Source of the DNA: an uncultured Chloroflexia bacterium
Lineage (GTDB): Bacteria; Chloroflexota; Anaerolineae; CG2-30-64-16
Assembly: GCA_963774265.1 (NCBI GenBank)
Contig: CAVZDU010000002.1
Span: forward strand, 544,001-608,000
Length of the DNA: 64,000 nt
Direction of reading: 5' to 3'
Shown: piece by piece, positions 1 through 64,000 of the stretch
How the letters are laid out: each line of letters starts with the position of its first letter
How positions within the stretch are numbered: the stretch's first letter is position 1
Notes under the pieces: generated by a model
Database searches by the model: none
Told to the model about the DNA's origin: nothing
Seen by the model: only the letters and a program-made list of their open reading frames with translations
Translations under genes and position numbers: made by a program

Positions 1-1414
1 GATCGATGCTGGCCAGGGCGACGCAGTGGAAGGCAAGATCCCAGGCTGCGAGCCAGGGGAACTCCCACTTATCGGGCACGGAGATGATATCCGCCGAGTT
101 GAAATGGACCCACTCATGATTGCGCCCGAGATCGCGCCCGAGAGGCGGCGCCGGCTGACCCGGATCGCCCCGCAGCCATTGGTCCACGTTATAGTGGTAG
201 AATTGCTTGGACCACAACAGTCCGGCGAATGCTTGCCGTTGCACCCTGCGCTCATCTTCATTCAAAGCGGGCGGCTGGAGTGCGGCGTAATATTCGTCCG
301 CCTCTCGCCGGCGACAGGCAAAGATCGAATCATAGTCGGCGAATGGATCGCGCAGCGAGACTTGAGGCGTCAGCACAGTCGATGTCTGAGCGCCGGTTGG
401 ATGCCCGCTGTTCGCAGTTGATATGAGCCGCAGGCGAATGATGGCCGTCGCCCCGGCATCCTGAACGCACTCGTATTGGGCGGCGGCCTTTGTTCCCGCA
501 CCTTCCGGATTCACCGACGCGCTATCCCCGCCAATTATATAGGCATGGAAGGCGTCCTTGACGTAAGGTGTTTCATTGCGCACGCCATCGAGACGCTGGA
601 AATTGGTTTCGTTATCCGTGAAGAGGAGCTCACGCGCGCCCTGGCAAAAGAGGCGGTAATCGCCCAGAGAGGGATGGCTCGCTCGAACGACCAGGCATCC
701 GGAACCGGCTTTTTCAGGCGTCCTCCCCACCTCGCCGGGTATCCCCTGATGCAGATCGGGGCGGACGCCCGTGCGGTCCCAAGACCAGGTGTTGCGAAAC
801 CAGAGGGTGGGCAGCAGGTGCAAGGTTGCCTCCGCCGGCCCCCGATTGACGGCACTGATGCGGATGAGAATATCCTCCGGCGCAGCCTTGGCATATTCCA
901 CGAAGACGTCGAAGTAGCGGTTCTCGGCAAACACGCCCGTGTCGAGCAGTTCGAACTCGGGCTCCTGCTTCGATCGGCGGTCGTTCTCGGTGACAAGCTG
1001 GCTGTAAGGATACGCCGCTTGTGGGTATTTGTAGAGGACCTGCATGTAGCTGTGGGTCGGCGTGTTGTCGAGATAAAAGTAGTATTCCTTGAGGTCCTCC
1101 CCGTGGTTGCCTTGCGCGTTGGTGAGACCGAACAGGCGTTCCTTGAGGATGGGGTCCTGGCCATTCCACAGGGCCAGGGCGAAGCAGAGCTGCTGCTGGC
1201 TGTCGGAGATCCCGGCCAGTCCGTCCTCGTTCCAACGGTAGGCCCGTGAGCGCGCGTGGTCGTGCGGAAGATACTCCCAGGCGGCGCCGTCGGCGCTGTA
1301 GTCTTCACGCACCGTGCCCCAGGCGCGCTCGCTCAGATAGGGCCCCCATTTCTTCCAATCAGCCCGGGCCGCCTGATGCTCGGCCAGGCGCTGTTCTTCG
1401 GCTATGTCGGCCAT
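1..1414 (-). CDS. MGH1-like / GH63-family glucosidase, 3' end truncated by window edge
   Basis: Manual translation from ATG 1414: MADIAEEQRL..WKKWGPYLSERAWGTVREDYS..GNHGEDLKEYYFYLDNTPTHSYM..MPDKWEFPWLAAWDLAFHC. First and last codons share a frame. Absent from the ORF track because it runs off the window. Confidence 0.85.
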   Translation of the reverse strand, partial: MADIAEEQRLAEHQAARADWKKWGPYLSERAWGTVREDYSADGAAWEYLPHDHARSRAYRWNEDGLAGISDSQQQLCFALALWNGQDPILKERLFGLTNAQGNHGEDLKEYYFYLDNTPTHSYMQVLYKYPQAAYPYSQLVTENDRRSKQEPEFELLDTGVFAENRYFDVFVEYAKAAPEDILIRISAVNRGPAEATLHLLPTLWFRNTWSWDRTGVRPDLHQGIPGEVGRTPEKAGSGCLVVRASHPSLGDYRLFCQGARELLFTDNETNFQRLDGVRNETPYVKDAFHAYIIGGDSASVNPEGAGTKAAAQYECVQDAGATAIIRLRLISTANSGHPTGAQTSTVLTPQVSLRDPFADYDSIFACRRREADEYYAALQPPALNEDERRVQRQAFAGLLWSKQFYHYNVDQWLRGDPGQPAPPLGRDLGRNHEWVHFNSADIISVPDKWEFPWLAAWDLAFHCVALASID

Positions 1415-1735
1415 TTTCGGGTCTCACCATGACGAATCCGGCCGATTGCTCGGCCCGTGTCGTCGGTATCTGAGTGATCCTGGTCTCCTCCGAGGATTGC
1501 CGGCCGGAGACCCGGTAGACGACCCCCAGTCGATAATACAACCATACACCCCGTTCCTGCACGGTTCAGGAACCTGACTCGCCGTGCCAGGCGGTCAAGA
1601 CACCGCCTGTAGATCTACCCGTCCGAACTCAGGTCCGGACCTCAGTTTTGCCGTTTGCGCTTTCCTTCTGCTGAGAGTAGGATATACCACAAATTCGCTC
1701 GTTAAGCACGGTGACGCCGCCACAAGGAGAAACAG

Positions 1736-2203
1736 ATGACCTTCTCTCCCACCGGTCCTGGGTTCTTCGGCACGACGGCCACCTTCCGCTCCGATGCCAC
1801 GCTTGTCTTGATGCTCTTCACAGCCATTTTGTTCACCATCGGGTGGCGCCTCGCCGCTAACAAGCGCTACGAAGCGCATCGTTGGGTGCAGACTGTCGCA
1901 GTGGCTCTGAACACCCTCGGCATCCTGGTCACGATGATCGGCTCGTTCCTGTCCAGCATTCTTCCCGGCATCCCGAACAAGCTGCTTGAAGGCTCCTACG
2001 GCATCACGACGGTGCATGCGCTCGTGGGGCTGACCGCCATGCTTCTGGGCGTGTTCGTTGTCTTGCGAGCAAACAACCTCGTGCCAAACAGCCTGCGCTT
2101 CAAGGATTACACGCGAGTCATGCGGATCTCCTACGCGCTTTACATGTTGGCGACGCTCGGCGGAATCGTCGTCTACGTCGTCGTGTTCGTTTTTCACATC
2201 TAG
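1736..2203 (+). CDS. DUF420-like small membrane protein (about 4 TM helices)
   Basis: AAGGAG RBS upstream; hydrophobic helices with His motifs (YEAHRWVQ, TTVHALVG) and a C-terminal LYMLATLGGIVVY. Confidence 0.6.
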   Translation: MTFSPTGPGFFGTTATFRSDATLVLMLFTAILFTIGWRLAANKRYEAHRWVQTVAVALNTLGILVTMIGSFLSSILPGIPNKLLEGSYGITTVHALVGLTAMLLGVFVVLRANNLVPNSLRFKDYTRVMRISYALYMLATLGGIVVYVVVFVFHI

Positions 2204-2212
2204 GGATTCCCC

Positions 2213-3763
2213 ATGTTGCTACAAATCATCTTCGCAGGTTGTTCGTTGGTGTTGACCTTCCTCTTCTTCCTCTATGGCTTCAATCACTACTACTTGCTCG
2301 CAGCCGCGCGTAGATACAAGTCACCTGTCCTGACCGGCACCGCCGGTCGCAGGCCATCGGTTTCAATCCACTTGCCCGTCTACAACGAGAAGTACGTCAT
2401 TCGCCGGCTGGTGGCCGCGTGCGCACGCATGGCCGAGGCGTACGGTCGTGCCGAAGTGAACATCCTGATCATCGACGACTCGGACGATGACACGGTGGCG
2501 GAGATCGATGATGTGACGGCCGAATACCTGGCCAAGGGTTTCCGCATCGGGGTTCTGCGCCGCGAAAGCAGGCAAGGATTCAAGGCGGGCGGCCTGCAGA
2601 GGGCGCTCGAACAAACGGAGGACGAGTTCGTCGTCGTCTTCGATGCCGACTTCATCCCCTCAGCAGACTTCCTCATGTGCACCCTGCCATATTTTGTCCA
2701 GGATGAGCGGCTAGGCATCATCCAGACCCGCTGGGCCCATCTCAACCGGGATTACAACTTCCTGACCAGGTCGATCGCGGTTGGCATCGACGTCCACTTT
2801 TTTATCGAACAGGCCGGCCGGTTTGCTGCCGGGTGCTTCCAGAATTTCAACGGCAGCGGCGGCGTGCTCAGAACAAAGGCGTTGGTGGAGGCGGGCGGCT
2901 GGCAAGCAGACACACTGGCCGAGGACCTGGATGTGAGCTACCGGATTCAGCTAAAGGGGTATCAGTTTTTGTATCTGCGCGACCTGCCCAGTCCTGGCGA
3001 GATCCCACCCACGGTCCCGAGCTTCAAAAAACAGCAGGGCCGCTGGGCATGCGGCTCCCTGCGGACGGCGCGCAAGATCCTGCCGGCGCTCCTGGCAGAC
3101 CGCAGCCTCGGCTTCAAGAAGCGCCTGGAGGCGTTCATCCATCTCACTGGCTACCTGGTTCACCCCTTGATGTTCGGCTCCTTCGTGCTGGCTTGTTTGG
3201 GGACCCTGTTCCACATCTACACTTTTCGCATCGCACTCTCCGTCTCGCCCCTGTCGCCCGGTGTCAACGCGGAGACGACGCGAGCCACCGCCGCTCTCTT
3301 GTTCCAGAACCTGCCCTGGGTGTTGCTGGGCCTGATGATCGTTCTGTGCACGATTGCGGTCTGGATCACGCCAGTGGCAGCGCTGAGAACACAAGGCTTC
3401 TCGGCGTCACAAAACGCAGCGAACCTCGTGGTCCTGTTTTTGCTCGGCTGCGGCATAAGCCTGAACAACACGATCGAAGCCGGCAAGGCCCTGCTCACGA
3501 ACCGCGACTGGGCATTCCGGCGCACTCCGAAATACGCCATCCGCCACAGCCAGGAAGGGTGGCGCGAAAAGCGCTACCAGGTGCCGTTGGACTCTGTGTG
3601 CTTCCTCGAGTTGGCCTGTGTGGGCCTGGGAGCCTTCGCGATCGGCGATGCTGTCAGCGACGCCAACTACGGCGTACTGGTGATCCTGGTCCCCTATGTC
3701 GCCGCCTACCTCTTCGTCGCGCTGCTCACCATCCGTCAGAGTCGACGCGGCCAGGGCGCGTGA
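2213..3763 (+). CDS. GT2 cellulose-synthase-like glycosyltransferase
   Basis: LPVYNE, DDSDD, GFKAGGL, FDADF, LAEDLD and QQGRW motifs; C-terminal TM helices. Confidence 0.9.
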   Translation: MLLQIIFAGCSLVLTFLFFLYGFNHYYLLAAARRYKSPVLTGTAGRRPSVSIHLPVYNEKYVIRRLVAACARMAEAYGRAEVNILIIDDSDDDTVAEIDDVTAEYLAKGFRIGVLRRESRQGFKAGGLQRALEQTEDEFVVVFDADFIPSADFLMCTLPYFVQDERLGIIQTRWAHLNRDYNFLTRSIAVGIDVHFFIEQAGRFAAGCFQNFNGSGGVLRTKALVEAGGWQADTLAEDLDVSYRIQLKGYQFLYLRDLPSPGEIPPTVPSFKKQQGRWACGSLRTARKILPALLADRSLGFKKRLEAFIHLTGYLVHPLMFGSFVLACLGTLFHIYTFRIALSVSPLSPGVNAETTRATAALLFQNLPWVLLGLMIVLCTIAVWITPVAALRTQGFSASQNAANLVVLFLLGCGISLNNTIEAGKALLTNRDWAFRRTPKYAIRHSQEGWREKRYQVPLDSVCFLELACVGLGAFAIGDAVSDANYGVLVILVPYVAAYLFVALLTIRQSRRGQGA

Positions 3764-3764
3764 T

Positions 3765-5063
3765 ATGGCGCGCCCGCTGAACCCTCCCGGGGGCGCCAGC
3801 GTCCGGGCTCTTACGAGGCAGAACCGGGCGATCCTGCTCCTGAGCATCGCACTCCAGCTTGTCCTGGGGCTGCTCTTCGGGCACAACTACGACATGCGAA
3901 TCTTCATGGCCACAGGCTATCTCGTCGACACCGGCCAGAACCCGTACGTCGCCCAGGACCTTACGGCCGTGTTTCACAACAGCTCTTTCCAGGGGATGAC
4001 CTCGGTAGGCTATCCGCCGCCCTGGCCTCTCGTGCTGGGGTTCCTCTACCGTCTCGTCTACGCCAACATCCCCCAACTTCTCGTCTACAATCTCGCGATC
4101 AAGCTCCCCGTGATCGCAGCCAACATCTGCCTGGCCTACCTGGTGTACCTGATCCTGAATCACATGGGCGCGTCCGCGGCCGTGTCTCGCCGGGCCTGGG
4201 TCTTCCTGCTACTCAATCCCTTTCTTCTGTTCTTCGCCAGCGCCTGGGGGCAGTTCGATTCGATCGTGGCTCTGCTGTCGCTGCTGAGCTTGATCCTTCT
4301 CCATGCAGGCAGGCCGGGCCGCTCCGCCGTCTTGCTCGCCCTGGCGATTTCCTTCAAGCCGACCGCGCTCCCCCTGGTCTTGGTAGCCCTCGTGGTCCTG
4401 CTGGGCCGGCCAGTCGGACCGCTGTTACGCTATTTGGCAGTGTTCCTCGCTGGCATGCTCGTGTTTTGCGTCGCTCCTTTCGTGATCTTCGGCTGGGATC
4501 CCACCCCGATCCTTACGCATTGGAATGCGCATTTCACCGTGGCCGGAGCCATGTCCTTCATGACCTTCTTCGAGCTTCTGCGCAACTCCTACCAATTGCC
4601 CGGGAATTGGTGGCTGCTGGGTCTGGCCTGGATTCCGGCCCTGGCGATCGGCGCCTTGGCACTCAGGCCCGGGTCAGCCGGGTTTGCGAACCTTCTCAAG
4701 AAGAGTCTCGCGCTGATCCTGGTGTTCTTTCTCACCCGGACCTGGTTGTCCGAGCCGAACGTCATCCTGATCCTGCCCTTGGTGCTGATCCTGACCTCGA
4801 TCGGCGAGCTGGACCGGCGTGCCCTCGCCGCCGTCTGGATCTTGCCCCTGCTGTTCACGATTCTCAATGCCTCGCCGCCCCAGCTGCTCTTTCCCAGTTT
4901 CCCCGAGGCCATGGTAAGAGTGCTGGCGGTTGGCGAGGAGTTTCGCACTGCCAGGCTGATCGCCAGGATCGTCTTGGTGATCCTATGGCAAGTGGCAGGG
5001 TGGTGGATTGTCATCACCTGCTTCAAGAGAGATCGGGCTGCATCGAGCGGGGTGCGGGCTTGA
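3765..5063 (+). CDS. Polytopic GT-C type glycosyltransferase (GT87/PIG-M-like)
   Basis: ATG 1 nt after the GT2 stop; HNYDMRIF, YPPPWPL, LLNPF..SAWGQFDS and ALAISFKP motifs; many TM segments. Confidence 0.65.
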   Translation: MARPLNPPGGASVRALTRQNRAILLLSIALQLVLGLLFGHNYDMRIFMATGYLVDTGQNPYVAQDLTAVFHNSSFQGMTSVGYPPPWPLVLGFLYRLVYANIPQLLVYNLAIKLPVIAANICLAYLVYLILNHMGASAAVSRRAWVFLLLNPFLLFFASAWGQFDSIVALLSLLSLILLHAGRPGRSAVLLALAISFKPTALPLVLVALVVLLGRPVGPLLRYLAVFLAGMLVFCVAPFVIFGWDPTPILTHWNAHFTVAGAMSFMTFFELLRNSYQLPGNWWLLGLAWIPALAIGALALRPGSAGFANLLKKSLALILVFFLTRTWLSEPNVILILPLVLILTSIGELDRRALAAVWILPLLFTILNASPPQLLFPSFPEAMVRVLAVGEEFRTARLIARIVLVILWQVAGWWIVITCFKRDRAASSGVRA

Positions 5064-5096
5064 TCGAGATTCGCGCGAGCGAGGGAAGTTGCTCTC

Positions 5097-5934
5097 ATGG
5101 AGATTGACCTTCCGGTCTCGCCGGGGCTCGCGCTGAGGATCGACAAGACCGCCGGCAGCCAAGGCACCTATCCAACCTCGCGGCTGCAAAAGGGGTTGCT
5201 GCTGGTTCACAACGGCGAGGAGTTGGCCGAGGAGGCTGTCGGCTTTGGCGTGCCCGTGCTCAAGCGCGGGCTGCAGACCATTTTCCCGGGCGACGTCGAG
5301 CTGGCCCTGCGGCGCAGCGGGCCGGTTGCTGAGATCACTGCCATCTACGTCGCTCAACCTGGAGGAGAAAGTCGCCAGGCCGGGACGCGGAACGGTCAAC
5401 AACACCTCGCTCTACGCAATCAAGGACCGCCTCGCCGCACTCATCCGTGCGCTGTCCCTCCTGCGCGGCCCGCTGACGGCCGCATCGAGCGGCTTGCGCC
5501 GGCTGTTCGGCTGGGAGACGACCTACGAGGCAGCGGGGTTCTGCACGCAGTTGCAGGTGATCTACACCGTCGACGGGGCCACGGGCACGATCAACGTCCA
5601 GGTCGATACGACCGACCTGCTCCGGGAGGGCGTCACGGAAGTGGCGATGATGAACGAGCAAGGAGGTCACCACTTCGACGAGTACCGGGACTCTCTCGGC
5701 GACCTCCTTCGCGGGCACGAGATCGGCTGCTGGGACGAGGTAGACGCCGAAGAGGCCTCCTTCGTGAGCACTGCCCACGGCCTGGCCTTCACCCTCGGGC
5801 AGGTGCCAGGGGCGCGGCTGTTCCGGGGCCGAGAGTTGATCGGCTCCCGCCTGGCCTGGTCCGGTTTTGGCTATTCCTTCTCGCCGGCACTCGGGACGTT
5901 CAGCTATGATCTGAGCATCGGAAGGACGCCATGA
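5097..5934 (+). CDS. Hypothetical protein (~280 aa, one frameshift near 5350)
   Basis: N-terminus in ORF 5097 (ELAEEAVGFGVPVLK), C-terminus in ORF 5245 (VAMMNEQGGHHFDEYRDS..RGRELIGSRLAWSG); its stop overlaps the next ATG (ATGA). Confidence 0.6.
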
Positions 5935-7308
5935 CCTCGGTATTGCTCATCTACCCCTATTTCAAACCCCGCCGCGATCGCTCCGTCTTTCGGTTTCCGC
6001 CACTCGGGATCAGTTACGTGGCCGCCAGCCTGCGCGAAGCGGGCCACGAGGTCGACCTGCTGGATTGCACCTTCTTGCAGACGCAATGACGCGCTGGAGC
6101 AGAGCCTGGCGGCACGGGCGGAGGTGGTCGGCATCTACTGCATGTCGACCATGCTCGAGGATGCTCTGTGGTTCGCCGCGGCCCTGCGTGACCACTGCCA
6201 GCTCCTCGTCGCCGGAGGCCCGCTGCCCACCTGCGACCCCGCGCCCTTCCTTGGACCATTTGACATCGTCGTGCGTGGCGAGGGGGAACAGACCATGGTC
6301 GAGCTTCTCCGCGCGTACGGCGGGAGATTCGACTTGGGCGCCGTGCCGGGCATCGTGTACCGCAAGGCGTTATCCGTGGGGACGAAGGGTGAAGAGGGGT
6401 TTGCGGCGACCGCGGACCGGCCGTTGGCGAAGGATCTGGACCGCATGCCTTTCCCCGCGCGCCAGTTGCTCCCCAACGACGCCTACATTCGGCACGGCAG
6501 GAAAAGATACGGCTACTCGATCACCACCGTCATGAGCACCCGCGGATGCCCTTTTCGCTGCGAGTTTTGCAGCAATGTGATCTTCGGCGGCTCTTACCGG
6601 GAGCGGTCGGCGCAGAATGTGGTCGATGAGATCGAAGCAGCGCTCCGGCTCGGGTACGATCGCATCTCGTTCGCCGACGATGTGTTCACCTGAACGCTCG
6701 CCGGGTGGTCGAGGTCTGCGACGAGATCAAGCGCCGCGGGCTCCGCTTCCAGTGGGAGTGCCTGGGCCGGGTGGATGCGCTGGATGCGCCGCTCGCCCGG
6801 GAGATGAAGGAGGCCGGCTGCGCCAGGGTGTTCTTCGGCATCGAGTCCGGGAACGATCAGATCCTGAAGCTCATGAACAAGAAGATCACCAGTGCGGCAG
6901 GCGCGCAGCGCGGTGGAGGCTGCCCATCGGGCGGGGCTGCAGGTCGGGGCGTTCTTCATCCTCTTCTACCCAGGGGAGACCGATGACACGGTGATCGAAA
7001 CCCTGCGCTTCGCCACATCGCTCCCCCTGGACTATCTCGGCCTGACGATGCCCTATCCTCTGCCGGGAACGGCTCTGCGCGAACGGGTCAAGGGCCGGGC
7101 GGCCCCTGCAACTCGGCGTCGTGCGACGAGTCTGCTCGAAGACCAGGTGCTCACCTACACCGCCGACTTCTCCGCAGCCAAGATGCAATTTGGGATTCTG
7201 AAAGGACATGCCCAGTTCCGCCTGAAGCGGCGGCTGGGAAGGCTCGCGCCGCTATTTCTGCCGCTCTTCGAAAAGTCCACGGATGCGCTGCTGAGGCTGC
7301 TGCGCTGA
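5931..7308 (+). CDS. B12-binding radical SAM protein (class B methyltransferase-like), frameshifted
   Basis: MTSVLLIYPYF..FPPLGISYVAA; VAGGPLPT; VRGEGE; STRGCPFRCEFC; FADDVF; FFGIESG; indels near 6080, 6690 and 6895. Confidence 0.85.
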
Positions 7309-7316
7309 AGACGGGA

Positions 7317-8630
7317 TCAGCTTCTGCGCTCCTCAAACGCCCGCGTGGTTTGCTCGATGCGGCTCCGCAACCAGGCGGGATCAAACTCCGATTTGTACAC
7401 GAAGGTGACTTCGTTCTCGGTGCTCCAATCCGCGGCCTGGTCTGACCCCGCTCACGCGGTCGAACAGCTCTGAGCCCGGGAGCGGGAAGGGGACATTGAA
7501 GGAAATGTCGTCCAGGGGCAGCGTCAAAGCGAGCCGGAAGGTTTCCTCGATCGAGGCCACGGTTTCGCCCGGGTAGCCGACGATGAAGAAGGCGGCCACC
7601 TCGATGCCGGCCTCGCGGAACCGGTGCACGGCGTCAATTCCATCTTCCAGCCTGACCTTCTTGTTCATCAGGTCAAGCGTGGCCTGGCTGCCCGACTCCA
7701 GACCCAGGTAAACCCTGCTGGCAGCCGGCCTCCTTCATTTGGCGGGCCATCTCCCGGTCGATCCCGGTAGAGCGCGAGAGACAGCTCCAGGAGATCTTCC
7801 GCCCAGCCATGCGCCGGCAGAATTCCTCAAGATGGGTAAGGCTCAGGGTGAAGTTGTCGTCGGCAATCCACAGGCTGTCGTAACCCAACCTCCGGATTTG
7901 CTCGATCTCCTCAAAGACTGCGTCGAGGTTGCGCCGGCGGAAGACATTGCCGAAAACCGGTTTGGAACAGAAGTCGCAGCTGAACGGACAGCCCAGCGTC
8001 GTGATGATCGAAGTGGTCTTCGCCCCGGTCTTCTCGAAGCCAGACCTCCTGATAGGCGGCATGATCGAAGTCGCTCCTGTCCGGAAGAGGAAAACGACTG
8101 CGATCTCGCTCTTCCGAGTAGTGGACACCGGGATTGTCTACCTGCAGCGTATGATTTCGTATGAAAAGCCCTTCATAGGTATCGAGCGGCAGTTCGCCCA
8201 GCCTTTCGCCGGGAGCTCTTCTGATCGAAAAAGTCCCGGCAAAACCGGGGAAAGCTCAGGTCAGACTCCCCCCGGAACACGGCGTCGAAGGGCTGGCTGT
8301 AGCGTTCGGGGTAGAGGGTGGGCAATGGGCCGCCGGCGACGATCAGGCTGTCGGGCAGACGCGCCCGGACCATTTCGGCGATCCGAAAGGCGTTGCGGCT
8401 CAGGGTGATCATGGAGTAGATCCCCACGATATCCGGCCGGTAGGAGACGAGGGCTTCGTGGACCTGTCTTGATCCGTTCCGAACGTGCAATCGAAGATCC
8501 TGGTTTCTACCCCGAGCCGGCGCAGCTGACTCGCCAGGGCGGCAGCTCCCAGCGGGGAAAACAGCATCTCCGTGGGGGATCTGGTCCGGAAATACGGGAA
8601 GACCAGGGCGACCTTGGGCATTGTTTTCAT
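7317..8630 (-). CDS. Second B12-binding radical SAM protein, frameshifted
   Basis: KVALVFPYF..SPLGAAALA; VAGGPLPT; FRGESD; TTLGCPFSCDFC; IADDNF; FIVGYPGET. Confidence 0.85.
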
Positions 8631-8924
8631 ACTTTTCGGATTGTACACCAGCTCGAATGCAACAGCCAACAAAAATCCAAAAAAATCGCTATGAGTAGGA
8701 TTGGCGCAACTCGCTGCGCTGTTGATCTTCGTGCTGCTCACCTGGCCGTCTGTGCGACCGTCCATTGGTACAGATTACGAGATCAGCATTGTAGGTTCCA
8801 GAACTCAGCCAGCGGGCGGTCTTTACTGATACTGGACTGAGCGCCATCGGCAGCCAACTGCCGGCAGCCGGCTTTGACGGAATCGGTTAGGGCTCAGCGA
8901 CGCTGGGAACAAGGAGAGAAAACC

Positions 8925-10085
8925 ATGAGCGACATGACGTTGGCGCCCACGAGTCGTACGCAAGACAATCCTCTGTTGAGACTAGGACGATTGGGCCAGA
9001 GCATCTGGCTCGACTTCATCAGTCGCGGCATGCTCAACGGGGGGCAACTTCGGGATTTGATCGAGCAGGACGGGCTGAGCGGCGTCACCGCCAACCCCAC
9101 TATCTTTGAGAATGCCATTACCGGCAGCCATGACTATGACACCGCCGTCCGCTCCATGGTGCTGAAAAACATGGGGCCACAATCGATGTACGAGACGCTG
9201 GCTATCGAAGATGTGCAGGCCGCAGCGGACCTCTTGCGCCCCGTGTATGATCAGCGCGGCGGAGGCGACGGTTTCGTCAGTTTGGAGGTCTCGCCGCAGC
9301 TCGCTCACGATACCGACGGCACCCTGGCCGAGGCACGCCGCTTCTGGCGTGCGTTGGGCCGGCCGAATGTCATGATCAAGGTGCCTGGCACAAGGGAAGG
9401 ACTGCCCGCCATACGACAATTGACCGCTGAGGGTATCAACGTCAATGTCACCTTGCTGTTTGGCCTGTCGCGCTACCGCCAGGCAGCCGAGGCGTACATT
9501 GCCGGCCTGGAAGAGCGGGCAGCGGCCGGCCAGCCACTCGACACCATCCGCTCCGTCGCCAGCTTCTTCCTCAGCCGGATCGATGTCCTGGTGGACCCGA
9601 TGCTCGAGCAGCAGATGCGGGGGGGCGGCGCCGCCGCGGAGCTGGCAGCCGCGCTGCACGGCCAGACGGCAGTGGCCAGCGCCAAGCTGGCCTACCAGCT
9701 TTTCCGGGAGATCTTTCAAGGTGAGGGTTTCCGCGCCCTGGCCGCCAGTGGTGCGCACCCCCAGCGCGTGTTGTGGGCCAGCACCGGCACTAAGAATCCG
9801 GCCTATCCCGATCTGAAGTACGTCGAGCCGCTGATCGGGCCGGACACGGTGAACACGCTGCCGCTCGAGACGCTACTGGCCTATCGCGATCACGGCAAGG
9901 CGGAGTCCACCCTGGAAGCCGACGTGGCGGCGGCGGTCCAGGTGTTCCAACGGCTGCCCGAGGCAGGCATCGACATCGAGCGGGTGTCACAGCAGTTGGA
10001 GAATGAGGGTGTGCGGAAGTTTGTTGAGGCCCTGGATCGCTTGCTGAAGGCGCTGCAAGAACACGCTGATGGCACCACCCTATGA
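8925..10085 (+). CDS. tal: Transaldolase (large bacterial type)
   Basis: GQSIWLD, GVTANPTIF, GFVSLEVSP, MIKVPGT, NVNVTLLF, SVASFFLSRID and RVLWASTGTK motifs; AAGGAG RBS. Confidence 0.93.
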   Translation: MSDMTLAPTSRTQDNPLLRLGRLGQSIWLDFISRGMLNGGQLRDLIEQDGLSGVTANPTIFENAITGSHDYDTAVRSMVLKNMGPQSMYETLAIEDVQAAADLLRPVYDQRGGGDGFVSLEVSPQLAHDTDGTLAEARRFWRALGRPNVMIKVPGTREGLPAIRQLTAEGINVNVTLLFGLSRYRQAAEAYIAGLEERAAAGQPLDTIRSVASFFLSRIDVLVDPMLEQQMRGGGAAAELAAALHGQTAVASAKLAYQLFREIFQGEGFRALAASGAHPQRVLWASTGTKNPAYPDLKYVEPLIGPDTVNTLPLETLLAYRDHGKAESTLEADVAAAVQVFQRLPEAGIDIERVSQQLENEGVRKFVEALDRLLKALQEHADGTTL

Positions 10086-11486
10086 AAGGACAAGAAGCGC
10101 AGTCTCCGTATTGAAACAGACTCTTTTGGCTCCATCGAGGTGCCAGCAGATAAATACTGGGGCGCACAGACGCAACGCTCCCTGGACAATTTCAAGATCG
10201 GCGATGAATGCCTTCCTCGGCCTTTGATCCGAGCATTGGGCATCGTCAAGCGGTGTGCTGCACTATCAAATATCGCGCTGGATAACATTGATGAGAAAAT
10301 CGGCTATGCCATTGCTGATGCGGCCCAGGATGTGATTGACGGCAAGATGGACGACAACTTTCCTCTTGTTGTCTGGCAAACTGGTTCCGGCACGCAGTCA
10401 AACATGAACGCCAACGAGGTGATTTCCAATCTCGCCATCGAGCGGCTTGGTGGTACGCTAGGTTCGAAGACACCTGTACATCCCAATGATCACTGCAACC
10501 GCAGCCAGTCTTCAAATGATACCTTCCCAACGGCGATGCATATCGCTACGGTCGAGCAGCTACATCACGCACTGATCCCGGCCCTGGAACACTTACACAG
10601 GGCACTTCTCGAAAAATCCCAGGCATGGAATGACATCATCAAAGTCGGACGAACTCATTTGCAGGATGCGACCCCGCTCACACTGGGTCAGGAGTTTTCC
10701 GGTTACACCACGCAAGTGAAACTGGGTATCGATCGGGTCAACGACAGCCTCAAACGACTATATCCCCTCGCACAGGGCGGCACTGCGGTAGGCACAGGCT
10801 TGAACACAAAACCGGGGTTTGATCAGCAGTTTGCTGAGGAAGTTGCGAAGTTTACGAAGCTTCCCTTCATCTCCGCCCCAATAAGTTCGAAGCGCTGGCA
10901 ACCCACGACGCTATGGTGGAGATATCCGGGGTATTGAATACCATCGCCGTGAGCCTCAACAAAATAGCGAATGATATTCGCCTCTTGAGCTTCAGGCCCG
11001 CGCTGCGGTCTCGGCGAACTCTCCCTGCCTGAAAATGAGCCCGGCTCTTCCATCATGCCCGGCAAAGTAAATCCGACCCAATGTGAAGCCATGACCATGG
11101 TTTGTGCCCAGGTTATGGGCAATCACACTACGGTCACGTTTGCCGGAGCGCAAGGACACCTGGAACTGAACGTTTTCAAACCTGTCATTGTCTACAATGT
11201 GCTGCAGTCCATCCGCCTCATCGCAGATGCAGTCATGAGCCTGACCGATCATTGTATTGTGGGAATTGAGCCGAATATCGAACGAATATCGGAGCTGATG
11301 GAAAAATCTCTCATGCTCGTTACCGCCCTGACCCCACATATCGGTTACGACAACGCTGCCAGAATTGCAAAATCAGCTTTGCAGAACCACAGCACACTAC
11401 GTGAAGAGGCCGTTGCAGGTGGTTTCGTGACTGAAGAGGAATTCGACAGCTGGGTCCGCCCGGAAGCGATGATCGTCCCCAGGTGA
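10082..11486 (+). CDS. fumC: Class II fumarate hydratase, frameshifted
   Basis: [38 protein letters not shown] and the signature [15 protein letters not shown]; indels near 10087, 10880 and 10990. Confidence 0.92.
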
Positions 11487-11530
11487 TCTCACGGCCGCAT
11501 GATCGGGACAGGCCTATCTCGCCGGCTACA

Positions 11531-12646
11531 TCACCTCCCGCTCAGCTCCAGGAATTCCGACCGGGTACGCGCGTCCTTGCGAAAGTTGCCGCGCATAGCG
11601 CTGGTGACGGTGGCGCTGTTTTGCTTCTCAACCCCGCGCATCATCATGCAGAAATGATTCGCCTCAATCACGACGCCCGCGCCGAAGGGGCTCAGAATCT
11701 CCATCATCGCGTCTGCGATTTCGTTGGTCAGCCGTTCCTGCACCTGCAGCCGCCTCGCGTACATGTCCACGAGCCGCGCCACCTTGCTGAGGCCCAAGAT
11801 CCGTTCGTTAGGGATATAGCCGACGGTGGCATGCCCGAAGAAGGGCAGCATGTGATGCTCGCACATAGAGTAGAACTCGATGTCCTTGACGATGACCATC
11901 TCTTCGCAGCACGTCTCGAAGATGGCTTCGTGAACTACGTCTTCGAGCCTGGTGCGGTAGCCGCTGGTCAGGAAATCCAGGGCCTTGGCCACGCGCAACG
12001 GCGTCTTCCTGAGGCCCTCCCGATCCGCATCTTCGCCATACCTCACCAGCAGTTGCTGGATCAGGGATTCGACGTGCGGGTCGTACACCTCATCGACGAC
12101 CGCGTCGATGTCCGTGGCGAAATGCGCATCGAGCGCAGGACGCGATCCAGTAGTGTCCATGATGCGATGAAGCTCCTTTCCGGTGGAGTGGCTGGCAGCC
12201 GCGATCTGGCGTAACGTCAGTCCCGATTGCGGATGAACCCAATCAGGGGCCACGTCGGCCAGGGGCACGGCCACGTACGGGTAGCGTGCGATTTCCGGGT
12301 CGGGTATGGGCACGCCATCCAGATCCAGGGCCTGCTGCCCATAGAACGCGATGTCGAGGTCGATCGGCCGCGGCGCGTATTTATCCACCCCTCGCACCCG
12401 GCCCAGCGCCTGCTCGATGCTGCGCAGCGCCGCCTTCAGGTCGGCGGGCGCCAGGCTCGTCTCGATCAGCAGTGCGGCGTTATGGTAGGGCGGCTGCGGC
12501 GCCGAGGTGCCCACGGCCGCAGACTCGTAAATCGGGCTGACCGCGACCACCCGCATGGACGGATGTCGGCGCAGCCGGCTTGAGGCCAGCGGCACGTTGA
12601 CCCCGGGGGCAATGTTGCTCCCCACCGCGATGAGGACGAGCGGCAT
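11531..12646 (-). CDS. folE: FolK (HPPK) - GTP cyclohydrolase I fusion
   Basis: N-terminal half: [21 protein letters not shown]-terminal half: [54 protein letters not shown]. Confidence 0.88.
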
Positions 12647-12649
12647 CGC

Positions 12650-13039
12650 CTATGTCCCCAAATCCTGCCGACGCCGGTAGATCGTTACGCCCACCGAACG
12701 GGCAAAACGAAGTGCGCCCGGCTTCTCAACCGATAACTCCACCGCCGCCACGCGTGCGTCTTGGGCGAAGCAGAGCGCCACCAGGTCGGCGGCCAGGCGC
12801 TCCACCAGGTGCGGCCGGGCGTTCTCGATGTGGTTGATCAATGCCTTTGCGACGGAGCGATAGTTGACGGCGTCGGCTACATCATCACTGGCGCCGGCCG
12901 CCCGGGTGTCAACATAAAGGGTGGCATTCACAACGACGTCTTGCCGGTTCTGGCGCTCCTCCGGGTTGATGCCGACGATGCCGCGCACCATCAGGTCACG
13001 GATCGCGATGCGGTCGAGCGGCAACGCATCGGACTCCAT
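12650..13039 (-). CDS. folB: Dihydroneopterin aldolase/epimerase (FolB/FolX family)
   Basis: DRIAIRDL..GIVGINPEER..QDVVVN, VNYRSV, LVERLA, EKPGALRFARSVGV; start placed at MESDALP. Confidence 0.85.
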   Translation of the reverse strand: MESDALPLDRIAIRDLMVRGIVGINPEERQNRQDVVVNATLYVDTRAAGASDDVADAVNYRSVAKALINHIENARPHLVERLAADLVALCFAQDARVAAVELSVEKPGALRFARSVGVTIYRRRQDLGT

Positions 13040-13255
13040 GGCCGCGCCGGCTTCCGAGATTGCGGCTGAGCGGTCGGACGACATTCTTTCACAACTCCTG
13101 TGCGACCTGCAGTATGCCTCTGTTGATCGAGGTTGATCACCTACTATCCGATTATGCCACAAGATCACGGACACTGCCTAAGGACGCGGAGCCGAGTCAG
13201 AGAATCGCGGCCCCTGGCATCCAGAACGCTTTTCATGCCCCTGACTTGAACGAAA

Positions 13256-13287
13256 CAGAGCCCGCGGACCAAAATCCGTGGGCTCTG
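13256..13287 (-). terminator. Hairpin terminator closing the left arm of the island
   Basis: Minus strand CAGAGCCCACGGA-TTTTGG-TCCGCGGGCTCTG followed by TTTCGTT, about 40 bp after the gcvH stop. Confidence 0.65.
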
Positions 13288-13325
13288 TGCTATATAGAGA
13301 ATTCGCGGGTGGCGGCCTCGGCTGC

Positions 13326-13733
13326 TCAGTGCCCTCCCTGCTGTTCTTCCTCCAACACGAAGGCTTCGTACGCGGTCGCATCCATCAGTCCGGCCAACTC
13401 ATCCGGCCGAGCCGGCCGCAGTTTGGCCAGCCACGCCTGGCCATAGGGGTCCTGGTTGATGAGCTCGGGCCTGGCTCCGAGCGCCTGGTTCACCTCGACC
13501 ACTTCACCGCTGATCGGTGAGTACGCGTCGCCCGACGCCTTTACGGATTCGATCACTGCCATGGAGTCACCCGCAGCAATGGTGGCGCCAACCGCGGGCA
13601 GCTCCACCCACATCACATCAGAGAGCTGCTTCTGGGCATAATCCGACACCCCGACAACCGCCAGTGCGCCGTCAAGCCGCACCCACGCGTGTGTCGGTGA
13701 ATACTTCGCAACCACGTCATACTGATAGCCCAT
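13326..13733 (-). CDS. gcvH: Glycine cleavage H-like lipoyl carrier protein (orphan)
   Basis: YSPTHAWV, VGVSDYAQ, lipoyl-Lys motif IESVKASGD, INQDPYGQAWL; AGGAGG RBS. Confidence 0.88.
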   Translation of the reverse strand: MGYQYDVVAKYSPTHAWVRLDGALAVVGVSDYAQKQLSDVMWVELPAVGATIAAGDSMAVIESVKASGDAYSPISGEVVEVNQALGARPELINQDPYGQAWLAKLRPARPDELAGLMDATAYEAFVLEEEQQGGH

Positions 13734-13776
13734 CTTTCCTCCTATGAGCCTTTAAGTTTCGGCGGGATAGCATCCG

Positions 13777-14664
13777 TCACACCGCGCGGCCTGCAGCTCG
13801 CTGGCCGCGATAGTAATTCAGATAGCCCTTGCCTGCCGGATCGGAGCCTGTCAGAAAATCCAACCCGCGGGTGATCCACGGCAGAAGCGGCGTCCGGGGA
13901 TCGATCATCGCCACGTCCAGCCCCCACGAGACCGCGGCCGCGAAGAAGGCCAGGTCCAGGATGCGCGGCTGGGGCATGAGATGGCCGGCGTTGCTGATCC
14001 CCAACAGCGTCGGCACGCCCAGCTCCTCGTGTAAGGCTTTCAGCGTCTCCAGCGTGACGTGCATGCTGTCGGGCGCCACGCTGGTCGGCAGGCAGACCGC
14101 ATCGATGAGGACATCTTCACGCGGGATGCCGTGCGCCTCGGCCGCCTGCACGATCCGCCGGGCCACCATGAGACGCTCCTGCACAGTCTTCGGAACGCCG
14201 CCCTCGTACACCAGTCCCGTGCCGATAGCTGCGCCGTGCCGCGCGATAATGGGCAGCATCGTGCGCAGATTCTCACACTCGCCCGTCACCGAGTTGCAGA
14301 GCGCCTTATGCGGATACACAGCCAGCGCGCAATCCACCGTCTGAGGATCACGGGAGTCGACCGCGATGCACGCGCCGGTCGATGCGTACACAGCCTCGAC
14401 TAGCCGGGGCAACAACTTGCGTTCGAGAGGCGCGAGGTCAGGCGCCATCAACTGAACATTGAACACGGGTAGACCGAGCGCCACGCCATCATGTGCTAGC
14501 CGCACCAGGCTGTCGAAACGCCCTTCCTCTAGCTCCGCCCGTACCTCAGGGCGCTCGCACTCATAGCCGCACTGGTCGTTCACGCAGAGCGTCGCCGCGT
14601 CCGGACCGAAGGGAATCGCGCCTGCGGCGTTCGAGAGCTTGCCGGCCGAGGGATGGCTGGTCAT
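13777..14664 (-). CDS. Pterin-binding (DHPS-like) methylcorrinoid:tetrahydropterin methyltransferase, AcsE/MetH-like, divergent
   Basis: IAVDS, LCNSVTGE, GIPREDVLIDAVCLP, TLLGISN and GLDVAMIDP motifs. Confidence 0.75.
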   Translation of the reverse strand: MTSHPSAGKLSNAAGAIPFGPDAATLCVNDQCGYECERPEVRAELEEGRFDSLVRLAHDGVALGLPVFNVQLMAPDLAPLERKLLPRLVEAVYASTGACIAVDSRDPQTVDCALAVYPHKALCNSVTGECENLRTMLPIIARHGAAIGTGLVYEGGVPKTVQERLMVARRIVQAAEAHGIPREDVLIDAVCLPTSVAPDSMHVTLETLKALHEELGVPTLLGISNAGHLMPQPRILDLAFFAAAVSWGLDVAMIDPRTPLLPWITRGLDFLTGSDPAGKGYLNYYRGQRAAGRAV

Positions 14665-14676
14665 GCGTTGTCCCGA

Positions 14677-15783
14677 TCAGATGCTGGCGTCTGCCAGGAG
14701 CGCCTGTGATTTGGCATCGAAGATGCGCAGCCCGGCCACGGGGAAGTCCATCCAGATTGGCGCACCGATCTCCATGCGCACCATCGCGCCGACAATCGCC
14801 TTCACATGAAGGTCGCCGCACATCAATGTCAGCAGCGTTTCCTTGCCGAGCACCTCGGAGATGTAGACCGTAGCGGCAATGGCGCCTGGCGTCCCCGCCG
14901 TCACGACCTGCACATCCTCAGGCCGGATGCCCAACACCACCTCAGCTCCCTCTGGCACGCTCGCAAGCTGCCCGCGCAGCACCTCCGGCACTGTGATCTC
15001 GAAGTGGGGCGAAGCGATCTTCCAATCCTGCTTGTCCAGCTTTCCCGGCAAGAAGTTCATTCCCGGATTGCCGATGAATCCACCCACGAAGGTGTTCTTC
15101 GGGTGAAGGTACACGTCCTCGGGATACCCGATTTGCAGAACCCGACCCCCGCTCATGACCACCAATTGATCTGCCAGCGTCATAGCCTCGGCCTGGTCGT
15201 GCGTCACGTACACTGTCGTCACGCCCAGATCACGCTGCAGCCGCTTCAGCTCCGCACGCATACTCACGCGCAACTTGGCGTCGAGGTTCGACAGCGGCTC
15301 ATCCATCAGGAACACTTCAGGCCGGCGGACAATGGCGCGGCCGATGGCGACACGCTGCATCTGACCGCCCGACAGCTGGCGAGGCAGCCGGTCCAGCAGC
15401 TCCCCGATGCCGAGGATCTCGGCAGTCTCATCCACCCGCCGCCGGATCTCCGGGCGCGGAGTGCGCCGCGCCTCGAGCGGAAACGCGATGTTCTTCCGGA
15501 CGGTCATGTGGGGATAGAGCGCGTAGCTCTGGAACACCATCGCGATGTTGCGATCCCAGGCGGGCACATGCGCCACCTCTTTGTCGCCGATGAAGATTTC
15601 ACCCGCGGTCGGCTCTTCCAGCCCTGCGAGCATCCTCAGCAAGGTTGTCTTGCCGCAGCCTGACGATCCAACCAGGACAGTCAGCTTCTTGTCCAGGAAC
15701 TCCAGGGTGATATCCTCTGCAGCCACCGTGTTGCCGAAGTGTTTCGAGATGTTGCGTACAAGGACTTTGGTCATCCAGGACAC
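14677..15783 (-). CDS. Carbohydrate ABC transporter ATP-binding protein (MalK-like)
   Basis: GSSGCGKT, MVFQSYALYPHMTV, LSGGQMQR, FLMDEPLSNLD, YVTHDQ; TOBE domain. Confidence 0.93.
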   Translation of the reverse strand: MSWMTKVLVRNISKHFGNTVAAEDITLEFLDKKLTVLVGSSGCGKTTLLRMLAGLEEPTAGEIFIGDKEVAHVPAWDRNIAMVFQSYALYPHMTVRKNIAFPLEARRTPRPEIRRRVDETAEILGIGELLDRLPRQLSGGQMQRVAIGRAIVRRPEVFLMDEPLSNLDAKLRVSMRAELKRLQRDLGVTTVYVTHDQAEAMTLADQLVVMSGGRVLQIGYPEDVYLHPKNTFVGGFIGNPGMNFLPGKLDKQDWKIASPHFEITVPEVLRGQLASVPEGAEVVLGIRPEDVQVVTAGTPGAIAATVYISEVLGKETLLTLMCGDLHVKAIVGAMVRMEIGAPIWMDFPVAGLRIFDAKSQALLADASI

Positions 15784-15835
15784 CTTTCTGTCGTCACGTC
15801 AAGCCTCAGGCCAGCCAGGTGAACAAGCAATCGAT

Positions 15836-16687
15836 CTAGTACTTCACCGCGCCTGCGGTGAGGCCGCGGATTACCCAACGCTGGAAAATCAGAACGATCA
15901 CGACCACCGGCAACAGGGCCAGCACAACGCCTGCCGAGATCCAGGTCCATTGTTGGCGGAATGCGAACGAGAAGTTCTGGATCGCCACAGGAATGGTCTG
16001 CACATCTTCGATCCCCAAGGTCACGACGGAAGCAAGCATGAACTCACCGTAGGAACCGATGAACGCGAACATGCCGGCCGCGAACATGCCTGGGAGCGAC
16101 AGCGGAATGATGACGCGGAGAAAGATCTGAAACGGCTTATAACCGTCGACTTTGGCGGCGTCCTCCAGTTCCCAAGGCAGCTCAGCGTAATAGCTGGCCA
16201 GCAGCCACGTCGCCAGGGGCACGCAGTAGAACATGTTCGGTATCACCATGGCCGGCAATGACTTGAGCAGGCCAATCGACTTAAGCAGCACAAACGTGGG
16301 AGCGATCGTCACGACAGGTGGAATCATTGCGCCGAGTTGAAGCAGCACCAGCGACTCTACCTTGTAGCGGAAACGCAGCCGGGCGACCGCGTAGGCGGCA
16401 GTGGACGAGACCACGAGGCACAGCGCCGCAGTTGAGAGCGAAACGATGAAGCTGTTGCGCAACGGGATCAGGAAGCCCAGCTCCAGAATAACCTGCCGGT
16501 ACGCGTCCAGGGTCGGCTCTCGCGGCCAGAGACTGATAGGCTTCAGGTACTCAGTCCCCATGGGCTTTAGGGAGGTGCTGAAGACCCAAAAAAGCGGGAT
16601 CATGCAGAACAGGGTGATCACGATCGTGGCCAGAAGCGAAAGCCCACGGTCGATCGTCTTGTTGTGTCGCTGCAGCCAGTCTTTCAT
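15836..16687 (-). CDS. Carbohydrate ABC transporter permease (MalG-like)
   Basis: EAA loop ELEDAAKVDG; six TM helices; C-terminal RGLTAGAVK. Confidence 0.92.
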   Translation of the reverse strand: MKDWLQRHNKTIDRGLSLLATIVITLFCMIPLFWVFSTSLKPMGTEYLKPISLWPREPTLDAYRQVILELGFLIPLRNSFIVSLSTAALCLVVSSTAAYAVARLRFRYKVESLVLLQLGAMIPPVVTIAPTFVLLKSIGLLKSLPAMVIPNMFYCVPLATWLLASYYAELPWELEDAAKVDGYKPFQIFLRVIIPLSLPGMFAAGMFAFIGSYGEFMLASVVTLGIEDVQTIPVAIQNFSFAFRQQWTWISAGVVLALLPVVVIVLIFQRWVIRGLTAGAVKY

Positions 16688-17849
16688 GCGCCTTTAAACC
16701 TCAAGTTCTTGCGGATCCGGCTCACGTAGAAGAAACCGAGGATCAGCACGATCACGAACACCACCATGCCGTAGGCCGAGCCCTGCCCGAACTGAGCGCG
16801 GCTGAAGTAGAATTTGTAGGCGAACGAGCTGAGTGTCTCGGTCGTCACACCGGGACCGCCCTTGGTCAGGCCGTAGATCAGATCGAAGGTGCGAATCGCG
16901 TCCATCGAGCGGAACAGCAGCGCGACGGCGATGGTCGGGGCCAGCAGCGGCAGCGTCAGCCGGCGGAAGCGATAGAAGCCGCGGGCCCCATCCACCTTTG
17001 CCGCATCGTAAATGTCCTGCGGTATGACCGCGAGCCCGCCTATCATCAGGATGGCGATCATAGACGACATCTTCCAGACGTCAGCCAGGATCACGGAGAA
17101 CCTGGCAAGCAGCGGATCGACGAGAAAGAGCGGCACTGACTTGAGAAGGCCCCACTGAACGAGCAGGCTGCCCAGACCCACGTCGGCGTTATAAAACCAC
17201 TTCCAGATTGCCGCTGAAATGATCGGCGGAATGGCCCAGGGGATGATGATCATGGATCGCAAGAAACCGGTCCAGTGTTTCCCCACCCAGAACGTCGCCA
17301 TCGCCATCCCTAGCCCGATCCAAAACTCGAAGAACACGGCCACGACCGTGAAGAGAAACGTCCAGCTCAGCGCGGACAGGAAATTCTTGCTGCGAAACAC
17401 GCTGGCGTAGTTGGCTAATCCAATGAAGGTCTCGGAGGTCCATTTGGTCGTGTGATCCAGTTCGTGAAAGCTATAGATGATAGTCTGCGCAATTTGATAA
17501 TAGTAAAAGAGGATGATGCCGACGACCGCGGGCAGCACGAACAGAAGCGCCAGTTCGGGCTCAGTCAACGTGATTCGGCGGAAGCCTCCCAGCCCGAAGC
17601 CAAGCGCCAGGCTTCCAACGATCGCCACGACGGCAGGCACAATGGCAAGCGCCGGCTGCACCACGAACATCAATGCCGCGACTATATACATCGCGCCCAC
17701 CGCTACGATCGCAGATACCGCCAGATTCGACCGCGGCCGCTCACGAGCACCCTTGCGCGCGCGAGCATGACCATTCCGAGGAAAAGGAGGCCCACGATCA
17801 AGACGTAGAAAAGCAGTATGCGAGCTACCGCCGTGAATGTGTTGCTCAA
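16684..17849 (-). CDS. Carbohydrate ABC transporter permease (MalF-like) with extra N-terminal TM helices; one frameshift near 17725
   Basis: FIGLANY, DIYDAAKVDGA, TKGGPG; probable TTG start at 17849 after GGAAAGG gives a hydrophobic ILLFYVLIVGLLFLGMVML helix. Confidence 0.85.
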
Positions 17850-17875
17850 AGCATCGACCTTTCCGCTGTCTTAGC

Positions 17876-17925
17876 AAAAACGGCTCTGAGGGCGGAAGGC
17901 GCTCTGGCCTTCCGCCCTCGAGCAG
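17876..17925 (-). terminator. Stem-loop after the solute-binding protein gene (attenuating terminator or mRNA stabiliser)
   Basis: GAGGGCGGAAGGC-N6-GCCTTCCGCCCTC perfect 13-bp stem, followed on the minus strand by a T5 run. Confidence 0.6.
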
Positions 17926-17931
17926 AGCTAC

Positions 17932-19353
17932 CTATTTGGCCAAGGCGTCGATCTGTTCGCAGGCATCATCCAGCGCAGTCTGAGCCGGCTTGAGGCCGGT
18001 CAGGGCGGCATGGATTTCCTCGGACAGAATCGATGTGATATCAGCGAACTTGGGAGACGGAATGGGCGGGATTGCCGTGTCCGCCACCTTCTGAATCAGC
18101 GGCATGTTCGGGTTGTTCTTGATGACGTCTGGGTCTGAGTAGACGTCCATGTGCGCCTGCACCGGGCCCTGCGACAGGTTGAATGCCTTCTGGACCGGGA
18201 AGTCGAACATCACCTCGAGCACCTTCGCGGCCGCTTCCGGGTTGTCCGAGAACTTGTTGATGGAGAAGCCCCAGCCCTCGAAGAAACCCGCGCCCTTGCC
18301 TGGCACGGTGGCCGGCATGGGGATGAAGCCCCACTTGTCGACGATCTTCGACTGCTTCGGGTCATTCAGCCAGAACATCATGTCCTGGCGTCCGGTGTGG
18401 AAGACCGCCTCGCCGCTGACGAAGCGCACCTGCGACTCCTCTTCCTTCCAGGTCAGGGCCTCTTTGGGGGTGATGCCCTTGTCAAACAGGCTCTTCATGA
18501 AGGTGAGCGCGGCCAGGCCCTTCTCGTCGTTCATCGCGCACTTGCCGTCTGCATCGAAGTACGTACCGCCGTAGCCGTTCAGGAACTCGACCCAGCGGTT
18601 GACGAGGACCTGATCCTTCAGCGCGGGCCAGGTCCAGCCGCTCATGCCCGGGTTTGCCTTCATGAGCGTCTTCGCGGCAGCGACCAGTTCGTCGTAGGTC
18701 TCGGGAGGCTTGATGCCGGCCGCTTCGAGCAGGTCTTTGCGATAGTACAGCCCGCCGATGCCGCCCCACCAGGGCCCCAGGGCCAGCAGCTTCCCATCGG
18801 CCGTGAAGGCTTCCAGGTAAGACGGGTTGAGCTTCGCAAGGATGTCTGGGTTGATCAGGTCGTTGAGCGGCATGAGCCAGCCGGCCTGCAGCGAACTCCG
18901 GCAGCCAGTAGAGGCCCATGCCGATCAGGTCGGTCGTGCCGTCCTCAGCCTGGAACCAGGCGAGGTAGTTGTCGCGCCAGGGACCCGCCTCGTACGGCAT
19001 GATGTTGAGCTGAACGTCGATGTTGGGGTACTTCTTGGCGACTTCTTCCCGGATGGCATCAATCGGGGGGCTGGCCGGCCCAAAGGTCTTCTCGAAGTAG
19101 CCGTTGTACGCGATCGTCACGATTTCCTTCTCCACAGGGACCTCGACGGTGACAACCTTCTCGACCTCCTTCACGACCTCTTTGGGAACCTCGACCGTCT
19201 GAATAACGGTCTTCTCGACTTGCTTCTGAACTCGACCACCTGGGTCACGACCTTCTCCACCACCTGGGGAGTCGGTGCGGCGCAAGAGGTCAGCAAGGGC
19301 AGGACGATCATCATCGCGACCAGGACTAGCCGGAAAGTGCTCTTCTTTGACAT
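17932..19353 (-). CDS. Extracellular solute-binding lipoprotein, family 1 (sugar type), frameshifted
   Basis: Lipobox LLTSC; V/E/K-rich linker; LYYRKDLLEAAG..PETYDEL; GWGFSINKFS; indels near 19230 and 18890. Confidence 0.88.
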
Positions 19354-19487
19354 GTTAGCTCCTCCCTGAAGCTGATCCTTGAAGGACTCAGACTGGCGTA
19401 ACAAGCTTCGGATCTGCCGGAATGCGATGTCTTGGCAGGGGTTCCCTCCTCTCTCTTACCCGGGCGATAGGGCGTGCGGCCTAACCC

Positions 19488-20462
19488 TCATTCCCAGAAA
19501 TTGTGCGGCCAGGCATGCGCCTCCAGCGCAGCCAGGTCGCTGTCGGGCAGCGGCCCCCGGTCGGAGGCGGCTACGTTCTCGCGCGCATGATGTGGTTTGC
19601 GCATGCCAGTAACCACCGTCGTGACGGCCGGGTGGCTCAGGCAGAACCGCAGTGCGGCCTGGGCGAGCGTGTCGCCCTCCTCGCGGAGCAGGAATTTGAG
19701 CCGCTCTGCCCGCTCCGCCACCTCGCGCCGGCGATCGCCGGAGAAGTAGAAATCCAGGAAGCTTCCCTCGGGGAACGTCGTTTCGGGCGTGATCTTGCCG
19801 GTCAACGCGCCTTCGTCGAGCGGGGATTTGACGATGATGCCGACTTGTCTCTTCAAGCGCCAGCGGGAACAGCCCCTGCTCCGGTGCTTGCTCCCAGATG
19901 TTGTACGTGACCTCACAGGCGTCGATCAAGCCGGTGGCGATGGCCTCGTGCGCCATAGTCGGGCTCCAGCGGATAGTTCAGCGACAGGCCGAACGCGGCC
20001 ACTTTCCCTTGCTGCTTCAGTTGCAGAAAGGCCTCTTTCCATTCATCCTGGCCGGCCCATTCGTCCAGCCAGACGTGCAGCAGCTGCAGGTCCAGGCACT
20101 CGACGCCGAGCCGCTTGAGGCTCTTCTCGGTGGACTCGATGATCCAGGATTTCGGAAACACCTCGGCAAGCGGTGTGCCAGGCGCGGCCGGCCACTTGAA
20201 GTTCATCGGATTGACCTTGGTGGAAACGTAGATGCGCCCAGGCCAGCGAGCCACGGCCTGCCCCACGAGCTCTTCGCTCAGGCCATCGCCATAGTTGGGC
20301 GCAGTGTCAACGAAATTGACGCCCAGACTCGAAGGCCGCCCGCATGGACGCCAGCGACTCCTCATTATCGGCCCCGGCCCACCAGGCCCCACCGATGCCC
20401 CAGGCTCCGAACCCAATCTCAGAAACCTGAAAGCCCGTCTTGCCAAGCTGTCGATAACGCAT
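19488..20462 (-). CDS. Aldo/keto reductase, frameshifted
   Basis: MRYRQLGKTGFQVSEIGFGAWGIGG; GVNFVDTAPNYGDG; STEKSLKRLG..DLQLLH; LAQAALRFCLSHPAV. Confidence 0.88.
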
Positions 20463-20514
20463 AGGTTATGCTCCTTATTGCAGTGAAGGATTGTCTGGAA
20501 CGATGCCAGTCTGA

Positions 20515-21964
20515 TCAGCCCGACGTGCGCTGCGCAAAATAGTCGCGCGCTTCGTCGAGAATACGGTCCAGGTCCGCATCTTGAGCCGGCAGTCGTGAAT
20601 GCAGTGCTCCGGCGCCGCCAAGATCTCGGCCAGCTTCGTGCGAGCATGGTCGAGCGCGGTCTTTTTGCCGCCCTCCAACCATTCGGGATAAGAAAGTGAA
20701 TCGGCCGTTGCCGGGATGAACTGCTCTTTGCGCCACCATTTCCGCGTGTGCGGCCGGCTCAGATAGTGACCTGGAATCGGACCGACGGCCTGGATCAGCT
20801 CCACGGCAAGAGCATCCTGGCTCATTTCCTCGCCCGATGCGAAGCGGCCAACCATGCCCGCGATATCGTCATCAAGAATGGCCTGCACAGGGTGGGCCGA
20901 CAGCTCACTCGAGACGCCCAGGTGGAGCAGCATCGAGTTCACACCGGAGAGTGCCGACAAGATTGCGGCGATCCCCTTTTCATAGCCCGCCTGGAACTCG
21001 ATGCCCTTGGCGCTGACATAGCCCGGGCTGCCGTTGCTGAGCGGGAGGCCGTAATGGCTCCACAACTGGTTGAAGATGGCATTGCTGAGCGATGCGCCGA
21101 TCTGGCCGAAGGCCGGCGAACCGGTCCGCATGTTGAGCGGCGCGGAGAAGTGGCCGATCAGCATGCGGTGTCCCGCATGCAAGCACTGGACCAGCACCAC
21201 CATTGCCAGATGCTCCGCGCGTGCTCACGATCACGGAACCGGGCACGGTCGCCGGACCGGTGCCGCCCATCATCGCGCCATCCACCGTGGTCAGCGCGTA
21301 GCCGGCTTCGACAATGCGCCTTGCCGAGGTGATGGCCCCGCTGCCCCAGGTCAGCGGCGGAGAAGAGCCGATGGTCCCGACGATCTCGTGCCCGAGCGCC
21401 TGCGCCATCTGAAAGGTGAAGAGCTCCGCGTCATTGGAGCAGGCGGTCATCTGGTGCTTATCGGAATATTGCATGTGCAGGGCGACGCCCGCAGGGATGG
21501 CCAGGACGTCCGGCATGTCGTCAAAGCCGAAGTAAGGATAGCATCCCAAGTGATCGAGGTGCGGCAAGGCCTGCAGCACCCGAATGCAGTCGATGTACTC
21601 ACGCCGGGTGGGACGGCGCGGCTCCAACGTGTCGAGGTCAATGGTCTGCATGCCGGAACTGTGCGAGAAGTAGAACCGGTCGCCCCCGAGGACCAGGTCG
21701 TTCGCCGGGTTCGGCGCGGCCACGGAGAAAGTCCGGGGCGCCTGCGACAGGCATTCTTCGACCAGCTCGCGAGGAAACCGAACCCGGTCCGCGGCCTCAT
21801 CGACCGCGCAGCCCTGCCGAGCGAGGAAGGCCAGCGCCCAGGGGTCCTCAAACCGGACGCCTGTTTCCCAGAGCACTTGAAGCGTGCCCTCGTGCAGCGC
21901 CTTGATTTGCTCTTCCCCCAACATCTGCAACGATGTCCGCGCGCGTGAAGCCCTGACGAGCCAT
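20515..21964 (-). CDS. Trimethylamine methyltransferase (MttB) superfamily protein, non-pyrrolysine, frameshifted
   Basis: QIKALHEGTLQVLWETGV, RVRFPRELVE, SSPPLTW, MMGGTGPAT, NMRTGSPAFG, QAGYEK, VGPIPGHYL. Confidence 0.85.
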
Positions 21965-21978
21965 GCCCATCCTTCCTG

Positions 21979-22626
21979 TCAAACCCCCAGCAGCGTGTGC
22001 GCCAGTTTTACGGCGCCCGGCGCTGTCGGGTCATAGCCATCTGCGCCGATCGAACCGGCGAACTCCCGCGTGATCCCTCCGCCGCCCACGATCACCTTGA
22101 CGCGATCGCGCAGGCCTGCCCCCTTCAGCAGCTCGATCACCTTCTTCTGTTCGGCCGCGGTGGTGGAGAGCAGCGCGGACAGCGCCAACAGCCTGGCGTC
22201 GTACCGGTTCACGGCGTCCACGAACTCCTCGGCCTTGATGTTGATCCCCAGGTCATGGACCGAGAAGCCGGCCGCGCGTAACAACGTGGCCACCATGTTC
22301 TTGCCGATGTCGTGGATGTCACCCAATACAGTGCCGATGACGACGACGCCCAGTCCCTCGTGGCGCACCCCGCGGCGGGCGATCTCGGCCTCGAGGATGG
22401 TCGTGCCCGCAGACATCGCCTCTGCGGCCGCGATGAGGTCAGGAAGCCACAGATCACCGCAGGCAAAGCCGTCGCCCACGGCACGAATCGCATCGGTGAG
22501 CGCAGCAAGTGCGACCAACGGGTCGACCTGCTCTTCCACTGCCTGCCTGGCCCAGTCTGCAGCGGCTTCAGGATCGCAATCGGTGACGGCCTGACCCAGG
22601 CCTTGCAGTATCTCGGGTGCTTCCAT
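21979..22626 (-). CDS. Corrinoid (cobalamin-binding) methyl carrier protein, MttC/MtbC-like
   Basis: GDIHDIGKNMV (DxHxxG), LSALLSTT, VKVIVGGG and GADGY motifs; N-terminal cap LWLPDLIAAAEAM. Confidence 0.92.
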   Translation of the reverse strand: MEAPEILQGLGQAVTDCDPEAAADWARQAVEEQVDPLVALAALTDAIRAVGDGFACGDLWLPDLIAAAEAMSAGTTILEAEIARRGVRHEGLGVVVIGTVLGDIHDIGKNMVATLLRAAGFSVHDLGINIKAEEFVDAVNRYDARLLALSALLSTTAAEQKKVIELLKGAGLRDRVKVIVGGGGITREFAGSIGADGYDPTAPGAVKLAHTLLGV

Positions 22627-22666
22627 GCTTTTCCCCTGCGCTCATCACGGATCCGCGTTAAGCTCG

Positions 22667-23542
22667 TTACTTCATCAATTCCCGCAGGAAATACTTGTGC
22701 TTGCCGAACTGGCCGCCGAAGTTCATGGCCGTCAACGCCAGCACCCCCGGCACCTGCGCGGCTGCAGTCAGCGACAGGCCCATTGCCCTGGCCATGACAC
22801 CGGCACTCGCGCCGAACATCAGCAGGTTCAGCACGGACCCCACGCCTTCCGGAATCTTGGTGTCCTCGATCTGGTCGCGCAGCGATGGGATGTAGTCGAA
22901 TTCGCGGAACACTTGCTCCAGCCCATAGCCCATCGGCGCCACACCGTCCACCGCGGCGATGGCCTCCTTGGCGGCCAGGATCGCGGCCACGGCCGACGCT
23001 GCGTTCACGGCGAAGCAGACGAAGTGGCCATCGGTGCCCTCGACGCTGATCTGGATGGTCTTCTCGTAGGCGAACTCGCCGGTAGTCGTGGGCACCACGC
23101 ACATGACATGGCCGGCCTCGGTGCGCTCCGTATCCTTTTCAGACCACCGCTCCTTGGACATCTCGAACTTGTCATGGAGGTTGACGCGTCACGGTCTGCA
23201 CGCCAGGGATCGCAGCGTCGTAGATCGTCACCGTCGGCACCAGGGAGGCCAGGGCCACGCGCAGCTCGAGCTCCTTCAGCAGATCTTCCCGGCTGGCCGG
23301 GACGTGCGCCATTGAGACAAAGACGCCGGGGCGATGGTCCGGGGTCTCGTGCGGGAAAGGCGGCGCGCTCGATCCCGGCAGTTGAACCTGGAGCCGATCA
23401 TGCTTGACCCGCCTGCGCCGGCAAACTGATTGGCCGCGCCCAGGGCCAGCTCCGCAGTCATGGCGGTGATCAGGACACGGGATACTTCCAGCGTCCAGGC
23501 TTCTGCAAAGGTGTCGTAGACTTCAACCGCATTACCGTTCAT
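22667..23542 (-). CDS. Formylmethanofuran-tetrahydromethanopterin formyltransferase (Ftr)-like protein, divergent, frameshifted
   Basis: AAGGAG RBS; VEVYDTFAEAW..SRVLITA; ETPDHRPGV; VPTTTGEF; IPEGVGSV; VPGVLALTAMNFGGQFGKHKYFLREL. These match remembered Ftr segments IEDTFAEAF..RVLITA, ETPDGRPGV and PGVVKISAGNFGGKLG. Confidence 0.8.
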
Positions 23543-23561
23543 CAGAATCTCCTTGCGTGAT

Positions 23562-24580
23562 TTATGCGTCGTGAACGACCTGAACCTTCAGGCCCTCTTG
23601 CCGGCGCGCGATCTCAAAACCATCCTGCACCTGTTCCAGCGCGAAGCGATGCGAGATCAAAGGCTTGACCTGCACGACGCCGGCGCGGATCAGGGCCAGC
23701 GCATCCTCGAATTGCGCGATCGTCGAGTCATAGCTGCCGACGAGTCGCAGCTCTTTGTAGTGGATCAGGTCGAGGTCCAGGGTCACCTCAGGCACCAGGG
23801 TCGCGGCAAAGTAGAGCACATGGCCGCGCCGTGCGGCGAGGTCGATGGACTGCTTGAGCACAGCGACGCTGCCCGCGGCGTTGACGACCACGTCCGCGCC
23901 GCGGCCGTCCGAGCACCTCACGCACCGCGGCGAGGACGTCCTGTTTCTGCGAATTGAGCACCAGGTTGACGCCCAGACTGCCCGGCGACAGCCAGCCGGT
24001 GGTCCAGCAGGCCAATCATGACGGTGTACGCGCCGCGATGGCGAAGCATCTGCGCGTGCATCAGGCCGATCGGCCCGTCGCCGATGACCACGGCGACCGC
24101 GCCCGGCGCGACATCAACCTTGGACTGGCCGTTCACGACGCAGGCCAGGGGCTCCGCGAAGGCGGCTTCCTCTAGGGAGACGCCGGCGGGCACCTTCACC
24201 AGGTTGGCGAAGGGATAGGCCGCATACTGGGCCAGGCCGCCCGAGAAATAGCCTGCGTTCTGGCAAGCGCTCCACATGCCGCGGCGGCAGTAGTAGCAGT
24301 AGCCGCAGGGCAGCCGGCCATCGGCCACCACAGCGTCGCCCGCCTTGACGGTGGGCACCTCCGCGCCGGCCTCTACCACCGTCCCAGACAGCTCGTGGCC
24401 CATGCGGAACGGATAGGTGATCGTCCAGCCGCGGGGCTGCTTGCCGACATAGGCATCCACATCGGTGCCGCACACGCCGCAGTAGGCGACCTTCAGGAGA
24501 ACCTCTCGCGGGCCGATCTGGGGCATCGGCATCTCATCGACCTGCATGACCAGCGGCCCGTGAAGCCGTGCGACTTTCAT
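23562..24580 (-). CDS. Zn-dependent alcohol/polyol dehydrogenase (MDR family), frameshifted
   Basis: CGVCGTD, GHE, CGYCYYCRRG..C, EPLAC, VIGDGPIG. Confidence 0.9.
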
Positions 24581-24589
24581 AGCAACTCC

Positions 24590-25977
24590 TTATAGCGCAT
24601 TGAAGTAGGCGGGAAGCTCGATCCCGGCCTCCGTAAAGCGGGCCTGTGCGTATGCAACCGCCTCGCCGACCCACGCTTCTTCGTCAAGGGTTCGTATCCG
24701 ACGATCTTCCATCACGATCTGCCCGTCGCAGATCACGGTGGTCACGTCATGGCTCGAGGCGCAGTAGACCAGGCTGTTCTCGATGCGATTGATGGGCCGC
24801 ATGTGCGTGCCGGTCAGATCGACCAGGATCAGATCGGCCTTCTTCCCGCTGACCAGCGAGCCGATCTCCCGATCCATGCCCAGGGCCTCGGCGCCGCCCA
24901 GGGTCGCCATACGCAGTGTGACGGCCGCGGGCAACACGCGCGGATCCATGGTGGTCACTTTCTGCAGGAACGCTGCAGTCCGCATCGCCTCGAACATGTC
25001 CATGTTGTCGTTGACCGCACAGCTATCGGTGCCCAGCGAAACGACAACCCCGGCATCCAGGAATTTGCGGATCGGCGCGACCCCATCGGCGATCTTCATG
25101 TTGCACTCAGGGTTATGCGCCACCTTCGTGCCGGTCCTGGCGAAGAGCTCGATATCCTCGTCCGAGAGCCAGATGCAGTGCGCGCCGAGCACGTCGGGTC
25201 CCAGCAGGCCGAGGTTGTGCAGGTGCTGGGTGGGGGTGGCACCGAACAGTGACTGGATGTTGTGCCATTCGTACTCGGTCTCGGCGATGTGGATGTGGAC
25301 CGCGACGCCCTCACGGTCCGCGCGGCGGCGCACCTCGCGAATCAGATCGACGCTGCATGAGTTCGGGCAGGCCAGCCCATAGCGGAATGTGACGTCGGCC
25401 GCCAGCCGAGCCGGCGCACCGTTCTCGCAGCGCATCGGCCAGCTTGTACAGGGTCGCATGGGGCAGCAGCACGTCGGGCGAGATCCACTGGTCCGTCATG
25501 GTGAGCGTGTGGACCACCCGGATGCCCGCCTGCTCGAACACATCAACCACGCAAGGATCAGTCGCCCACTCCATATTCAGGATCGTCGTGATCCCGGCCC
25601 GGATGGCGTCGACGCAGCCGAGCCGCGACGAGTGCAATTGCGCAGCATGCGTCCCGCTCAGGTAGTCCTGCACCGCGACCTTGATCCTCGGCACCGACAC
25701 CTGGTCGATCCAGTCCAGCAGGGACAGGTCGTCACGCGTGCCCTTGTGGAAGTTCTGCAGGAAGTGGTGATGGGTGTCGATCAGGCCCGGCATGACTGCC
25801 TGCCTGCGCCGTCGATCACCTTGCGGGCCGGTAAGCGCGGCTCGACCTCGGCGCGCGGGCCGACGGCCACGATGCGCCCCGCGATCGATTGCGACTGCGC
25901 CGTGTTCGATCAGCGGCTGCGCTGTCGTCCAGGGTGACAACCAGCCGGCCCAGGACCAGCAGATCGATCTCAGTCAA
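24590..25977 (-). CDS. Amidohydrolase, MTA/SAH-deaminase/AtzA-like, frameshifted
   Basis: VMPGLIDTHHH, HIHIAET, GAHCIWL, AHNPECNMK, LGTDS, SLVSGKKADL; probable TTG start. Confidence 0.88.
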
Positions 25978-25978
25978 T

Positions 25979-27141
25979 CTACAGCGCCTCGTTCAGCAGG
26001 TCGACGATGTCGGTCACGGTCAGATTCAAGCCGGCCTTGGCCACCGATCGCTTCAGGTTGACGACGCATGTGGGGCAGGAGGAAACCACTTGCGTCTGCG
26101 CCGGCCGCGGCCGCCTGTTGGAGCCGTTCGACCGCCGACATCGCCCGCAAGATCGGTGAACGCGCTGAGCACGCCACCGCCCGCGCCGCAGCACAGGGCG
26201 TGCTCCCGGTTCGAGTACATCTCGACCAGCTCGACGCCCGGCACCGAGCTGATCAGCTCGCGCGGCTCATCGTAGATGCCCATGTGGCGGCCCATGATGC
26301 ACGGATCGTGGTAGGTCACCTTGCGGTTGATCGCATGGAGCTTGCCGGCGGCCAGGCTCGGGAAGAATTCGTGGGTGTGCTGGAAGTTCAAGCCCCGAAT
26401 GAATGCCCAAATCCTCCGGATAGACTCCCGTGAAGGCCCGGTAGCAGCCGGCGCAGGTCGTCAGCACGACGTCCGGCTGGTAGGCCTTGATGCGTTGGCC
26501 AGCGTGTATTCGGCTGCCTGCCTCATGGCGTCCATCTGGCCGATATCGAAGAGCGGATAGCCGCAGCACGCGTCCTCTTCCAGCACCGCGTAGTTCACGC
26601 CCAGCTTGTCGAGCAGTTCCGTCGGTCGACTTGCCGATGCTCTTGATCTTGCGCACGGTCTGGCAGCCCGGGAAGTACAGCACGTCGACCTTGTGCGGGC
26701 GTGACCGCCACCTGTGATGGGACGCGCCGCGCGGGGCCGAAGATGCTGTGATGCTGCACGGTGTTGTCTGCCACCGCGGCCTGGTTCTCCGTCATGATGC
26801 CGGCATCCACCAGGTCCGCACGCAGGGCGGTCCAGATCTCGAAGCAGCGGCATGCCCACCGGGCAATGCTCCCCACAGCTTCCACACAGGGAGCACTGGG
26901 CCAGGTGCTCCAGGAAGGTCTCATCGATATCCACTTCCCCCTCGAGGAGCTGCTGCGCCATATTCACACGCCCGCGGGCGTACTGGGTATCAAACGCCTC
27001 GGTGTAGGGATAGGTCGGGCAAACCCAGTCAACGCCTTTCCAATTCCACACGCGGCAGAAACCGCAGCGGCTGCAATCAAATACTTCCTTGCGCAATGCC
27101 TCGAGGCGGGAGGCAGGGATTCTGCTTGTCGCCATCTTCAT
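25979..27141 (-). CDS. Fe-S oxidoreductase with CCG domains (HdrD/GlpC/GlcF-like), frameshifted
   Basis: [57 protein letters not shown]. Confidence 0.88.
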
Positions 27142-27177
27142 CTCCTTATATCGACGTTATTGCTGCGGCAGTAAGCG

Positions 27178-28531
27178 CTATAACCCGATGACACCCGGGT
27201 TCATGATGTTGTTCGGGTCGAGCATGGCCTTGATGGCCTTCTGGAGCCGCCAGTAGCCGGTGTTCCTGCATGTGCTTCTGCAGATAGGGTCCCCACTGCC
27301 GGCCCTTGGAGTAGGGCGCTCCGCCCAGTTCCAGCGCCCGATCCATCATCTCCTGCATGGCATTCCAGACCTTGGCACGCTCGGCCATGTCGTCCGGGTG
27401 GTGGAACATCAGGCTGACATGCTCGGAACCGTGCGGCTCCGGGAACATCTGCTGAACATAGACCTTGATGTCATGGCGGTCCATGATCCGCTTCATTTCG
27501 TAGGTTGCATCGACCAGCTTATCGAAGGGCAGGAAGTAGTTCACCGCACCTGCGATGCCCTCTTTGAACTCCTCGCCGGTCAGGAACCAGCGGTTGTTCC
27601 AGAACTTCTGCACCCCTTCGGTGCCCAGGCACTCCATGTCCGGGATGCCTGGCGATCAGGCCGCGGATCTTCTTGACCCGCATTTCCACGTCGTCCTCGT
27701 CCCCTTCGACGTTATAGTGGAAGATGATCAGCTCGCCCGGCTTGATGACGGGCACCGAGATGTAGCAGACCAGGTTGTTGATTGCCAGATCGCGGAACAA
27801 GGCTGACGGCCGAAGCCAGGTCCGCGGTCTTGTAGACTTCCAGGAAGAATTTCTCAGGGAAGGGGAAGATGCGCAGCGTACACTCGGTCATGATGCCGAA
27901 CGCGCCTTCAGCGCCGATGAACAGCCCCGTCAGGTCGGCCCCGAGCCCGTAACGGAAGAACACGTCGGAGTTGGATTGGCGGCCGAGCCGGTGCAGACGA
28001 TGTCACCGTTCGGCAGCACCATCTTGAGGCCCAGCGCCTGATCGCCGGAGCTGATGTACTTGATGTTGCCCCAACCGACGCCGGGCCGTGAGATGTGGGC
28101 GCCCGGCGTGCCGGCCATGGCGCCCGAAGGCGCAATGCCGATCTTCCAGCCGCGCTGCTCCAGCGTGTTCATCAGGCTGACGTAGGTGATGCCGGACTGG
28201 CAGGTTACGGTCCCATTGGTCTCATCGATCTCGAGGATCTCGTTCATGCGCAGCATCTCGATCGTGATGCCGCCGCCTGCCGGGGGTGTGGAGCCGGCTT
28301 CCTGGGCCGAGCCGCCCCCGCGTGGCACGATCGGCACCTTGTACTCGTTGGCGATCTTGACGATCTCAGACAACTTCTTCCGTGGTCTTCGGGCCGCACG
28401 ACCAGGTTCGGCATGCTCGGTGGCATGGTGCCGAAATCCCTGGAGTACGCCTTGAGCACAAACGGCTTGTCTGAGACATATTGCGGACCGACGACGTCGG
28501 CCAGGCGCTTGAGGATTGCCCCGTAATCCAT
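27178..28531 (-). CDS. FAD-linked oxidoreductase (GlcD / D-lactate dehydrogenase family), frameshifted
   Basis: VPRGGGS, RMNEILEIDE, GLKMVLPNGDIV, DLTGLFIGAEGAFGIMTE; C-terminal LDPNNIMNPG. Confidence 0.87.
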
Positions 28532-28563
28532 TAGTTCATCACTCCTCGTGTTGCGGCTGCAGC

Positions 28564-29333
28564 TCAGTCGCTGAGCCGCCTGGTGGAAAAGACGACTTCG
28601 TGCAGCCCTCGTACGACGCTTTCGGGATCGCTGGCTTGCCAGACGCGGCGGCCGAATGCCACACCCGCCGCGCCTGCGGCGAATCGCATCCCGCGCCACG
28701 TCCAGCGTGTTATCAGCGCCGCCCTCGCTCGGCCCGCCCGCCACGATGATGGGCACGCTGGTCGACGCGACGACCTGCTCGAATGCTGGCCAGAGTTGCC
28801 GCAGTAGTTCGTCTTGACGATGTCGGCGCCGAAGTTCCATGCCGATCCGCGCCGCGTGCGCGATCTGCTCCGGCGCGTAGAATTGATCCGGCGGCGGCAT
28901 CATTTCGGCCAGCACCGGCATGCCCAGCCCGCCGCACTGCTCGATCAGTTCGCCGAGCCACTGCATGAGGTAGGGCTCGCCACCTCGACCAAAGAAGATC
29001 GATACGGCCACCGCGTCAGCATCCAGGCGCAGCGCGGTGGTTGCTGTGACGGCAGGGATCTCCTGCCGGGCTTCAGCACTCAGGCCTGCGCTGACACTGA
29101 CCCGCAGAACAATCCCGACATCAAGTGGAATCAGATCCGACACCTGGCGAAGAAAACCCGGCGTGAGCAATAGGGCCGTGGCGCCTCCGGCGATGGCACT
29201 GGCGACGATCTGGCGTGGGCGATCGATCCCGGCAGACGGGTCCCAGCCAGGGACCATGATCCAGTGGAACCATGAGGCATCGCTTCTCCGGACCAGCCAG
29301 GAGTCTCCGCAATCGTCTTTGCTTTCCGGTCAT
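28564..29333 (-). CDS. Class I aldolase, DhnA/LsrF/ADH-synthase family, frameshifted
   Basis: MVPLDHG, DADAVAV, GMPVLAE, HAARIGMELGADIVKTNY (Schiff-base Lys), PIIVAGG. Confidence 0.85.
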
Positions 29334-29368
29334 GTGCCATCCTCCTCGAAGCGTGTATTGGGGTGTAA

Positions 29369-29493
29369 CCGCCGGACGTAACGTCCGGGCTACGGCAACG
29401 CCCCGTGAACGGGGCTGACGATGCGTTAGCCGGCTCGGTTAGCCCGCTTCAGCGGGCGCTGCTAGGTAGCCCGGCGACTTTAGCGCCGGGCGG
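29369..29493. repeat. Inverted pair of ~50-bp REP-like units (BIME-like)
   Basis: Both units read AGCCCnnTTCAnnGGGCG-nTGC-n(1-3)-GTAGCCCGG-loop-CCGG(G)CGG; one on each strand. Confidence 0.65.
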
Positions 29494-31011
29494 TCTGCCG
29501 TCCGCGGTCATCTCCGGCGGCGCAACCAGCTTCGCCGCAAACTCGCTGAAATGGCGATAGGTGACGTAGCCGGCGTCGTACGTCGACGCCGAGATCGGGC
29601 TGATGCCTGACCCAGTCGGGAGGCTCGAAGGTGCTCTCGAGCGCAGCAGCCATGTCCGCTCCGTCCAGTGCCTGCTGGTACAGCGCAAACAGGACGCGTG
29701 TGACGGTCTCTTCTTCGGTATAGATGGTCGCATCGCGGCCGCAGACATCGGCAATGATCTGCGTCAGGCCAGGGGTTTTGGTCCCCCCGCCCGCCAGCGC
29801 CAGCTCCTCGATGGGCAGGCCCATCTCGCCGTAGATATCGAGTAGATGGCGCAGGCTGTAGGCGATGCCCTCCATCGCTGCCCGCAGCATGTGCCGGCGA
29901 TCATGGGCCAGGCGCAAGCCATAGAACCCCGCGCGGATCTCATCCGACCAATAGGGGCTGCGTTCGCCGGCCAGGTAGGGAAGAAACACCAGTCCATCTG
30001 AGCCAGGCGCCACTTCGAGGGCCGTGTCGGGTCGCCTCCTCGAAGGTGAGCTCAGCCGACTGGCCCCGAAGAACCTGCTGCTAGCATCCAGACCAACGAT
30101 GCGCCCGTGGTCGAGGATACGCCGCCCGCCAGCCGATAGGGCGGCAGGAATGGGTAGACGTACAGGCGATCTCTGGGGATCGTCCGCCTGCTGCTCCGGC
30201 GCCAAGCGCCATGAAGATCATCGATGAACTGCCCAGCGAGCAGACGACACGCCCGGGGCGTGGCGGGGCTCCGCCGATCAGCGCCGCCACATCGCCCACA
30301 CCGTTGATGATGGCCGGGCCTGGGATTGAGGCCGAGTTCGCCGGCGACGTCGGGCCGCGGCAGTACCGACAACTGCGCATCGGCCGGCAGAATGGGCGGC
30401 AGAGACGCTCGGCGTCCAGACCGGTCAGCGCAAGCCGGTCCAACGCCCAGGTCTTGGTGCGACCAATCCAGCAACGCTGCTCCGCCACACTCGGTCAAAT
30501 CCGTGCCCACCAGCCCGGAAAGCCGGAAGCGCAGATAATCCTTTGGCCACAGGATGGTGCGCACACCTGCGCCAGAATTTCGGGACGATGACGGCTCAGC
30601 CAGAGCAGCTTGGGGAGGGTGTACGTGCTGTTGAGCTGATAGGGCGGCAGTCCCAGGCGCTTCTGCAGCTCCTCTGTCTCCCCGGCTGCTCTGCGATCGA
30701 GCCACAGAATCGTCGGCGGCACCACCCGCTGCGCGGCGTCGAGCAGCACGGCGGAATGCATCTGACCGGTGAATGCGACCGCATCGACCTGATCCAGGCC
30801 CAAGCCACCCTGCTGCAAGTTCTCGCGTCGCTTCCCAGAACGCGGTCCACCACGCCTCAGGGTCGCCCTCGGCCCACCCCGGCTGAGGCGTCGTGTACGA
30901 ATAGCGTCGCACTGCGACCTTGAGCACTTGCCCCGCGTGGTCGTACAGGACCGCCTTGAGCGAGGATGTGCCGACATCGGCCGCCAGCAAAGCAGGGGTG
31001 TGCGGGGCCAT
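29449..31011 (-). CDS. FGGY-family carbohydrate kinase (xylulokinase-like), frameshifted
   Basis: AADVGTSSLKA, FTGQMHS, ILWLDRR, YTLPKLLWL, PKDYLRFRL, FLPYLAGERSP, RAAMEGIAY, LAGGG. Confidence 0.88.
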
Positions 31012-32033
31012 CAGACAGCCTCGCCGCCGACCTCGACCATGACCTTCATGCCTTCCGCGATTCAGCACGAGCTCGAAGCCTTCATGCAGGCGCTCGAGCG
31101 GCAACAGGTGGGATATCAGCGGTTCCACCAACACCTGGCCCGACTCGATGTAGCGAAGCGCCTCGTGCATGTCCTCAGGCGTCGAGTCAGCCGATCCGGT
31201 CAGGATCAGCTCCTTGTAGTGGATCAGGTTGGGGTCGATGTTCAGCGGCGCAACGGGATACATGCCGGCGAAGATATTCAGCCGCCCGCCCGCGGCCAGA
31301 CACTCGGCCGCCTCGAGCACGAGCGGGGAGGACTCCCACGGCCACCACGGCTGCGTCGACGCCTGCACCGCCGGTGGCCGCCATGACTGCTTCCCGCAGG
31401 TTGGCTGCCTGGCTGTTGATCACCACATCCGCGCCCAGCTTGCTGGCCAGGCTCAGCCGATCGTCGATCAAATCGGCAACGATCACCCGCGCGCCATAGC
31501 GTCTGGCCACCTGCATGTGCATCACGCCGATCGGGCCGGCGCCGATCACCAGCTCGGTCTCGACCGGCGCCAGGTGCAGCAGTCTCTGACCGCGCACGAC
31601 GCAGGCCAGCGGTTCAGTGAACGCGGCGGCCCGGTAGGAGGTGGTGTCTTCGCGGATCGGGAAGATGTTGCGCTGCGGGAGGACCGCATACTCTTCATAG
31701 GCGCCGTTCGGAAAGCGGGGGTGCTGGCAGCGGTTCGAGCGGCCGGTGCGGCAGGGGTCACAGGCGCCGCATTTGACGATGAAATCCGCCATGACTCGCT
31801 GGCCCGGCTTGAGATGCTTGACCTCACTGCCCACTTCCACGATACGGCCAGCTGCCTCATGGCCCATCACTCGGGGCAGCGGAACGTTCTTCTTACCCGC
31901 ATAAACCCGCACGTCCCAGGGGCAGATGCCCACGTAGGCAATCTGCACCAGGACCTCATCCGGCCCGACAGCCGGGCCGGGGTATCTCGCGCTGCTCGAA
32001 CTGGCCAGGCGCCACCAGCCACATAGACCGCAT
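31011..32033 (-). CDS. Second Zn-dependent alcohol/polyol dehydrogenase, frameshifted
   Basis: VGICPWD, GHE, CGACDPCRTG..C, EPLAC, VIGAGPIG, NLIHYKEL. Confidence 0.9.
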
Positions 32034-32105
32034 CGTTGGGGTGTTCAATGAAATGCTCCTGCTCGCCATCGAGGCTGAAAGGACGTTACCGTGTCTCGCC
32101 GGCCC

Positions 32106-32868
32106 TCATCGCCCAGGGAGCGATGTCCGCACTGTATATTTGTACCGATCCCCGCGGCTGACCATGCGGGTATACTCTACAGGTTCATCGTCATCCGAGT
32201 AAATGATGCTCTCCACAAGCAGCAGCGGTGAACCCGGCGACACCTCGAGCAACTGGCTCTCCCGCAGACTGCCCGCCACTGCCTGGATTGTCGCTTCCGA
32301 CCGGGCAAAGGTTACGCCTTGAAGTCGCAAGACACGCCACAGGGAGGCCTGACCCTGCAGCTGCGCAGGCGTCAACACGACATGGGCTGGGAGCCTGAGA
32401 TGGGAGGTGGATACAATCGTCGGCTCATCGTCGACCAGGCGGAGCCGCTCGACGATCCAGATCCACTCCCCCTCCTCCACCCGCAGTGCAGCAGCCACAT
32501 CGCCGATCGCAGGTTCCTGCCGCAAGGAGAGCAGGCGTGAGCCGGCCCGAAGTCCGATTGCCTCCAGCTCCTCAGAGAAGCTGCGGAGCTGTGAGAGCTG
32601 TCGCTGAATCTTGGGGCGAGCGACGAAAGTCCCTTTTCCCTGATGCGACACCAGGTAACCTTCGCGTACGAGGTCGTTGATCGCCCGCCGAACCGTGATA
32701 CGACTGACACCGTAGGTGTCACAGATCTCACGTTCGGTCGGAATCGGGTCACCCTTCTCCCAGTGGCCTTGCTCGAGCGTGCCCAGCAGCGCCTGGCGCA
32801 ACTGGTGATACAGCGGCAGGGGCGACGTCGCGGTCAACCGCGGCAGGATCCAGAACAGCTAGTCCCAT
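32106..32868 (-). CDS. GntR-family (HutC/UTRA) transcriptional regulator; frameshift near the start
   Basis: PLPLYHQL, IPTEREI..YGVSRITVRRAI, QGKGTFV; UTRA domain ending PVEYTRMVSRGDRY. Confidence 0.92.
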
Positions 32869-32905
32869 GGTTTCTACATCCGAACTCATCAGCGCTTCTA
32901 ATGTC

Positions 32906-32959
32906 ATTATAACAACTTTAGGCCGGTTCCAATATAGCACACGTCGAAAACCCTGTCAA
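32906..32959 (-). promoter_or_regulatory. sigma70-type promoter of the left arm plus candidate GntR operator
   Basis: Minus strand TTGACA(32959-54)-N17-TATATT(32936-31) with extended TG, followed by GTTGTTATAAT (32916-32906). Confidence 0.7.
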
Positions 32960-33003
32960 TAGGGAGTTTTTTCACCGATACCGGCCCCTCAAGACCGGAG
33001 GTA

Positions 33004-33051
33004 TTGACATGCAGTGGTTTGTGTGCTATACATGCGTTATGTTGTTATAAT
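33004..33051 (+). promoter_or_regulatory. sigma70-type promoter of the right arm plus candidate GntR operator
   Basis: TTGACA(33004-09)-N17-TATACA(33027-32) with extended TG, followed by GTTGTTATAAT (33041-51). Confidence 0.7.
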
Positions 33052-33104
33052 AAGTGATCGATCGGGTATCTCTCCTATCCTCCCGGCCTATGAGGTGCCA
33101 ACCT

Positions 33105-33975
33105 ATGGCAAGTTTGGACTACGTGCATGCTACGTCCGTTGCAGACGCGGTGGCGCTCCTGAATGGCCCTGGACTGCGGTGCCGCCCCATCGCCGGGGGC
33201 ACCGATCTGGTTGTGGCAATGCGCCAGCGCGGTCCCTGGTTCGATCGCCTGGTGGACATTACAGCGATCCCGGAATTGTGCGAGATCGAGGAAACCCCGG
33301 CGGAGATTCGCATCGGCGCGGCAGTGACATTTGGCCGCGCAGCTGCCAACCTCCTGCTCCGCACGGCCGCCCCGATGCTGGTCGAGGCGTGCCTGACTGT
33401 GGGCAGCCCACAGATCCGCAACACCGGCACGCTCGGCGGCAATGTGATCAACGCAGCACCCTGCGCGGACAGCCTGCCCCCGCTCGTTGCGCTGGATGCC
33501 GCAGCCGCACATCGCCGGCCGCGGACGGAGAGCGAGTTCTGCCGGTCTCCCAGCTGACATCCTCACCGCATCAGGCCATGCTCCGGCCCGGCGAATTGCT
33601 CACCCATTTCACGTTTGCCAAACTGCCCGCCTGGCACCCGTTCCACCTTCATTAAACTGGGCCGGCGCAACGCCCAGTCCATCTCCAGGCTCAGCATCGC
33701 CGCGGCCGGTCGCATCAACGACGCAGGCGTGATGGATTTCGCCCGGCTGGCGCCGGGTGCAGCGCTTCCTCATACGGAACGCATGCTGGAGGTGGAGGCG
33801 ATGCTGTTCGGGCGTCCTCCGGGCCGACCTGTTCGGAGCGGCTGGGGAGATGGCGTCCAACTTCATGCTCAGCATCACCGGCAGGCGCTGGTCGACGGAG
33901 TACAAAGAGATCGCCATCCGCGGTTTGGTCGAACAGGCATTGGCAGCCGTATTCGGCGACGCCAACCCCTCCTGA
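33105..33975 (+). CDS. Xanthine dehydrogenase family FAD-binding subunit, frameshifted
   Basis: PIAGGTDL, IRIGAAVT, VGSPQIRNTGTLGGN, APCADS, FIKLGRRNAQSIS. Confidence 0.9.
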
Positions 33976-34003
33976 TCCGTCCATCCAAAGGGAGTCTATT
34001 CGC

Positions 34004-34503
34004 ATGCTCATTGAGTTCACGCTCAACGGGAAACAGATCGCTGTTGAGGCGCCAGCGCACATCTCACTCTTGACGCTGCTTCGCGATGCACCTCGATCTG
34101 ACCGGCACCAAAGAGGGCTGCGAGCGTGGGAGAGTGCGGTGCATGTTCCGTCATTGTCGATGGCGAAATCGTCAATAGCTGCCTTATGCTGGCGCCGAAG
34201 GCTGCGGGCCGCTCCGTCCTGACCATCGAAGGCGTCAGCCCTGCCGACGGTTCGCTGAGCGACCTCCAACGCAACTTCGTCGACCACGGCGCGGTGCAAT
34301 GCGGCTTCTGCACGCCCGGCATGGTGCTCGCAGGTGAGGCGCTGCTTGCGCACTCCCCGCTGCCCACACGGGACGAGATCCGCACCGCCCTTTCCGGTAA
34401 TCTGTGCCGCTGCACGGGCTACCAACAGATCGTCGACGCCATCGAAGCAACGGCGCTCGAGCGCGCGGGTACGGCGGCTCCTGCCCCGGTTTACGGAGGT
34501 TGA
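34004..34503 (+). CDS. Xanthine dehydrogenase family 2Fe-2S subunit, frameshifted
   Basis: TGTKEGC..GECGACSV, NSCL, TIEG, QCGFCTPG, GNLCRCTGY. Confidence 0.92.
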
Positions 34504-34506
34504 GGC

Positions 34507-36844
34507 ATGACTGAACAACAGTACATCGGCAAGCCTGCTCGGCGGGTGGATGCGGCGGACAAGGTGACCGGTCGCGCCCGCTACGTTGCGGATTACCGCC
34601 TTCCGGGGATGCTGTATGCGCGCTGCCTTCGCAGCGAAATACCTCATGCAGCCATCGCCCACCTCGACACCGCACCGGCGCTGCAGGTGCCTGGCGTCCT
34701 CGCCGTCATTACCATTGCGGACTTTGCCAATGAAGGGCGCTTCGGTTTCCCGGTGAGCGACCAATACATGCTTGCCCGGGGGACGGTGCGTCACGTCGGC
34801 GAAGCGATCGCCGCGGTTGCTGCCGAGACGCCAGAGGCAGCCGCGGCCGGGTTTGGCCGCGATCGTCTGCGAGTTGGAGCCCCTTCCCGCGGTGTTCGAT
34901 CCCGAGGCTGCGCTTGCACCTGATGCACCGCAGATCGGTCCCGATCGTGCCGACGGCCGGCATCCCAACTTCCTGCACTCCGAGATCGTGCGCCAGGGCG
35001 ATCCTGTTCGCTGCTCTCGCCGACTGTGAACGTCACGCTGGACGAAACTTACTCTGTCGTGCAGCAGGAACATGCCTACCTGGAGACCGAAGGCGCGCTG
35101 GCGATCCCGACACCGGAGGGAGGCGTCGTCGTCTACGCCTCCAACCAGAGCCCTTTCATCAATCGCGGAAACCTGGCCAACGTCCTGGGACTGGCACAGG
35201 ATCGCGTGCGCGTGATCCAGCCCCCCGTGGGCGGCTCCTTTGGCGGCAAGGATGACCTCAACTACCAGGCCTCGGCGCAATGCGCCGCGTTGGCCCTCAA
35301 GACCGGCCGCCCGGTTCGGATGACCTTCTCACGCGAAGAGAGCATGATCGCCAGCTACAAACGCGATGCGATGCGCATGCACGTGCAGCTGGGGGCAACG
35401 CCGGACGGCGCTCTCAAAGCCTGCAAGTTCGACGGCTTGCTCGACTCCGGCGCCTATGCGTCGCAGAGCGTGTTCACTTCCTGGCGCGCGGCCATCCATG
35501 CGATGGGCGCCTACCGGTACGAGCACTGTCACGTCGACATCAACTGCGTCTACACCAACAACGGCTACGCCGGCGCATTTCGCGGATTCGGCAACACGGA
35601 GGTCTGTTTCGCAATCGAGCAGGCTATCGACGAGCTGGCGGATAGGCTGGGCCAGGACCCGATCGACTTTCGCCTGCGCAACTGCCTGCGCCTGGGTGAC
35701 GAGACCGCGTTTGGCCAGCGGCTGGATGAATCGGTGGGCCTGCCTGAGTGCCTGGAGGCGGTGCGCAAAGCCAGCGACTGGGATCGCAAACGCGCCGCTT
35801 ACGCGCACCAGGGGGCAGGTCCCCTCCGGCGCGGCATCGGCGTGGCCGCGCTCTTCCATGGCACCTCACTCGGTGCGGAAGGGGCTGACTATGCGGGAAG
35901 CACCATCACCGTCGAGGGCGACTATCTCATTGCCCTGACCTCGGGCCTGACCGATTTTGGCACCGGCTCACGCACCGTCTTCACGCTCATCGCCGCGGAG
36001 GAGCTTGGCGTCAGCCCCGATCGGATCAGGATGCTCCGGCCGGACACCGACACGGCCATCGAATCGGGTCCCACGGTCGCCAGCCGCTCGACCATGTTGG
36101 GCGGCAATGCCGCGCGGCTCGCCGCGCAGAACCTGCGCCAGACGCTCGACTATGCGGCGGCCAATCTCCTTCACTGCGAGGTCCACCAGCTCGTGCGAGC
36201 AGGCGAGGGCTACGTCGGGCCCAGTGAGGAGCCGTAAGCTGGGAGCGGTGGTCGACCATGCCCACGCGATCGGCCTGACGCCTTCCGCGCACGGTCGCTG
36301 GACTGCGCCCCACATCCACTGGGACAGCAAGACCGGGCGTGGCGTCGCCTACCTGGCCTATCACTTCGGCGCACAGGTCGCTGAGGTCGAAGTGGACATG
36401 CGCACCGGCAAGACCGATGTCGTCGGCTTCTGGGCCGCGCACGATCTCGGAACGACGATCTTCCCGCCAAGGCGCGGTCGGCCAGGTCTACGGCGGCGTG
36501 GCGCAGGGCCTGGGCTACGCGCTCATGGAGGAGGCGCGACTACGTGGACGGCTACCTGCAGGCGACCAACTTCGACACCTACCTGATCCCCACGGCCAGG
36601 GACGTGCCCGACATCACCTGCATCCTGCTGGAGATGCCGTATTCGCACGGGCCCTTCGGCGCAAAGAACATCGCGGAGCCTGCCCTGGTGCCGGTTGCAC
36701 CCGGCCATCTGCAACGCCATCGCACATGCCACCGGCCGGCGGGTGCGCGATTTGCCAGCCAACCTGGAACGCGTGCTGCTGGGCCACAGCCTCGGGCGCG
36801 GCGATGACGGCCGGTCGTGCAAGTTAGGACTGAAAATCGGTTGA
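34507..36844 (+). CDS. Xanthine dehydrogenase family molybdopterin-binding subunit, frameshifted
   Basis: DKVTGRARY, QEHAYLETE, VGGSFGGK, GAFRGFG, TVASRST, GQVYGGVAQGLGYAL, HGPFGAKNIAEP. Confidence 0.9.
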
Positions 36845-36882
36845 CCTTTTGCATTTATCGAGGAATTCGAAAGGAGCACAAC

Positions 36883-37571
36883 ATGGATAAGCAGCAACTG
36901 CTGGCGCAATCTGTCACGAGAGCCTTCTGGAAACTGATCCGGAGGCAGCCGCGTTGGCAGCCCAGGCAGCCGTCGATGGTGGCGTCGATGCCATGGAGGC
37001 CATTCAGGTCGCCTCCGCGGCGATCGCCAGAGGTTGGTGACCTGTTCGAGAGCGGCGACCTCTACCTGCCCAGCCTGATGCTCGCGGGCGAGGCGATGAA
37101 GCGAAGCATGAGCATCCTGTCACGCTACCTCAGCGTGGAGCAGGCCAGCCAGAAAAAGGGCAAGGTCGTGATCGGTGCAGTGTCCGGCGACATCCACGAC
37201 ATCGGCAAGAACCTGGTGGCGACCATGCTTTCAGTGCACGGCTACGAGGTCGTCGACGTGGGTGTCAATGTCCCACCGATGGAGATCATCGACACCGCGC
37301 AGCGAGAACATGCGCGCTTCATTGCGCTATCTTCGCTGATGACGACCTCGATGCCCTACCAACGCGACGTGCTGGAACTCCTGACGCGAGATGGGCGTTC
37401 GAGACCGCTTCTACGTCGATCGTCGGCGGCGGCCCGGTCACAGCCGAATACGCCAGCCGGATCGGCGCCGACGGCTGGGGGGTGAGCGCGGTGTCCGCGG
37501 TGAAAGTGTGCGACCGCCTGTTGCAGTCCAACGAACGTCCTCCCGTCAAGTCCACCTTCCTTCAGGAATAG
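36883..37571 (+). CDS. Corrinoid methyl carrier protein, MtmC-like, frameshifted
   Basis: AAGGAG RBS; LYLPSLMLAGEAM, GDIHDIGKNLV, LSSLMTTS, IVGGGPV, IGADGWG. Confidence 0.9.
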
Positions 37572-37581
37572 GAGCATAACC

Positions 37582-38970
37582 ATGACACTCAATCGTGATC
37601 GGCTGATGGACGTGCTTGACAAGGCGCACAAAGGGCCCATCGTCAAGCAGTTCGACTGGGACACGCGCACGATTCCCGGCGCGATTGCCGACAAACTCAA
37701 GAAGTACGGCCTGCAGAAGACCTGCGATCCGGCCAATCCGATCAACCAGAACCTGGAGCTGGCGGATCGCTTCTTCGCGGCCGCCCTGGAAGTGGCGACC
37801 GAAGTCGGCATGCTGTGCACCGATACGCAGCGCGCGATCCGCTACTCGCGGGAGGAGCTGATCGCGGGCCTCGAGGCCGCGCCGGCCGCCTTCACGCTCG
37901 GTGAAGGCAAGGAAATCGCCCATTTCCAGCACCGCAGCATCTCCGATCCGGTGGCGCCCATCTGGGTGTCGCCCCTGAGCATTGCCGTGAGCGAGGATGT
38001 CTTCGAACCGCTGGTGATCGGCATCGCCAACGTGCCGGAAGTCGACTGCCTGGAGGGACCCTCCTTCGAGACCATTTGGGGCGCCCCCCTGCGCGCCGGC
38101 TCGCCTTACGAATTGCTGGCAGGCAAGATGCAGGCCCAACGCTTCTACAGCGCCATCTCCAAGGCGGGCCGCGATGGCATCGGCCTGTATGCGGTCGGCA
38201 CCTCGCCGACGCATTACGGCGTGCTGGGCGGGTACGGCGTGCCTGGCGGCTACAAGCCCGAACGCGACATCGTGCTGGTGCTCTCGCCCGTGGAGATCAA
38301 GACATCTTACGAGAACCTGATGAAGCTCGCGCATGCCTACAACTGCGGCGGCCAGACCTACGGCGGCTCGTGGTCGATGATCGGCGGCTACGCGGGTGGG
38401 CCTGAGGGTGCGGCGCTATCCTGCATCGCCTGCACCATCATGTTGTACAATGTCTACCAATGCGTCAACGGCGCCAGCTTCCCGTACGATCTGAAGACCA
38501 TGGGCAACTGCGGCCGCAATGCGTTGTGGGCCCTGGGCGTGGTGTTCCAGGCCCTGAGCCGGAACACGCACATCTGCGCCAATTCCGTGCTCAACCAGAC
38601 CGCCGGCCCGGTGACCGAGTGCCTGCTCTACGAGTCTGCGGTCGGCATGATGACCCTCAGCGTCTGCGGCACGTCCTCCTGCACCGGCCCCCGGACGGCG
38701 GGCGGCAAGTACACCGATTACATCACCCCGCTCGAGGTGAAGTTCGCGGGCGAGGTCTTCAAGAAGTCCGCAGGGATGGGCCTCTCCGAGGCGAACGAGA
38801 TCGCCAACCGCCTGCTCCCGAAGTACGAGCACGAGCTGGGCCACCCGCCCAAGGGGCAGAGCTTCCAACAGTGTTACGACCTGAAGACGCTGCAGCCCTC
38901 GGATGAATGGCGCAAGGTCTATGATACGGTCAAGAACGATGTCATCGCGGCGGGCATGCCGCTGAGCTGA
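37582..38970 (+). CDS. Monomethylamine:corrinoid methyltransferase (MtmB) family protein, non-pyrrolysine
   Basis: Intact 462 aa ORF; LCTDTQRAIRYS, SEDVF, SPYELLA, AGRDGIGL, GGYAGGPEG, AGPVTECLLYE, PPKGQSFQQCYDLKTL follow the remembered Methanosarcina MtmB sequence end to end. Confidence 0.88.
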   Translation: MTLNRDRLMDVLDKAHKGPIVKQFDWDTRTIPGAIADKLKKYGLQKTCDPANPINQNLELADRFFAAALEVATEVGMLCTDTQRAIRYSREELIAGLEAAPAAFTLGEGKEIAHFQHRSISDPVAPIWVSPLSIAVSEDVFEPLVIGIANVPEVDCLEGPSFETIWGAPLRAGSPYELLAGKMQAQRFYSAISKAGRDGIGLYAVGTSPTHYGVLGGYGVPGGYKPERDIVLVLSPVEIKTSYENLMKLAHAYNCGGQTYGGSWSMIGGYAGGPEGAALSCIACTIMLYNVYQCVNGASFPYDLKTMGNCGRNALWALGVVFQALSRNTHICANSVLNQTAGPVTECLLYESAVGMMTLSVCGTSSCTGPRTAGGKYTDYITPLEVKFAGEVFKKSAGMGLSEANEIANRLLPKYEHELGHPPKGQSFQQCYDLKTLQPSDEWRKVYDTVKNDVIAAGMPLS

Positions 38971-39059
38971 AACGGAAGGGCCGTGTTTAACCGGATGACC
39001 ATACACTGCGCCCAGTATGACCTGGCCGCCGGGTATGGTCGTTTCATTGGAGATAGACA

Positions 39060-40194
39060 ATGGCAAGCCTGAGCACGCGACTTTTCGATGTGTCGATGAC
39101 GTCCCCGTTCATCCTGGCATCAGGACCGCTATCCTATGATGCGACCGGGTTATGGAAGGCCTACCGCGCAGGTGCAGGTGGCGTCGTCACCAAGACCTTG
39201 CGCCTCTCGGCCGCGGTCAACCCCACGCCCCACATGGTCGTCCCGCGCACTTCCAACCTGCGCGCCACGCTGTTCAACTCGGAGAAGTGGGCCGACCTGA
39301 CCTGGCAGCAGTGGGTTGAGATCGAGCTGCCCCGGATGGCGGACCACCCGGGCCTGCTGATTGCCAGCATCGGTCACACGCCCCCCGAAGGTGTGATTGC
39401 GGGGCCGGTGGCCGGAACCGGGGTGGTTGACGCCATCGAGTGCGTCGCGTACACCAGGGAAACTATTGTGGACCTGATCCGCGCCGTACGCGCGCGCACG
39501 AAACTGCCGATCCTCGCCAAGCTCACGTTCAACTGGGGGGATGAATTGTACCCGGCGGCGGAAGCCGCGCTGAGAGCGGGCGCAGACGGCTTCACAGCCA
39601 TCGATTCGATCGGGCCAACGCTGCAGATCGATGTGGAGACCGGCCAACCGACGGTCGGAGGCGCCGGCAGCCAGGCCTGGATGTCCGGAGCCGCTATACG
39701 GCCCGTCGCCCAGGCAGTTGTTGCCGAGCTGGCTCGCCGGCATCCCGGCGTCCCCATCGTGGGAACAGGTGGCGTCATCCAGGCCGAAGATGCCATCGAA
39801 ATGACCATGTGCGGCGCAGCAGCCATGGGCGTGTGCACCGCGCCGTTGCTGCGCGGCCTGGAGTGGTTTGCCCGCACGCATGAAAAACTCAATCTCTGGC
39901 TGGATGAGCGGGGCTACTCGTCGCTGGATGCCGTGCGCGGCAAGGCGCTGGCCAACTTGCAGGCGGAAGAGGACACGACGCGGCTCGTGTTTGGGTTCGA
40001 GCCGCTGAAATGCACCAAGTGCGACCTGTGCGTTGTGCTGTGTCCGTATGACGCGCGGCGAGATGGAAGGCGAGAAGCCCAGAAGTCCTGAGCTCAAACA
40101 GATCCTTCATGAAGCGCGTTGTCGCGATTGCGGCCTGTGCGTAGAGGTGTGTAAGCCTGGCGCGCTCACCTACGCGAACTGGCCGCGGCCCTAA
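39060..40194 (+). CDS. Dihydroorotate/dihydropyrimidine dehydrogenase (PreA)-like FMN protein with C-terminal 2x[4Fe-4S], frameshifted
   Basis: PFILASGP, GGVVTKT, LPILAKLT, MSGAAIRP, IVGTGGV; CTKCDLCVVLCP and CRDCGLCVEVCK. Confidence 0.8.
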
Positions 40195-40207
40195 GGGGAT
40201 ACGACGC

Positions 40208-42095
40208 ATGGCCAAGACTGCAAACGTAGATCTGACGACGGGCCGCGTCACGGTGACGGAGACCGCGCCCGGGCTGCTGCGAGATTACCTGGGGGGGCGG
40301 GGATTAGGAGCGCGGCTGCTCTATGACCTCGTCGGCCCGGAGGTCGATCCGCTGGGCCCGGACAACATGCTGATCTTCACCGCAGGCCTGCTGGCCGGCT
40401 CCCCGTGGCCCACCTCGGCCCGGATGCATGTCACCTTCAAGTCGCCGCTCACCGGCACATATGGCTACGCGAATACGGGCGGACAGATCGTGGCACAGCT
40501 GCGACATGCCGGGTACGACGCACTGCTGGTGACGGGCCGCGCGGCGGAGCCGTCCATCCTGCGCGTGACGGACGATGACATCGCGATCGTGCCTGCGCCC
40601 GAGCTGTGGGGCCTCCAGACCGGCGCAGTGCACGACGCGCTGCTGGGTCCCCGGGGCGACAAAAGCAAGGGCTGCGTCGCGTGCATCGGCCCTGCGGGCG
40701 AGAACCTGGTGCGCATTGCCGCGATCATCAACGATCGGGGCCGCGCGGCGGCACGCGGCGGCCCGGGCGCGGTGATGGGCAGCAAGAATCTGAAGGCGCT
40801 CCATATCGTGGCCCAGCGGCGTCCACCCACGCCGCCCGAATTCCGAGACGCCGCCCGGACCGCGATGGACAAGGTGCGCGCAGACCCACATCTTGACGGC
40901 CTGCGGCGCTGGGGCACGCTGGTGCTGATGGACGGCAAGAATGTGCGCGGCGATCAGCCGGCCAAGAACCATCAGTTCGCCCAGGTGCCCTTCATCAAAT
41001 CGGTGAACGCGGCCGCATTCGACAAATACGTCGAAGCGCATCGCGGCTGCTACGGGTGTCCGATCAAGTGCAGCCGCGATTCCGAGGTCGACGAGGGCGC
41101 GTATGCCGTGGAGGTGGAGGGTCCGGAGTACGAGAGCACCAACGCCCTGGGCCCGATGAATTGGGTCAGCGACCCGGAAGCGATCCTGTATGCCAACCGC
41201 CTGTGCAACGAGTACGGCCTGGACACCATCTCAACCGGCGTGACGATCGCATTTGCCCTCGAGCTGCACGAGAAGGGATTGCTGGACGACGAGCCGGATC
41301 TGCCGCTGGCATGGGGCAGCCCGGCAACGCTGCACGGCCTGATCGAGCGCATCGCCTTGCGTCGCGGGATCGGCGACGTGCTGGCCGAGGGCACCCGCCG
41401 CGCAGCGGAGCGCATCGGCCGCGGCGCCGAACGTTACGCCATGCAGGTCAAGGGGCTCGAGCTGCCCCGCCAGGAGCCGCGCTTCGCCAAGGGCTTTGGC
41501 CTGGGCCATGCCACGTCCAATCGGGGCGCAGATCACCTCTACGGCCTGCCGGCCATCGACCTGGCGGGCGCCTGGGACGTGGCCAACCGCGTCTTCCCGG
41601 CCGAGATCGTGCCGGAGCTGATGGACCCGACGAACGAGAAATACAAGCCCGACATGGTGGTTTTCGGGGAGCACTTCTGCGCGGTGACCGATTCATTGGG
41701 CATCTGCAAGTTCAGCACCATCGAGGAATACGCCCTGTTTCCCGAGGACCTGGCCCCCGGCGTTGCTGCGTTATGGGGCCGGCCCGTCACCGGCGCGGAT
41801 CTGCTGCCCGTGGGCGAGCGCATCGTGAACCTGGAGCGGCTGTACAACGTGCGCCTGGGGCTGTCTCGCAAGGACGACCGCTTGCCGGCGCGCTTCACCG
41901 ACCGAGCCCGCGCCGCTCTACGAATACGAAGAGGATCCCCAGACCGGTGAGATGGTCCGCTCCGCCGAGCCGATCCGGTACGGGCTGCTGGTTGACTTCG
42001 AAGGCATGCTGGATCGCTACTACGATCTGCGCGGATGGACGCGCGACGGCCTGCCGACCGCTGAAACGCTGGCACGCGTTGGGCTCACACCCTGA
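40208..42095 (+). CDS. Aldehyde:ferredoxin oxidoreductase (tungsten AOR family); frameshift near 41905
   Basis: YLGGRGLG, KSPLTG, IGPAGENLV, RAAARGGPGAVMGSKNLKA, CYGCPIKC, GPEYE, GLDTISTG, SNRGADH, DSLGICKF, YYDLRGW. Confidence 0.92.
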
Positions 42096-42146
42096 ACCGT
42101 CACACCGGTCAGTGAGAACACATTCGCAACAGGAGTCTACTGAGGC

Positions 42147-43142
42147 ATGAACACGAAGCTTTTCCAGAAGGATTTCATCACCACCCCCGACTGGACCGTG
42201 GAGGACCTGAACACCATGCTCGACCTGGCGTTCCGGCTCAAGGGCGACTTCGCCACCGGCGTGCTGCACGATCACATCCTGCGCGCCAAGACGCTGTACA
42301 TGCTCTTCTTCGAGGAGTCGACCCGCACGCGCAACTCGTTCGAGACGGGCATGACGCAGCTCGGCGGCCACGCGATCTGGCTGACGCCCAAGGCGACCCA
42401 GATCGGCCACGGCGAAAACGCCAAGGACACCGGCATGGTGCTGAGCAGCTACGGCACACGGCATCGCCATCCGCGACTGCCGCACCGGGATCGGCAACAA
42501 GTACCTCTACGAGATGGCGCAGTACGCCGATGCGCCGATCATCAACATGCAGGACGACGTCGATCACCCCTGCCAGGCCATGGCCGACCTGATGACCCTG
42601 ATGGAGCTGTTCGGCCGCGACCTGCGCGGGCGCAAGTTCGTCATCTCCTGGACCTACGCGCCGAAGTACGTGCGCCCGTTGAGCGTGCCGCAGTCGCTGG
42701 TCTGGCTGATGCCGCGCTTCGGCATGGACGTGACGCTGGCCTATCCCGAAGGGCTATCACATGATGCCGCGACGTGATGGAGAAGGCCCGCCAGTTCGCG
42801 GACGAGGCCGGCACGAAGCTCACCGAGACCAACGATATGGACGAGGCATTCAGGGACGCCGACTTCCTCTATCCCAAGTCCTGGGGACCGATCATGGTCA
42901 CCGAGGACGAGGCCGAGGTGGAGGCGATGGCGGCGCAGAACACCGGCTGGCGCGTGACGCAGGAGAAGATGGCGCTGGCCAAGAAGCATGCGGTCTACAT
43001 GCACTGCATGCCCATCGACCGCGGCCACGAGGCCGACGGCGACGTGATCGACGGCCCGCAGTCGGTCATCTACAAGCAGGCCGAGAACCGGCTGCACATC
43101 CAGAAGGCGCTGATGGCGCTGATGATGAGCGGCCGCGCGTGA
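42147..43142 (+). CDS. YgeW-like (knotted) carbamoyltransferase, frameshifted
   Basis: STRTRNSF, QIGHGENAKDT, DHPCQAMAD, SWTYAPKYVRPLSVPQ..RFGMDVTLAYPEG, YPKSWG, MHCMP. Confidence 0.82.
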
Positions 43143-43171
43143 GAGGATCCTGGCCGGGATTTGAGAGGCCC

Positions 43172-44390
43172 ATGCAACCCGAACTCACAGATCACATCGC
43201 CGCGCTGGCCCGGCAGATGACCGGACCCCGCGAGCGCTTCCTGGCCGACCTGATCCGCATCCGCTCGTACACCGGCCAGGAAGGTCCCGCGGTCGAGCGC
43301 ACCCTGGAGGAGCTGCGGGCCATCGGCTGCGACGAGGTATGGATGGACTCGGCGGGCAATGCCCTGGGCCGGATCGGGCGGGGACCGCGGGTGATCCTCT
43401 ACGATGCGCACCTGGACACCAATGAGGTGGCCGATGCCCGCGAGTGGCCGCACCCACCCCTGGAGCCGGTCGTCGAAGGCGATGTGATGTGGGGCCTGGG
43501 CGCCTCGGACTGCAAAGGAGGGGTCGCGGCGATCGTCTACGGCGCCGCGATCCTGGCCACGCTGGGGCGAGACCTGCCCGCGGTGCGCGCCCTGCTGCAG
43601 GAGGTCTCCGTCGTGGTGATGGGCGCGACCCTGGAGGAGGACGCGGAGGGCTTCGCGCTGCGGTCGCTGGTCGAGCGCGATGGGCTGCGGCCCGAGGTCG
43701 TGCTGCTGGCCGAGGCCACCGATCTGACGCTGCGCCGCGGGCAGCGAGGGCGCTGCGAGGTTCGCGTGCGAACGGCAGGCCGCGCGGCCCACGCCAGCCA
43801 GCCCCACCTGGGCGAGAGCGCGATTCTGAAGATGCTCCCGGTGGTCTCGGCGCTGGAGGCCGATGAATGCCGCCTTGCCGGTCGATCCCATCTTCGGCCG
43901 CGGGAGCCAGGTCGTCTCGATGATCGAGGGCCCGCACACCCCTAATTCCGTGCCCTCCTGGTGCGAAGTGGTCGTCGACCGCCGGCTGACGCCCGGCGAG
44001 ACCGCAGAGACGGTCCTGGCGGGCGTGGCCGCGGCAGTCGAGCCCCTGGGGGCAACCGCCCGCATCCCGGAACAACCGGTGTCGACGCACACGGGCCTGC
44101 GGCTGGATGGCCCGGCGTTCTATCCCGGCTGGCTGCTCGCAGAAGATCATCCGCTGCTGGCTGCGGGCCAGGCGACCTGCCGGACGTTGTGGGGGCAGGC
44201 GCCGCGCGTCGACGTCTGGCGCTTTTCCACCGATGGTGCGTATTCCGCCGGGGCAGCCGGCATTCCCACCCTCGGATTCGGACCGGAGGAGGAGCAGTAC
44301 GTACACGCGGCCAACGACCAGGTAAACCTGACAAAGCTGGCCAAAGCCGCGCAGTTTTACGCGCTCTTCCCCCTGATCTTCCAGCGATGA
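43172..44390 (+). CDS. YgeY-like M20 metallopeptidase/amidohydrolase; frameshift near 43860
   Basis: LYDAHLDT, WGLGASDCKGG, TLEEDAEG, RRGQRGR, AAHASQP, WRFSTDG, LGFGPEEEQYVHAAND. Confidence 0.85.
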
Positions 44391-44442
44391 TCTACGACCC
44401 ATGCTCGAGTGCGGGAGTGCTGATCCATAGGACGGTGTTGCC

Positions 44443-45780
44443 ATGATACTCCTCCCTGAGTACCTGATCGACGTGCCAGGCGAGCCGCCGAAGCACCGCT
44501 GGGGCGTGCGAGTGATGGGCGCCCAGGTGGCCGCGGTCGCATCTCATGCGGACCTGCGCCAGCTTTACCCTGAAGACGAGGTGGTGGACGCAGGGGGCCT
44601 GACACTCTCCCCCGGCTTTGTCGATGCGCATACGCACCTATACGGCGTGCTGGCCCACGGCATCCCCCTGCATAAAGCGCCGTCCGGGTTCTGGCCGTTC
44701 CTGGAGGATTTCTGGTGGCCGCTGGTGGAAGATCGGCTCGACCACGAGATGATCTGCGCTGCCACCGACCGCAACCTGGCGACGATGTTGCGCGGGGGCG
44801 TCACCAGTTTCTACGACGTCACCGAGGCGCCGAACGCCCTGCCCGGCTGCCTGGCGACCCAGGCCAACGTCGTGCGCGCCCGCGGCATCCGCGGCATCCT
44901 CTCCTTCGAGGCGACCGAACGGGTCAGCCGGGATAACGGCCAGCTTGGGCTACACGAAAACCTGGACTTCATCCGCACATGCCAGGAAGAGGCCCGGTCA
45001 GAGCAGAACGGGACACCGGCGGGCCTCCTTTCAGGCTTCATGTGCTACCACACGACCTTCACCTGCTCGACCGGGTTTATCCGCCAGGCGTTTGACCTGG
45101 CCGCGGCGCACGGCGCCACGGTCCATATGCATGTCTCCGAGGGTGCGTATGAGCCCGAACATGCCCTCACCCATTTCGGAATGCGCACGTTCGAGTTCTA
45201 CGACCGCCTCGGCGTCGCGGGGCCGGCCATGCAGGCTTCGCAATGCGTCCAGATCTCCCCTGCCGAGATTGAGATCATCGCGCGGCGCGGGGTGCGAGTG
45301 TCCCACATGCCGTTATCGAATTGCGAGGTGGGCGGCGGCGTCGCGCCCGTGCCGGACCTGCTTGCTGCGGGCGTGCCCGTGGGCCTGGGCTCCGATGGCT
45401 ACATCACCGACATGTTCGAGGTCATGCGCGGCGCGTTCCTGATCCACAAGGCTTATCGCCAGGACCCGCGCGTGATGCCGGCCAACGTCGTGTGGCGCCT
45501 GGCGACCGAGGGCGGCGCGCAAGTGCTCGGGCTGGACCGGGTGGGCCGGCTCCTTCCGGGCTGGCAGGCCGACCTGCAGCTGATCGACTCGGCCCTGCCC
45601 ACACCCGTGGAGCCCTGGAACCTCTACGGCCAGCTCCTGCTGTATCGGAGCCGCCGCGATGTACACGATGTGATGGTGGCCGGCCAGTGGCGCGTGCGCA
45701 ACGGCGCCGTGCTGGGGGTGGACGAGGAGGCGCTGGACGCGAGGGTGCACGAGTCCGCGCGGCGGATCTGGCAGGTCTGA
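44443..45780 (+). CDS. SsnA-like amidohydrolase (purine/aminohydrolase family)
   Basis: PGFVDAHTHLY, HMHVSEG, SHMPLSNCEVGGG, GLGSDG, GRLLPGWQADL. Confidence 0.85.
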   Translation: MILLPEYLIDVPGEPPKHRWGVRVMGAQVAAVASHADLRQLYPEDEVVDAGGLTLSPGFVDAHTHLYGVLAHGIPLHKAPSGFWPFLEDFWWPLVEDRLDHEMICAATDRNLATMLRGGVTSFYDVTEAPNALPGCLATQANVVRARGIRGILSFEATERVSRDNGQLGLHENLDFIRTCQEEARSEQNGTPAGLLSGFMCYHTTFTCSTGFIRQAFDLAAAHGATVHMHVSEGAYEPEHALTHFGMRTFEFYDRLGVAGPAMQASQCVQISPAEIEIIARRGVRVSHMPLSNCEVGGGVAPVPDLLAAGVPVGLGSDGYITDMFEVMRGAFLIHKAYRQDPRVMPANVVWRLATEGGAQVLGLDRVGRLLPGWQADLQLIDSALPTPVEPWNLYGQLLLYRSRRDVHDVMVAGQWRVRNGAVLGVDEEALDARVHESARRIWQV

Positions 45781-45849
45781 GACGACGGAGGCCTGGCCGC
45801 GGCACGAGTGCCCGTAAGGGTCTCAACACACTCGTCAGGCGCGCTATTG

Positions 45850-45885
45850 GAGCCCACGGATCGAGATCCGTGGGCTTCTGTTCTT
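45850..45885 (+). terminator. Hairpin terminator closing the right arm of the island
   Basis: AGCCCACGGATC-GA-GATCCGTGGGCT followed by TCTGTTCTT, about 70 bp after the last stop. Confidence 0.6.
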
Positions 45886-46069
45886 CCCAGGGTCGGAGAT
45901 CGCAGATGCTCACACATTCCACAGGCAATAGCAGACCCCTGGCCCCACCCTGAATCATCGCCAGTTCTGAACCGCCATCGGCCTCCGCTTACTGACGTGC
46001 TGCAGCGCCACATTGTCTCGGTGCGCGGGATCGGCTATCGGTCTGATGGGTGAAGCTTTGTAAAGAAGT

Positions 46070-46135
46070 GTTTACACAACCTTGGCGCAAAGTTAACCTA
46101 ACTTTCGCTCGCCGTTAACACTGCCGTGGTACTGT
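46070..46135 (+). promoter_or_regulatory. Pho box array and -10 element upstream of pstS
   Basis: TT-initiated hexamers at exact 11-bp spacing: TTTACA 46071, TTGGCG 46082, TTAACC 46093, TTCGCT 46104, TTAACA 46115; then TGnTACTGT. Confidence 0.65.
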
Positions 46136-46186
46136 GACCGTGGCTTCGAAGGAAGTCAACCCATAGGACTGAAAACGGGAGGAGAA

Positions 46187-47316
46187 ATGTGTTCCAAGTT
46201 TTTCGTAATGATTTTTGTCGTCGCGTTGCTGGTGGCCGGGTGTGCTCGGGCCCCTGCGACGCCGGCGCCGGCCACATCTGCGCCCGCCGCCCAGGCCGAG
46301 CCGACGAAAGCCCCTGAGGCCACCAAGGCGCCGAAGCCAACCACCGCGCCTGTGGCGACCGTAGCGCCTGAACCCACGAAGGCCCCCGAGATTCCGGCCA
46401 CGACCGAGCTGGGCCTGCCCGAAGTCAACCCGCTCGACGTGACCGGTGACATCATCACGGCGGGCTCGTCGACGGTCTTTCCGTTGAGCGAAGCCGTGGC
46501 TGAGAAGTTCCGCGACGAGGGCTACGCGGGCAACATCACGATCGATTCGATCGGTTCCGGCGCCGGCTTCGAGCGCTTCTGCAAGACCGGCGAGACCGAC
46601 GTGTCGAATGCCAGCCGCGCCATCAAGGACTCCGAGTTGAAGAACTGCGCGGCAATCGGCCGCACGCCGATCGAGTTCCGCGTCGGCACCGATGCGTTGG
46701 CGGTTGTCGTCAACCCGGAGAACGACTGGCTGAAGGACGGCGTCACGCTGGCGGAGCTGGCCAAGATCTTCTCGAAGGATGCGACCAACTGGTCCGATGT
46801 GAACCCGGCCTGGCCGGCGCAGCCGATCAAACGGTTCTCGCCCGGCACGGATTCCGGCACCTTCGACTACTTCGTCGAAGCCGTCATGGACAAGGCCTAC
46901 GTGAAGGACGCCACCGCAGACAAGGGCAAGGGCGAGGAAGCACTGCTGGGTGCAGCCAACCTGCAACTGTCCGAGGATGACAACGTGCTCGTGCAGGGCG
47001 TCGAAGGCGACAAGTACGCCATCGGCTATCTTCGGGTTCGCCTACTACGTCGAGAACGAAGGCAAACTGGCTGATGTGGCGGTCGAGGGCGTGGCGCCGT
47101 CGGCCGAGGCTGTGGATGCCGGCGAAATACAAGCTGGCCCGCCCGCTGTTCATCTACTCAGACGCCAAGATCATGCAGGAGAAGCCGCAGGTCGCCCAGT
47201 TCATCAACTTCTACCTGACCTACGTGAATGAAGTCATCGGCCCGGTCGGTTACTTCCCGGCCCCCGCCGATGCCATCGCAGCCTCTGCCAATGCCTGGCT
47301 CGAGGCGACTAAGTAA
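46187..47316 (+). CDS. pstS: Phosphate ABC transporter substrate-binding lipoprotein, frameshifted
   Basis: Lipobox LVAGC; P/A/T linker; AGSSTVFP, GSGAGFERFC, NASRAIK, DSGTFDYF, SEDDNVLV, LARPLFIY. Confidence 0.92.
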
Positions 47317-47341
47317 CGCTTTCGGCAATCCAGGATATCGC

Positions 47342-47388
47342 GAGCAGCAGGTGGGGAGAGGCAAAGCCTCTCTCCACCTCTTGCTCTC
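47342..47388 (+). terminator. Stem-loop after pstS (mRNA stabiliser or attenuator)
   Basis: GGTGGGGAGAGGC-AAA-GCCTCTCTCCACC. Confidence 0.5.
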
Positions 47389-47404
47389 ATACGAGAGTCT
47401 GACC

Positions 47405-47839
47405 ATGACAAATACGACACGAGTTCTCTTTCTCTGCACCGGCAACTCGGCGCGCAGCCAGATGGCTGAAGCATTACTGCGCAAGCACGGGGGTGATCGC
47501 TTCGAAGTGCACAGTGCGGGTCTGGAGCCAAAGGGCATTCATCCGTATACCCGGCGCGTCCTCGCGGAAGTCAGTCTCGACATGGCCGGTCAGAGCTCCA
47601 AAGACCTGATGACCTATCTTGGCAAGCAGCACTTCGGTTACTTGATCACCGTCTGCAGCAATGCCGAGGAGCGGTGCCCCGTCTTTCCAGGCGTCTCCAC
47701 CCGGCTGCATTGGCCGTTTGAAGACCCGGCCGCAGCTTCGGGAAGCGACGACGAGAAGCTGGCTGCGTTTCGTCAGGTGCGCGATCAGATCGAAGCGCGC
47801 ATATTGGCCTGGCTGAAAGCGCCGGACTCACCTGACTGA
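47405..47839 (+). CDS. arsC: Thioredoxin-type arsenate reductase (LMW-PTP family)
   Basis: VLFLCTGNSARSQMAE, ITVCSNAEERCPVFP, HWPFEDP, FRQVRDQI. Confidence 0.85.
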   Translation: MTNTTRVLFLCTGNSARSQMAEALLRKHGGDRFEVHSAGLEPKGIHPYTRRVLAEVSLDMAGQSSKDLMTYLGKQHFGYLITVCSNAEERCPVFPGVSTRLHWPFEDPAAASGSDDEKLAAFRQVRDQIEARILAWLKAPDSPD

Positions 47840-47865
47840 ACGGGGACCGCAAGGAAGGACCACCT

Positions 47866-48861
47866 ATGGCCATTAATGCATCCGTGCACTCCGGCAGCGT
47901 CGCGGACTCGTCACAACCCGCTGACATCCTCTCTCTGGGCCGGCGACGCCGGCCCGGCGAATCGCTGATCCAGGGATTCCTGGTCTTTTGCGGCGCGGTG
48001 TCGATCCTGACCACGGTGGGCATCGTGGTTGTGCTGTTTGAAGAAGCGTTGGTGTTCTTCCGCGATCCCAATGTCGGCCTGCTTGAATTCTTCACCACCA
48101 CTGCCTGGCAGCCGAAGATCGGCCAGTTCGGCATTTTCCCGCTGTTATTGGCAACCCTGCTGACCAGCATGATCGGGATGCTCATCGCGCTGCCGGTCGG
48201 CCTGGCGATTGCGATCTACCTCAGCGAATACGCGACCCCGCGCGCCCGGCAGACGCTTAAGCCCGTGCTGGAGATCCTGGCGGGCGTGCCCACCGTGGTG
48301 TACGGCTACTTCGCGCTGAACTTCGTCACGCCGATCCTGCGCGGCATCTTCGGCAGGGATGTGGTGGACATCTTCAACATGGGTTCGGCCGGCCTGGTCA
48401 TCGGCATTCTCATTCTGCCGCTCGTCGCATCCATGGCCGAGGACGCGCTCAGCTCCGTGCCGCGGGGCCTGCGGGAAGGCGCCTATGCGCTGGGCGCAAC
48501 CAAATTCGAGACCGCGGTGAAGATCGTCGTGCCCGCGGCACTCTCCGGGCTGGGCGCAGCCTTCATCGTGGCCATCTCACGCGCGGTGGGCGAGACGATG
48601 GTCGTGGCGATCGCGGCAGGCTCAGGCCCGCGCAATTTCACGAGCTGGGCCGAAGCATGGCGCGGACTCGCCCTGTTCAACCCGTTTGCATCGGGCGAGA
48701 CCATGACCGGGCACATCGTCCGCATTTCGGGCGGCGATCTCAGCTACGATTCGATCGACTATAACAGCATTTTCGCCATCGCGCTGATGCTGTTCCTGAT
48801 TACGCTGGCGCTCAACATCATCAGCCAGTGGGTCGTGCGCCGCTACCGGATGAGGTACTAG
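47866..48861 (+). CDS. pstC: Phosphate ABC transporter permease
   Basis: AIYLSEYA, EILAGVPTVVYGYF, REGAYALGAT, SRAVGETM. Confidence 0.93.
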   Translation: MAINASVHSGSVADSSQPADILSLGRRRRPGESLIQGFLVFCGAVSILTTVGIVVVLFEEALVFFRDPNVGLLEFFTTTAWQPKIGQFGIFPLLLATLLTSMIGMLIALPVGLAIAIYLSEYATPRARQTLKPVLEILAGVPTVVYGYFALNFVTPILRGIFGRDVVDIFNMGSAGLVIGILILPLVASMAEDALSSVPRGLREGAYALGATKFETAVKIVVPAALSGLGAAFIVAISRAVGETMVVAIAAGSGPRNFTSWAEAWRGLALFNPFASGETMTGHIVRISGGDLSYDSIDYNSIFAIALMLFLITLALNIISQWVVRRYRMRY

Positions 48862-48900
48862 CGAATTGAAGATGGAAGATGGAAGGTTGCGGGTGGGAAC

Positions 48901-50207
48901 ATGATGGAAGATAGCAAAGTCGGGGGCGGGTATCCGGAAGGACGGCAACTCCAGTCGTTCGTCACGGGGCGCCAACGCACTGGGCAGATATGGAAAACCC
49001 TTTTTCTGGCCGCGACTGTGGTCAGGCATCATCGCCCTCCTTGCGCTGCTCTACAACGTGATTACCGATTCGTTCGGCTACGTCGCGTACCGCAACAAGG
49101 TGGAGCCAGCGGCCCTGGTTTCGGAATTCTACGCGGCACAGCCGGTCCCCGCGGGTGTTCTCTTTGCAGACGAAGTGCGGCTGGAGGCGCTGCCCACTGC
49201 CGACCAGGTCGCCATGCTGAAGATGCACCTTTCCGCCGGCCGCGTCCGCGCGCTCGAGGCGCAGCAAGCCACTGGCCGAACGGTCAAGCGTCGGAACTCG
49301 CCCGGTTGCTGGTCGCCGAAGTGGTCAAGCCTGAGATCGTCGCCACCTGGACCCTGGCCGAATCGCTCTTTGCCAGGGACGAGATCGCGGCGGAAGCAGC
49401 GCAGATCCCGAATAGCCGGTTGGACTTCCGCAGTTGGGTCACCGGCAGCTTCCTGACCTCGCCCCAGTCGTCCAAGCCGGAGCTGGCGGGCGTCCGCACG
49501 GCGATTTTTGGGTCGCTGTGGGTGACCCTGATCGCGTTCATTTTCTCCGTGCCGCTCGGCGTGGGCGCGGCAATCTACCTCGAAGAGTACGGCGGGAACA
49601 GCCGGCTCGCCCAGTTCATCGAGACCAACATCAACAACCTGGCCGGCGTCCCGTCGATCATCTACGGCATGCTGGGCCTGGCCGTATTCGTGCGCGTGCT
49701 CGAGTCGTTGACGAGTGGCAAGGTCTTCGGTGCGGTCGACCAGACGACCGCGAACGGACGCACCGTGCTCTCGGCCGGTCTGACCATCGGGCTGTTGATC
49801 CTGCCGCTCATCATCATCAACGCGCGCGAGGCGATCCGTGCGGTGCCGAGCGCACTGCGCGAGGCCGGCTACGGGCTGGGCGCGACCAAATGGCAGACCA
49901 TCAGCGCACACGTGCTGCCCAACGCCATCCCGGGCATCCTGACCGGCGTGATCCTGGCGATTTCCCGGGCGCTGGGCGAGACCGCGCCCCTGGTGGTGGT
50001 GGGCGCGTCAACCTTCATCGTGGTGGACCCGAACGGCCCGTTCGCCAAGTTCACGACCTTACCGATCCAGATTTACCAGTGGACCGCGCGGCCGCAACCC
50101 GAATTTCAACACCTGGCGGCCGCGGCGATCCTGGTGTTGCTGGTGTTGTTGCTGGCGATGAATGCCGCCGCCATCCTGCTGCGCAACAAGTATGCACGGA
50201 GTTATAA
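48901..50207 (+). CDS. pstA: Phosphate ABC transporter permease, frameshifted (the ORF-track frame runs on to 50268)
   Basis: AIYLEEY, NLAGVPSIIYGMLGL, SRALGETAP, FTTLPIQIY, ILLRNKY. Confidence 0.9.
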
Positions 50208-50211
50208 TGAG

Positions 50212-51005
50212 ATGAACCCCAACGCTGATCGGCCGCTGCGCGGCGTCGAGGCAAACGCGCTCGCGTAGCCGACGTGTACTACGGCAAGTTCCGCGCGGTG
50301 ATGGATGTGTCCTTGAACATCGCATCGCGCCAGATCACCGCGCTGATCGGGCCGTCCGGCTGCGGGAAGAGCACCGTGCTGCGCTGCTTCAACCGCATGA
50401 ACGACCTGGTCCCTACGGCTCGCGTGGAAGGGAAGATCGAGTTCCGCGGGAAGAACCTGTACGAATCCGATGTGGACGCGGTGGAAGTGCGCCGCCGGGT
50501 GGGCATGGTCTTTCAGAAGCCCAACCCGTTCCCCAAGAGCATCTACGAGAACATCGCCTGGGGCGCGAAGATCAACGGATTCCGCGGCGATATGGACGAG
50601 CTGGTAGAGCAGTCGCTGCGGTCGGCCGCGCTGTGGGATGACGTCAAAGACAAATTGAACCAGAGCGGCTACTCGCTCTCCGGCGGGCAGCAGCAGCGCC
50701 TGTGCATTGCCCGCGCCATCGCCACCCGGCCCGATATCATCCTCATGGATGAGCCGTGCTCCTCGCTGGACCCGATCGCCACGCTCAAGATCGAGGACCT
50801 GATGCGCGAGCTGGCCCAGCAATACACCATCGTCATCGTCACTCACAACATGCAGCAGGCCGCTCGCGTATCCGACTACACGGCCTTCTTCAACATGGGC
50901 GAGGACCGGGCCGGCTACCTGGTCGAGTACGGGCCCACGAACGGCCTGTTCACAAATCCCAAGAACAAGCTCACTGAGGACTACATCACCGGTCGGTTCG
51001 GCTGA
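50212..51005 (+). CDS. pstB: Phosphate ABC transporter ATP-binding protein; frameshift near the start
   Basis: [47 protein letters not shown]. Confidence 0.93.
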
Positions 51006-51023
51006 TCTCCAAGGAGGTAATGA

Positions 51024-51689
51024 ATGAGTACGCTTCTACGAGCTCATTTCGACCGCGAACTGGCCGATCTGAGAGAAACCGCCCTCATGATGGGCTGGCG
51101 CGCACGCCAGGCGTGCGCGGCCGGTTTGCAGGCTTTCCTGGAGAATGATCTTGACCTGGTCAGTGAGGTCATTGCCGGGGACCAGGGCATCAACGACCTG
51201 CGCTACCAGATCGAGCAGCGGTGCTACAATCTGCTGGCCAGGGAACAGCCCGTTGCCGGCGACATGCGCACCATCGTCACCACGCTGACCATTGTGACCG
51301 AGTTTGAACGCATCGGCGATCACGGCAAGAAGATCGCCCGCATTTGCCGGCGCACGGCGGACGATCCGCGGCCGATCCCCCTGGACGCCATCGGCCACAT
51401 GGGAGAAATGGCGCTGTCCATGCTCGATGATGCCTTGGCGGCACTGGCAGCTCGCAACCCCGATGCTGCCCGCGCGGTCTCCGCCAGGGACGACGAGGTC
51501 GATGCCTTTTATAAACAGACCTTCAACGTCACGCTCAGTTATATGCTCGAGAATCCGCGCGCCATCAGTGCCGGCACGCACCTCATCCAGGTCGCGCACG
51601 AGCTGGAGCGCGTCGCCGACCGGGCAACCAACATTGCCGAGCGGGTCATCTACGCGGTGAGCGGCGAACTTGTCGAGCTGAATAACTGA
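51024..51689 (+). CDS. phoU: Phosphate signalling protein PhoU
   Basis: QPVAGDMR, EFERIGDH, RDDEVD, ELERVADRATNIAE; AAGGAGG RBS. Confidence 0.93.
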   Translation: MSTLLRAHFDRELADLRETALMMGWRARQACAAGLQAFLENDLDLVSEVIAGDQGINDLRYQIEQRCYNLLAREQPVAGDMRTIVTTLTIVTEFERIGDHGKKIARICRRTADDPRPIPLDAIGHMGEMALSMLDDALAALAARNPDAARAVSARDDEVDAFYKQTFNVTLSYMLENPRAISAGTHLIQVAHELERVADRATNIAERVIYAVSGELVELNN

Positions 51690-51785
51690 TCTTTAACTCA
51701 GGGATCACTGCGATCGAGTCGCACTCTTGCAACCTCGGCCACGTCCCCACGTATAGTTCGGTGTGAGTAACAGGAGGGCTCAACC

Positions 51786-52316
51786 ATGACACACATCCTT
51801 GTAACTTATGCGACCTGGACAGGGGCGACCCACCAGGTGGCTGACGCCGTTGCGGAAGTTCTGGCTGAAGGCGGCGCAACGGTTGACGTGCAGGACGCGG
51901 GTGCGGTGAAGCGGTTGGACGGCTACGATGCGGTCGTGATGGGCGTATCCGCGCACATGGGCAAAGTGCCCGGTGCTGCGGTGAGCTTCGCCAGGAAGCA
52001 TGCCAAGACGCTCGCTACGTTGCCGGTGGCCCAATTCATCGTCTGCCTGACCATGTGCGATGATACCCCGGAGCACAGGGCGACCGCGCTGGGCTACCTG
52101 GAGCAGGTGGCCAAGGTGATGCCAGGCGTGACGCCCGTGGACACGGGGTTGTTCGGCGGAGTGGTGCTGAACGACACGGATGATTTCAGGAAGCTCAACC
52201 CGATCCTGCGCGGCATGGCGGGGTCGATGGCGAAGGACATCAAGGACGGACGCGACTGGGACGCGATCCGCTCGTGGGCCGAGGGGTTGCGCGGCAAGCT
52301 AGGCCCTGGCATCTAG
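51786..52316 (+). CDS. Flavodoxin-domain protein (HemG/Flavodoxin_5-like)
   Basis: ILVTYATWTGATHQVADAV, YDAVVMG, DGRDWDAIRSWA. Confidence 0.8.
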   Translation: MTHILVTYATWTGATHQVADAVAEVLAEGGATVDVQDAGAVKRLDGYDAVVMGVSAHMGKVPGAAVSFARKHAKTLATLPVAQFIVCLTMCDDTPEHRATALGYLEQVAKVMPGVTPVDTGLFGGVVLNDTDDFRKLNPILRGMAGSMAKDIKDGRDWDAIRSWAEGLRGKLGPGI

Positions 52317-52357
52317 CGCGTACCCTACGACGTCCGGCAGACCTCAGAGAGTTCAAA

Positions 52358-52708
52358 TCAGCCAGACAGACGCGGGAATCTCACTCCCCGACCCCCTCTC
52401 CTGGCAGGAAAGGGGCTGATCTGCGCGCCCCCGCACTTTCCCGCTGTGAAGCTGTAGCGGATCGCATCCTGCGAGCAGTTGTCCGCGCACGTGCCGCACC
52501 AGAGCCGCCCGACGAAGAGGGACGAGACGAACATGGCCGCAAAGACGAGGAAGCTGGCGTTGACCACCTCCTCGGACGCAGACTGCATGATGAGGATCGG
52601 GGAGAAGTAATACAGCGTGACCGGGAAGAGCAGGAACGAAACCAGAAGCAGCGCCCTGCGAATGCGCTGCCGTGCAGGTAGTTGCCGAGTCGTGGCTGAG
52701 ACGGTCAT
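52358..52708 (-). pseudogene. Internally deleted membrane 4Fe-4S-binding (NapH/YccM-like) gene
   Basis: TM N-terminus ending GRLWCG joins directly to a ferredoxin tail TCADNCSQDAIRY; the expected middle is missing. Confidence 0.55.
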
Positions 52709-52886
52709 GACTCTCCTCCTTTGAACGCTATCGTTCTATACGTTGCTATCCCCTGGGGCAGACCGTCAACTTACTCGGACCCGACTCAATGCGCTCTTGA
52801 TAGCCGCATTGAAAGGCACTCTGGAAGGTAACCTCCGGCAGTTCGGGGGATTTCGCGTCGGGCGCTTCCCGCATTGTCCGAGAAGC

Positions 52887-55800
52887 TCACGCAAATGTCG
52901 CGAGCAAGGCGACCGCCTCGCGAAGATCCGCCGTGTCGAAGCCCTCGGTGAACCAGCCGTGGGCCTCGGTCAGTAGCGCCCGGGCCTCCACCCTGCGGCC
53001 TGACTGCTCCCACAGCCGGCAGAGGCTCATTGTCGCCGCGTAGTTCGAGGGAGCGTGCTTGTTGCTCACGCGCGACGGTCAAGGCCTTCATGAAACAGGC
53101 TTCTGCCGCAGCTTTCTCCTCAAGCCCAGCGCCGACCAGCAATAACTCGCCCTTGAGGCGGTACAGCTCAGCCTCCCAGAGCCGCCCCGCGGACCTTTCC
53201 ACTTCGGCGAGCCCCTCGTCCAATGCGGCCCGTGCTGCTCCCAGATCCCCCGACCGCGCGTACGCTTTTGCAAGACAGATCAGGTAATAGGCCGCGAACA
53301 GCTCAGACCCGGTGGCCCGGTAGGCCGCCAAATTCTCCCGCATCTCGGCGATGCCCTCGGCCAGGTGTGCTTGCTGAGCCGACAGCCAGCCGTGCAAGGT
53401 CCTCAGCCTCCCAAGCCAGAAGGCGAACTTCTGCTCTTCCGAAATGGTCATGGCTGCGGCTATTCGCTCGCCGGCCAACACCGGTTCGCCGCGCAACTCA
53501 TGAAGGATGCCCGCGTAATCGAGGGAAAACACCTGGCTGAAGGGATGCTGACCCGCCTCTGCCAGCGCTATTGCCTCCAGACTCCAGGCCATGGCCTGAT
53601 CTGCATACCCGAGGTGCCAGAGCGTGAACGATCCGTGCGACAGGAGAGCCACGCCGGGATCTTGTCCGTAGAGGGCAGCGTGGCTGCGATGCTGCCTGAA
53701 ATCGTACAGGGTCCGGCTACGTTCGAAGTACTCGCGCGCCTGGACCACGTCGCCCCGGTGGTAGGCCGTCTCGCCCATGATCCGATTTCCTTCGAGCAGG
53801 AGCGCGCGGTTCTGCGAGGCCTCGGCTAGTGCCAGGCAATTTCGTGCCAGCTCGAGGGAAGTGTCGAGGTTCATGCGCACCAGGTTGTAGCCCCACAGGC
53901 CGTAGAGAACCTGGAACAACAACGCCGGATCTTCTATCTGCATGCACAACTCGCGCGCCCGGGTGTACGCCTGGCCCACCTCGGGGGTTCCGTAGCCCTT
54001 GACCGCGACCAGCGGGGCGAAAAGCGCAATCTGCAGGTCCAGCTCTTGCCGGAGCGACTCGGTACTCGGCGGCAACCCCGCCAGTAGTTGCAGGGCCTTG
54101 GTAAAGTGCACCAGCGCCTCTTCGTTGGCCGAAAGGCGCACGGCTCGCTCGCCTGCCTGCTTCAAATACTGGACCGCCTTGGCAGGCCAGCCCGCGGCTT
54201 CGAAGTGCCGTGCCAACTGCACGGATACTGCCTCTGTGTCCCCGCCATACAGGCCCTCGAGCACCTGCCCCACTGCTTCATGCAAGTAGGTACACTCGGC
54301 GTCGTCCAGGTCATGGTAGAGGTACTTCTGAAACAGAATGTGTCGGAACCGGTACTGCGATATCTGCTGGTCGTCCGGACTCAACCGGCGGCTGCTCTCA
54401 TTGCGGACCAGCCGGTGCCCCCGGTCCAGTTCCTCGCTCAAGAGCCGCACGACCGCGCGTTCTTCGCTTCCCTGCACCCGGGCGACGACTTCCGCCGTGA
54501 ATATCTCGCCCTCAACACTCGCCACTTTCAGCAGCTCGCGAAGCACGGGCGTCAGGCGACCAATGCGCTCGGCAATAACCCCTTCCACCCTCGCCGGCAA
54601 GATCTCCCAGTTCAGTTCCCGTGCCTCGACCCAGCGGCCGCGCTCGTCCTTGACGATATCGCCGCGCTCCTGCATGCCACGAAACATCTCAACCGTAAAC
54701 AGCGCATGCCCCGCTGTGTGTCGGAAAAGCGCCTCCCTAAAGCCCGGCCCCAGGACGTTGGGCTGGGCATCGAGAAAGGCGTCGACAAAATGGCGGTCTG
54801 CCGTCTGCCCAAGGTCCATGACAATATCGCCAAACTGGCGCAGAAACTCGTTGACCAGTGATTCAAGCGGGTGGCGTTCCCACTCCGCGCCGAGCGCGCC
54901 ATCCACGGCCCGCCGCGCGGTGGAAGCGCGGCCCAGTGCTACCTCGGCCGGGCGATAGATCCCGACGACGAGGATGCGGCCCCCGTGCAGCCGACGTCCG
55001 AGGTCAAAGAGCAGGTTAATCGAGCCGGTATCCGCCCACTGCAGGTCATCGAGGACCAGCATGAGCGGCTGCTGGCCGGCCAGGACCTGGACGACCTTCA
55101 CGTATTGCTCGAACAGGTCCGCCTGCTTGACGTTGCCCGAGCTTTGCCGAGCCTCCTGGCTAGCAACCAACGCCTTCAGGCCGTCCGGCCAGCCGTGCTC
55201 TTGAGTGGTCCCATCGAACCGGCCAACCAATGCCCGGCTGGAAACGAACGTATCGAGCAGGTCGGGTCCTGTTTCGACGAGAACCCGGACCGCGCGGGAC
55301 ACGAAGGCCTGACTGGGCTGCCCTGTCAGGCGCGAGGGTGCCCCCGACCGAAAGCGTCTCTGCATCCCCGGTCAAGTGGGCCAGGATCTCCCGGAAAGGC
55401 AGGTAAGGATCACCTAGCCCCGTGTAGGCATTGCAGTATCCCCGGGCGACAACCAGTTCGGGCCGCTGCGCCTGCGAGCGCCGAGCGAACTCCTGCACTA
55501 GTGCCGTCTTGCCGCTGCCTGCTTCGCCGGTAACGAAGACGGCCTGGCTTTGCCCACCGAGGGCCAACTCCAAGAAGTGATCCAACCGCGCTAACGCGGA
55601 CTCATGACCGGCGAATGTGGGACGCTCGCTCTCGCCCGGTTGAGCGCCTTCGAGATTCGGCGCACCGGCCGGTTCCAGAGCGATGTCGGGGTTACGGGCG
55701 CGAGCGGCAGGACCCTGTCGAGGCGGCAGGTGGACCGCGGGCGACTCCCCAAGGAGGCGCCGGCCCTTGATTGCTTCGTAGAGCCGGGTGGTCTCCTCTG

Positions 55801-56544
55801 CGGGCCGGACTGCCAACTCCGCGTCGAGGATCCGTACGCACTCGGCGTACTGGCGCAGGGCAGCGGCCGACCTGCCGGTCCTCGCGTACAGCTGCATCAA
55901 CTGCCGCTGGGCAGGCTCGTGCAGTGGATCGAGTGCAACCCATTGCCGGGCGTAGGGAATGCCCGGCGATGCTTCGCCTTCCCCAAGAGCGTTGTAGCCG
56001 CTTGCCAGTCGTTCCAACGCCGAAGCCAGTTCCTGGCGTAGGCTCTCCGTCTGGAAGAACTGCCACTCGTCAAACTCAGGACTATCTTTGAGGGTGAAAC
56101 CGGCGAGGAAGTCGCCTCGATGCAGGCCGACCGCCTCGCCAAGGAGGGACAGGCAGGCCGGGCAAACCGCAGCCACCTGGTGGTCGTGCTTGTCGCACGC
56201 CGCCAACAGCTCGTGAAAGTGTTCGATGTCAAGGCAGTAGGCCGACAGCCGGTCCGCAGGGGGGACCAGGTCGCGCCTCAAGGCAATGCTCTCGCGACTG
56301 GCGTCGAGCCAGCCCGGGCCGAGTGAGGCGTTTAGTGTTGAGAGGTCACGACGCAGCGCGCTTCGTGCACCTCCCTGGTCGTATTCCGGATAAAACAGTG
56401 CTGCCAGACGATCGCGCGGCTGAGCTTCCCCGCTAAAGCGAGATAAGCCAGAAGCGCTAAGGATTTACGCCGCGGCAACTCAACAGGCTCGTCCTCGAGC
56501 TCGATGCGCGGCGGCCCGAACAGCCATAATTTCAAGCCGGGCAT
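52887..56544 (-). CDS. BTAD (SARP/AfsR-like) regulator with AAA/STAND ATPase and TPR-like C-terminus, frameshifted
   Basis: LWLFGPP..RKSLALLAYLA; FLAGF..EFDEWQ; LDPLHEPAQRQLMQLY; TGEAGSGKT; LVLDDLQWAD; YRFRHILFQ; WEAELYRLKGE. Confidence 0.85.
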
Positions 56545-56702
56545 CGGTGACCCCCTCCCGAAGGAGCGACGATTCCATCGCGTGAGGTATTGGGTCGCAC
56601 CAATGCCTCTGGTCCGTTAGTTGGTGCGGATTCTGAGACGCTCCTGGTGCGCCGGTCCGCTATAGTACAAGCAGTATACAGCTAGAAGACAGGAGTGCAG
56701 GA

Positions 56703-57104
56703 ATGAACATCACCTTTACGCAGAGAATGAGCGCAGCCATTGGCAAGTTCGACCTCGAATTGGCAGTTCGCGGCATACGCGCTCGTAATTCTGCGCGCAG
56801 GGGCTTCCGGACAGCCATGGCTCAGGCCTACAACACAGTCGGCCGCCATTACCGTCCCAGATGGGCTACTTACCTCCTGGACAAGGAGTTCCAGGCCACC
56901 TGTGAGCCTCGCCTCCGGGCGAGCTACCTGGAGGGTGGGACTCGCATGACGGCAGACGAGTTGGCGCACTTCTGGGCCGACCCGTTGGAATGGGTGAGTG
57001 AAGCGGCCAGGCTCGAGCATACCGCCGAGTTGGTGGACGTGGCCGACCGCTTCCTCCGCTGCCTGGACGAGGAACTCTGCGAACGGGAGGTGTTGGCCAG
57101 ATAA
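56703..57104 (+). CDS. Hypothetical protein (133 aa)
   Basis: AGGAG RBS; divergent from the BTAD regulator; no motif recognised. Confidence 0.55.
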   Translation: MNITFTQRMSAAIGKFDLELAVRGIRARNSARRGFRTAMAQAYNTVGRHYRPRWATYLLDKEFQATCEPRLRASYLEGGTRMTADELAHFWADPLEWVSEAARLEHTAELVDVADRFLRCLDEELCEREVLAR

Positions 57105-57209
57105 CGCTCTGGCCATTAGTGGTCAACGGAGGGCGCCCATCGCTACGGGATGCAGCGATAGAACGAACGCCCCATGCAGCATCCTATAGTCGTTACGGGA
57201 GGATACGTC

Positions 57210-57440
57210 ATGCCACTTATTCAGGTCAAGGTCATCGAAGGTGTGTTCGGTCAGGCGGAGAAGCAACAGATCGTGCGGAGGCTCACGGAGGCCATGGTGT
57301 CCATTGAAGGCGAGAATATGCGTCCGGTCACATGGTGCATCGTGGAAGAGGTAAAGAGTGGCGACTGGGGCATTGCGGGCAATCCGCTATCTACCAGCGA
57401 TGTGCTGGCCCTTGCTAGGGGGACACCTGTCCAACGATAA
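57210..57440 (+). CDS. 4-oxalocrotonate tautomerase family protein
   Basis: GGAGG RBS; M-PLIQVK (catalytic Pro1), TWCIVEEV..GDWGIAG. Confidence 0.88.
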   Translation: MPLIQVKVIEGVFGQAEKQQIVRRLTEAMVSIEGENMRPVTWCIVEEVKSGDWGIAGNPLSTSDVLALARGTPVQR

Positions 57441-57675
57441 TTAGAAATGCCCACTGAAAGCGAGGTGGGACCGTTATAGACTGACTCTGGAAGGAGTTGC
57501 TCCTTAGCCAAGGCTCACCGCTGCGGATGAAAATGGGTACAATCCGGTGACGCTTCAGCGAGAAGTCGAATGCTCTGTTTGGTGCCACGAGTCCGTAAGG
57601 AGTTTGGCTTGAGGTCCTGCAGGCACCGCTGACTGTTGCACCCTGTGAGGAAAAAGCACGCTAGGGAGAATCTAA

Positions 57676-58081
57676 GAAGCTGTTTGAAGAGTAACGGCTG
57701 TCGGCCAGAGACTGGTATACGTTGGAGTTGTGACACACATCGATACCCGACCGACCTGACCGACAGCCAGTGGGTCATTATCCAGGAGCTGATCCCACCG
57801 GTCAAACAGGCGGACGACCGCGCAGCCTGGATATGCGCCAAGTCGTCAACGCGATCCTGTATGTGGTTGTCGGCGACATCCAGTGGCGGATGCTGCCGAA
57901 CTGATCAATGGCCGCAGGCGCCACGTGCTGGTTGACACGCTGGGCCTGGTGTTAGCCGTCGTAGTGACCAGTGCCGCCGTCCAAGATCGCGATGGCGCAC
58001 GCCTACCGACGATCTACATCGTCATGATTCGGCTGATGTTGCGTCGCTTAGCCCGCCAATGACCTTTTCAACAAGAACCTC
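57676..58081 (+). mobile_element. IS5-family (IS1031-like) internally deleted relic
   Basis: Left end GAAGCTGTTTGAAGAGT after TAA; transposase fragments [55 protein letters not shown] and [14 protein letters not shown]; degenerate right end CCTTTTCAAC..CCTC. Confidence 0.8.
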
Positions 58082-58084
58082 TGC

Positions 58085-61000
58085 TCAACCCCCAGGCCGC
58101 AGTCCGAAGTGGAACGCGCCGCCGCGGCTCAGCACCGGCGACTTGAAGTCACCCAGTTTGACCGCCAGGACGATGTAGTAGTAATTGGCTAGCGGCGAGT
58201 CGAGCGCGGTATCGTCCGGGTAGATCGCTTCGTTGCTCAGGCCGGGTGGCGCTACGTTGTCCAGGAAGGCGCCCGGGAGCGGCATGAAGTAGGGCGTCGT
58301 GTAGCGGTAGACCTCGTAGCGGGTGATGTCTGGCTCGGTCTGCGTCCAACGCAGCTCGATGCCATCCGGCGACACATCCAGGCCCACGGCCGGCGGCGCG
58401 GGCTGGGGTGAGAACTCGCTGGTGTTGCCTTCCGCGTCGGTGGCAGTAGCCGTAACACGAGGGCCGGCCAGACTCCCCTCCTTGTCGAAGGCGAAGCTGC
58501 CCGAGGCGTTTGCCACAACGCTGCCTTCGTAAATACGACCCTCGTCTTCGGCATCTGAGAATACCTCGACTGTACCTCCAGGACAGGCGGCGCCCGCGAT
58601 GCCGGTTATCGTGAGGGACGCGATGACCGGCGCCGGTAGCATGTTGTTGCCACCTTCTGTGGCCTCTATGCCTTTGCCGGCATTACCATATATGGAGTTG
58701 CGGCGGATCGTGTTATATGAGGAACGATCCACGTGGACGCCGGCCCTGGCGCCGTAAGCGACCCTGTTGTTCTGAACGAAGTTGTGCGCGGCGTCGTCTA
58801 CGAGCGAGATACCCGCCCAACTGTTTCCAAGGGGACTGCTGCCACTCGCGTCGGTGCCGATGTAGTTGCCGGCAATGCAGTTGTGCTCGATCCCGGCGTT
58901 CTCGATGCGAACTCCATAGCTGTTGCCACTGATGATATTGCGCTCTTCATCAGTCGTGCCACCGATGAAGTTATGCCGGGTGCCCTCGTTGATGTCTACC
59001 CCACTCACATTGCCGATAGAATAGACGCCAGTGACATCCGTGCCGATATAGTTTCCAATGACGAGGTTGTCAGACATCTCCAAACCACCGAGTGAAACGC
59101 CGTTGCCATTTCCGCTGATGAGATTTCTCTCTCCGGGTCTCGACCCTCCAACACGGTTGAACCCTGCACTCCAAATCAACACACCCATGCCGTTCGCCAG
59201 CGGAGCGGTGCCCATAGCAGTGGTGCCAATGAAGTTGCCGATGATAACATTATGGGCGGTATTCTGGTCACTTATGACAACCCCGAATTCCTTGTTCCCA
59301 CTGATGATGTTTCGCTCGGCTGGCAGCTCCCCTCCTACAACGTCACTGGATGCCCCCGACTCAATGATCACCCCTGCGCGATTCCCCAGGGCAAGCAGGC
59401 CACTGATATCGGTGCCGATGTAGTTGCCTGCGATGACGTTACCTACGACACCATCACCGATAACCTGAATGCCCCTGTCGTGGTTGCCGCTGATGATATT
59501 GCGTTCCCCCGTTGTGTCCCCACCCACTCGGTTGTAAGATGCTCCCTCCTGGATCTGAATACCGATCTCATTGCCAAACGCTTGCGTCCCACTGGCATCC
59601 AGGCCGACGATATTGCCCCTGATCATATTGCTCATCAGGTAGCTCACCACTCCATCGGCGTGGATACCGATGCCAAAGTCATTCCCACTGATGACGTTGC
59701 CCTGCCCTGTTGGTCCCATCCCCTTGGTCCGGTCTCCGCCGATGACGTTATATCGGCCTCGGATATACACGCCGGCACTACCATAAGACCCTGTTCGGAA
59801 GTTAAGGATTTGAAGCCCCAATACCCTATTACCATCCGAGGTGATCAGCAAGCCATAAGCCGGTCCTGACAGGAGGCTCCCATCCACGATCACCCCTGCG
59901 TCGCTACCGTCGATGGTCAGCCGTCCTTCGCTCATTGCCGGCAACTGACTGAGCAGGCCGATCGTCGCCGGGCTCGTAGGGGGGAACGCCGTCACGTCAA
60001 ACAAAATCGTGTCACCCGGACCGGCATCAAGCAGTGCCTGGCGCAAAGTGCCGGGGCCACTGTCCAGTGGGCTCGTGACGACGTTGGTCTTCGCCAAAAG
60101 GACGGCTGGGGGAGAAAACTCGGAGGTATTACCTGCAAGGTCAGTTGCTGTCGCGGTGATGCGGGGCCCTGTGAGTCCTGCTGTCTGAACGAACGTAAAT
60201 ACGCCCGATGGGCCAACTGTGACCCGACCCTCATAAGCTTCGCCTTCGTTGGATCCGTCGGAGAAGACCTCAATGACCATGCCCGGTGCTGCGCTGCCGG
60301 TAACGGTGGTAGCAGTGACCCCGGAAAGGTCTGGCGGGGGTAGGGACTGGTTGGCGCCGTTGACGTTGGCAATCCCCTTACCGACGTTGTCGTGAATGGC
60401 GTTCGTCGTAACCGTGTTGCCCGAGGTGTTGCTGCCGTCAATCGTCACCCCGTCGCCGCCATTATGCGCGATGCGGTTGGCAGGGCCAACCAGGTTGCCC
60501 TGCGTACCGTCATGCATCCCGATTCCGCCCCTTGTGTTTGGCAGGGAAACTGTGCCCTGCTCGTCGGTGCCGATGAAGTTGCCCACCACCTCATTGTGGC
60601 CTGTGCCGCTCATCCAGATTCGTATTCCCCACTCGCTGTTGCCGCCGATCACGTTGCCTTCCCCCGGCTCCAGGCCCCCGATACGGTTTCTTGCAGCCCC
60701 ACTCCAAACGAGTACTCCATTCCCCTGGTTGCCGAGGGCCGTCAAGCCATCGGCCGGGGCGCCGATTTGATTCCCGATGACAACGTTGTTGTCAGTGCCA
60801 GTGTCACGAATAGCTATCCCGTCTCCGAGGTTTCCTGCGATGACATTTTTCTCTGCCGATGTAGGCCCGCCAATCTGGTTGTCGGTAGCACCCCCTAGCA
60901 GGGCGATGCCGATTTGGTTCCCTAGTGCAGACGTGCCGCTGGCATCGGTGCCGATGAAGTTGCCTGCGATAACATTCTGGCTTGTCCCTGAATTTTCGAC

Positions 61001-63559
61001 ATAGATGCCAACCTCATTGGCACTGATGATGTTGCGGCGGCCGACCGTGGATCCACCGACGCGATTGCGCTTTCCGCCCGCCGTCAGGGTAATGCCGGTC
61101 CATTCGTTGCCCAAAGCGGCCTGCCCGGTAGCGTTGGTGCCGATCAGGTTGCCCTCGATAACGTTGTCAGAACTCTCCACGCGAATCCCACTCCATTCGC
61201 CGTTGCCCGAAAGGACGTTGCCCTCGCCGCTGGGACCGCTCCCGACTGTGCGATCTCCACCGATTGTGTTGTTGCCGGTTCCCCAATTCAGCTTGATCCC
61301 CTCGTTTGGGAAACGGAGAATCTGTAGGCCCTTGATCGTGTTGTAGGAGGAATCTATTAGAAGTCCTACGCTGCCTACCGGCGTGGTGTTGCCCTCCAGG
61401 ATAACCCCGGTGTTGCTGCCATCAATGGTTATCCCACCCTGGTTGATGGGTGGAAGCTGGCTTTGGGGGCTGATGGTCGCTGGCGTTGTCGGTGGGAAAA
61501 TCGCGGGATCAAAGGTAATTGTGTCGCCGGGCCCGGCATCCAGGATGGCCTGGCGCAGTGTGCCGGGGCCGCTGTCCGCCACGCTCCTAACAACGTGAGT
61601 GATCGATTCGCTCCCGGTATCCTCGGCCATCGGAGGGTCGTCATGATCTGATTCTGACCGAACGTTGGCCACATCAACGGACCTGTTTGCCGTTGCCTTT
61701 TCCCAAACCAAGAGCCCGCCATGCCCATCGGCGACATAGAGGTAATCGCCCCCAAGCTGGGTATGCCAGGCGAATCCCGGTGTATCATAGGCTGCCACAA
61801 GAGTGGGGGTCTGAGGGTTCAAAACGTCCACGATCTGGACGCCCTCGCCGCCGACGCTGACGTAGGCCAACGAACCACCGATCGTCACACTCTCGGCGAC
61901 GCCAGGGGTGTCGTAGAAACCCATTTCTGCGGGTATTCCCGGCTCGGATACGTCCACAATCCTCAGGCCCGCCTGCGAATCGGCGACGTATGCCCGGTTG
62001 CCGACGACGGTCACGCCCTGCGAGAGGCCGGGCGAGTCGTAGACGCCCACCACAATCGGACTGACCGGATTCGAGACGTCCACGAGCTTGACGCCGTCCA
62101 AAGCATCAGCCAGGTAAGCCAGGCTGCCTGCTACTGCAACTCCAACGGTGGACTGCTGGTTTTCGTCCAGTCGGATGGAGCTGAGCTGGGCGGGAGAAGT
62201 CGGGTCGCTGACGCTGATCAGGCGTAATCCGGTTTCATCAGCTACATAGACAGTTGACCCTTGCAGGGCGATTTCGCGATACGCTCCCCATGTACTGATA
62301 AAGCCGGTTCTCACCGGATGGGTAGGATCGGAGATGTTCAGTACGTGCACGCTGTTATTGGCAGCCAGGTAGGCGTAGGCACCGCTGACAAGCACGCTGA
62401 CAGCGTAGCCACCCTGGGTATCATATCCCCCAACCTCCCTGGGATGTGCCGGATCGGAGACATCCACCACCCGCAGGCCAGAGAACCCGGCAGCCACGTA
62501 GACATAGGAGCCTGCCACGGCGACTCGGCGCGCATCGGCCAGTGGACTATAAGAGCCGACCTGGGTTGGGTGGGCGGGATCCGTCACATCCAACACCCGT
62601 AGGCCTTCGCGCAGGTCGGCCACGTATGCCGTGCTGCCTGCGACAGCCACTCTGCGGGCAAGACCTGGCTCCTGGAAGGCTCCGATCTCCTGGGGATTTG
62701 CCCGGTCGGAAACATCCACGAGCCGCAATCCATTAGCCCCGTCAGCCACATAGACTTCGGAGCCCGCCATCGCGACGCTCATTGCCCAACCTGGTGTGAC
62801 GTACGCGCCGATCGTAGTTGGATTGCCGGGACTGGACACATCCACCACTCTCAAACCTTCCCACGCGTCGGCCACGAAGACCGTATTGCCGGCCGCTGCG
62901 ACATCATAGGCATAGCCTGGCGTATCCAAAGAACCTACTTCTACCGGGTGTGCTGGGTCGGAGACGTCGGCCACCAACAACCCTGCCCCAGCCGCCGCCA
63001 TGTAAGCGTAGTGGTCCAGAACAACTACCTCCAGGCCATAGTTCATCTCGTAGGCTTTGGCCAGCGGAGCGGGGTCGGCCGGACTAGAGACATCCACGAT
63101 GCCCAGACCATATGGCCCGTCGGCCAGGTAGGCGATACTGCCTGCCACCGTCACCCCTTCGGCGTAGCCGGGCGAGTCCCAGGCTCCTGCTTCTACCGGG
63201 TGGGCGGGATCGGATACGTCCACGACCCGCAGGCCGGCCCCACCGGCCGCGACATAGGCCGTTGTCTCGCTGACCGCGATGTCCTCCACGAAGTCGGGAA
63301 ACGGCGCGGTGGCGCCTATCTCAATCGGTGTGGCGGGGTTCGCCATATCCAGCACGATGAGCCGGAGGCCGACCCCGACGTAGGCGTATTGACCCTGGAT
63401 GGCCACAGCTTGGGTCGGCCCGCCGATCTGGCCCACGGCCTTCCACGCCGATGTTGCTGTCGACACAGCATTCGCTCCTTCGTGCGGAAGAACCAGTATT
63501 GAGAGAAGGACACCGCACAACAGCGCGCGAACGCTTTGTCCGACCGCTCGATGTTTCAT
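58085..63559 (-). CDS. Large secreted protein (~1825 aa): LVIVD-repeat region plus two right-handed beta-helix modules
   Basis: GGAGG RBS before MKHRAVG; signal peptide ending ANA; many YAYVA..GLRVVDVSDP..P repeats; two DSGPGTLRQAxLDA..GNxIGTD..RNIISGN..TATATDxxGNTSEFS modules; intact ORF (track start 63736). Confidence 0.85.
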   Translation of the reverse strand: MKHRAVGQSVRALLCGVLLSILVLPHEGANAVSTATSAWKAVGQIGGPTQAVAIQGQYAYVGVGLRLIVLDMANPATPIEIGATAPFPDFVEDIAVSETTAYVAAGGAGLRVVDVSDPAHPVEAGAWDSPGYAEGVTVAGSIAYLADGPYGLGIVDVSSPADPAPLAKAYEMNYGLEVVVLDHYAYMAAAGAGLLVADVSDPAHPVEVGSLDTPGYAYDVAAAGNTVFVADAWEGLRVVDVSSPGNPTTIGAYVTPGWAMSVAMAGSEVYVADGANGLRLVDVSDRANPQEIGAFQEPGLARRVAVAGSTAYVADLREGLRVLDVTDPAHPTQVGSYSPLADARRVAVAGSYVYVAAGFSGLRVVDVSDPAHPREVGGYDTQGGYAVSVLVSGAYAYLAANNSVHVLNISDPTHPVRTGFISTWGAYREIALQGSTVYVADETGLRLISVSDPTSPAQLSSIRLDENQQSTVGVAVAGSLAYLADALDGVKLVDVSNPVSPIVVGVYDSPGLSQGVTVVGNRAYVADSQAGLRIVDVSEPGIPAEMGFYDTPGVAESVTIGGSLAYVSVGGEGVQIVDVLNPQTPTLVAAYDTPGFAWHTQLGGDYLYVADGHGGLLVWEKATANRSVDVANVRSESDHDDPPMAEDTGSESITHVVRSVADSGPGTLRQAILDAGPGDTITFDPAIFPPTTPATISPQSQLPPINQGGITIDGSNTGVILEGNTTPVGSVGLLIDSSYNTIKGLQILRFPNEGIKLNWGTGNNTIGGDRTVGSGPSGEGNVLSGNGEWSGIRVESSDNVIEGNLIGTNATGQAALGNEWTGITLTAGGKRNRVGGSTVGRRNIISANEVGIYVENSGTSQNVIAGNFIGTDASGTSALGNQIGIALLGGATDNQIGGPTSAEKNVIAGNLGDGIAIRDTGTDNNVVIGNQIGAPADGLTALGNQGNGVLVWSGAARNRIGGLEPGEGNVIGGNSEWGIRIWMSGTGHNEVVGNFIGTDEQGTVSLPNTRGGIGMHDGTQGNLVGPANRIAHNGGDGVTIDGSNTSGNTVTTNAIHDNVGKGIANVNGANQSLPPPDLSGVTATTVTGSAAPGMVIEVFSDGSNEGEAYEGRVTVGPSGVFTFVQTAGLTGPRITATATDLAGNTSEFSPPAVLLAKTNVVTSPLDSGPGTLRQALLDAGPGDTILFDVTAFPPTSPATIGLLSQLPAMSEGRLTIDGSDAGVIVDGSLLSGPAYGLLITSDGNRVLGLQILNFRTGSYGSAGVYIRGRYNVIGGDRTKGMGPTGQGNVISGNDFGIGIHADGVVSYLMSNMIRGNIVGLDASGTQAFGNEIGIQIQEGASYNRVGGDTTGERNIISGNHDRGIQVIGDGVVGNVIAGNYIGTDISGLLALGNRAGVIIESGASSDVVGGELPAERNIISGNKEFGVVISDQNTAHNVIIGNFIGTTAMGTAPLANGMGVLIWSAGFNRVGGSRPGERNLISGNGNGVSLGGLEMSDNLVIGNYIGTDVTGVYSIGNVSGVDINEGTRHNFIGGTTDEERNIISGNSYGVRIENAGIEHNCIAGNYIGTDASGSSPLGNSWAGISLVDDAAHNFVQNNRVAYGARAGVHVDRSSYNTIRRNSIYGNAGKGIEATEGGNNMLPAPVIASLTITGIAGAACPGGTVEVFSDAEDEGRIYEGSVVANASGSFAFDKEGSLAGPRVTATATDAEGNTSEFSPQPAPPAVGLDVSPDGIELRWTQTEPDITRYEVYRYTTPYFMPLPGAFLDNVAPPGLSNEAIYPDDTALDSPLANYYYIVLAVKLGDFKSPVLSRGGAFHFGLRPGG

Positions 63560-64000
63560 GAAAGGCCTCCGTGGAGTGTGAGAGTTCCGTGCCATCATCG
63601 CCGATTCGGCCGACGCAGGAAAGGAACCTAGCGGACCAACCCGGTGCCCCGGAATTGGGAGGGAGAGCGCAGTGCATAGGTGCCGGCCCCGGCAGCTCTT
63701 GCCATGCCAGGGCGCGTAGAGTTCACCCGAGAGCACTATAGCTCAACACTCGCAGGCAGAGAAAATCGCCCGACTCCTGCTTCAACGGCGGCCACGCGGA
63801 CCAAAAGGTGACGGACAAGGCCGCCGAGCTCTGTGCGGCCGGACGGGAAGGATAAAGTAGAAGCCTCCTATGAGCCCCGCTACGCTTGCGACGATCCCCG
63901 CGTAGGCCGTGGGTTTATTGAAGAGCCCTCAACGTACCGCTTCTTTCAGTGCGGTCACATTCTGACCTCCTGCCTGGCTGGCGCGGGTTCTTGACAGCGT

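Follow-up and report, generated by a model that had tools for sequence, protein, structure and literature searches.

A conserved island found in a soil-type Anaerolineae bacterium suggests that methylated purine-sugar compounds are consumed by an oxygen-free route that has yet to be described. The island spans 13.3-45.9 kb of the window, by which we mean the entire stretch of 64,000 nucleotides that was analysed, and a description of the whole cluster was not found in literature searches. We judge the chances to be about even that the island breaks down a purine glycoside bearing N-methyl groups, which may be a methylated nucleoside, and hands the methyl groups to folate; the substrate is one that we infer.

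The genes are arranged in two divergent arms, the left on the minus strand and the right on the plus strand, and Pfam scans of stop-to-stop frames matched every domain listed in a preliminary description of this DNA, in the same order. At least 17 frameshift junction zones interrupt the island genes when these are compared with intact orthologues, and all of the enzymes fall short of the NCBIfam equivalog cut-offs. The flanking genes are unrelated to the island: FolB, an HPPK-GCH1 fusion, transaldolase and radical-SAM genes lie to its left, pstSCAB-phoU to its right.

The upper part of the island is a conserved Anaerolineae cluster whose methyltransferases, importer, kinase and aldolase, GlcD/CCG pair, deaminase, Zn-dehydrogenase and Ftr homologue make up one unit, as the preliminary description had proposed. 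Across 401 sampled genomes of the class, orthologues of MtmB (at least 68% identity) and of Ftr (at least 55%) occur in exactly the same seven, lying less than 15 kb apart in five of them; given that related genomes are non-independent samples, such co-occurrence counts overstate the support. Synteny is evident in several arrangements across 22 genomes, in which four of the loci behind the gene counts given below are shorter than 13 kb. The genes form a single co-directional operon in L009, L010, L012 and L013-L015, in the order solute-binding protein, permeases, ATPase, (pterin methyltransferase), corrinoid protein, MtmB, (corrinoid protein), MttB, FGGY kinase, aldolase, GlcD, CCG, deaminase, Zn-dehydrogenase and Ftr, and the same genes are retained at other loci where the arrangement differs. 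A variant in L006 and L007 is without MttB and an orthologous importer, and carries URO-D methyltransferases and GH4, PfkB and SIS genes instead. Two genes of the left arm are not core to the family, namely the GcvH paralogue, a lipoyl carrier (13326-13733; Pfam GCV_H 137 bits in the frame 13329-13751, NCBIfam GcvH 153 bits, cut-off 117) that adjoins the cluster in 3/22 genomes and has a second copy at C2:266388, and Zn-dependent dehydrogenase 1 beside GntR (31187-32044; Pfam), which is limited to 6/22 genomes, the closer relatives.

Two families of pyrrolysine-free methyltransferase (MT1) are present. The MtmB-family gene (37582-38970; Pfam MtmB 258 bits in the frame 37504-38967) is intact, and when its protein is aligned over the full length with M. 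barkeri MtmB (1L2Q), Tyr203 falls opposite pyrrolysine. Tyrosine occupies this site in 19/19 rows of MtmB orthologues and 0/70 other rows of the alignment, and the orthologues form a single clade in the tree. A corrinoid protein adjoins MtmB in all 22 genomes; the one in the island is corrinoid protein 2 (36808-37568; Pfam B12-binding), which has one frame change relative to intact orthologues. The MttB-superfamily gene (20478-21978; Pfam MTTB in two pieces) has two frame changes and is represented in 13 of the 22 genomes. Among solved structures, the glycine betaine methyltransferase MtgB (9YCE/2QNE, E 3e-48) is closest to its intact orthologue, which is one open frame. Next to it lies corrinoid protein 1 (21979-22626; Pfam B12-binding and B12-binding_2 in the frame 21982-22641), which is MtgC/MtbC-like and scores 189 bits with the NCBIfam MtgC-like model (cut-off 310). 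A methylcorrinoid:pterin methyltransferase, the MT2 component (13777-14664; Pfam Pterin_bind in the frame 13780-14676), scores 139.7 bits with the NCBIfam methyl-THF:corrinoid methyltransferase domain (cut-off 259), and its orthologue was found in 7/22 genomes within the locus DNA covered.

The lone Ftr/FhcD homologue, with a formyltransferase fold (22667-23587; Pfam FTR and FTR_C), carries two frame changes and is the sole copy in the genome. An intact orthologue can be aligned over its entire length with M. kandleri Ftr (1FTR, E 1.5e-40) and scores 184 bits against an NCBIfam cut-off of 297. A search for Mch found none. Ftr occurs in 12/22 genomes, a count to be read with the fact that the L009 and L013 loci end at the start of Ftr.

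Uptake would be the task of a CUT1-type ABC importer (14677 to about 19231), present in 13/22 genomes, that comprises a MalK/UgpC-like ATPase (14677-15783), two BPD_transp_1 permeases (15836-17877) and a SBP_bac_1 solute-binding protein with one frameshift (17932 to about 19231). For the binding protein, the intact orthologue is closest to a trehalose/maltose-binding protein (1EU8, E 7e-48), followed by MalE3 and SmoF, the last a binder of sulfoquinovosyl-glycerol; its nearest relatives are binders of disaccharides and glycosides. Several genes for sugar or polyol metabolism accompany the importer. These are an aldo/keto reductase (19491-20462, with Pfam matches in frames within 19491-20758; in four pieces with three frame changes relative to intact orthologues; 10/22 genomes), the Tdh/polyol-dehydrogenase-type Zn-dependent dehydrogenase 2 (23562-24589; Pfam ADH_N and ADH_zinc_N; 16/22), which reaches no NCBIfam equivalog cut-off, and a xylulokinase-like FGGY kinase (29483-31045; Pfam FGGY_N and FGGY_C in three pieces in frames within 29483-31419; 18/22), whose intact orthologue scores 339.9 bits with NCBIfam XylB (cut-off 380). 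They are joined by a DhnA-type class I aldolase (28564-29448; Pfam DeoC/LacD family in the frame 28247-29329; 17/22), for which the intact orthologue scores 236.7 bits with the NCBIfam ADH-synthase/DhnA subfamily (cut-off 241) and 139.6 bits with LsrF. The GlcF-like Fer4/CCG iron-sulfur protein (26053-27156; Pfam Fer4_8 and CCG) and the GlcD-like FAD oxidase (27146-28535; Pfam FAD_binding_4 at 27933-28535) are each broken into several frames and each found in 15/22 genomes; this pair matches the NCBIfam GlcD, TfrB and LdhH-like models, always under the cut-offs.

The TRZ/ATZ-type (cog0402) amidohydrolase (24590-25973; Pfam Amidohydro_1), found in 17/22 genomes, is most similar to the NCBIfam models for chlorohydrolase, 5'-deoxyadenosine deaminase and 8-oxoguanine deaminase, all below cut-off, and to the solved structures 3LNP, 4DZH, MTA/SAH deaminase 4F0R and 8-oxoguanine deaminase. 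It is probably a deaminase that acts on an amine resembling a purine or pterin.

The right arm begins with a xanthine-dehydrogenase-family molybdenum hydroxylase (33054-36830; Pfam, and fragments matching NCBIfam XdhA/B/C-like models), whose FAD, 2Fe-2S and Mo subunits are frameshifted. This trio occurs in 7/22 genomes, every one of which has an MtmB at 80% identity or more. Beyond MtmB lie a PreA/UacX-type DHO_dh flavin reductase (39060-40190; Pfam DHO_dh in the frame 39057-40088), which changes frame once ahead of its Fe-S tail, scores 157.6 bits with NCBIfam PreA (cut-off 335) and has 4Fe-4S domains in its L005 orthologue, and a tungsten-type aldehyde:ferredoxin oxidoreductase, or AOR (40208-42150; Pfam AFOR_N and AFOR_C in frames within 40145-42092), with one frame change near the C-terminus. 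AOR orthologues at 50% identity or more are present in 6/22 genomes, and more distant copies adjoin the cluster in L021 and L022. The carbamoyltransferase (42147-43142, three frames; Pfam OTCace_N and OTCace within 42144-43139) had been labelled YgeW, a model with a cut-off of 500 bits for which the C-terminal piece reaches 66. The enzyme is OTC/PTC-like, nearer by NCBIfam to ornithine, putrescine and N-acetylornithine carbamoyltransferases, rather than a YgeW equivalog. The arm ends with a YgeY-family M20 hydrolase (43190-44390, one frame change; Pfam M20 in frames within 42734-44387; NCBIfam YgeY 202.6 and 132 bits in two pieces, cut-off 321) and an intact SsnA-like amidohydrolase (44443-45780; Pfam Amidohydro_1 in the frame 44431-45777; NCBIfam SsnA 238 bits, cut-off 444).

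This ring-opening module is far more widespread than the MtmB/Ftr cluster. SsnA orthologues (at least 53% identity) occur in 48/401 genomes of the class, one of them the unpublished genome G389, as compared with 7/401 for the cluster, and the module in the island is a second copy within this genome. Given that it is common without the cluster (41/394 genomes) and is found by itself in genomes of the same family with neither MtmB nor Ftr, its adjacency to the upper cluster here could be secondary. Set against this are the SsnA orthologues in all seven cluster genomes, and the fact that SsnA, PreA and AOR also adjoin the cluster in the separate lineages of G402 and G190. Together with a common 12-mer, these observations bear out the link to heterocycle-degrading genes suggested earlier, and the co-occurrence of the two arms in other genomes, which the preliminary description had set as a test, was found.

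The 12-mer relates to the divergent control region (32906-33051), where a promoter scan and alignment with L001 and L003 reveal promoter-like elements in a mirrored layout and the motif (A/T)GTTGTTATAAT in two inverted copies, with three matches in the window at no more than two mismatches versus 0.17 expected. The exact 12-mer TGTTGTTATAAT is located in G401 upstream of the Corr2-MtmB genes, of GntR and of the Bmp-Xdh genes. It also appears in five more orthologue genomes (the window, G404, G405 and those of L006 and L007), and the loci besides the window are L001, L003, L004 (twice), L006, L007, L023, L024 and L030; outside the orthologue group, only one locus carries it. This element is a predicted operator common to the MtmB, sugar and Xdh operons, and a GntR/HutC-type regulator with a UTRA effector domain (32106-32837; Pfam GntR and UTRA in the frame 32109-32858; 13/22 genomes) is encoded alongside. 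We looked for a riboswitch or other ligand clue and found none.

We infer each reaction and the order of steps as follows. The island would be a composite catabolic regulon, in which the glycoside-type CUT1 system takes up the compound of the upper part's pathway, the MtmB and MttB types, each with its own corrinoid protein, remove N-methyl groups, and the pterin methyltransferase passes these to tetrahydrofolate. The TRZ/ATZ-type deaminase would take the freed amino group off the purine-like ring. The Zn-dehydrogenase and aldo/keto reductase may convert the sugar or polyol part to a ketose, which the FGGY kinase would phosphorylate and the DhnA-type aldolase cleave, and AOR may oxidise the aldehyde product before the GlcD/CCG enzyme oxidises it further. 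The Ftr homologue probably takes a formyl group off an N-formyl intermediate and transfers it to a pterin, and the lower part would open the demethylated ring.

The likeliest substrate class would be N-methylated purine glycosides, such as methylated nucleosides from RNA or DNA turnover. Points against this reading are that no nucleoside phosphorylase or hydrolase was found in any cluster examined, that the importer is of the sugar type, that the L006/L007 variant exists, that the enzymes stay below the equivalog cut-offs, that the search for a riboswitch or other ligand clue was negative and that genes are frameshifted. There could also be two substrates rather than one, as the close relatives L001 (G404), L003 and G401 (L004) have a Bmp-type importer in addition to the sugar-type one.

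The purine-glycoside reading is supported by the closest relatives of the deaminase and of the binding protein, and its purine side also by distant relatives of MtmB. Purine-type genes neighbour 44 of the 57 loci that encode MtmB homologues at 37-53% identity in Bacillota, Spirochaetota, Hadarchaeota, Ca. Hecatella, Myxococcota and other Chloroflexota (Xdh family at 27, TRZ/SsnA/hydantoinase amidohydrolases at 32, Bmp/PnrA binding protein at 20), as compared with a baseline at random G000 positions of 9.2% for any such neighbour and 3.8% for Xdh. The sugar genes of the island are found at none of the 57, and whereas its importer is of the sugar type, these homologues are accompanied by the Bmp/PnrA type instead. 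Published functions exist for both methyltransferase groups: methyl transfer from cationic amines is reported as the first function demonstrated for a non-pyrrolysine MtmB (PMC13044021), and a member of the MttB family is reported to use a kinase-activated substrate (PMC12155760). The preliminary description knew of no cluster that combines these modules; the ring-opening genes taken by themselves do have a published counterpart. The module of Xdh, UacX-type reductase, SsnA-like, YgeY and carbamoyltransferase proteins in the right arm represents a variant form of the reductive uric-acid (2,8-dioxopurine) pathway reported in PMC12507026, which names UacX (PF01180) as the reductase encoded in the urate cluster of C. 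difficile.

A Pfam scan of stop-to-stop reading frames recovered every domain that the preliminary description had listed for the two divergent arms, in the same order and on the expected strands. The arms are separated by a gap of 195 bases (32859-33053). The neighbouring genes are unrelated to the island: FolB, an HPPK-GCH1 fusion, transaldolase, radical-SAM and glycosyltransferase genes lie to the left, and pstSCAB-phoU lies to the right. Within the window, two genes, those for MtmB (37582-38970) and the SsnA-like protein, are uninterrupted, and most of the remaining island genes are spread over two to five frames. One earlier label did not hold, in that the gene called YgeW gives its best scores as an ornithine, putrescine or N-acetylornithine carbamoyltransferase. 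The genome carrying the window is an Anaerolineae assembly of 5.5 Mb in 10 contigs that is 84% complete.

Counted against open orthologues from other metagenome-assembled genomes (MAGs), the island contains at least 17 junction zones in 32.6 kb, a number in favour of the view that the island is decaying, its frameshifts real and its genes pseudogenes. The makeup of these zones (17754-40061) also leans in that direction. A homopolymer of at least four bases is present in just 2 of the 17, versus 27% of random island segments, and therefore the simple picture of homopolymer sequencing errors is not seen. However, the damage extends beyond the island, where the B12-binding radical-SAM genes of the left flank (5935-8137) are likewise in pieces. 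Long-ORF coverage of the island falls at the 10th percentile of 655 genome windows with flanks that are similar, which does not support a concentration of frameshifts in the island, this measure being a crude one in a GC-rich genome. Related loci from MAGs of the MFD series (L001, L003, L013 and L018) are fragmented at other positions, such that MtmB is in five pieces in L018 and whole in the window, and open orthologues are present in L004, L005, L009, L010, L012 and L015. The breaks are probably assembly errors, and we judge a decaying island to be highly improbable.

The upper cluster, which comprises the demethylase, sugar, deaminase and Ftr genes, is a conserved unit. A search with MtmB as the query returned 20 loci, and an alignment-based search added others. 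In L009, L010 and L012-L015 the upper cluster forms one co-directional operon that begins with genes for a binding protein, two permeases, an ATPase, (a pterin methyltransferase), a corrinoid protein and MtmB, and that continues with (a corrinoid protein), MttB, FGGY kinase, aldolase, GlcD-like, Fer4/CCG, TRZ/ATZ amidohydrolase, Zn-dehydrogenase and Ftr homologue genes. In L021 and L022, AKR and AOR genes follow this operon. The gene order of the window is retained in two genomes (G404 and G405). In a third (G401), the genes for corrinoid protein 2 (Corr2) and MtmB are immediately 5′ of a series that starts Ftr-Corr1-MttB-AKR-importer-GntR-FGGY and continues with further cluster genes, where Corr1 is the other corrinoid protein, and the Xdh trio is found farther on. 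L006 and L007 are without MttB and the orthologous importer, but retain MtmB, AKR, GntR, the deaminase and the stretch that extends from FGGY to Ftr, with URO-D, GH4, PfkB and SIS genes in addition. This variant, as represented by L006, L007, L023 and L024, carries three URO-D (MtaA-like) genes, two GH4 glycosidases, two PfkB kinases, an SIS protein and an Amidohydro_2 protein.

When genes were counted over the available sequence of 22 genomes, in which four loci are shorter than 13 kb and two (L009 and L013) break off where Ftr begins, a corrinoid protein was present in all 22, FGGY kinase in 18, aldolase and deaminase in 17 each, the second Zn-dehydrogenase (ZnDH2) in 16, GlcD-like and Fer4/CCG in 15 each, MttB, the CUT1 importer and GntR in 13 each, the Ftr homologue in 12 and AKR in 10. 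Lower counts were obtained for the pterin methyltransferase and Xdh (7 each), AOR and the first Zn-dehydrogenase (6 each), SsnA and carbamoyltransferase (4 each), PreA and GcvH (3 each) and YgeY (2).

Co-occurrence across genomes, which the preliminary description had put forward as a check, was examined in a single 401-genome sample of the class. Of these genomes, 44 carry MtmB homologues and 7 carry orthologues (at least 68% identity, next best 46%), while Ftr homologues are present in 28 and orthologues (at least 55% identity, next best 37%) again in 7. The two orthologue sets are the identical 7 of 401 genomes, although these counts are not independent trials because the genomes are related. 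In five of the seven, MtmB and Ftr are less than 15 kb apart on a single contig, and the remaining two assemblies are fragmented. One genome of the same genus (G363) and 13 of the same family carry neither orthologue, and thus the distribution of the cluster is patchy.

The lower module, which consists of the urate-type ring-opening genes of the right arm, is of a known kind and is separable from the upper cluster. As described in the available excerpts of two reports (PMC12507026; bioRxiv 10.1101/2025.04.24.650524), the reductive urate route employs XdhD, YgfK or UacX (PF01180), SsnA, HyuA, YgeY, YgeW (with the carbamate kinase YqeA) and YgeX, and SsnA is common in Chloroflexota according to the excerpt of PMC12507026. 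Of the features used in that same excerpt to recognize urate clusters, the island has a dearomatizing-type PF01180 reductase (39057-40088) and an Xdh trio (33054-36824) beside the SsnA-like gene. The latter scores 236-238 bits against NCBIfam cut-offs of 455 (TIGR03314) and 444 (NF005540), and so is termed SsnA-like only. The C-terminal piece of the carbamoyltransferase reaches 66 bits against the YgeW cut-off of 500, which is a lower bound because the gene is in pieces. For the YgeY-like gene, two pieces reach 202.6 and 132 bits, and their simple sum would exceed the cut-off of 321. Genes for HyuA, YgeX and carbamate kinase were not found in the island, and their homologues in the same genome are located at 425-428 kb and 361.9 kb of contig C1. 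A hydantoinase gene is found within the cluster of one relative (L003).

SsnA orthologues (at least 53% identity) were identified in 48 of the 401 genomes, including the unpublished G389, and are present in all seven cluster genomes versus 41 of the 394 others. Three genomes of the same family that are without the MtmB and Ftr orthologues (G085, G260 and G237) carry a stand-alone Xdh-YgeY-carbamoyltransferase-SsnA-PreA block at 63-82% identity, and therefore the corrinoid protein, MtmB and AOR of the window sit inside a resident module. The genome carrying the window has a fuller urate-type locus on contig C1 (419857-437853), which encodes an Xdh molybdenum subunit 64% identical to that of the island, a YgeY-like gene, a carbamoyltransferase, a carbamate kinase, PLP enzymes, a PreT/YgfK-like gene and an SsnA-like gene at 30%. 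Thus, the copy of the module in the island is a paralogue. Cluster and module genes are associated anew in G402 (MtmB-SsnA-carbamoyltransferase-AOR-AOR-PreA) and in G190 (ZnDH2-Ftr-AKR-AOR-AOR-SsnA-PreA-M20). A further locus without MtmB (L094/L095, G202:C54:38800-66000) has a canonical Fhc-type cluster of FhcA-, FhcB-, FhcC- and FhcD-type genes with Mtd and ATP-grasp genes, which adjoins a GlcD/CCG pair, a TRZ-type amidohydrolase, SsnA (54%), PreA and two AOR genes.

This separability raises the question of whether the island merely brings together adjacent but independent pathways, namely an operon for a plain sugar or polyol, a system for demethylating quaternary amines and a module of the urate type, with no substrate in common. 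The self-standing SsnA/Xdh module and the shuffling of modules among lineages are as this explanation would have it, as is a second, Bmp-type importer in close relatives. Opposed to it are the identical distributions of the MtmB and Ftr orthologues, the position of MtmB within the sugar operon in L009-L015, and the persistence of the sugar module beside MtmB even where MttB and the importer have been replaced. The genes of the Bmp/PnrA-type ABC importer itself (L003, 11404-15167; L030, about 4400-7200) immediately follow MtmB or precede the Xdh trio, at the place taken in the window by the PreA-like and AOR genes.

The control region is also relevant to this question. It contains TTGACA elements in mirrored arrangement together with (A/T)GTTGTTATAAT in two inverted copies, which are conserved in L001 and L003, and the candidate sites for the GntR regulator are TGTTGTTATAAT. 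The exact 12-mer was found in 9 of 99 loci, of which eight belong to orthologue genomes and L077 is the sole outside match. In G401, copies are located 5′ of both Corr2-MtmB and GntR and, at a distance of about 1.4 kb, upstream of the transporter ATPase matches that precede the Xdh trio. One 12-mer is therefore found 5′ of the MtmB, GntR-sugar and Bmp-Xdh operons alike, an arrangement that fits a single regulator acting on all modules, as far as can be judged from the sequence, and that is at odds with independent pathways, which we consider quite unlikely. No riboswitch or other RNA was found in a search of the island at E values up to 1, apart from one spurious lncRNA match, and a search of seven orthologous loci gave nothing at the gathering score. 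A sub-threshold match to PYLIS_3, the pyrrolysine insertion element of mttB (20928-21019, minus strand; 25.4 bits versus a gathering score of 38; E 0.2), is located inside the Pyl-free MttB gene.

The components needed for corrinoid-dependent methyl transfer, which are a substrate methyltransferase, a corrinoid protein and a methylcorrinoid:pterin methyltransferase, are encoded together in the island. RACo-type activators (PF14574) give five matches at four places in the genome, none of them in the island. Two pieces of the window MttB match the superfamily model (PF06253) at 120 and 108 bits and belong to the branch without pyrrolysine (Pyl). An intact MttB orthologue (L015:11604-13007) has an open frame and matches MtgB with E 3e-48. 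The window MtmB scores 258.1 bits against PF05369 (cut-off 25) over profile positions 4-448 of 450, and aligns at full length with Methanosarcina barkeri MtmB (1L2Q; E 1.6e-54, residues 9-453). The in-frame UAG of monomethylamine methyltransferase proper is absent, as the frame is open and Tyr203 is opposite Pyl. In an alignment prepared from 97 HSPs, leaving out 7 that were short and 2 with stops elsewhere, Tyr occupies this position in all 19 orthologue rows and in none of the 70 others, of which 36 have Thr, the commonest residue. In a quick maximum-likelihood tree made with IQ-TREE, the orthologues group as a single clade on a long stem (SH-aLRT 100).

Distant MtmB homologues (37-53% identical, from several phyla) share a characteristic setting. 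At 44 of 57 such loci, which were drawn from the best 80 of 137 matches, at least one purine-type gene is a neighbour, and this holds for 38 of the 44 loci that span at least 10 kb. Xdh-family genes adjoin 27 of the 57, amidohydrolases 32, Bmp/PnrA binding proteins 20, PreA/PreT 7, carbamoyl-group enzymes 5 and PucR 4, and a corrinoid protein is encoded at 47. Neither sugar genes nor MttB were seen at these 57 loci. By comparison, random positions in the genome carrying the window have any purine-type gene within 10 kb in 9.2% of cases and Xdh in 3.8%, a baseline that comes from this one genome. In the archaeon Ca. Hecatella orcuttiae (L017, 238-12733), two tandem MtmB homologues (50-51% identical) are set amid genes for PLP enzymes, PreT, PreA, carbamate kinase, a dihydropyrimidinase-type amidohydrolase and a carbamoyltransferase. 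A second MtmB locus in the genome carrying the window (C10:44916-59699) encodes two tandem MtmB paralogues (30-33% identical) together with two corrinoid proteins and a RACo activator, and also has genes for a Bmp-type binding protein, an amidohydrolase and an Xdh-family member.

These neighbourhoods weigh on whether the substrate might instead be a non-purine methylated amine glycoconjugate, such as an Amadori compound or a glycoside of the choline or N-methyl-aminosugar type, in which case the deaminase and urate-type genes would serve something else. According to the available excerpt of PMC13044021, MtqB is the sole characterized non-Pyl MtmB, uses tetramethylammonium and choline, and has conserved Met and Cys residues near its ligand, and the remaining non-Pyl MtmBs are labelled as 'of unknown function'. 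The glycine betaine enzyme is the closest match to MttB in the PDB, the binding protein is nearest to binders of disaccharides (trehalose/maltose) and of sulfoquinovosyl-glycerol, and the PfkB, SIS and GH4 genes of L006 and L007 are typical of glycoside or aminosugar routes. However, the 77 loci retained from the best 80 of 137 MtmB matches include no record of Methanococcoides or Methanosarcina, which suggests that the window MtmB is not close to MtqB. Moreover, the deaminase, whose family (cog0402) acts on amidine-type amines, is core to the cluster, the wider MtmB clade adjoins purine-type genes, and Pfam scans of the window showed no glycerophosphodiesterase or choline kinase. We regard a non-purine glycoconjugate as unlikely.

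None of the upper-cluster enzymes reaches an NCBIfam equivalog cut-off, and the deaminase has its nearest matches among MTA/SAH and 8-oxoguanine deaminases. An intact orthologue of the Ftr homologue aligns over its full length with 1FTR (E 1.5e-40) and carries both Pfam Ftr domains, such that the fold is kept, but its scores (184.4 versus 297 bits and 162.9 versus 292.6 bits) are below the NCBIfam cut-offs for Ftr/FhcD. It is a single copy in the genome carrying the window, in which no Mch was found at 84% completeness. Canonical Ftr homologues in four other Anaerolineae genomes are 31-37% identical to it and are flanked by FhcA- and FhcB-type genes and, in some, by FhcC-, Mtd- and ATP-grasp-type genes. 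Given the one copy, the lack of Mch and the placement of these distant homologues in canonical Fhc-type clusters, a role in the H4MPT pathway was rejected. A search with the single Ftr protein found close relatives only, at five loci.

A pterin- or flavin-type substrate with a polyol side chain or in glycoside form, for example an N-methylated or dimethylamino pteridine, a pterin glycoside or a ribityl compound, would make use of several of these genes. The Zn-dehydrogenases, AKR, kinase and aldolase together make up a polyol-type route, and the Ftr homologue and the pterin methyltransferase are present as well. The cog0402 family includes pterin and isoxanthopterin deaminases, and pteridines are hydroxylated by Xdh-family enzymes. 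FolB and the HPPK-GTP cyclohydrolase I fusion directly left of the island (11534-13177, minus strand) would also be suitable companions, but they are absent beside all 20 related loci checked and were rejected as island members for this reason. The lower module, furthermore, fits the urate pathway and no known pterin route, and PucR regulators and Bmp nucleoside-type binding proteins are found at the distant MtmB loci. A pterin or flavin substrate is thus very unlikely in our estimation.

With these considerations in mind, we infer that the island is one regulon for an N-methylated purine glycoside, whose identity and reactions are deduced from gene content. The compound would be imported, demethylated twice with transfer of the methyl groups to folate, deaminated, relieved of its sugar by way of a ketose phosphate, and opened at the ring through the urate-type module, and a formyl group is probably saved by the Ftr homologue. 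Several features fit this reading imperfectly. No enzyme for the glycosidic bond was seen in the clusters, the importer is of a sugar type, some relatives have the second importer of the Bmp type, and the lower module is self-standing elsewhere.

We also offer a broader proposal, which should be taken as tentative and more doubtful than not: the large, cross-phylum clade of pyrrolysine-free MtmB homologues may be corrinoid-dependent N-demethylases of methylated purines, with the Tyr branch of Anaerolineae serving in an operon for a methylated purine glycoside or nucleoside. In a concrete version, a cationic N-methylpurine nucleoside such as 7-methylguanosine would be imported, the amidohydrolase would open its imidazole ring, and the lone Ftr homologue would rescue the carbon of that ring as formyl-folate. 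Methyl groups would be passed to folate by MtmB and MttB, the sugar would proceed through the ketose-phosphate aldolase route, and the leftover ring would enter the reductive urate module.

Corrinoid-dependent N-demethylation of methylated purines would be an undescribed enzyme function and catabolic route. The parts of the island are of known kinds, yet our literature searches, like the preliminary description, came upon no described cluster that combines them. They found nothing relevant on anaerobic corrinoid demethylation of methylxanthine, on MtmB with xanthine dehydrogenase, on MtmB in Anaerolineae, or on MttB, MtmB and nucleosides in Chloroflexota, nor did they find in print the Tyr-type MtmB branch, the lone Ftr homologue or the cross-phylum link between MtmB and purine genes. 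The published tree, as far as the available excerpt of PMC13044021 describes it, contains 1,061 Pyl and non-Pyl MtmBs (Figure 6 legend), with about a thousand non-Pyl homologues, one of known function. For a large part of this non-Pyl family, the neighbourhoods predict methylated purines rather than simple amines as substrates. If true, the route would send methyl groups to folate C1 metabolism and rings to the newly described reductive urate pathway, tying the turnover of nucleic acids to B12 demand and to the cycling of C1 units in soils, sediments and guts. To our knowledge, methylated bases and nucleosides are produced by all cells and are not salvageable, and their oxygen-free degradation is largely unknown. 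The lone Ftr homologue would likewise represent a new use of its fold.

Several portions of the island resemble known systems and also depart from them. In the Escherichia coli route for L-fucose and D-arabinose, the kinase FucK (FGGY), the aldolase FucA and an aldehyde dehydrogenase act before the glycolate oxidase GlcDEF. The island similarly co-encodes an FGGY kinase, an aldolase, an aldehyde-oxidizing enzyme and a GlcD/GlcF-type 2-hydroxyacid oxidoreductase. However, its aldolase is a class I DhnA-type enzyme rather than class II, its kinase is nearest to xylulokinase, its aldehyde enzyme is a tungsten-type AOR, and dehydrogenases and a reductase take the place of an isomerase. The Ftr homologue is alike over its full length to Ftr/FhcD (1FTR; Fhc complex 6S6Y), but in addition to its sub-cut-off scores it stands alone after the deaminase and a Zn-dehydrogenase.

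The right arm shares with the reductive uric-acid (2,8-dioxopurine) pathway an Xdh-family hydroxylase with its FAD subunit, a UacX-like PF01180 reductase, an amidohydrolase that is SsnA-like, a probable YgeY-family hydrolase and a carbamoyltransferase of PF00185, and an equivalent gene set is self-standing in genomes of the same family. It differs in that SsnA and the carbamoyltransferase score under the NCBIfam cut-offs, HyuA, YgeX and carbamate kinase are missing from the island, and a corrinoid protein, MtmB and AOR are inserted.

The demethylation genes are like the three-component corrinoid systems for methylated amines, MtmBC/MtbA, MttBC, MtgBCA (glycine betaine), MthBCA with MthK, and MtqBC in having an MtmB/MttB-family methyltransferase, a cognate B12-binding protein and a pterin-binding methyltransferase, and the likeness extends to two substrate methyltransferases without pyrrolysine and to RACo-type activators elsewhere in the genome. 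In the available excerpts, MthBCA with MthK acts on phosphocholine in Eubacterium limosum (PMC12155760), where MthK is a precedent for a kinase ahead of a demethylase, and MtqBC acts on tetramethylammonium as well as choline in Methanococcoides methylutens strain Q3c (PMC13044021). Unlike these systems, the island has no activator gene of its own, its MtmB and orthologues carry Tyr in place of Pyl, the window MtmB is probably not among the close relatives of MtqB, and its two different substrate methyltransferases are set inside a carbohydrate-type uptake and cleavage operon together with a deaminase, an Ftr homologue and purine-ring genes.

What the first reader, a model, noticed from the sequence alone, without database searches (positions are those of the whole stretch)
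22667..23542. Orphan, remodelled archaeal-type formyltransferase (Ftr) in a bacterial catabolic operon
Seen: joined across two frameshifts, the ~290 aa product keeps Ftr hallmarks from the N-terminus (DTFAEAW, RVLITA, ETPDHRPGV) to the C-terminus (NFGGQFG). Compared with the remembered methanogen Ftr, the PFPGGIVASASKVGSK..ASTN loop is replaced by a shorter PMGYGLEQVFREF, and VYEIVING reads VLNLLMFG. The Ser and Glu I recall as catalytic therefore appear altered. No Fwd/Fhc, Mch, Mtd or methanofuran genes occur in the window; the gene lies directly upstream of a corrinoid protein and MttB. Inference: a repurposed Ftr fold moving a formyl or other acyl group from a ring-opened N-formyl intermediate to THF or another pterin, or a new C1-handling enzyme.
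Basis: partly seen in the sequence, partly recalled or inferred. Interest (0 to 1): 0.85.

Follow-up and report, generated by a model that had tools for sequence, protein, structure and literature searches.

The report
Remodelled formyltransferase-fold enzyme in catabolic cluster
This gene belongs to a small, undescribed bacterial branch of the methanogen formyltransferase (Ftr) family whose active site has been rebuilt; it always sits inside one conserved sugar- and methylamine-degrading gene cluster, so it probably does a new job that nobody has yet tested.

Summary
Window 22667-23542 (-) encodes a ~290-aa protein matching Pfam FTR and FTR_C. It is broken by three (not two) single-base insertions. 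At least 10 of 17 neighbouring genes are split the same way, and a 93%-identical intact 290-aa homologue exists. The breaks are therefore most likely assembly errors, not decay.

The protein belongs to a monophyletic clade (100/100 support, long stem). The clade was found in Chloroflexota, a few Clostridia and one Thermotogae MAG. The oxyanion-stabilising Glu of Ftr/FhcD is an invariant Asn, and the loop before it is shorter and rewritten.

Members score 163-178 bits against NCBIfam cut-offs of 297. The host genome shows no Mch, Fae, FwdA, beta-RFAP synthase or MfnB. Two relatives carry a separate canonical Fwd-Ftr-Mch cluster as well.

The gene always lies in one conserved cluster: GntR, two Zn-ADHs, FGGY kinase, DeoC aldolase, GlcD/F-like oxidase, deaminase-like amidohydrolase and AKR, usually with MttB/MtmB-like genes and a corrinoid protein.

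Function is untested. My best guess is carbonyl (formyl/acyl) transfer with a folate-type pterin. No paper on it was found.

The parts
22667..23542 (-). Ftr-like gene (Asn-subfamily), ~290 aa, read through three +1 insertions at ~23380, 23353-23358 and 23186
   Evidence: Pfam FTR + FTR_C. tblastn with intact homologue P0001 at 92-96% identity. Three-frame translation.
21979..22626 (-). Corrinoid (B12-binding) protein, intact
   Evidence: Pfam B12-binding + B12-binding_2. 68% identical to the L007 homologue.
20475..21948 (-). MttB-superfamily methyltransferase, with no sign of a pyrrolysine codon; split by frame changes
   Evidence: Pfam MTTB profile 31-271 in one ORF and 280-477 in the next. 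Frames -2/-3/-2 against the L007 homologue. The homologue scores 150 bits to glycine betaine methyltransferases 2qne/9yce.
19491..20501 (-). Aldo/keto reductase, split by about 3 frame changes
   Evidence: Pfam Aldo_ket_red. tblastn frames -3/-1/-2/-3.
13777..19285 (-). ABC transporter (SBP_bac_1 binding protein, two permeases, MalK-like ATPase) and a Pterin_bind methyltransferase (13777-14664)
   Evidence: Pfam. tblastn to L007 homologues.
23562..24580 (-). Zn-dependent alcohol dehydrogenase (ADH2), immediately upstream of the Ftr-like gene; split once
   Evidence: Pfam ADH_N in one ORF and ADH_zinc_N in the next. Found next to the Ftr-like gene in 24 of 26 loci.
24590..25946 (-). Amidohydrolase of the ATZ/TRZ - adenosine/MTA deaminase group; split once
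   Evidence: Pfam Amidohydro_1 profile 2-88 and 129-345 in two ORFs. NCBIfam and PDB neighbours of the L021 homologue.
26053..28576 (-). GlcF-like Fe-S/CCG subunit and GlcD-like FAD-linked oxidase (2-hydroxyacid dehydrogenase type), both split
   Evidence: Pfam Fer4_8 and CCG. tblastn to L011/L021 GlcD and GlcF homologues. Pfam/NCBIfam of the L021 homologues.
28655..32837 (-). DeoC/LacD class-I aldolase, FGGY (xylulokinase-like) kinase, Zn-ADH1 and GntR/UTRA regulator (32106-32837)
   Evidence: tblastn to L007/L011/L021 homologues. Pfam/NCBIfam of those homologues. Pfam GntR+UTRA on the window ORF.
34507..45780 (+). Divergent operon: xanthine-dehydrogenase-family Mo-hydroxylase large subunit, second corrinoid protein (36817-37485), uninterrupted MtmB-like gene (37582-38970), PreA-like DHO_dh+Fer4, aldehyde:ferredoxin oxidoreductase, M20 amidohydrolase, second Amidohydro_1
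   Evidence: Pfam. MtmB-like and AOR genes lie in the same cluster as the Ftr-like gene in 10 and 7 of 26 loci.

Best explanation
The gene encodes a neofunctionalised member of the Ftr (formylmethanofuran:H4MPT formyltransferase) fold. It does not work with H4MPT/methanofuran.

Shown here:
- It keeps the two-lobe fold, and a homodimer like Ftr's is predicted.
- It belongs to a separate, strongly conserved clade. In this clade the oxyanion-stabilising Glu is an invariant Asn and the loop before it is about 10-14 residues shorter and rewritten.
- It is inherited as part of one catabolic gene cluster: GntR/UTRA regulator, two Zn-ADHs, FGGY kinase, DeoC/LacD aldolase, GlcD/GlcF-like oxidase, adenosine/MTA-deaminase-like amidohydrolase and AKR. 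The cluster usually also carries MttB- and/or MtmB-like corrinoid methyltransferases, and sometimes a pterin-binding methyltransferase and sugar- or nucleoside-type transporters.

Inferred, not shown:
- The enzyme still does carbonyl chemistry at the dimer-interface site, because an Asn amide can donate the same hydrogen bond as the protonated Glu.
- It moves or removes a formyl or other small acyl group on an amine of a pathway intermediate, most likely to or from tetrahydrofolate.
- The intermediate derives from an N-methylated, sugar- or nucleoside-like compound.

The three frameshifts in the window copy are assembly errors.
For: Family and fold:
- Pfam FTR+FTR_C hits.
- Full-length HMMER alignment to 1m5h/1m5s/1ftr (E 1e-36 to 1e-33) and to FhcD 6s6y_D.
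- AF2 model with pLDDT 84.2. Foldseek TM 0.85-0.86 to Ftr and 0.78 to FhcD.

Separate clade:
- 15 of 15 subfamily rows form one branch with 100/100 support and stem length 0.91.
- The score drops from 314 to 165 bits among 50%-identity representatives.
- 7 of 7 members tested score 163-178 bits against a cut-off of 297, and 140-160 against 292.6. Canonical controls score 412-438.

Active site:
- Asn238 and the PMG-x-GLEQ-x-x-RE-x-DY loop are invariant in 17 sequences that go down to 56% identity.
- Of 34 other full-length representatives with a readable site, 29 keep Glu there and 5 do not. Four further rows are garbled by frameshifts or truncation.
- Hemmann 2019 (passages read) states that the conserved protonated Glu252 of FhcD stabilises the oxyanion and that the site lies at the homodimer interface.
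- The homodimer prediction scored 0.91, with a best control of 0.00. That mark was reached by 20 of 30 solved homomers and 1 of 23 solved monomers. The runs agree in at least 98% of contacts and partner pLDDT is 93. The interface includes residues 204-220 and 235-238. This pass may reflect memory of solved Ftr dimers.

Not H4MPT-linked:
- No Mch, Fae, beta-RFAP synthase or MfnB, and no FwdA over cut-off, in the 84%-complete host genome.
- No Mch in 2 of 5 relatives' genomes.
- In two relatives that do have Mch, a distinct canonical Ftr (412 and 438 bits, with Glu and the long loop) sits in a FwdABC-Ftr-Mch cluster elsewhere.

Context, as counts out of 26 loci (25 loci plus the window):
- ADH2 24, amidohydrolase 22, AKR 22, FGGY 20, DeoC 20, GlcF 19, GlcD 17, MttB 17, corrinoid 14, MtmB-like 10.
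- Eight loci are cut short by contig ends.
- In a 401-genome sample of the phylum, the Ftr-like gene and the cluster's aldolase orthologue occur in the same 2 genomes only.

Folate link:
- A Pterin_bind methyltransferase lies in the window cluster, with an HPPK-GTP cyclohydrolase I gene beside it.

Assembly errors:
- At least 16 frame changes across at least 10 of 17 cluster genes.
Against: - No assay, ligand or donor molecule is known. The chemistry is inferred only from family membership and one residue.
- Two loci (L015, L016) keep the Ftr-like gene with ADH2, kinase, aldolase, GlcD/F and AKR. They have no amidohydrolase or MttB within 10 kb. They carry a GH4-type glycosidase, a PfkB kinase and a URO-D-family gene instead. 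So the tightest linkage is to sugar-processing genes, not to the N-heterocycle or methylamine genes.
- No formate-THF ligase, FolD or other formyl-THF enzyme was seen among the window ORFs scanned.
- The loop that carries Ser209 in canonical Ftr is gone, so one substrate site is certainly different.
- The FTR_C profile matches only its second half.
- The host genome is 84% complete and rich in frameshifts, so the absence of H4MPT genes is not proven.
- Reads that could test the frameshifts did not cover them.
Confidence: 0.45

Rival explanations
1. The protein has lost C1/pterin chemistry altogether. It acts directly on a sugar-derived intermediate of the kinase-aldolase pathway (for example as an isomerase, lyase or hydrolase), or as a ligand-binding subunit of one of the neighbouring dehydrogenases.
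For: - Its most constant neighbours are ADH2 (24/26), AKR (22/26), FGGY kinase and DeoC aldolase (20/26 each; every locus with a full upstream flank has them).
- L015 and L016 keep it without amidohydrolase or MttB.
- No isomerase was recognised in the cluster.
- Catalytic Glu and the Ser209 loop are replaced, and pocket-lining motifs become hydroxyl-rich: PTTTGEF and GTDGH in place of the canonical forms seen.
Against: - The motifs shared by the whole superfamily (DTFAEA, ETPDGRPG, NFGG-x-x-G) remain invariant.
- Asn is a conservative replacement for a protonated Glu acting as hydrogen-bond donor (inference).
- No Ftr-fold protein with such an activity is known (recall; no hit).
Confidence: 0.3
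2. It is an ordinary Ftr/FhcD that transfers formyl between methanofuran (or methylofuran) and H4MPT. The cofactors would be scavenged, or made by genes missing from the incomplete assembly.
For: - Pfam and JGI annotation call family members formylmethanofuran-H4MPT N-formyltransferase.
- 3 of 5 relatives' genomes contain Mch.
- The host genome is only 84% complete.
Against: - The Glu needed for the published mechanism is Asn in all members.
- Scores are about 120-130 bits below the curated cut-offs.
- Five marker families of the pathway were not found in the host genome.
- Genomes that do have the pathway carry a separate canonical Ftr in the Fwd-Mch cluster, while this paralogue sits in the catabolic cluster.
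Confidence: 0.05
3. The window's copy is a true pseudogene: a decaying relic of a formerly H4MPT-linked gene, broken by three real frameshifts.
For: Three frame changes within 200 nt of the 5' third of the gene. No reads covered 23174-23537, so the frame changes could not be contradicted.
Against: - At least 10 of 17 cluster genes are broken in the same way, at about one frame change per kb.
- The pieces remain 92-96% identical at protein level to an intact homologue, with no stop codons or deletions inside them.
- The three changes are all +1 and restore the frame overall.
- Other long-read MAG loci of the same family (L003, L027) show the same kind of breaks.
- The family as a whole is under strong constraint.
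Confidence: 0.05
4. It is a non-catalytic scaffold or regulatory subunit. [quoted passage not shown]
For: The catalytic Glu is replaced. The dimer interface is predicted to be retained. An amidohydrolase lies two genes upstream, in the same superfamily as FhcA/FwdA.
Against: - The replaced loop and the Asn are themselves invariant, which suggests a working site rather than a relaxed one.
- The amidohydrolase belongs to the ATZ/TRZ-deaminase group, not the FwdA group.
- No FhcB/FhcC-like scaffold genes are in the cluster.
- Two loci lack the amidohydrolase.
Confidence: 0.1

Closest known systems
Ftr, formylmethanofuran:tetrahydromethanopterin N-formyltransferase of methanogens and Archaeoglobus (PDB 1FTR, 2FHJ/2FHK, 1M5H, 1M5S)
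   Same: Same two-lobe fold over the full length (TM 0.85-0.86). About 29-34% identity. Shared N-terminal DTFAEA, ETPDGRPG and C-terminal NFGG-x-x-G motifs. A predicted homodimer that uses the same regions.
   Different: The Glu of VYEIVING is Asn. The PFPGGI-x-S-x-SK...ASTN loop is shortened and rewritten to PMG-x-GLEQ-x-x-RE-x-DY. GGN becomes DGH, and the IP-x-x-EGEF strand becomes VPTTTGEF. Scores fall below the NCBIfam cut-offs. It occurs in genomes without the H4MPT pathway, inside a sugar/methylamine catabolic cluster.
FhcD of the formyltransferase/hydrolase complex FhcABCD (Methylorubrum extorquens, PDB 6S6Y; Hemmann et al. 2019, PMC6926001, passages read)
   Same: A bacterial Ftr homologue that works next to an amidohydrolase-superfamily enzyme. 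The active site is at the dimer interface. TM 0.78.
   Different: FhcD keeps the Glu (Glu252) and the H4MPT/methylofuran-binding residues, and is encoded with FhcA, FhcB and FhcC. Here there are no FhcB/C homologues, the amidohydrolase is deaminase-type, and the Glu is Asn. Only 87 bits to FhcD with the subfamily profile.
Non-pyrrolysine MttB-superfamily quaternary-amine:corrinoid methyltransferase systems (MtgB/MtgC/MtgA; MthB/C/A/K of Eubacterium limosum, PMC12155760, abstract read)
   Same: The cluster carries an MttB homologue, a corrinoid protein and a Pterin_bind methyltransferase. A kinase is encoded alongside, as in the choline system.
   Different: The MttB homologue scores only 150 bits to glycine betaine methyltransferases. 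None of the described systems that I read or recall includes an Ftr homologue, a class-I aldolase or a GlcD/F-type oxidase. The kinase here is FGGY sugar-kinase type, not the MthK type.
E. coli ydj-type rare-sugar cluster (two Zn-ADHs, AKR YdjG, kinase, aldolase, regulator); recalled from the literature, not read here
   Same: Same logic of AKR plus two Zn-ADHs, kinase and aldolase, which converts an aldose-like compound to a ketose phosphate that is split to DHAP and an aldehyde. The AKR's best NCBIfam hit is YdjG, and a PfkB kinase in L015 hits YdjH.
   Different: Different kinase and aldolase families. The ydj cluster has no Ftr-like, corrinoid, MttB or amidohydrolase genes (recall).

Membership tests
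Ftr superfamily (Pfam FTR PF01913 + FTR_C PF02741) | Both lobes match the Pfam models above gathering score | tested here: met
   Window pieces score 41 bits (cut-off 27) and 66.8 bits (cut-off 25). The intact homologue L021 scores 88.8 and 72.9 bits. The FTR_C match covers only profile positions 75-149.
Ftr superfamily (Pfam FTR PF01913 + FTR_C PF02741) | Two-lobe alpha/beta fold superposable on solved Ftr | tested here: met
   AF2 model of P0001 with pLDDT 84.2. Foldseek E 9e-29 and TM 0.86 to 1ftr_A. The next non-Ftr hit has TM 0.21.
Ftr/FhcD enzyme proper (EC 2.3.1.101; NCBIfam NF002554 / TIGR03119) | Score above the curated family cut-offs | tested here: not met
   7 of 7 members score 163-178 bits against 297, and 140-160 against 292.6. 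Canonical controls P0128, L030 and L032 score 412-438.
Ftr/FhcD enzyme proper (EC 2.3.1.101; NCBIfam NF002554 / TIGR03119) | Conserved protonated Glu that stabilises the tetrahedral oxyanion (Glu252 in FhcD per PMC6926001; Glu245 in M. kandleri by my count on the alignment and by recall) | tested here: not met
   It aligns to invariant Asn238 in 17 of 17 subfamily sequences.
   The loop is shortened and rewritten in all 15 subfamily rows. It is present in nearly all other representatives. The structure paper is not held.
Ftr/FhcD enzyme proper (EC 2.3.1.101; NCBIfam NF002554 / TIGR03119) | Co-occurrence with H4MPT/methanofuran pathway genes (Mch, Fwd/Fhc, cofactor biosynthesis) | tested here: not met
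   The host genome has no Mch, Fae, beta-RFAP synthase or MfnB, and FwdA scores at most 30 bits against a cut-off of 393 (genome 84% complete). Relatives that have the pathway carry a separate canonical Ftr.
Ftr/FhcD enzyme proper (EC 2.3.1.101; NCBIfam NF002554 / TIGR03119) | Homodimer with the active site at the interface | tested here: inconclusive
   The prediction passes: score 0.91 against a best control of 0.00. That mark was reached by 20/30 solved homomers and 1/23 monomers. Contact agreement is at least 98% and partner pLDDT is 93. The interface holds 204-220 and 235-238. The pass may stem from likeness to solved Ftr dimers. It is not a measurement.
Ftr/FhcD enzyme proper (EC 2.3.1.101; NCBIfam NF002554 / TIGR03119) | Formyl transfer between formyl-MFR and H4MPT in vitro | not testable with these tools
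   This needs a purified protein and the coenzymes.
MttB-type corrinoid methyltransferase system (context of the gene) | MT1 (MttB family), corrinoid protein and methyl-corrinoid:THF methyltransferase encoded together | tested here: met
   In the window: MTTB, B12-binding/B12-binding_2 and Pterin_bind. A reductive activase (RamA type) was not looked for.

The most novel reading that the evidence does not exclude
The clade is a new enzyme activity on the Ftr fold. It would be a folate-dependent trans-formylase (or trans-acylase) that salvages a C1 unit from an N-formyl intermediate, produced when a methylated nucleoside-, pterin- or amino-sugar-like compound is taken apart. It would work inside a so far undescribed corrinoid-dependent catabolic pathway that feeds both methyl and formyl groups into the folate pool, and that has spread by horizontal transfer among Chloroflexota, Clostridia and Thermotogae.
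Probability: 0.2. Interest if true: 0.8.

Novelty: new variant of a known kind. Interest (0 to 1): 0.6.

Why it matters
Ftr has been treated as a single-function marker of H4MPT/methanofuran C1 metabolism, and automatic pipelines still name these proteins as such. Such a name in Chloroflexota or Clostridia MAGs can be misread as evidence for methanogenesis-like or methylotrophy-like C1 pathways.

This work shows a distinct clade with a rebuilt active site, no cofactor pathway, and a fixed place in a sugar/methylamine catabolic cluster. That gives a rule to avoid the error: Asn in LN-LLMFG plus the PMG-x-GLEQ loop.

It also points to an unknown enzyme activity on this fold, and to an unknown substrate for non-pyrrolysine MttB- and MtmB-like methyltransferases. 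Only a few substrates of those families are known.

One member sits in the enrichment-cultured 'Candidatus Formimonas warabiya' DCMF, so the function is open to experiment.

Tried and rejected
- Reads to test the frameshifts. One soil-metagenome run (X1) held 8% of the sampled words. Its contigs did not cover 23174-23537, where the three frame changes lie. Most laid pieces were under 90% alike. Nothing can be concluded from this.
- The structure paper on coenzyme-bound Ftr (J Mol Biol 2006) is not held. The coenzyme-contact residues and the role of Ser209 could therefore not be mapped.
- ESM Atlas look-alikes outside the two Pfam families gave no usable hit.
- Literature searches found nothing on this clade or cluster: MttB + formylmethanofuran + Chloroflexi (3 papers, none on this gene by title and abstract start); MttB/corrinoid/xylulokinase/aldolase; 'Ftr-like' + formyltransferase (0 papers); MttB/nucleoside/demethylation/corrinoid/deaminase.
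- The Formimonas metaproteomics paper does not mention formyltransferase, amidohydrolase or xylulokinase in its main text. Its supplements are closed and may hold expression data for this locus.
- Fused Ftr proteins (P0134, P0145, P0147, P0185) turned out to be canonical Fhc-type fusions with high Pfam scores. They are not informative for this clade.
- L027's apparent 35% identity was an artefact of frameshifts. Its frames read the subfamily motifs.
- I looked for the cluster's aldolase without the Ftr-like gene in 401 genomes of the phylum. Orthologue-level hits occurred only in the two genomes that also have the Ftr-like gene, so no 'Ftr-less' variant was found to compare.
- I considered, and could not test, these substrates: m7G/m1A-type methylated nucleosides, N-formyl or N-methyl amino sugars, pterin/flavin cofactors with polyol tails, and MTA-like 5'-substituted adenosines.
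Full report
**The observation**

On the minus strand of 22667-23542 the three reading frames together spell an Ftr-like protein.
- The first ORF (23276-23542) matches Pfam FTR (41 bits).
- The last ORF (22667-23161) matches FTR_C (66.8 bits). Both are above the gathering cut-offs.
- A search with the C-terminal piece found 161 proteins at E <= 0.001 among 8000 scored candidates. The 120 listed are 288-311 aa and carry both Pfam domains. The best is 93% identical.
- Laying the best one (P0001, 290 aa) on the window gives four in-frame pieces that cover residues 1-290 at 92-96% identity.

The pieces are separated by three single extra bases:
- One at about 23380.
- One inside the T/C run 23353-23358.
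- One at 23186.

All the quoted motifs are there.

**Are the frameshifts biology or error?**

The neighbours are broken in the same way.
- The MttB homologue carries Pfam profile positions 31-271 in one ORF and 280-477 in the next.
- The Zn-ADH, the amidohydrolase and the Fe-S/CCG protein are split likewise.
- Against intact homologues from other loci, I count at least 16 frame changes in at least 10 of the 17 genes between 13.8 and 32.8 kb.
- The genome has 10 contigs but only 84% marker completeness.
- Other loci of the family from similar MAGs (L003, L027) are also riddled with frame changes.

The pieces show no internal stops and stay over 90% identical to an intact protein. I therefore read the breaks as assembly errors. 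The one public run that shares words with this stretch did not cover the critical 23174-23537, so this was not tested directly.

**What family it is**

The intact homologue aligns end to end with the solved Ftr enzymes of Archaeoglobus, Methanosarcina and Methanopyrus (E 1e-36 to 1e-33), and more weakly with FhcD of Methylorubrum. An AlphaFold model (pLDDT 84.2) superposes on them with TM 0.85-0.86, and on FhcD with TM 0.78. Nothing else in the PDB comes close. Membership in the Ftr superfamily is therefore solid.

**Why it is not an ordinary Ftr**

1. *Scores.* Seven of seven members tested score 163-178 bits on NCBIfam NF002554 (cut-off 297), and 140-160 on the FhcD equivalog (cut-off 292.6). 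Canonical proteins score 412-438. RefSeq accordingly names the Formimonas member 'hypothetical protein'.

2. *Score gap.* The whole superfamily has only 309 clusters at E <= 0.001 among 1.84 billion representatives. After the two full-length representatives of this clade, the score falls from 314 to 165 bits.

3. *Tree.* In a maximum-likelihood tree of 52 full-length sequences the 15 clade members form one branch with 100/100 support and a stem of 0.91 substitutions per site. Four frameshifted or truncated rows were left out. The sisters are two single sequences (P0124, P0123) that are themselves below the NCBIfam cut-offs.

4. *Active site.* HMMER alignments put invariant Asn238 (motif LN-LLMFG) opposite the Glu of VYEIVING in M. 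kandleri Ftr and of VLEIVID in FhcD.
   - Among the 38 other full-length representatives, 4 rows are garbled by frameshifts or truncation.
   - Of the remaining 34, 29 keep Glu there and 5 do not.
   - Hemmann et al. 2019 (PMC6926001, passages read) state that the conserved, protonated Glu252 of FhcD presumably stabilises the tetrahedral oxyanion, and that the site lies at the homodimer interface.
   - The preceding loop reads GG-x-x-x-SGSK...ASTN in canonical enzymes. Here it is about 10-14 residues shorter and reads PMG-x-GLEQ-x-x-RE-x-DY.
   - Two further pocket-region motifs differ as well: GTDGH for GGN, and VPTTTGEF.
   - All these replacements are invariant across 17 sequences that diverge to 56% identity, and 102 columns are invariant overall. 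This is a rebuilt site under selection, not a decayed one.

5. *Dimer.* A homodimer prediction scored 0.91, with a best control of 0.00.
   - That mark was reached by 20 of 30 solved homomers and 1 of 23 solved monomers.
   - The runs agree in at least 98% of contacts, and partner pLDDT is 93.
   - The new loop (204-220) and residues 235-238 lie in the interface.
   - Because Ftr dimers are solved, this shows likeness rather than proof.

**Cofactor pathway**

The host genome has a single Ftr homologue. Not found:
- Mch or Fae.
- beta-RFAP synthase, the H4MPT biosynthesis marker.
- MfnB, the methanofuran biosynthesis marker.
- FwdA/FhcA above cut-off; the best hit is 30 bits against 393.

All controls rang in methanogens. 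The genome is 84% complete, so this is 'not found', not 'absent'.

Among five relatives' genomes, two lack Mch as well. In Formimonas (G001) and a Caldilineaceae MAG (G003), which do have Mch, there is a separate canonical FwdB-FwdA-Ftr-FwdC-Mch cluster. In Formimonas it also includes an MptN-like ligase. Its Ftr scores 412 and 438 bits and keeps Glu and the long loop. The Asn-type paralogue in those genomes sits elsewhere, in the catabolic cluster. That is the clearest sign of a different job.

**Genomic context**

A scan of 185,579 species genomes by two peptide patterns returned 25 loci. This is a lower bound.
- By record title, 20 are Chloroflexota (Anaerolineae, Anaerolineales, Caldilineales), 4 are Clostridia (counting Formimonas), and 1 is a Thermotogae MAG.
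- Clustering their ORFs, followed by Pfam/NCBIfam scans, shows one recurring gene order: GntR/UTRA regulator, Zn-ADH, FGGY kinase (xylulokinase-like, 346 bits against cut-off 380), DeoC/LacD class-I aldolase (nearest the ADH-synthase and LsrF models), GlcD-like FAD oxidase, GlcF-like Fe-S/CCG protein, Amidohydro_1 enzyme, second Zn-ADH, the Ftr-like gene, AKR.

By tblastn over the 25 loci plus the window (n = 26), with eight loci cut short by contig ends:

| Gene | Loci with it |
|---|---|
| ADH2 | 24 |
| amidohydrolase | 22 |
| AKR | 22 |
| FGGY kinase | 20 |
| DeoC aldolase | 20 |
| GlcF-like | 19 |
| GlcD-like | 17 |
| MttB | 17 |
| corrinoid protein | 14 |
| GntR | 13 |
| MtmB-like | 10 |
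| SBP_bac_1 | 8 |
| AOR | 7 |
| Pterin_bind | 5 |

The window holds the complete set on the minus strand from 32837 down to 13777. It ends with a sugar-type ABC transporter and a Pterin_bind methyltransferase, and an HPPK-GTP cyclohydrolase I gene lies beside it.

Across the GntR gene, on the plus strand, lie these genes:
- A xanthine-dehydrogenase-family Mo-hydroxylase.
- A second corrinoid protein.
- An uninterrupted MtmB homologue.
- A PreA-like DHO_dh/Fer4 protein.
- An aldehyde:ferredoxin oxidoreductase.
- An M20 hydrolase.
- Another amidohydrolase.

In a 401-genome sample of the phylum, the Ftr-like gene and an orthologue-level match to the cluster's aldolase were found in the same two genomes only, the host included. 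The cluster therefore behaves as a rare unit that is transferred together.

**What the cluster suggests**

- The AKR, two ADHs, kinase and class-I aldolase are the classic way to turn an aldose-like compound into a ketose phosphate and split it into DHAP and an aldehyde. AOR and the GlcD/F-type enzyme would then oxidise the aldehyde and hydroxy-acid products. This is inference from family functions.
- The MttB-, MtmB- and corrinoid genes and the pterin-binding methyltransferase indicate removal of N-methyl groups to tetrahydrofolate, as in the MtgB and MthB systems. The MttB here is only distantly related to glycine betaine methyltransferases (150 bits).
- The amidohydrolase's nearest solved relatives are entries 4dzh, 3lnp, 4dyk and 4gbd, titled only 'amidohydrolase' or 'uncharacterized protein', and 4f0r, titled MTA/SAH deaminase. 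Its best NCBIfam models are the TRZ/ATZ hydrolase and 5'-deoxyadenosine deaminase families.
- Three loci place a Bmp/PnrA-type (nucleoside-type) binding protein next to the Ftr-like gene. The Clostridia loci use an ECF-type transporter.

Together this points to an N-methylated compound that joins a sugar or polyol part to an N-heterocyclic or amidine part. The compound cannot be named from sequence.

One caution applies. L015 and L016 keep the Ftr-like gene with ADH2, kinase, aldolase, GlcD/F and AKR, but have no amidohydrolase or MttB within 10 kb. They carry a GH4-type glycosidase, a PfkB kinase and a URO-D-family gene instead. So the tightest linkage of the Ftr-like gene is to the sugar-processing core.

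**Most likely mechanism (inference)**

The fold, the dimer-interface site and the motifs shared by the whole superfamily are kept. The Glu that acts as a protonated hydrogen-bond donor is replaced by Asn, whose amide can do the same. One substrate pocket is rebuilt. The simplest reading is that carbonyl chemistry is kept (transfer or cleavage of a formyl or small acyl group on an amine) but with new partners: a pathway intermediate in place of methanofuran, and tetrahydrofolate in place of H4MPT.

I give this about 45%.
- The main rival (about 30%) is that the pterin/C1 link is lost and the protein acts on a sugar-derived intermediate.
- Canonical Ftr activity (5%), a true pseudogene (5%) and a purely structural role (10%) fit the data less well.

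**Comparison with what is known, and novelty**

The gene is a member of the Ftr superfamily. It fails four tested defining features of the Ftr/FhcD enzyme: the curated score, the catalytic Glu, the loop, and pathway co-occurrence. I found no paper that describes the clade, the cluster, or any non-H4MPT role for an Ftr homologue. Chistoserdova 2016 (passages read) only lists Chloroflexi among phyla with H4MPT-linked genes. I rate it a new variant of a known kind. It matters mostly for C1-enzyme specialists and for correct annotation of Chloroflexota/Clostridia MAGs. It would matter more widely if the substrate of the associated non-pyrrolysine MttB/MtmB system were found.

Noticed in passing
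window 37582-38970 (+), with corrinoid protein at 36817-37485 (+): A full-length MtmB (monomethylamine methyltransferase) homologue of 462 aa with no in-frame stop, so no pyrrolysine codon (Pfam MtmB 258 bits, profile 4-448). It lies next to its own corrinoid protein. MtmB-like genes sit in the same cluster as the Ftr-like gene in 10 of 26 loci. The substrates of such non-Pyl MtmB homologues are, to my knowledge, unknown.
   Followed up: partly
window 13800-32800 (and the genome generally): Pervasive single-base frame changes, roughly one per kb. At least 10 of 17 cluster genes are split. The genome has 10 contigs but 84% marker completeness. This is typical of an unpolished long-read assembly. 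Any 'pseudogene' call in this genome needs caution.
   Followed up: partly
window 34507-36832 (+), 39060-40091 (+), 40208-41950 (+), 42761-45780 (+): A divergent operon. It holds a xanthine-dehydrogenase-family Mo-hydroxylase large subunit, a PreA-like DHO_dh+4Fe-4S protein, a tungsten-type aldehyde:ferredoxin oxidoreductase, an M20 hydrolase and an Amidohydro_1 enzyme. The set resembles reductive pyrimidine or N-heterocycle breakdown, placed beside the methyltransferase genes.
   Followed up: partly
window 11531-12646 (-): A fused HPPK + GTP cyclohydrolase I gene (folate/pterin biosynthesis). It lies about 1.1 kb beyond the end of the cluster's Pterin_bind methyltransferase gene.
   Followed up: no
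G005 (genome of L019): C35:3586-11220 and C4:43620-58149: A 2.2-Mb Clostridia MAG carries seven matches to methenyl-H4MPT cyclohydrolase (Mch). Five lie within 8 kb on one contig. One of the regions holds an ATZ/TRZ-type amidohydrolase and a Pterin_bind homologue. Mch paralogues may also have been recruited to other tasks in these bacteria.
   Followed up: partly
L030 (Formimonas warabiya chromosome, 864-882 kb) and L032 (G003:C23): A canonical FwdB-FwdA-Ftr-FwdC-Mch gene cluster sits in a dichloromethane-fermenting Peptococcaceae bacterium and in a Caldilineaceae MAG, with all genes above NCBIfam cut-offs. In Formimonas an MptN-like ligase gene follows, scoring 232 bits against a cut-off of 350. 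Each genome thus holds both a canonical and an Asn-type Ftr.
   Followed up: yes
window 58085-63736 (-): A very long ORF of 1883 aa near the end of the window. It was not examined.
   Followed up: no
window 46187-51689 (+): A Pst-type phosphate transporter: PBP_like_2 binding protein, two permeases, ATPase and PhoU. It marks the end of the catabolic island on that side.
   Followed up: no

Follow-up and report, generated by a model that had tools for sequence, protein, structure and literature searches.

By its sequence, P0001, the protein encoded at 37582-38970 (+ strand) of the 64,000-nucleotide stretch of DNA analysed here (the window), is a pyrrolysine-free MtmB homologue with Tyr at the pyrrolysine (Pyl) site and a predicted cognate corrinoid gene. 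Its host is an uncultured soil Chloroflexi bacterium, and its relatives are of Chloroflexi/Caldilineales type. P0001 is very probably the substrate-specific methyltransferase (MT1) of a three-component cobalamin/tetrahydrofolate demethylation system. Its gene context points, more tentatively, to an N-methylated nitrogen heterocycle, nucleobase-like, as the substrate class.

A first-pass annotation had described an intact ORF of 462 aa without internal TAG, and translation bore this out, with zero internal stops. P0001 scored 258.4 bits against the Pfam MtmB profile PF05369 (cut-off 25), covering profile positions 4-448 of 450, and in a phmmer search of the PDB its residues 9-453 paired with residues 10-450 of Methanosarcina barkeri MtmB (1L2Q, E 1.6e-54); the alignment to the MtmB family that had been proposed is thus full-length. 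The segment agrdgiglYavgts of P0001 lies opposite agrpgmgvXgpets of 1L2Q, in which X is Pyl202; hence, Tyr203 occupies the Pyl202 column, as the annotation had placed it. The Tyr203 codon is TAT (38188-38190) and not the UAG of MtmB proper. It should be noted that this codon is known from the assembly, the best public run sharing 0.07 of the stretch and four runs being without cover at 38132-38205.

The residue at the Pyl site is Tyr in 21/21 loci of the clade of P0001 (the Tyr clade). Among 64 sequences at least 60% identical to P0001 (query counted), 58 carry Tyr and 6 carry Phe; the residue is aromatic throughout these relatives, and the hydroxyl appears to be dispensable. The first-pass annotation had considered that pyl genes might lie elsewhere in the genome. 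A search of the 84%-complete genome that covered PylS and PylD gave a best C-terminal match to PylS of 21.1 bits (cut-off 178) and no match to PylD. More widely, 884 clusters at 50% identity match P0001. One 256-aa representative (P0174) starts exactly one residue past the Pyl-site column and resembled the downstream portion of a relative split by UAG; a search did not recover its own DNA, and four relatives (~50% identical; Hadarchaeota, Hecatella) have the whole chain, show Gly or Ser in that column and contain zero TAG.

The gene directly upstream of mtmB (36883-37573, + strand; ATG at 36883, end at about 37573) encodes a corrinoid (B12-binding) protein, identified by profile match and by comparison with orthologues. 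It matches PF02310 and PF02607, covering the B12-binding and cap domains, and has the His-ligand motif GDIHDIGKN (DxHxxG-type), so that an adjacent corrinoid protein is present; GGAG is found 8 nt ahead of the mtmB ATG. MT1 and corrinoid protein form a textbook pairing, and the two genes adjoin in 21/21 Tyr-clade loci. The earlier statement that P0001 has its own corrinoid protein therefore holds for gene position and conservation, but the gene as assembled has four frameshift sites. Compared with four orthologues, these are insertions of +2, +1, +1 and +1 bases, and the reading frame runs 2>1>2>3>1 along the assembly. Splits of this kind affect almost all genes of the island and could suggest a locus in decay, with pseudogenes in place of the corrinoid gene and of most neighbours and an MtmB-like ORF that survives without function. 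We regard this as very improbable. A housekeeping fumarase of the same genome is also broken, in three frames; the orthologues in short-read MAGs (L006, L012) are intact; in an independent soil run, short-read contigs (95-97% alike; depth 2) do not have the extra bases at 37027 and 37424; and the MtmB ORF remains intact, sharing 91-93% identity with its orthologues. The four frameshift sites look like assembly errors, given that housekeeping genes are disrupted in a similar manner. Pseudogenisation specific to the island was rejected on the fumarase and on the absence of two of the extra bases from the short-read contigs.

The corrinoid gene and mtmB lie within a single co-directional unit on the + strand. 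Upstream of the two genes lies an Xdh-family molybdenum hydroxylase (32998-36838), whose FAD/2Fe-2S part (32998-34500) and Mo-binding part (34579-36838) are split by frameshifts. Downstream of mtmB follow a PreA-like Fe-S flavoprotein of the DHODH/dihydropyrimidine-dehydrogenase type (39060-40188; 157.6 bits, PreA cut-off 335), an aldehyde:ferredoxin oxidoreductase of the AOR family (40208-42119; one frameshift near the 3' end), an OTC-family carbamoyltransferase (42147-43139; frameshifted), a YgeY-like M20 hydrolase (43180-44440; 203 bits against a cut-off of 321, shortened by a frameshift) and an intact SsnA-like aminohydrolase of the ATZ/TRZ family (44443-45780; 238 bits, SsnA cut-off 444). 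A terminator-like hairpin (45849-45878; 13 pairs, 8 of them G-C) closes the unit. PreA, YgeW, YgeY and SsnA were scored against the curated NCBIfam cut-offs. The orthologue of the OTC-family gene in locus L007 gave 256 bits for OTC, 248 for AOTC and 220 for YgeW, each below its cut-off (453 for YgeW). Thus, of the xdh, PreA/AOR and ygeW neighbours first proposed, the families and the co-directional arrangement are upheld, but the proteins named PreA, ygeW and ssnA score under the curated cut-offs of those families, and the window holds no E. coli-type ygeW-ssnA-xdh cluster with YgeW, SsnA and YgeY above them.

The remainder of the island is encoded on the - strand. A GntR/UTRA regulator (32106-32837) diverges from xdh, with a promoter-like site at 32959-32931. 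Beyond it lie a Zn-ADH (31060-31959), an FGGY kinase (29530-30821) and a DeoC/DhnA-type class I aldolase (28567-29333), each frameshifted (28567-31959 in all), and then, within 23193-28531, a GlcD-like FAD oxidase (27181-28531), a CCG/4Fe-4S protein, an ATZ/TRZ aminohydrolase (24590-25922) whose nearest relative is the MTA/SAH deaminase 4F0R, a Zn-ADH and an FTR-like protein. The segment 20536-22626 encodes a second, intact corrinoid protein (21979-22626) and an MttB-like second MT1 (20536-21948; frameshifted, no Pyl). A CUT1-type ABC importer (MalK-like ATPase, two permeases, SBP_bac_1 binding protein) and an aldo-keto reductase occupy 14677-20462; the binding protein resembles binders of maltose/trehalose and sulfoquinovosyl-glycerol, not of nucleosides. 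Finally, a Pterin_bind-domain methyltransferase of the methyl-corrinoid:tetrahydrofolate type (MT2) is encoded at 13777-14664.

We then counted neighbours in 29 loci, as raw counts without a background control. At least one N-heterocycle gene (ATZ/TRZ or SsnA-like aminohydrolase, Xdh, OTC-like, PreA-like, dihydropyrimidinase or BMP-type binding protein) was found in 16/21 Tyr-clade loci, and the five that have none have short or one-sided flanks. An xdh gene precedes the corrinoid/mtmB pair in 5/21 loci, all five among the six loci that are at least 80% identical; it is a recent addition to the locus. OTC-like genes occur in 3/21 loci and a PreA-like gene in 1/21. After the corrinoid gene, the commonest partners form a sugar-type catabolic module: FGGY kinase in 14/21, DeoC-like aldolase in 13/21 and GlcD-like oxidase in 12/21. 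An adenosine-type ATZ/TRZ aminohydrolase, an MttB-like second methyltransferase and SBP_bac_1 are each found in 10/21. The neighbourhood survey that the first-pass annotation had called for thus recovered N-heterocycle genes at most loci, but the most constant partners are of the sugar type. In L005 and L007, a BMP binding protein is encoded beside MtmB, its nearest relatives being AtzT (6PI5) and BMP lipoproteins, and L010 and L011 contain additional PfkB kinase, SIS-domain and GH4 genes.

The neighbour sets persist among loci of 67-92% identity and are found again in sister clades from other phyla. For example, the archaeal locus L021 encodes a true PreA (470 bits), a dihydropyrimidinase (476 bits), a carbamate kinase and a carbamoyltransferase; the deltaproteobacterial L121 has an allantoinase-like gene, OTC, carbamate kinase and MT2; and L122 has PreA, BMP, AOR and MT2. 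Moreover, a second MtmB locus of the same genome (contig 10) contains two MtmB-like genes, 30-31% identical to P0001, together with a BMP ABC importer, an Xdh-family hydroxylase (34% identical to that of the window) and RamA. The N-heterocycle or ureido context originally suggested is partly supported, by these loci and by the 16/21 count, although xdh itself is confined to 5/21. The genome has about 13 MttB-family and 3 MtmB-family genes and five RACo/RamA (RACo_C_ter) matches, these five all outside the window, so that MT2 and activases are both encoded. Because the genome is so rich in methylotrophy genes, adjacency to N-heterocycle genes is perhaps less specific.

From sequence and gene context, the activity of P0001, its substrate and the direction of methyl flow can be predicted as follows. 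The MT1 would move a methyl group from the N-methylated substrate, which may be a methylated base (purine or pyrimidine), the corresponding nucleoside or a related cyclic ureide, to the Co(I) form of the corrinoid protein encoded just upstream. The pterin-binding MT2 would hand the methyl on to tetrahydrofolate, and RamA-type activases encoded elsewhere in the genome would maintain the reduced state of the cofactor. At the former Pyl site, the aromatic residue (Tyr, or Phe in some relatives) would position the substrate without forming a covalent adduct. The demethylated skeleton may then pass to the Mo hydroxylase, the aminohydrolases, the PreA-like reductase, the carbamoyltransferase and AOR, and the sugar part, if any, to the FGGY kinase/class I aldolase/GlcD module.

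A different substrate is suggested by the sole demonstrated function of a non-Pyl MtmB, the demethylation of tetramethylammonium and choline (PMC13044021): P0001 could act on a small quaternary or simple methylated amine in the manner of MtqB, its catabolic neighbours being unrelated passengers of a methylotrophy island. The abundance of MttB- and MtmB-family genes is typical of a generalist methylated-amine user. However, P0001 is just 21-31% identical to each of 27 MtmB-family ORFs of Methanosarcinaceae, the family with reported MtqB homologues (81 genomes sampled; ORFs from 20 non-Pyl-gene regions plus five Pyl-type loci), and therefore lies outside any clade found there, which speaks against a place in the MtqB clade; chance is also a hard explanation for neighbour sets kept over 67-92% identity and in sister clades. 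We consider this reading unlikely. The sugar-type partners, which lead the counts after the corrinoid gene, fit instead an N-methylated amino-sugar, glycoside or polyol-amine imported by the CUT1 system, whose skeleton would be degraded through AKR/ADH, FGGY kinase, class I aldolase, AOR and GlcD-type oxidation. The resemblance of the binding protein to disaccharide and glycosyl-glycerol binders and the extra genes of L010 and L011 agree with this. Nevertheless, such a substrate leaves the ATZ/TRZ, Xdh, PreA, dihydropyrimidinase, carbamoyltransferase and BMP-importer genes unexplained, whereas a nucleoside, having both base and sugar, would account for both gene sets; we rate the amino-sugar or glycoside reading as rather unlikely.

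Since alkylamino-triazine hydrolases are among the ATZ/TRZ relatives, the aminohydrolases might also free methylamine from N-methylamino heterocycles (e.g., N6-methyladenine), to be used by the MtmB-like enzyme without pyrrolysine, and slight monomethylamine demethylation is indeed reported for MtqB (PMC13044021). This route is improbable: MtmB is reported to require pyrrolysine for the activation of methylamine (PMC9842639), the imine adduct is impossible with Tyr or Phe, and Phe replaces Tyr in some close relatives. The substrate of P0001 is almost certainly not methylamine.

Returning to the N-heterocycle assignment, we can extend it into a more speculative proposal, possible but doubtful at present, in which the Tyr clade removes the methyl group in a route, so far undescribed and independent of oxygen, that processes N-methylated nucleobases or nucleosides. 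Substrates might include 7-methylguanine, 1-methyladenine, N6-methyladenine, methylxanthines and methylated pyrimidines. In place of pyrrolysine, Tyr or Phe (one base change from UAG, the ancestral codon) would stack against the ring. The methyl would pass via B12 to tetrahydrofolate, and the ring left behind would either receive a hydroxyl group from the neighbouring Mo enzyme or undergo reduction and opening to give carbamoyl phosphate. Such a route could explain how methylated nucleic-acid bases or methylxanthines serve anaerobes as sources of carbon, nitrogen and methyl groups. In the literature we found no description of corrinoid-dependent demethylation of methylxanthines or nucleobases and no enzyme established for their anaerobic N-demethylation; a 2026 preprint on anaerobic caffeine demethylation, as far as its accessible text goes, names no enzyme (10.64898/2026.01.06.697959). 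Pyrrolysine-free MtmB homologues are a large family that is already known and mostly unstudied, and P0001 is not new as such. MtqB appears to be the one member with a known substrate, and the lead given by the conserved gene context of one clade could point the way to a second class of substrates. Moreover, since a single base change turns TAG into TAT or TAC, P0001 bears on the gain and loss of pyrrolysine sites.

Compared with known systems, P0001 resembles M. barkeri MtmB (1L2Q/1NTH) in family, length and end-to-end alignment, in the conserved AGRxG strand before the active-site residue and in the adjacent cognate corrinoid gene; identity to the Pyl-type genes of Methanosarcinaceae is about 30%. 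It differs in having Tyr in place of UAG-encoded pyrrolysine, with no PylS or PylD found in its genome, in its bacterial host and in an MT2 that is pterin-binding (tetrahydrofolate) rather than MtbA/CoM. The anaerobic purine and reductive pyrimidine clusters (xdh, ssnA, ygeW, ygeY, preTA, dihydropyrimidinase, carbamate kinase) comprise the same families that flank MtmB here and in the sister clades, whereas the SsnA-, YgeW- and PreA-like proteins of the window score below the curated cut-offs and the window has no PreT or carbamate kinase. To our knowledge, no corrinoid methyltransferase is part of such clusters as described. With the non-Pyl MttB superfamily of anaerobic bacteria (MtgB for glycine betaine, MtcB for carnitine and others), which works with MtqC-type corrinoid proteins and a pterin-binding MT2, P0001 shares a Pyl-free MT1, a corrinoid protein, a tetrahydrofolate-linked MT2 and RamA, and the island itself contains an MttB-like gene; however, the known substrates of that superfamily are quaternary amines, and MttB and MtmB are described as unrelated in sequence (PMC9842639). 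A functional precedent is MtqB/MtqC of Methanococcoides methylutens Q3c, with MtqB deposited as ACT9XH_RS04775 and characterised in 2026, in which conserved Met/Cys and aromatic residues are reported around the ligand (PMC13044021); the first-pass annotation, which knew of no established substrate for a non-Pyl MtmB, is outdated by that report. Among the 27 Methanosarcinaceae ORFs, the non-Pyl paralogues have Met, Phe, Val, Ile, Thr, Gln, Ser or Leu in the Pyl column and in no case Tyr, and the genomic context of P0001 is different from that of MtqB. Both are nonetheless Pyl-free MtmB-family members with their own corrinoid protein, and the reported activity of MtqB therefore indicates that Pyl-free MtmB proteins can be active demethylases of substrates other than methylamine.

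The MtmB-like protein P0001 is encoded by 462 codons without a stop (37582-38970, + strand) in a window with a G+C content of ~63%. It matches the Pfam MtmB profile (PF05369) with 258.4 bits over positions 4-448 of 450, and its residues 9-453 align with MtmB of Methanosarcina barkeri, whose structure is solved (1L2Q, E 1.6e-54). The alignment sets 'AGRDGIGL-Y-AVGTS' of P0001 on 'AGRPGMGV-X-GPETS' of 1L2Q, where X is pyrrolysine (Pyl) 202, described as being located in the TIM barrel, on a beta-strand (PMC9842639). Given that the Tyr codon is TAT at 38188-38190 in the assembled sequence, the first-pass annotation, which had reported an intact 462-aa ORF with Tyr at the Pyl site, was exact to the base. 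Reads showing TAG at 38188, together with pyl genes elsewhere in the genome, had been named as evidence that would count against it. No public sequencing run contains the stretch, and four runs aligned to it leave the codon uncovered. In this genome of 5.5 Mb on 10 contigs (84% complete), the best PylS match reached 21 bits against a cut-off of 178, and PylD gave no match.

The Pyl column was surveyed in the query and 120 homologues from a search of 5.8 billion proteins. Among the 64 sequences at least 60% identical, 58 have Tyr and 6 Phe, while Asp, His, Thr, Glu, Gly and other residues occur in remoter homologues. At the DNA level (one genome per species), Tyr is encoded by TAT or TAC in 21 of 21 loci (L005-L020, L022 and L117-L120), all labelled Chloroflexi, Anaerolineae or Caldilineales MAGs except L020, labelled Thermotogae. 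Tyr at this column is thus a conserved trait of the clade.

The + strand unit containing P0001 begins with an Xdh-family Mo hydroxylase (32998-36838), followed by a corrinoid protein, the MtmB-like protein, a PreA-like flavoprotein, AOR, an OTC-family carbamoyltransferase, a YgeY-like hydrolase and, as eighth and last gene, an SsnA-like aminohydrolase; a 13-pair terminator hairpin ends it (45849-45878, +). The placement of mtmB between xdh and the PreA-like, AOR and carbamoyltransferase genes had been described correctly at first pass. Divergently, the - strand encodes a GntR/UTRA regulator, a Zn-ADH, an FGGY kinase, a DhnA-type class I aldolase, a GlcD-like oxidase with a CCG iron-sulfur partner, an ATZ/TRZ aminohydrolase, a second ADH, an FTR-like protein, a second, intact corrinoid protein with an MttB-like methyltransferase, an aldo-keto reductase, a CUT1 ABC importer and a pterin-binding methyltransferase (MT2; 13777-14664, -). 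The island therefore holds two substrate-specific methyltransferases (MT1), two corrinoid proteins and one MT2. RamA-type activases are encoded elsewhere in the genome, which gives five RACo/RamA matches.

The FTR-like gene (23193-23542, -) resembles formylmethanofuran:tetrahydromethanopterin formyltransferase (FTR/FhcD) below the cut-off; it stands beside a tetrahydrofolate-type MT2 and is a conserved cluster member in Anaerolineae (L013, L014, L016, L017, L019, L120). A fused HPPK-GTP cyclohydrolase I gene for folate/pterin synthesis (11531-12646, -) lies ~1.1 kb from MT2. The 1883-aa product of 58085-63736 (-), with nine LVIVD repeats and beta-helix/NosD-like and Big_6 domains, is probably a large surface protein.

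The claim that P0001 has its own corrinoid protein stands in that the gene lies directly upstream (ATG at 36883, +) and encodes B12-binding and cap domains with the ligand motif 'GDIHDIGKN', but its frame changes at four sites as assembled, with +2, +1, +1 and +1 extra bases relative to four orthologues. We read these breaks as long-read type assembly errors, not decay. Similar splits affect nearly all genes in the 32 kb around it, and the extra bases at 37027 and 37424 are absent from short-read contigs 95-97% alike (independent soil run, low depth). Frequent single-base insertions split most genes of 13.8-45.8 kb as well as the housekeeping fumarase gene (10140-11486, three frames), and in so indel-rich an assembly both the gene calls and the estimated completeness will be too low. 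Since several other genes above 1 kb are unbroken (ABC ATPase, permeases, SsnA-like gene), the intact MtmB ORF is not odd.

Neighbours were counted by tblastn over the 21 Tyr-clade loci (up to 10 kb per side, several shorter; counts, not enrichment statistics). The corrinoid protein was found in all 21, FGGY kinase in 14, DeoC-like aldolase in 13, GlcD-like oxidase and GntR regulator in 12 each, and ATZ/TRZ aminohydrolase, MttB-like methyltransferase and SBP_bac_1 binding protein in 10 each. Lower counts were obtained for AOR and MT2 (4 each), OTC-like carbamoyltransferase (3), and SsnA-like aminohydrolase, dihydropyrimidinase and BMP binding protein (2 each). The purine-degradation-like setting proposed at first pass holds in part: at least one N-heterocycle gene occurs in 16 of 21 loci, but Xdh in only 5, all among six loci at least 80% identical, and a PreA-like gene in 1. 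The five loci without such a gene (L008, L015, L018, L020, L022) have mostly short or one-sided flanks. The ATZ/TRZ protein is closest to the MTA/SAH deaminase 4F0R; the BMP protein, which in L005 and L007 directly follows the MtmB gene, has its nearest matches in AtzT and BMP lipoproteins.

Moreover, in other phyla, sister-clade MtmB-like genes (43-52% identity) adjoin ring-opening ureide enzymes. The archaeal locus L021 encodes a true PreA (470 bits), a GltD/PreT-like protein, dihydropyrimidinase (476 bits), carbamate kinase and a carbamoyltransferase; the deltaproteobacterial L121 an allantoinase-like protein, OTC, carbamate kinase and MT2; and L122 PreA, BMP, AOR and MT2. In Hadarchaeota loci, MtmB-like genes stand in tandem, accompanied by BMP and ATZ/TRZ genes. 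Two contigs of one Hadarchaeota MAG (L123, L124) each hold three MtmB-like genes with a BMP-type binding protein, a corrinoid protein and an ATZ/TRZ aminohydrolase, a strong family expansion in a non-methanogen archaeon.

A second corrinoid methyltransferase island lies on contig 10 of the same genome (44.9-59.7 kb; L126:3612-19706; L001, L002, L004), in the order MFS transporter, MtmB-like protein (Asn at the Pyl column, one frameshift), two intact corrinoid proteins, MtmB-like protein (Gly), BMP ABC importer, Xdh-family hydroxylase (FAD subunit and 1023-aa FeS-Mo fusion) and RamA. Its MtmB-like proteins are 30-31% identical to P0001 and its hydroxylase 34% to that of the window; the pairing of corrinoid demethylase with Mo hydroxylase thus occurs twice, with anciently diverged parts. 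The genome has 25 MttB-family matches (~13 genes after merging frameshift pieces), and the organism seems to be a specialist in corrinoid-dependent demethylation. In anoxic sediment given 13C-caffeine, some N-methyl carbon reportedly reached methane and one Anaerolineae genus was enriched 8.7-fold; the bioRxiv account credits Methanosarcina and, as far as its accessible text goes, names no enzyme (10.64898/2026.01.06.697959). This evidence is no more than circumstantial.

Family membership and the presence of all system parts make a generic MT1 role well supported: P0001 would move a methyl group from its substrate to the adjoining corrinoid protein, from which MT2 would hand it to tetrahydrofolate. 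The residue at the former Pyl site is always aromatic, Phe being accepted as well as Tyr, which is more consistent with stacking or cation-pi contact than with covalent chemistry. For the substrate class, we tentatively favour an N-methylated N-heterocycle. An N-methylated base or nucleoside would account for both neighbour sets, the base passing to aminohydrolase, Mo hydroxylase, PreA-like reductase, ring opening and carbamoyl transfer, and the sugar to kinase, aldolase, AOR and GlcD. Several points speak against it: each of the genes of purine or pyrimidine type is infrequent and their products fall below curated family cut-offs, the CUT1 binding protein resembles a glycoside binder, and the organism has its ~13 MttB-family genes.

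A simple amine, as for the Pyl-free homologue MtqB, is unlikely, and an N-methyl glycoside, which would suit the CUT1 binder and the sugar-type neighbours, slightly more so. Free methylamine, the substrate of Pyl-type MtmB, is improbable with Tyr in place of Pyl. A dead locus, at which the broken corrinoid gene might hint, is scarcely credible given the intact, conserved ORF.

Scanned in full with HMMER, 1.84 billion representatives yielded 884 clusters at E <=0.001 and 184 at E <=1e-30, most of them full-length and hence without UAG. The residue at the Pyl column varies greatly across a 137-sequence tree (Leu, Gly, Ile, Val, Tyr, Thr, others), in which the Tyr clade is tightly grouped next to clades having Asp, Glu, His or Phe. 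One 256-aa representative, P0174, shares 42% identity with P0001 over the latter's C-terminal half; its start, 'MIGTSPTEYG...', lies exactly one residue past the Pyl column and resembles a gene-caller product downstream of an in-frame stop. A search for its DNA found none; P0174 could be a relative from this branch that carries a UAG.

The first-pass premise that non-Pyl MtmB has no established substrate is outdated, since MtqB is reported to demethylate tetramethylammonium and choline, the first function in the non-Pyl family (Kashyap et al., PMC13044021). Family matches occur in 70 of 81 sampled Methanosarcinaceae genomes, comprising Pyl-type genes that carry a single TAG and several TAG-free classes. 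Full-length non-Pyl paralogues at L084-L091, whose Pyl column holds Met (Phe in one; 'AGREGLALMGPGTPT'), share 30-34% identity with Pyl-type MtmB, and MtqB may be one of these classes; some of these paralogues (e.g., G063, G076 and G045) directly adjoin a Pyl-type mtmB gene. Against 27 family ORFs from Methanosarcinaceae, P0001 is 21-31% identical (Pyl-type 27-30%, non-Pyl 21-31%), and therefore belongs to a distant clade no matter which of the classes contains MtqB. P0001 adds one more member to a known family that is largely uncharacterised, and its genomic context offers a useful but unproven lead.
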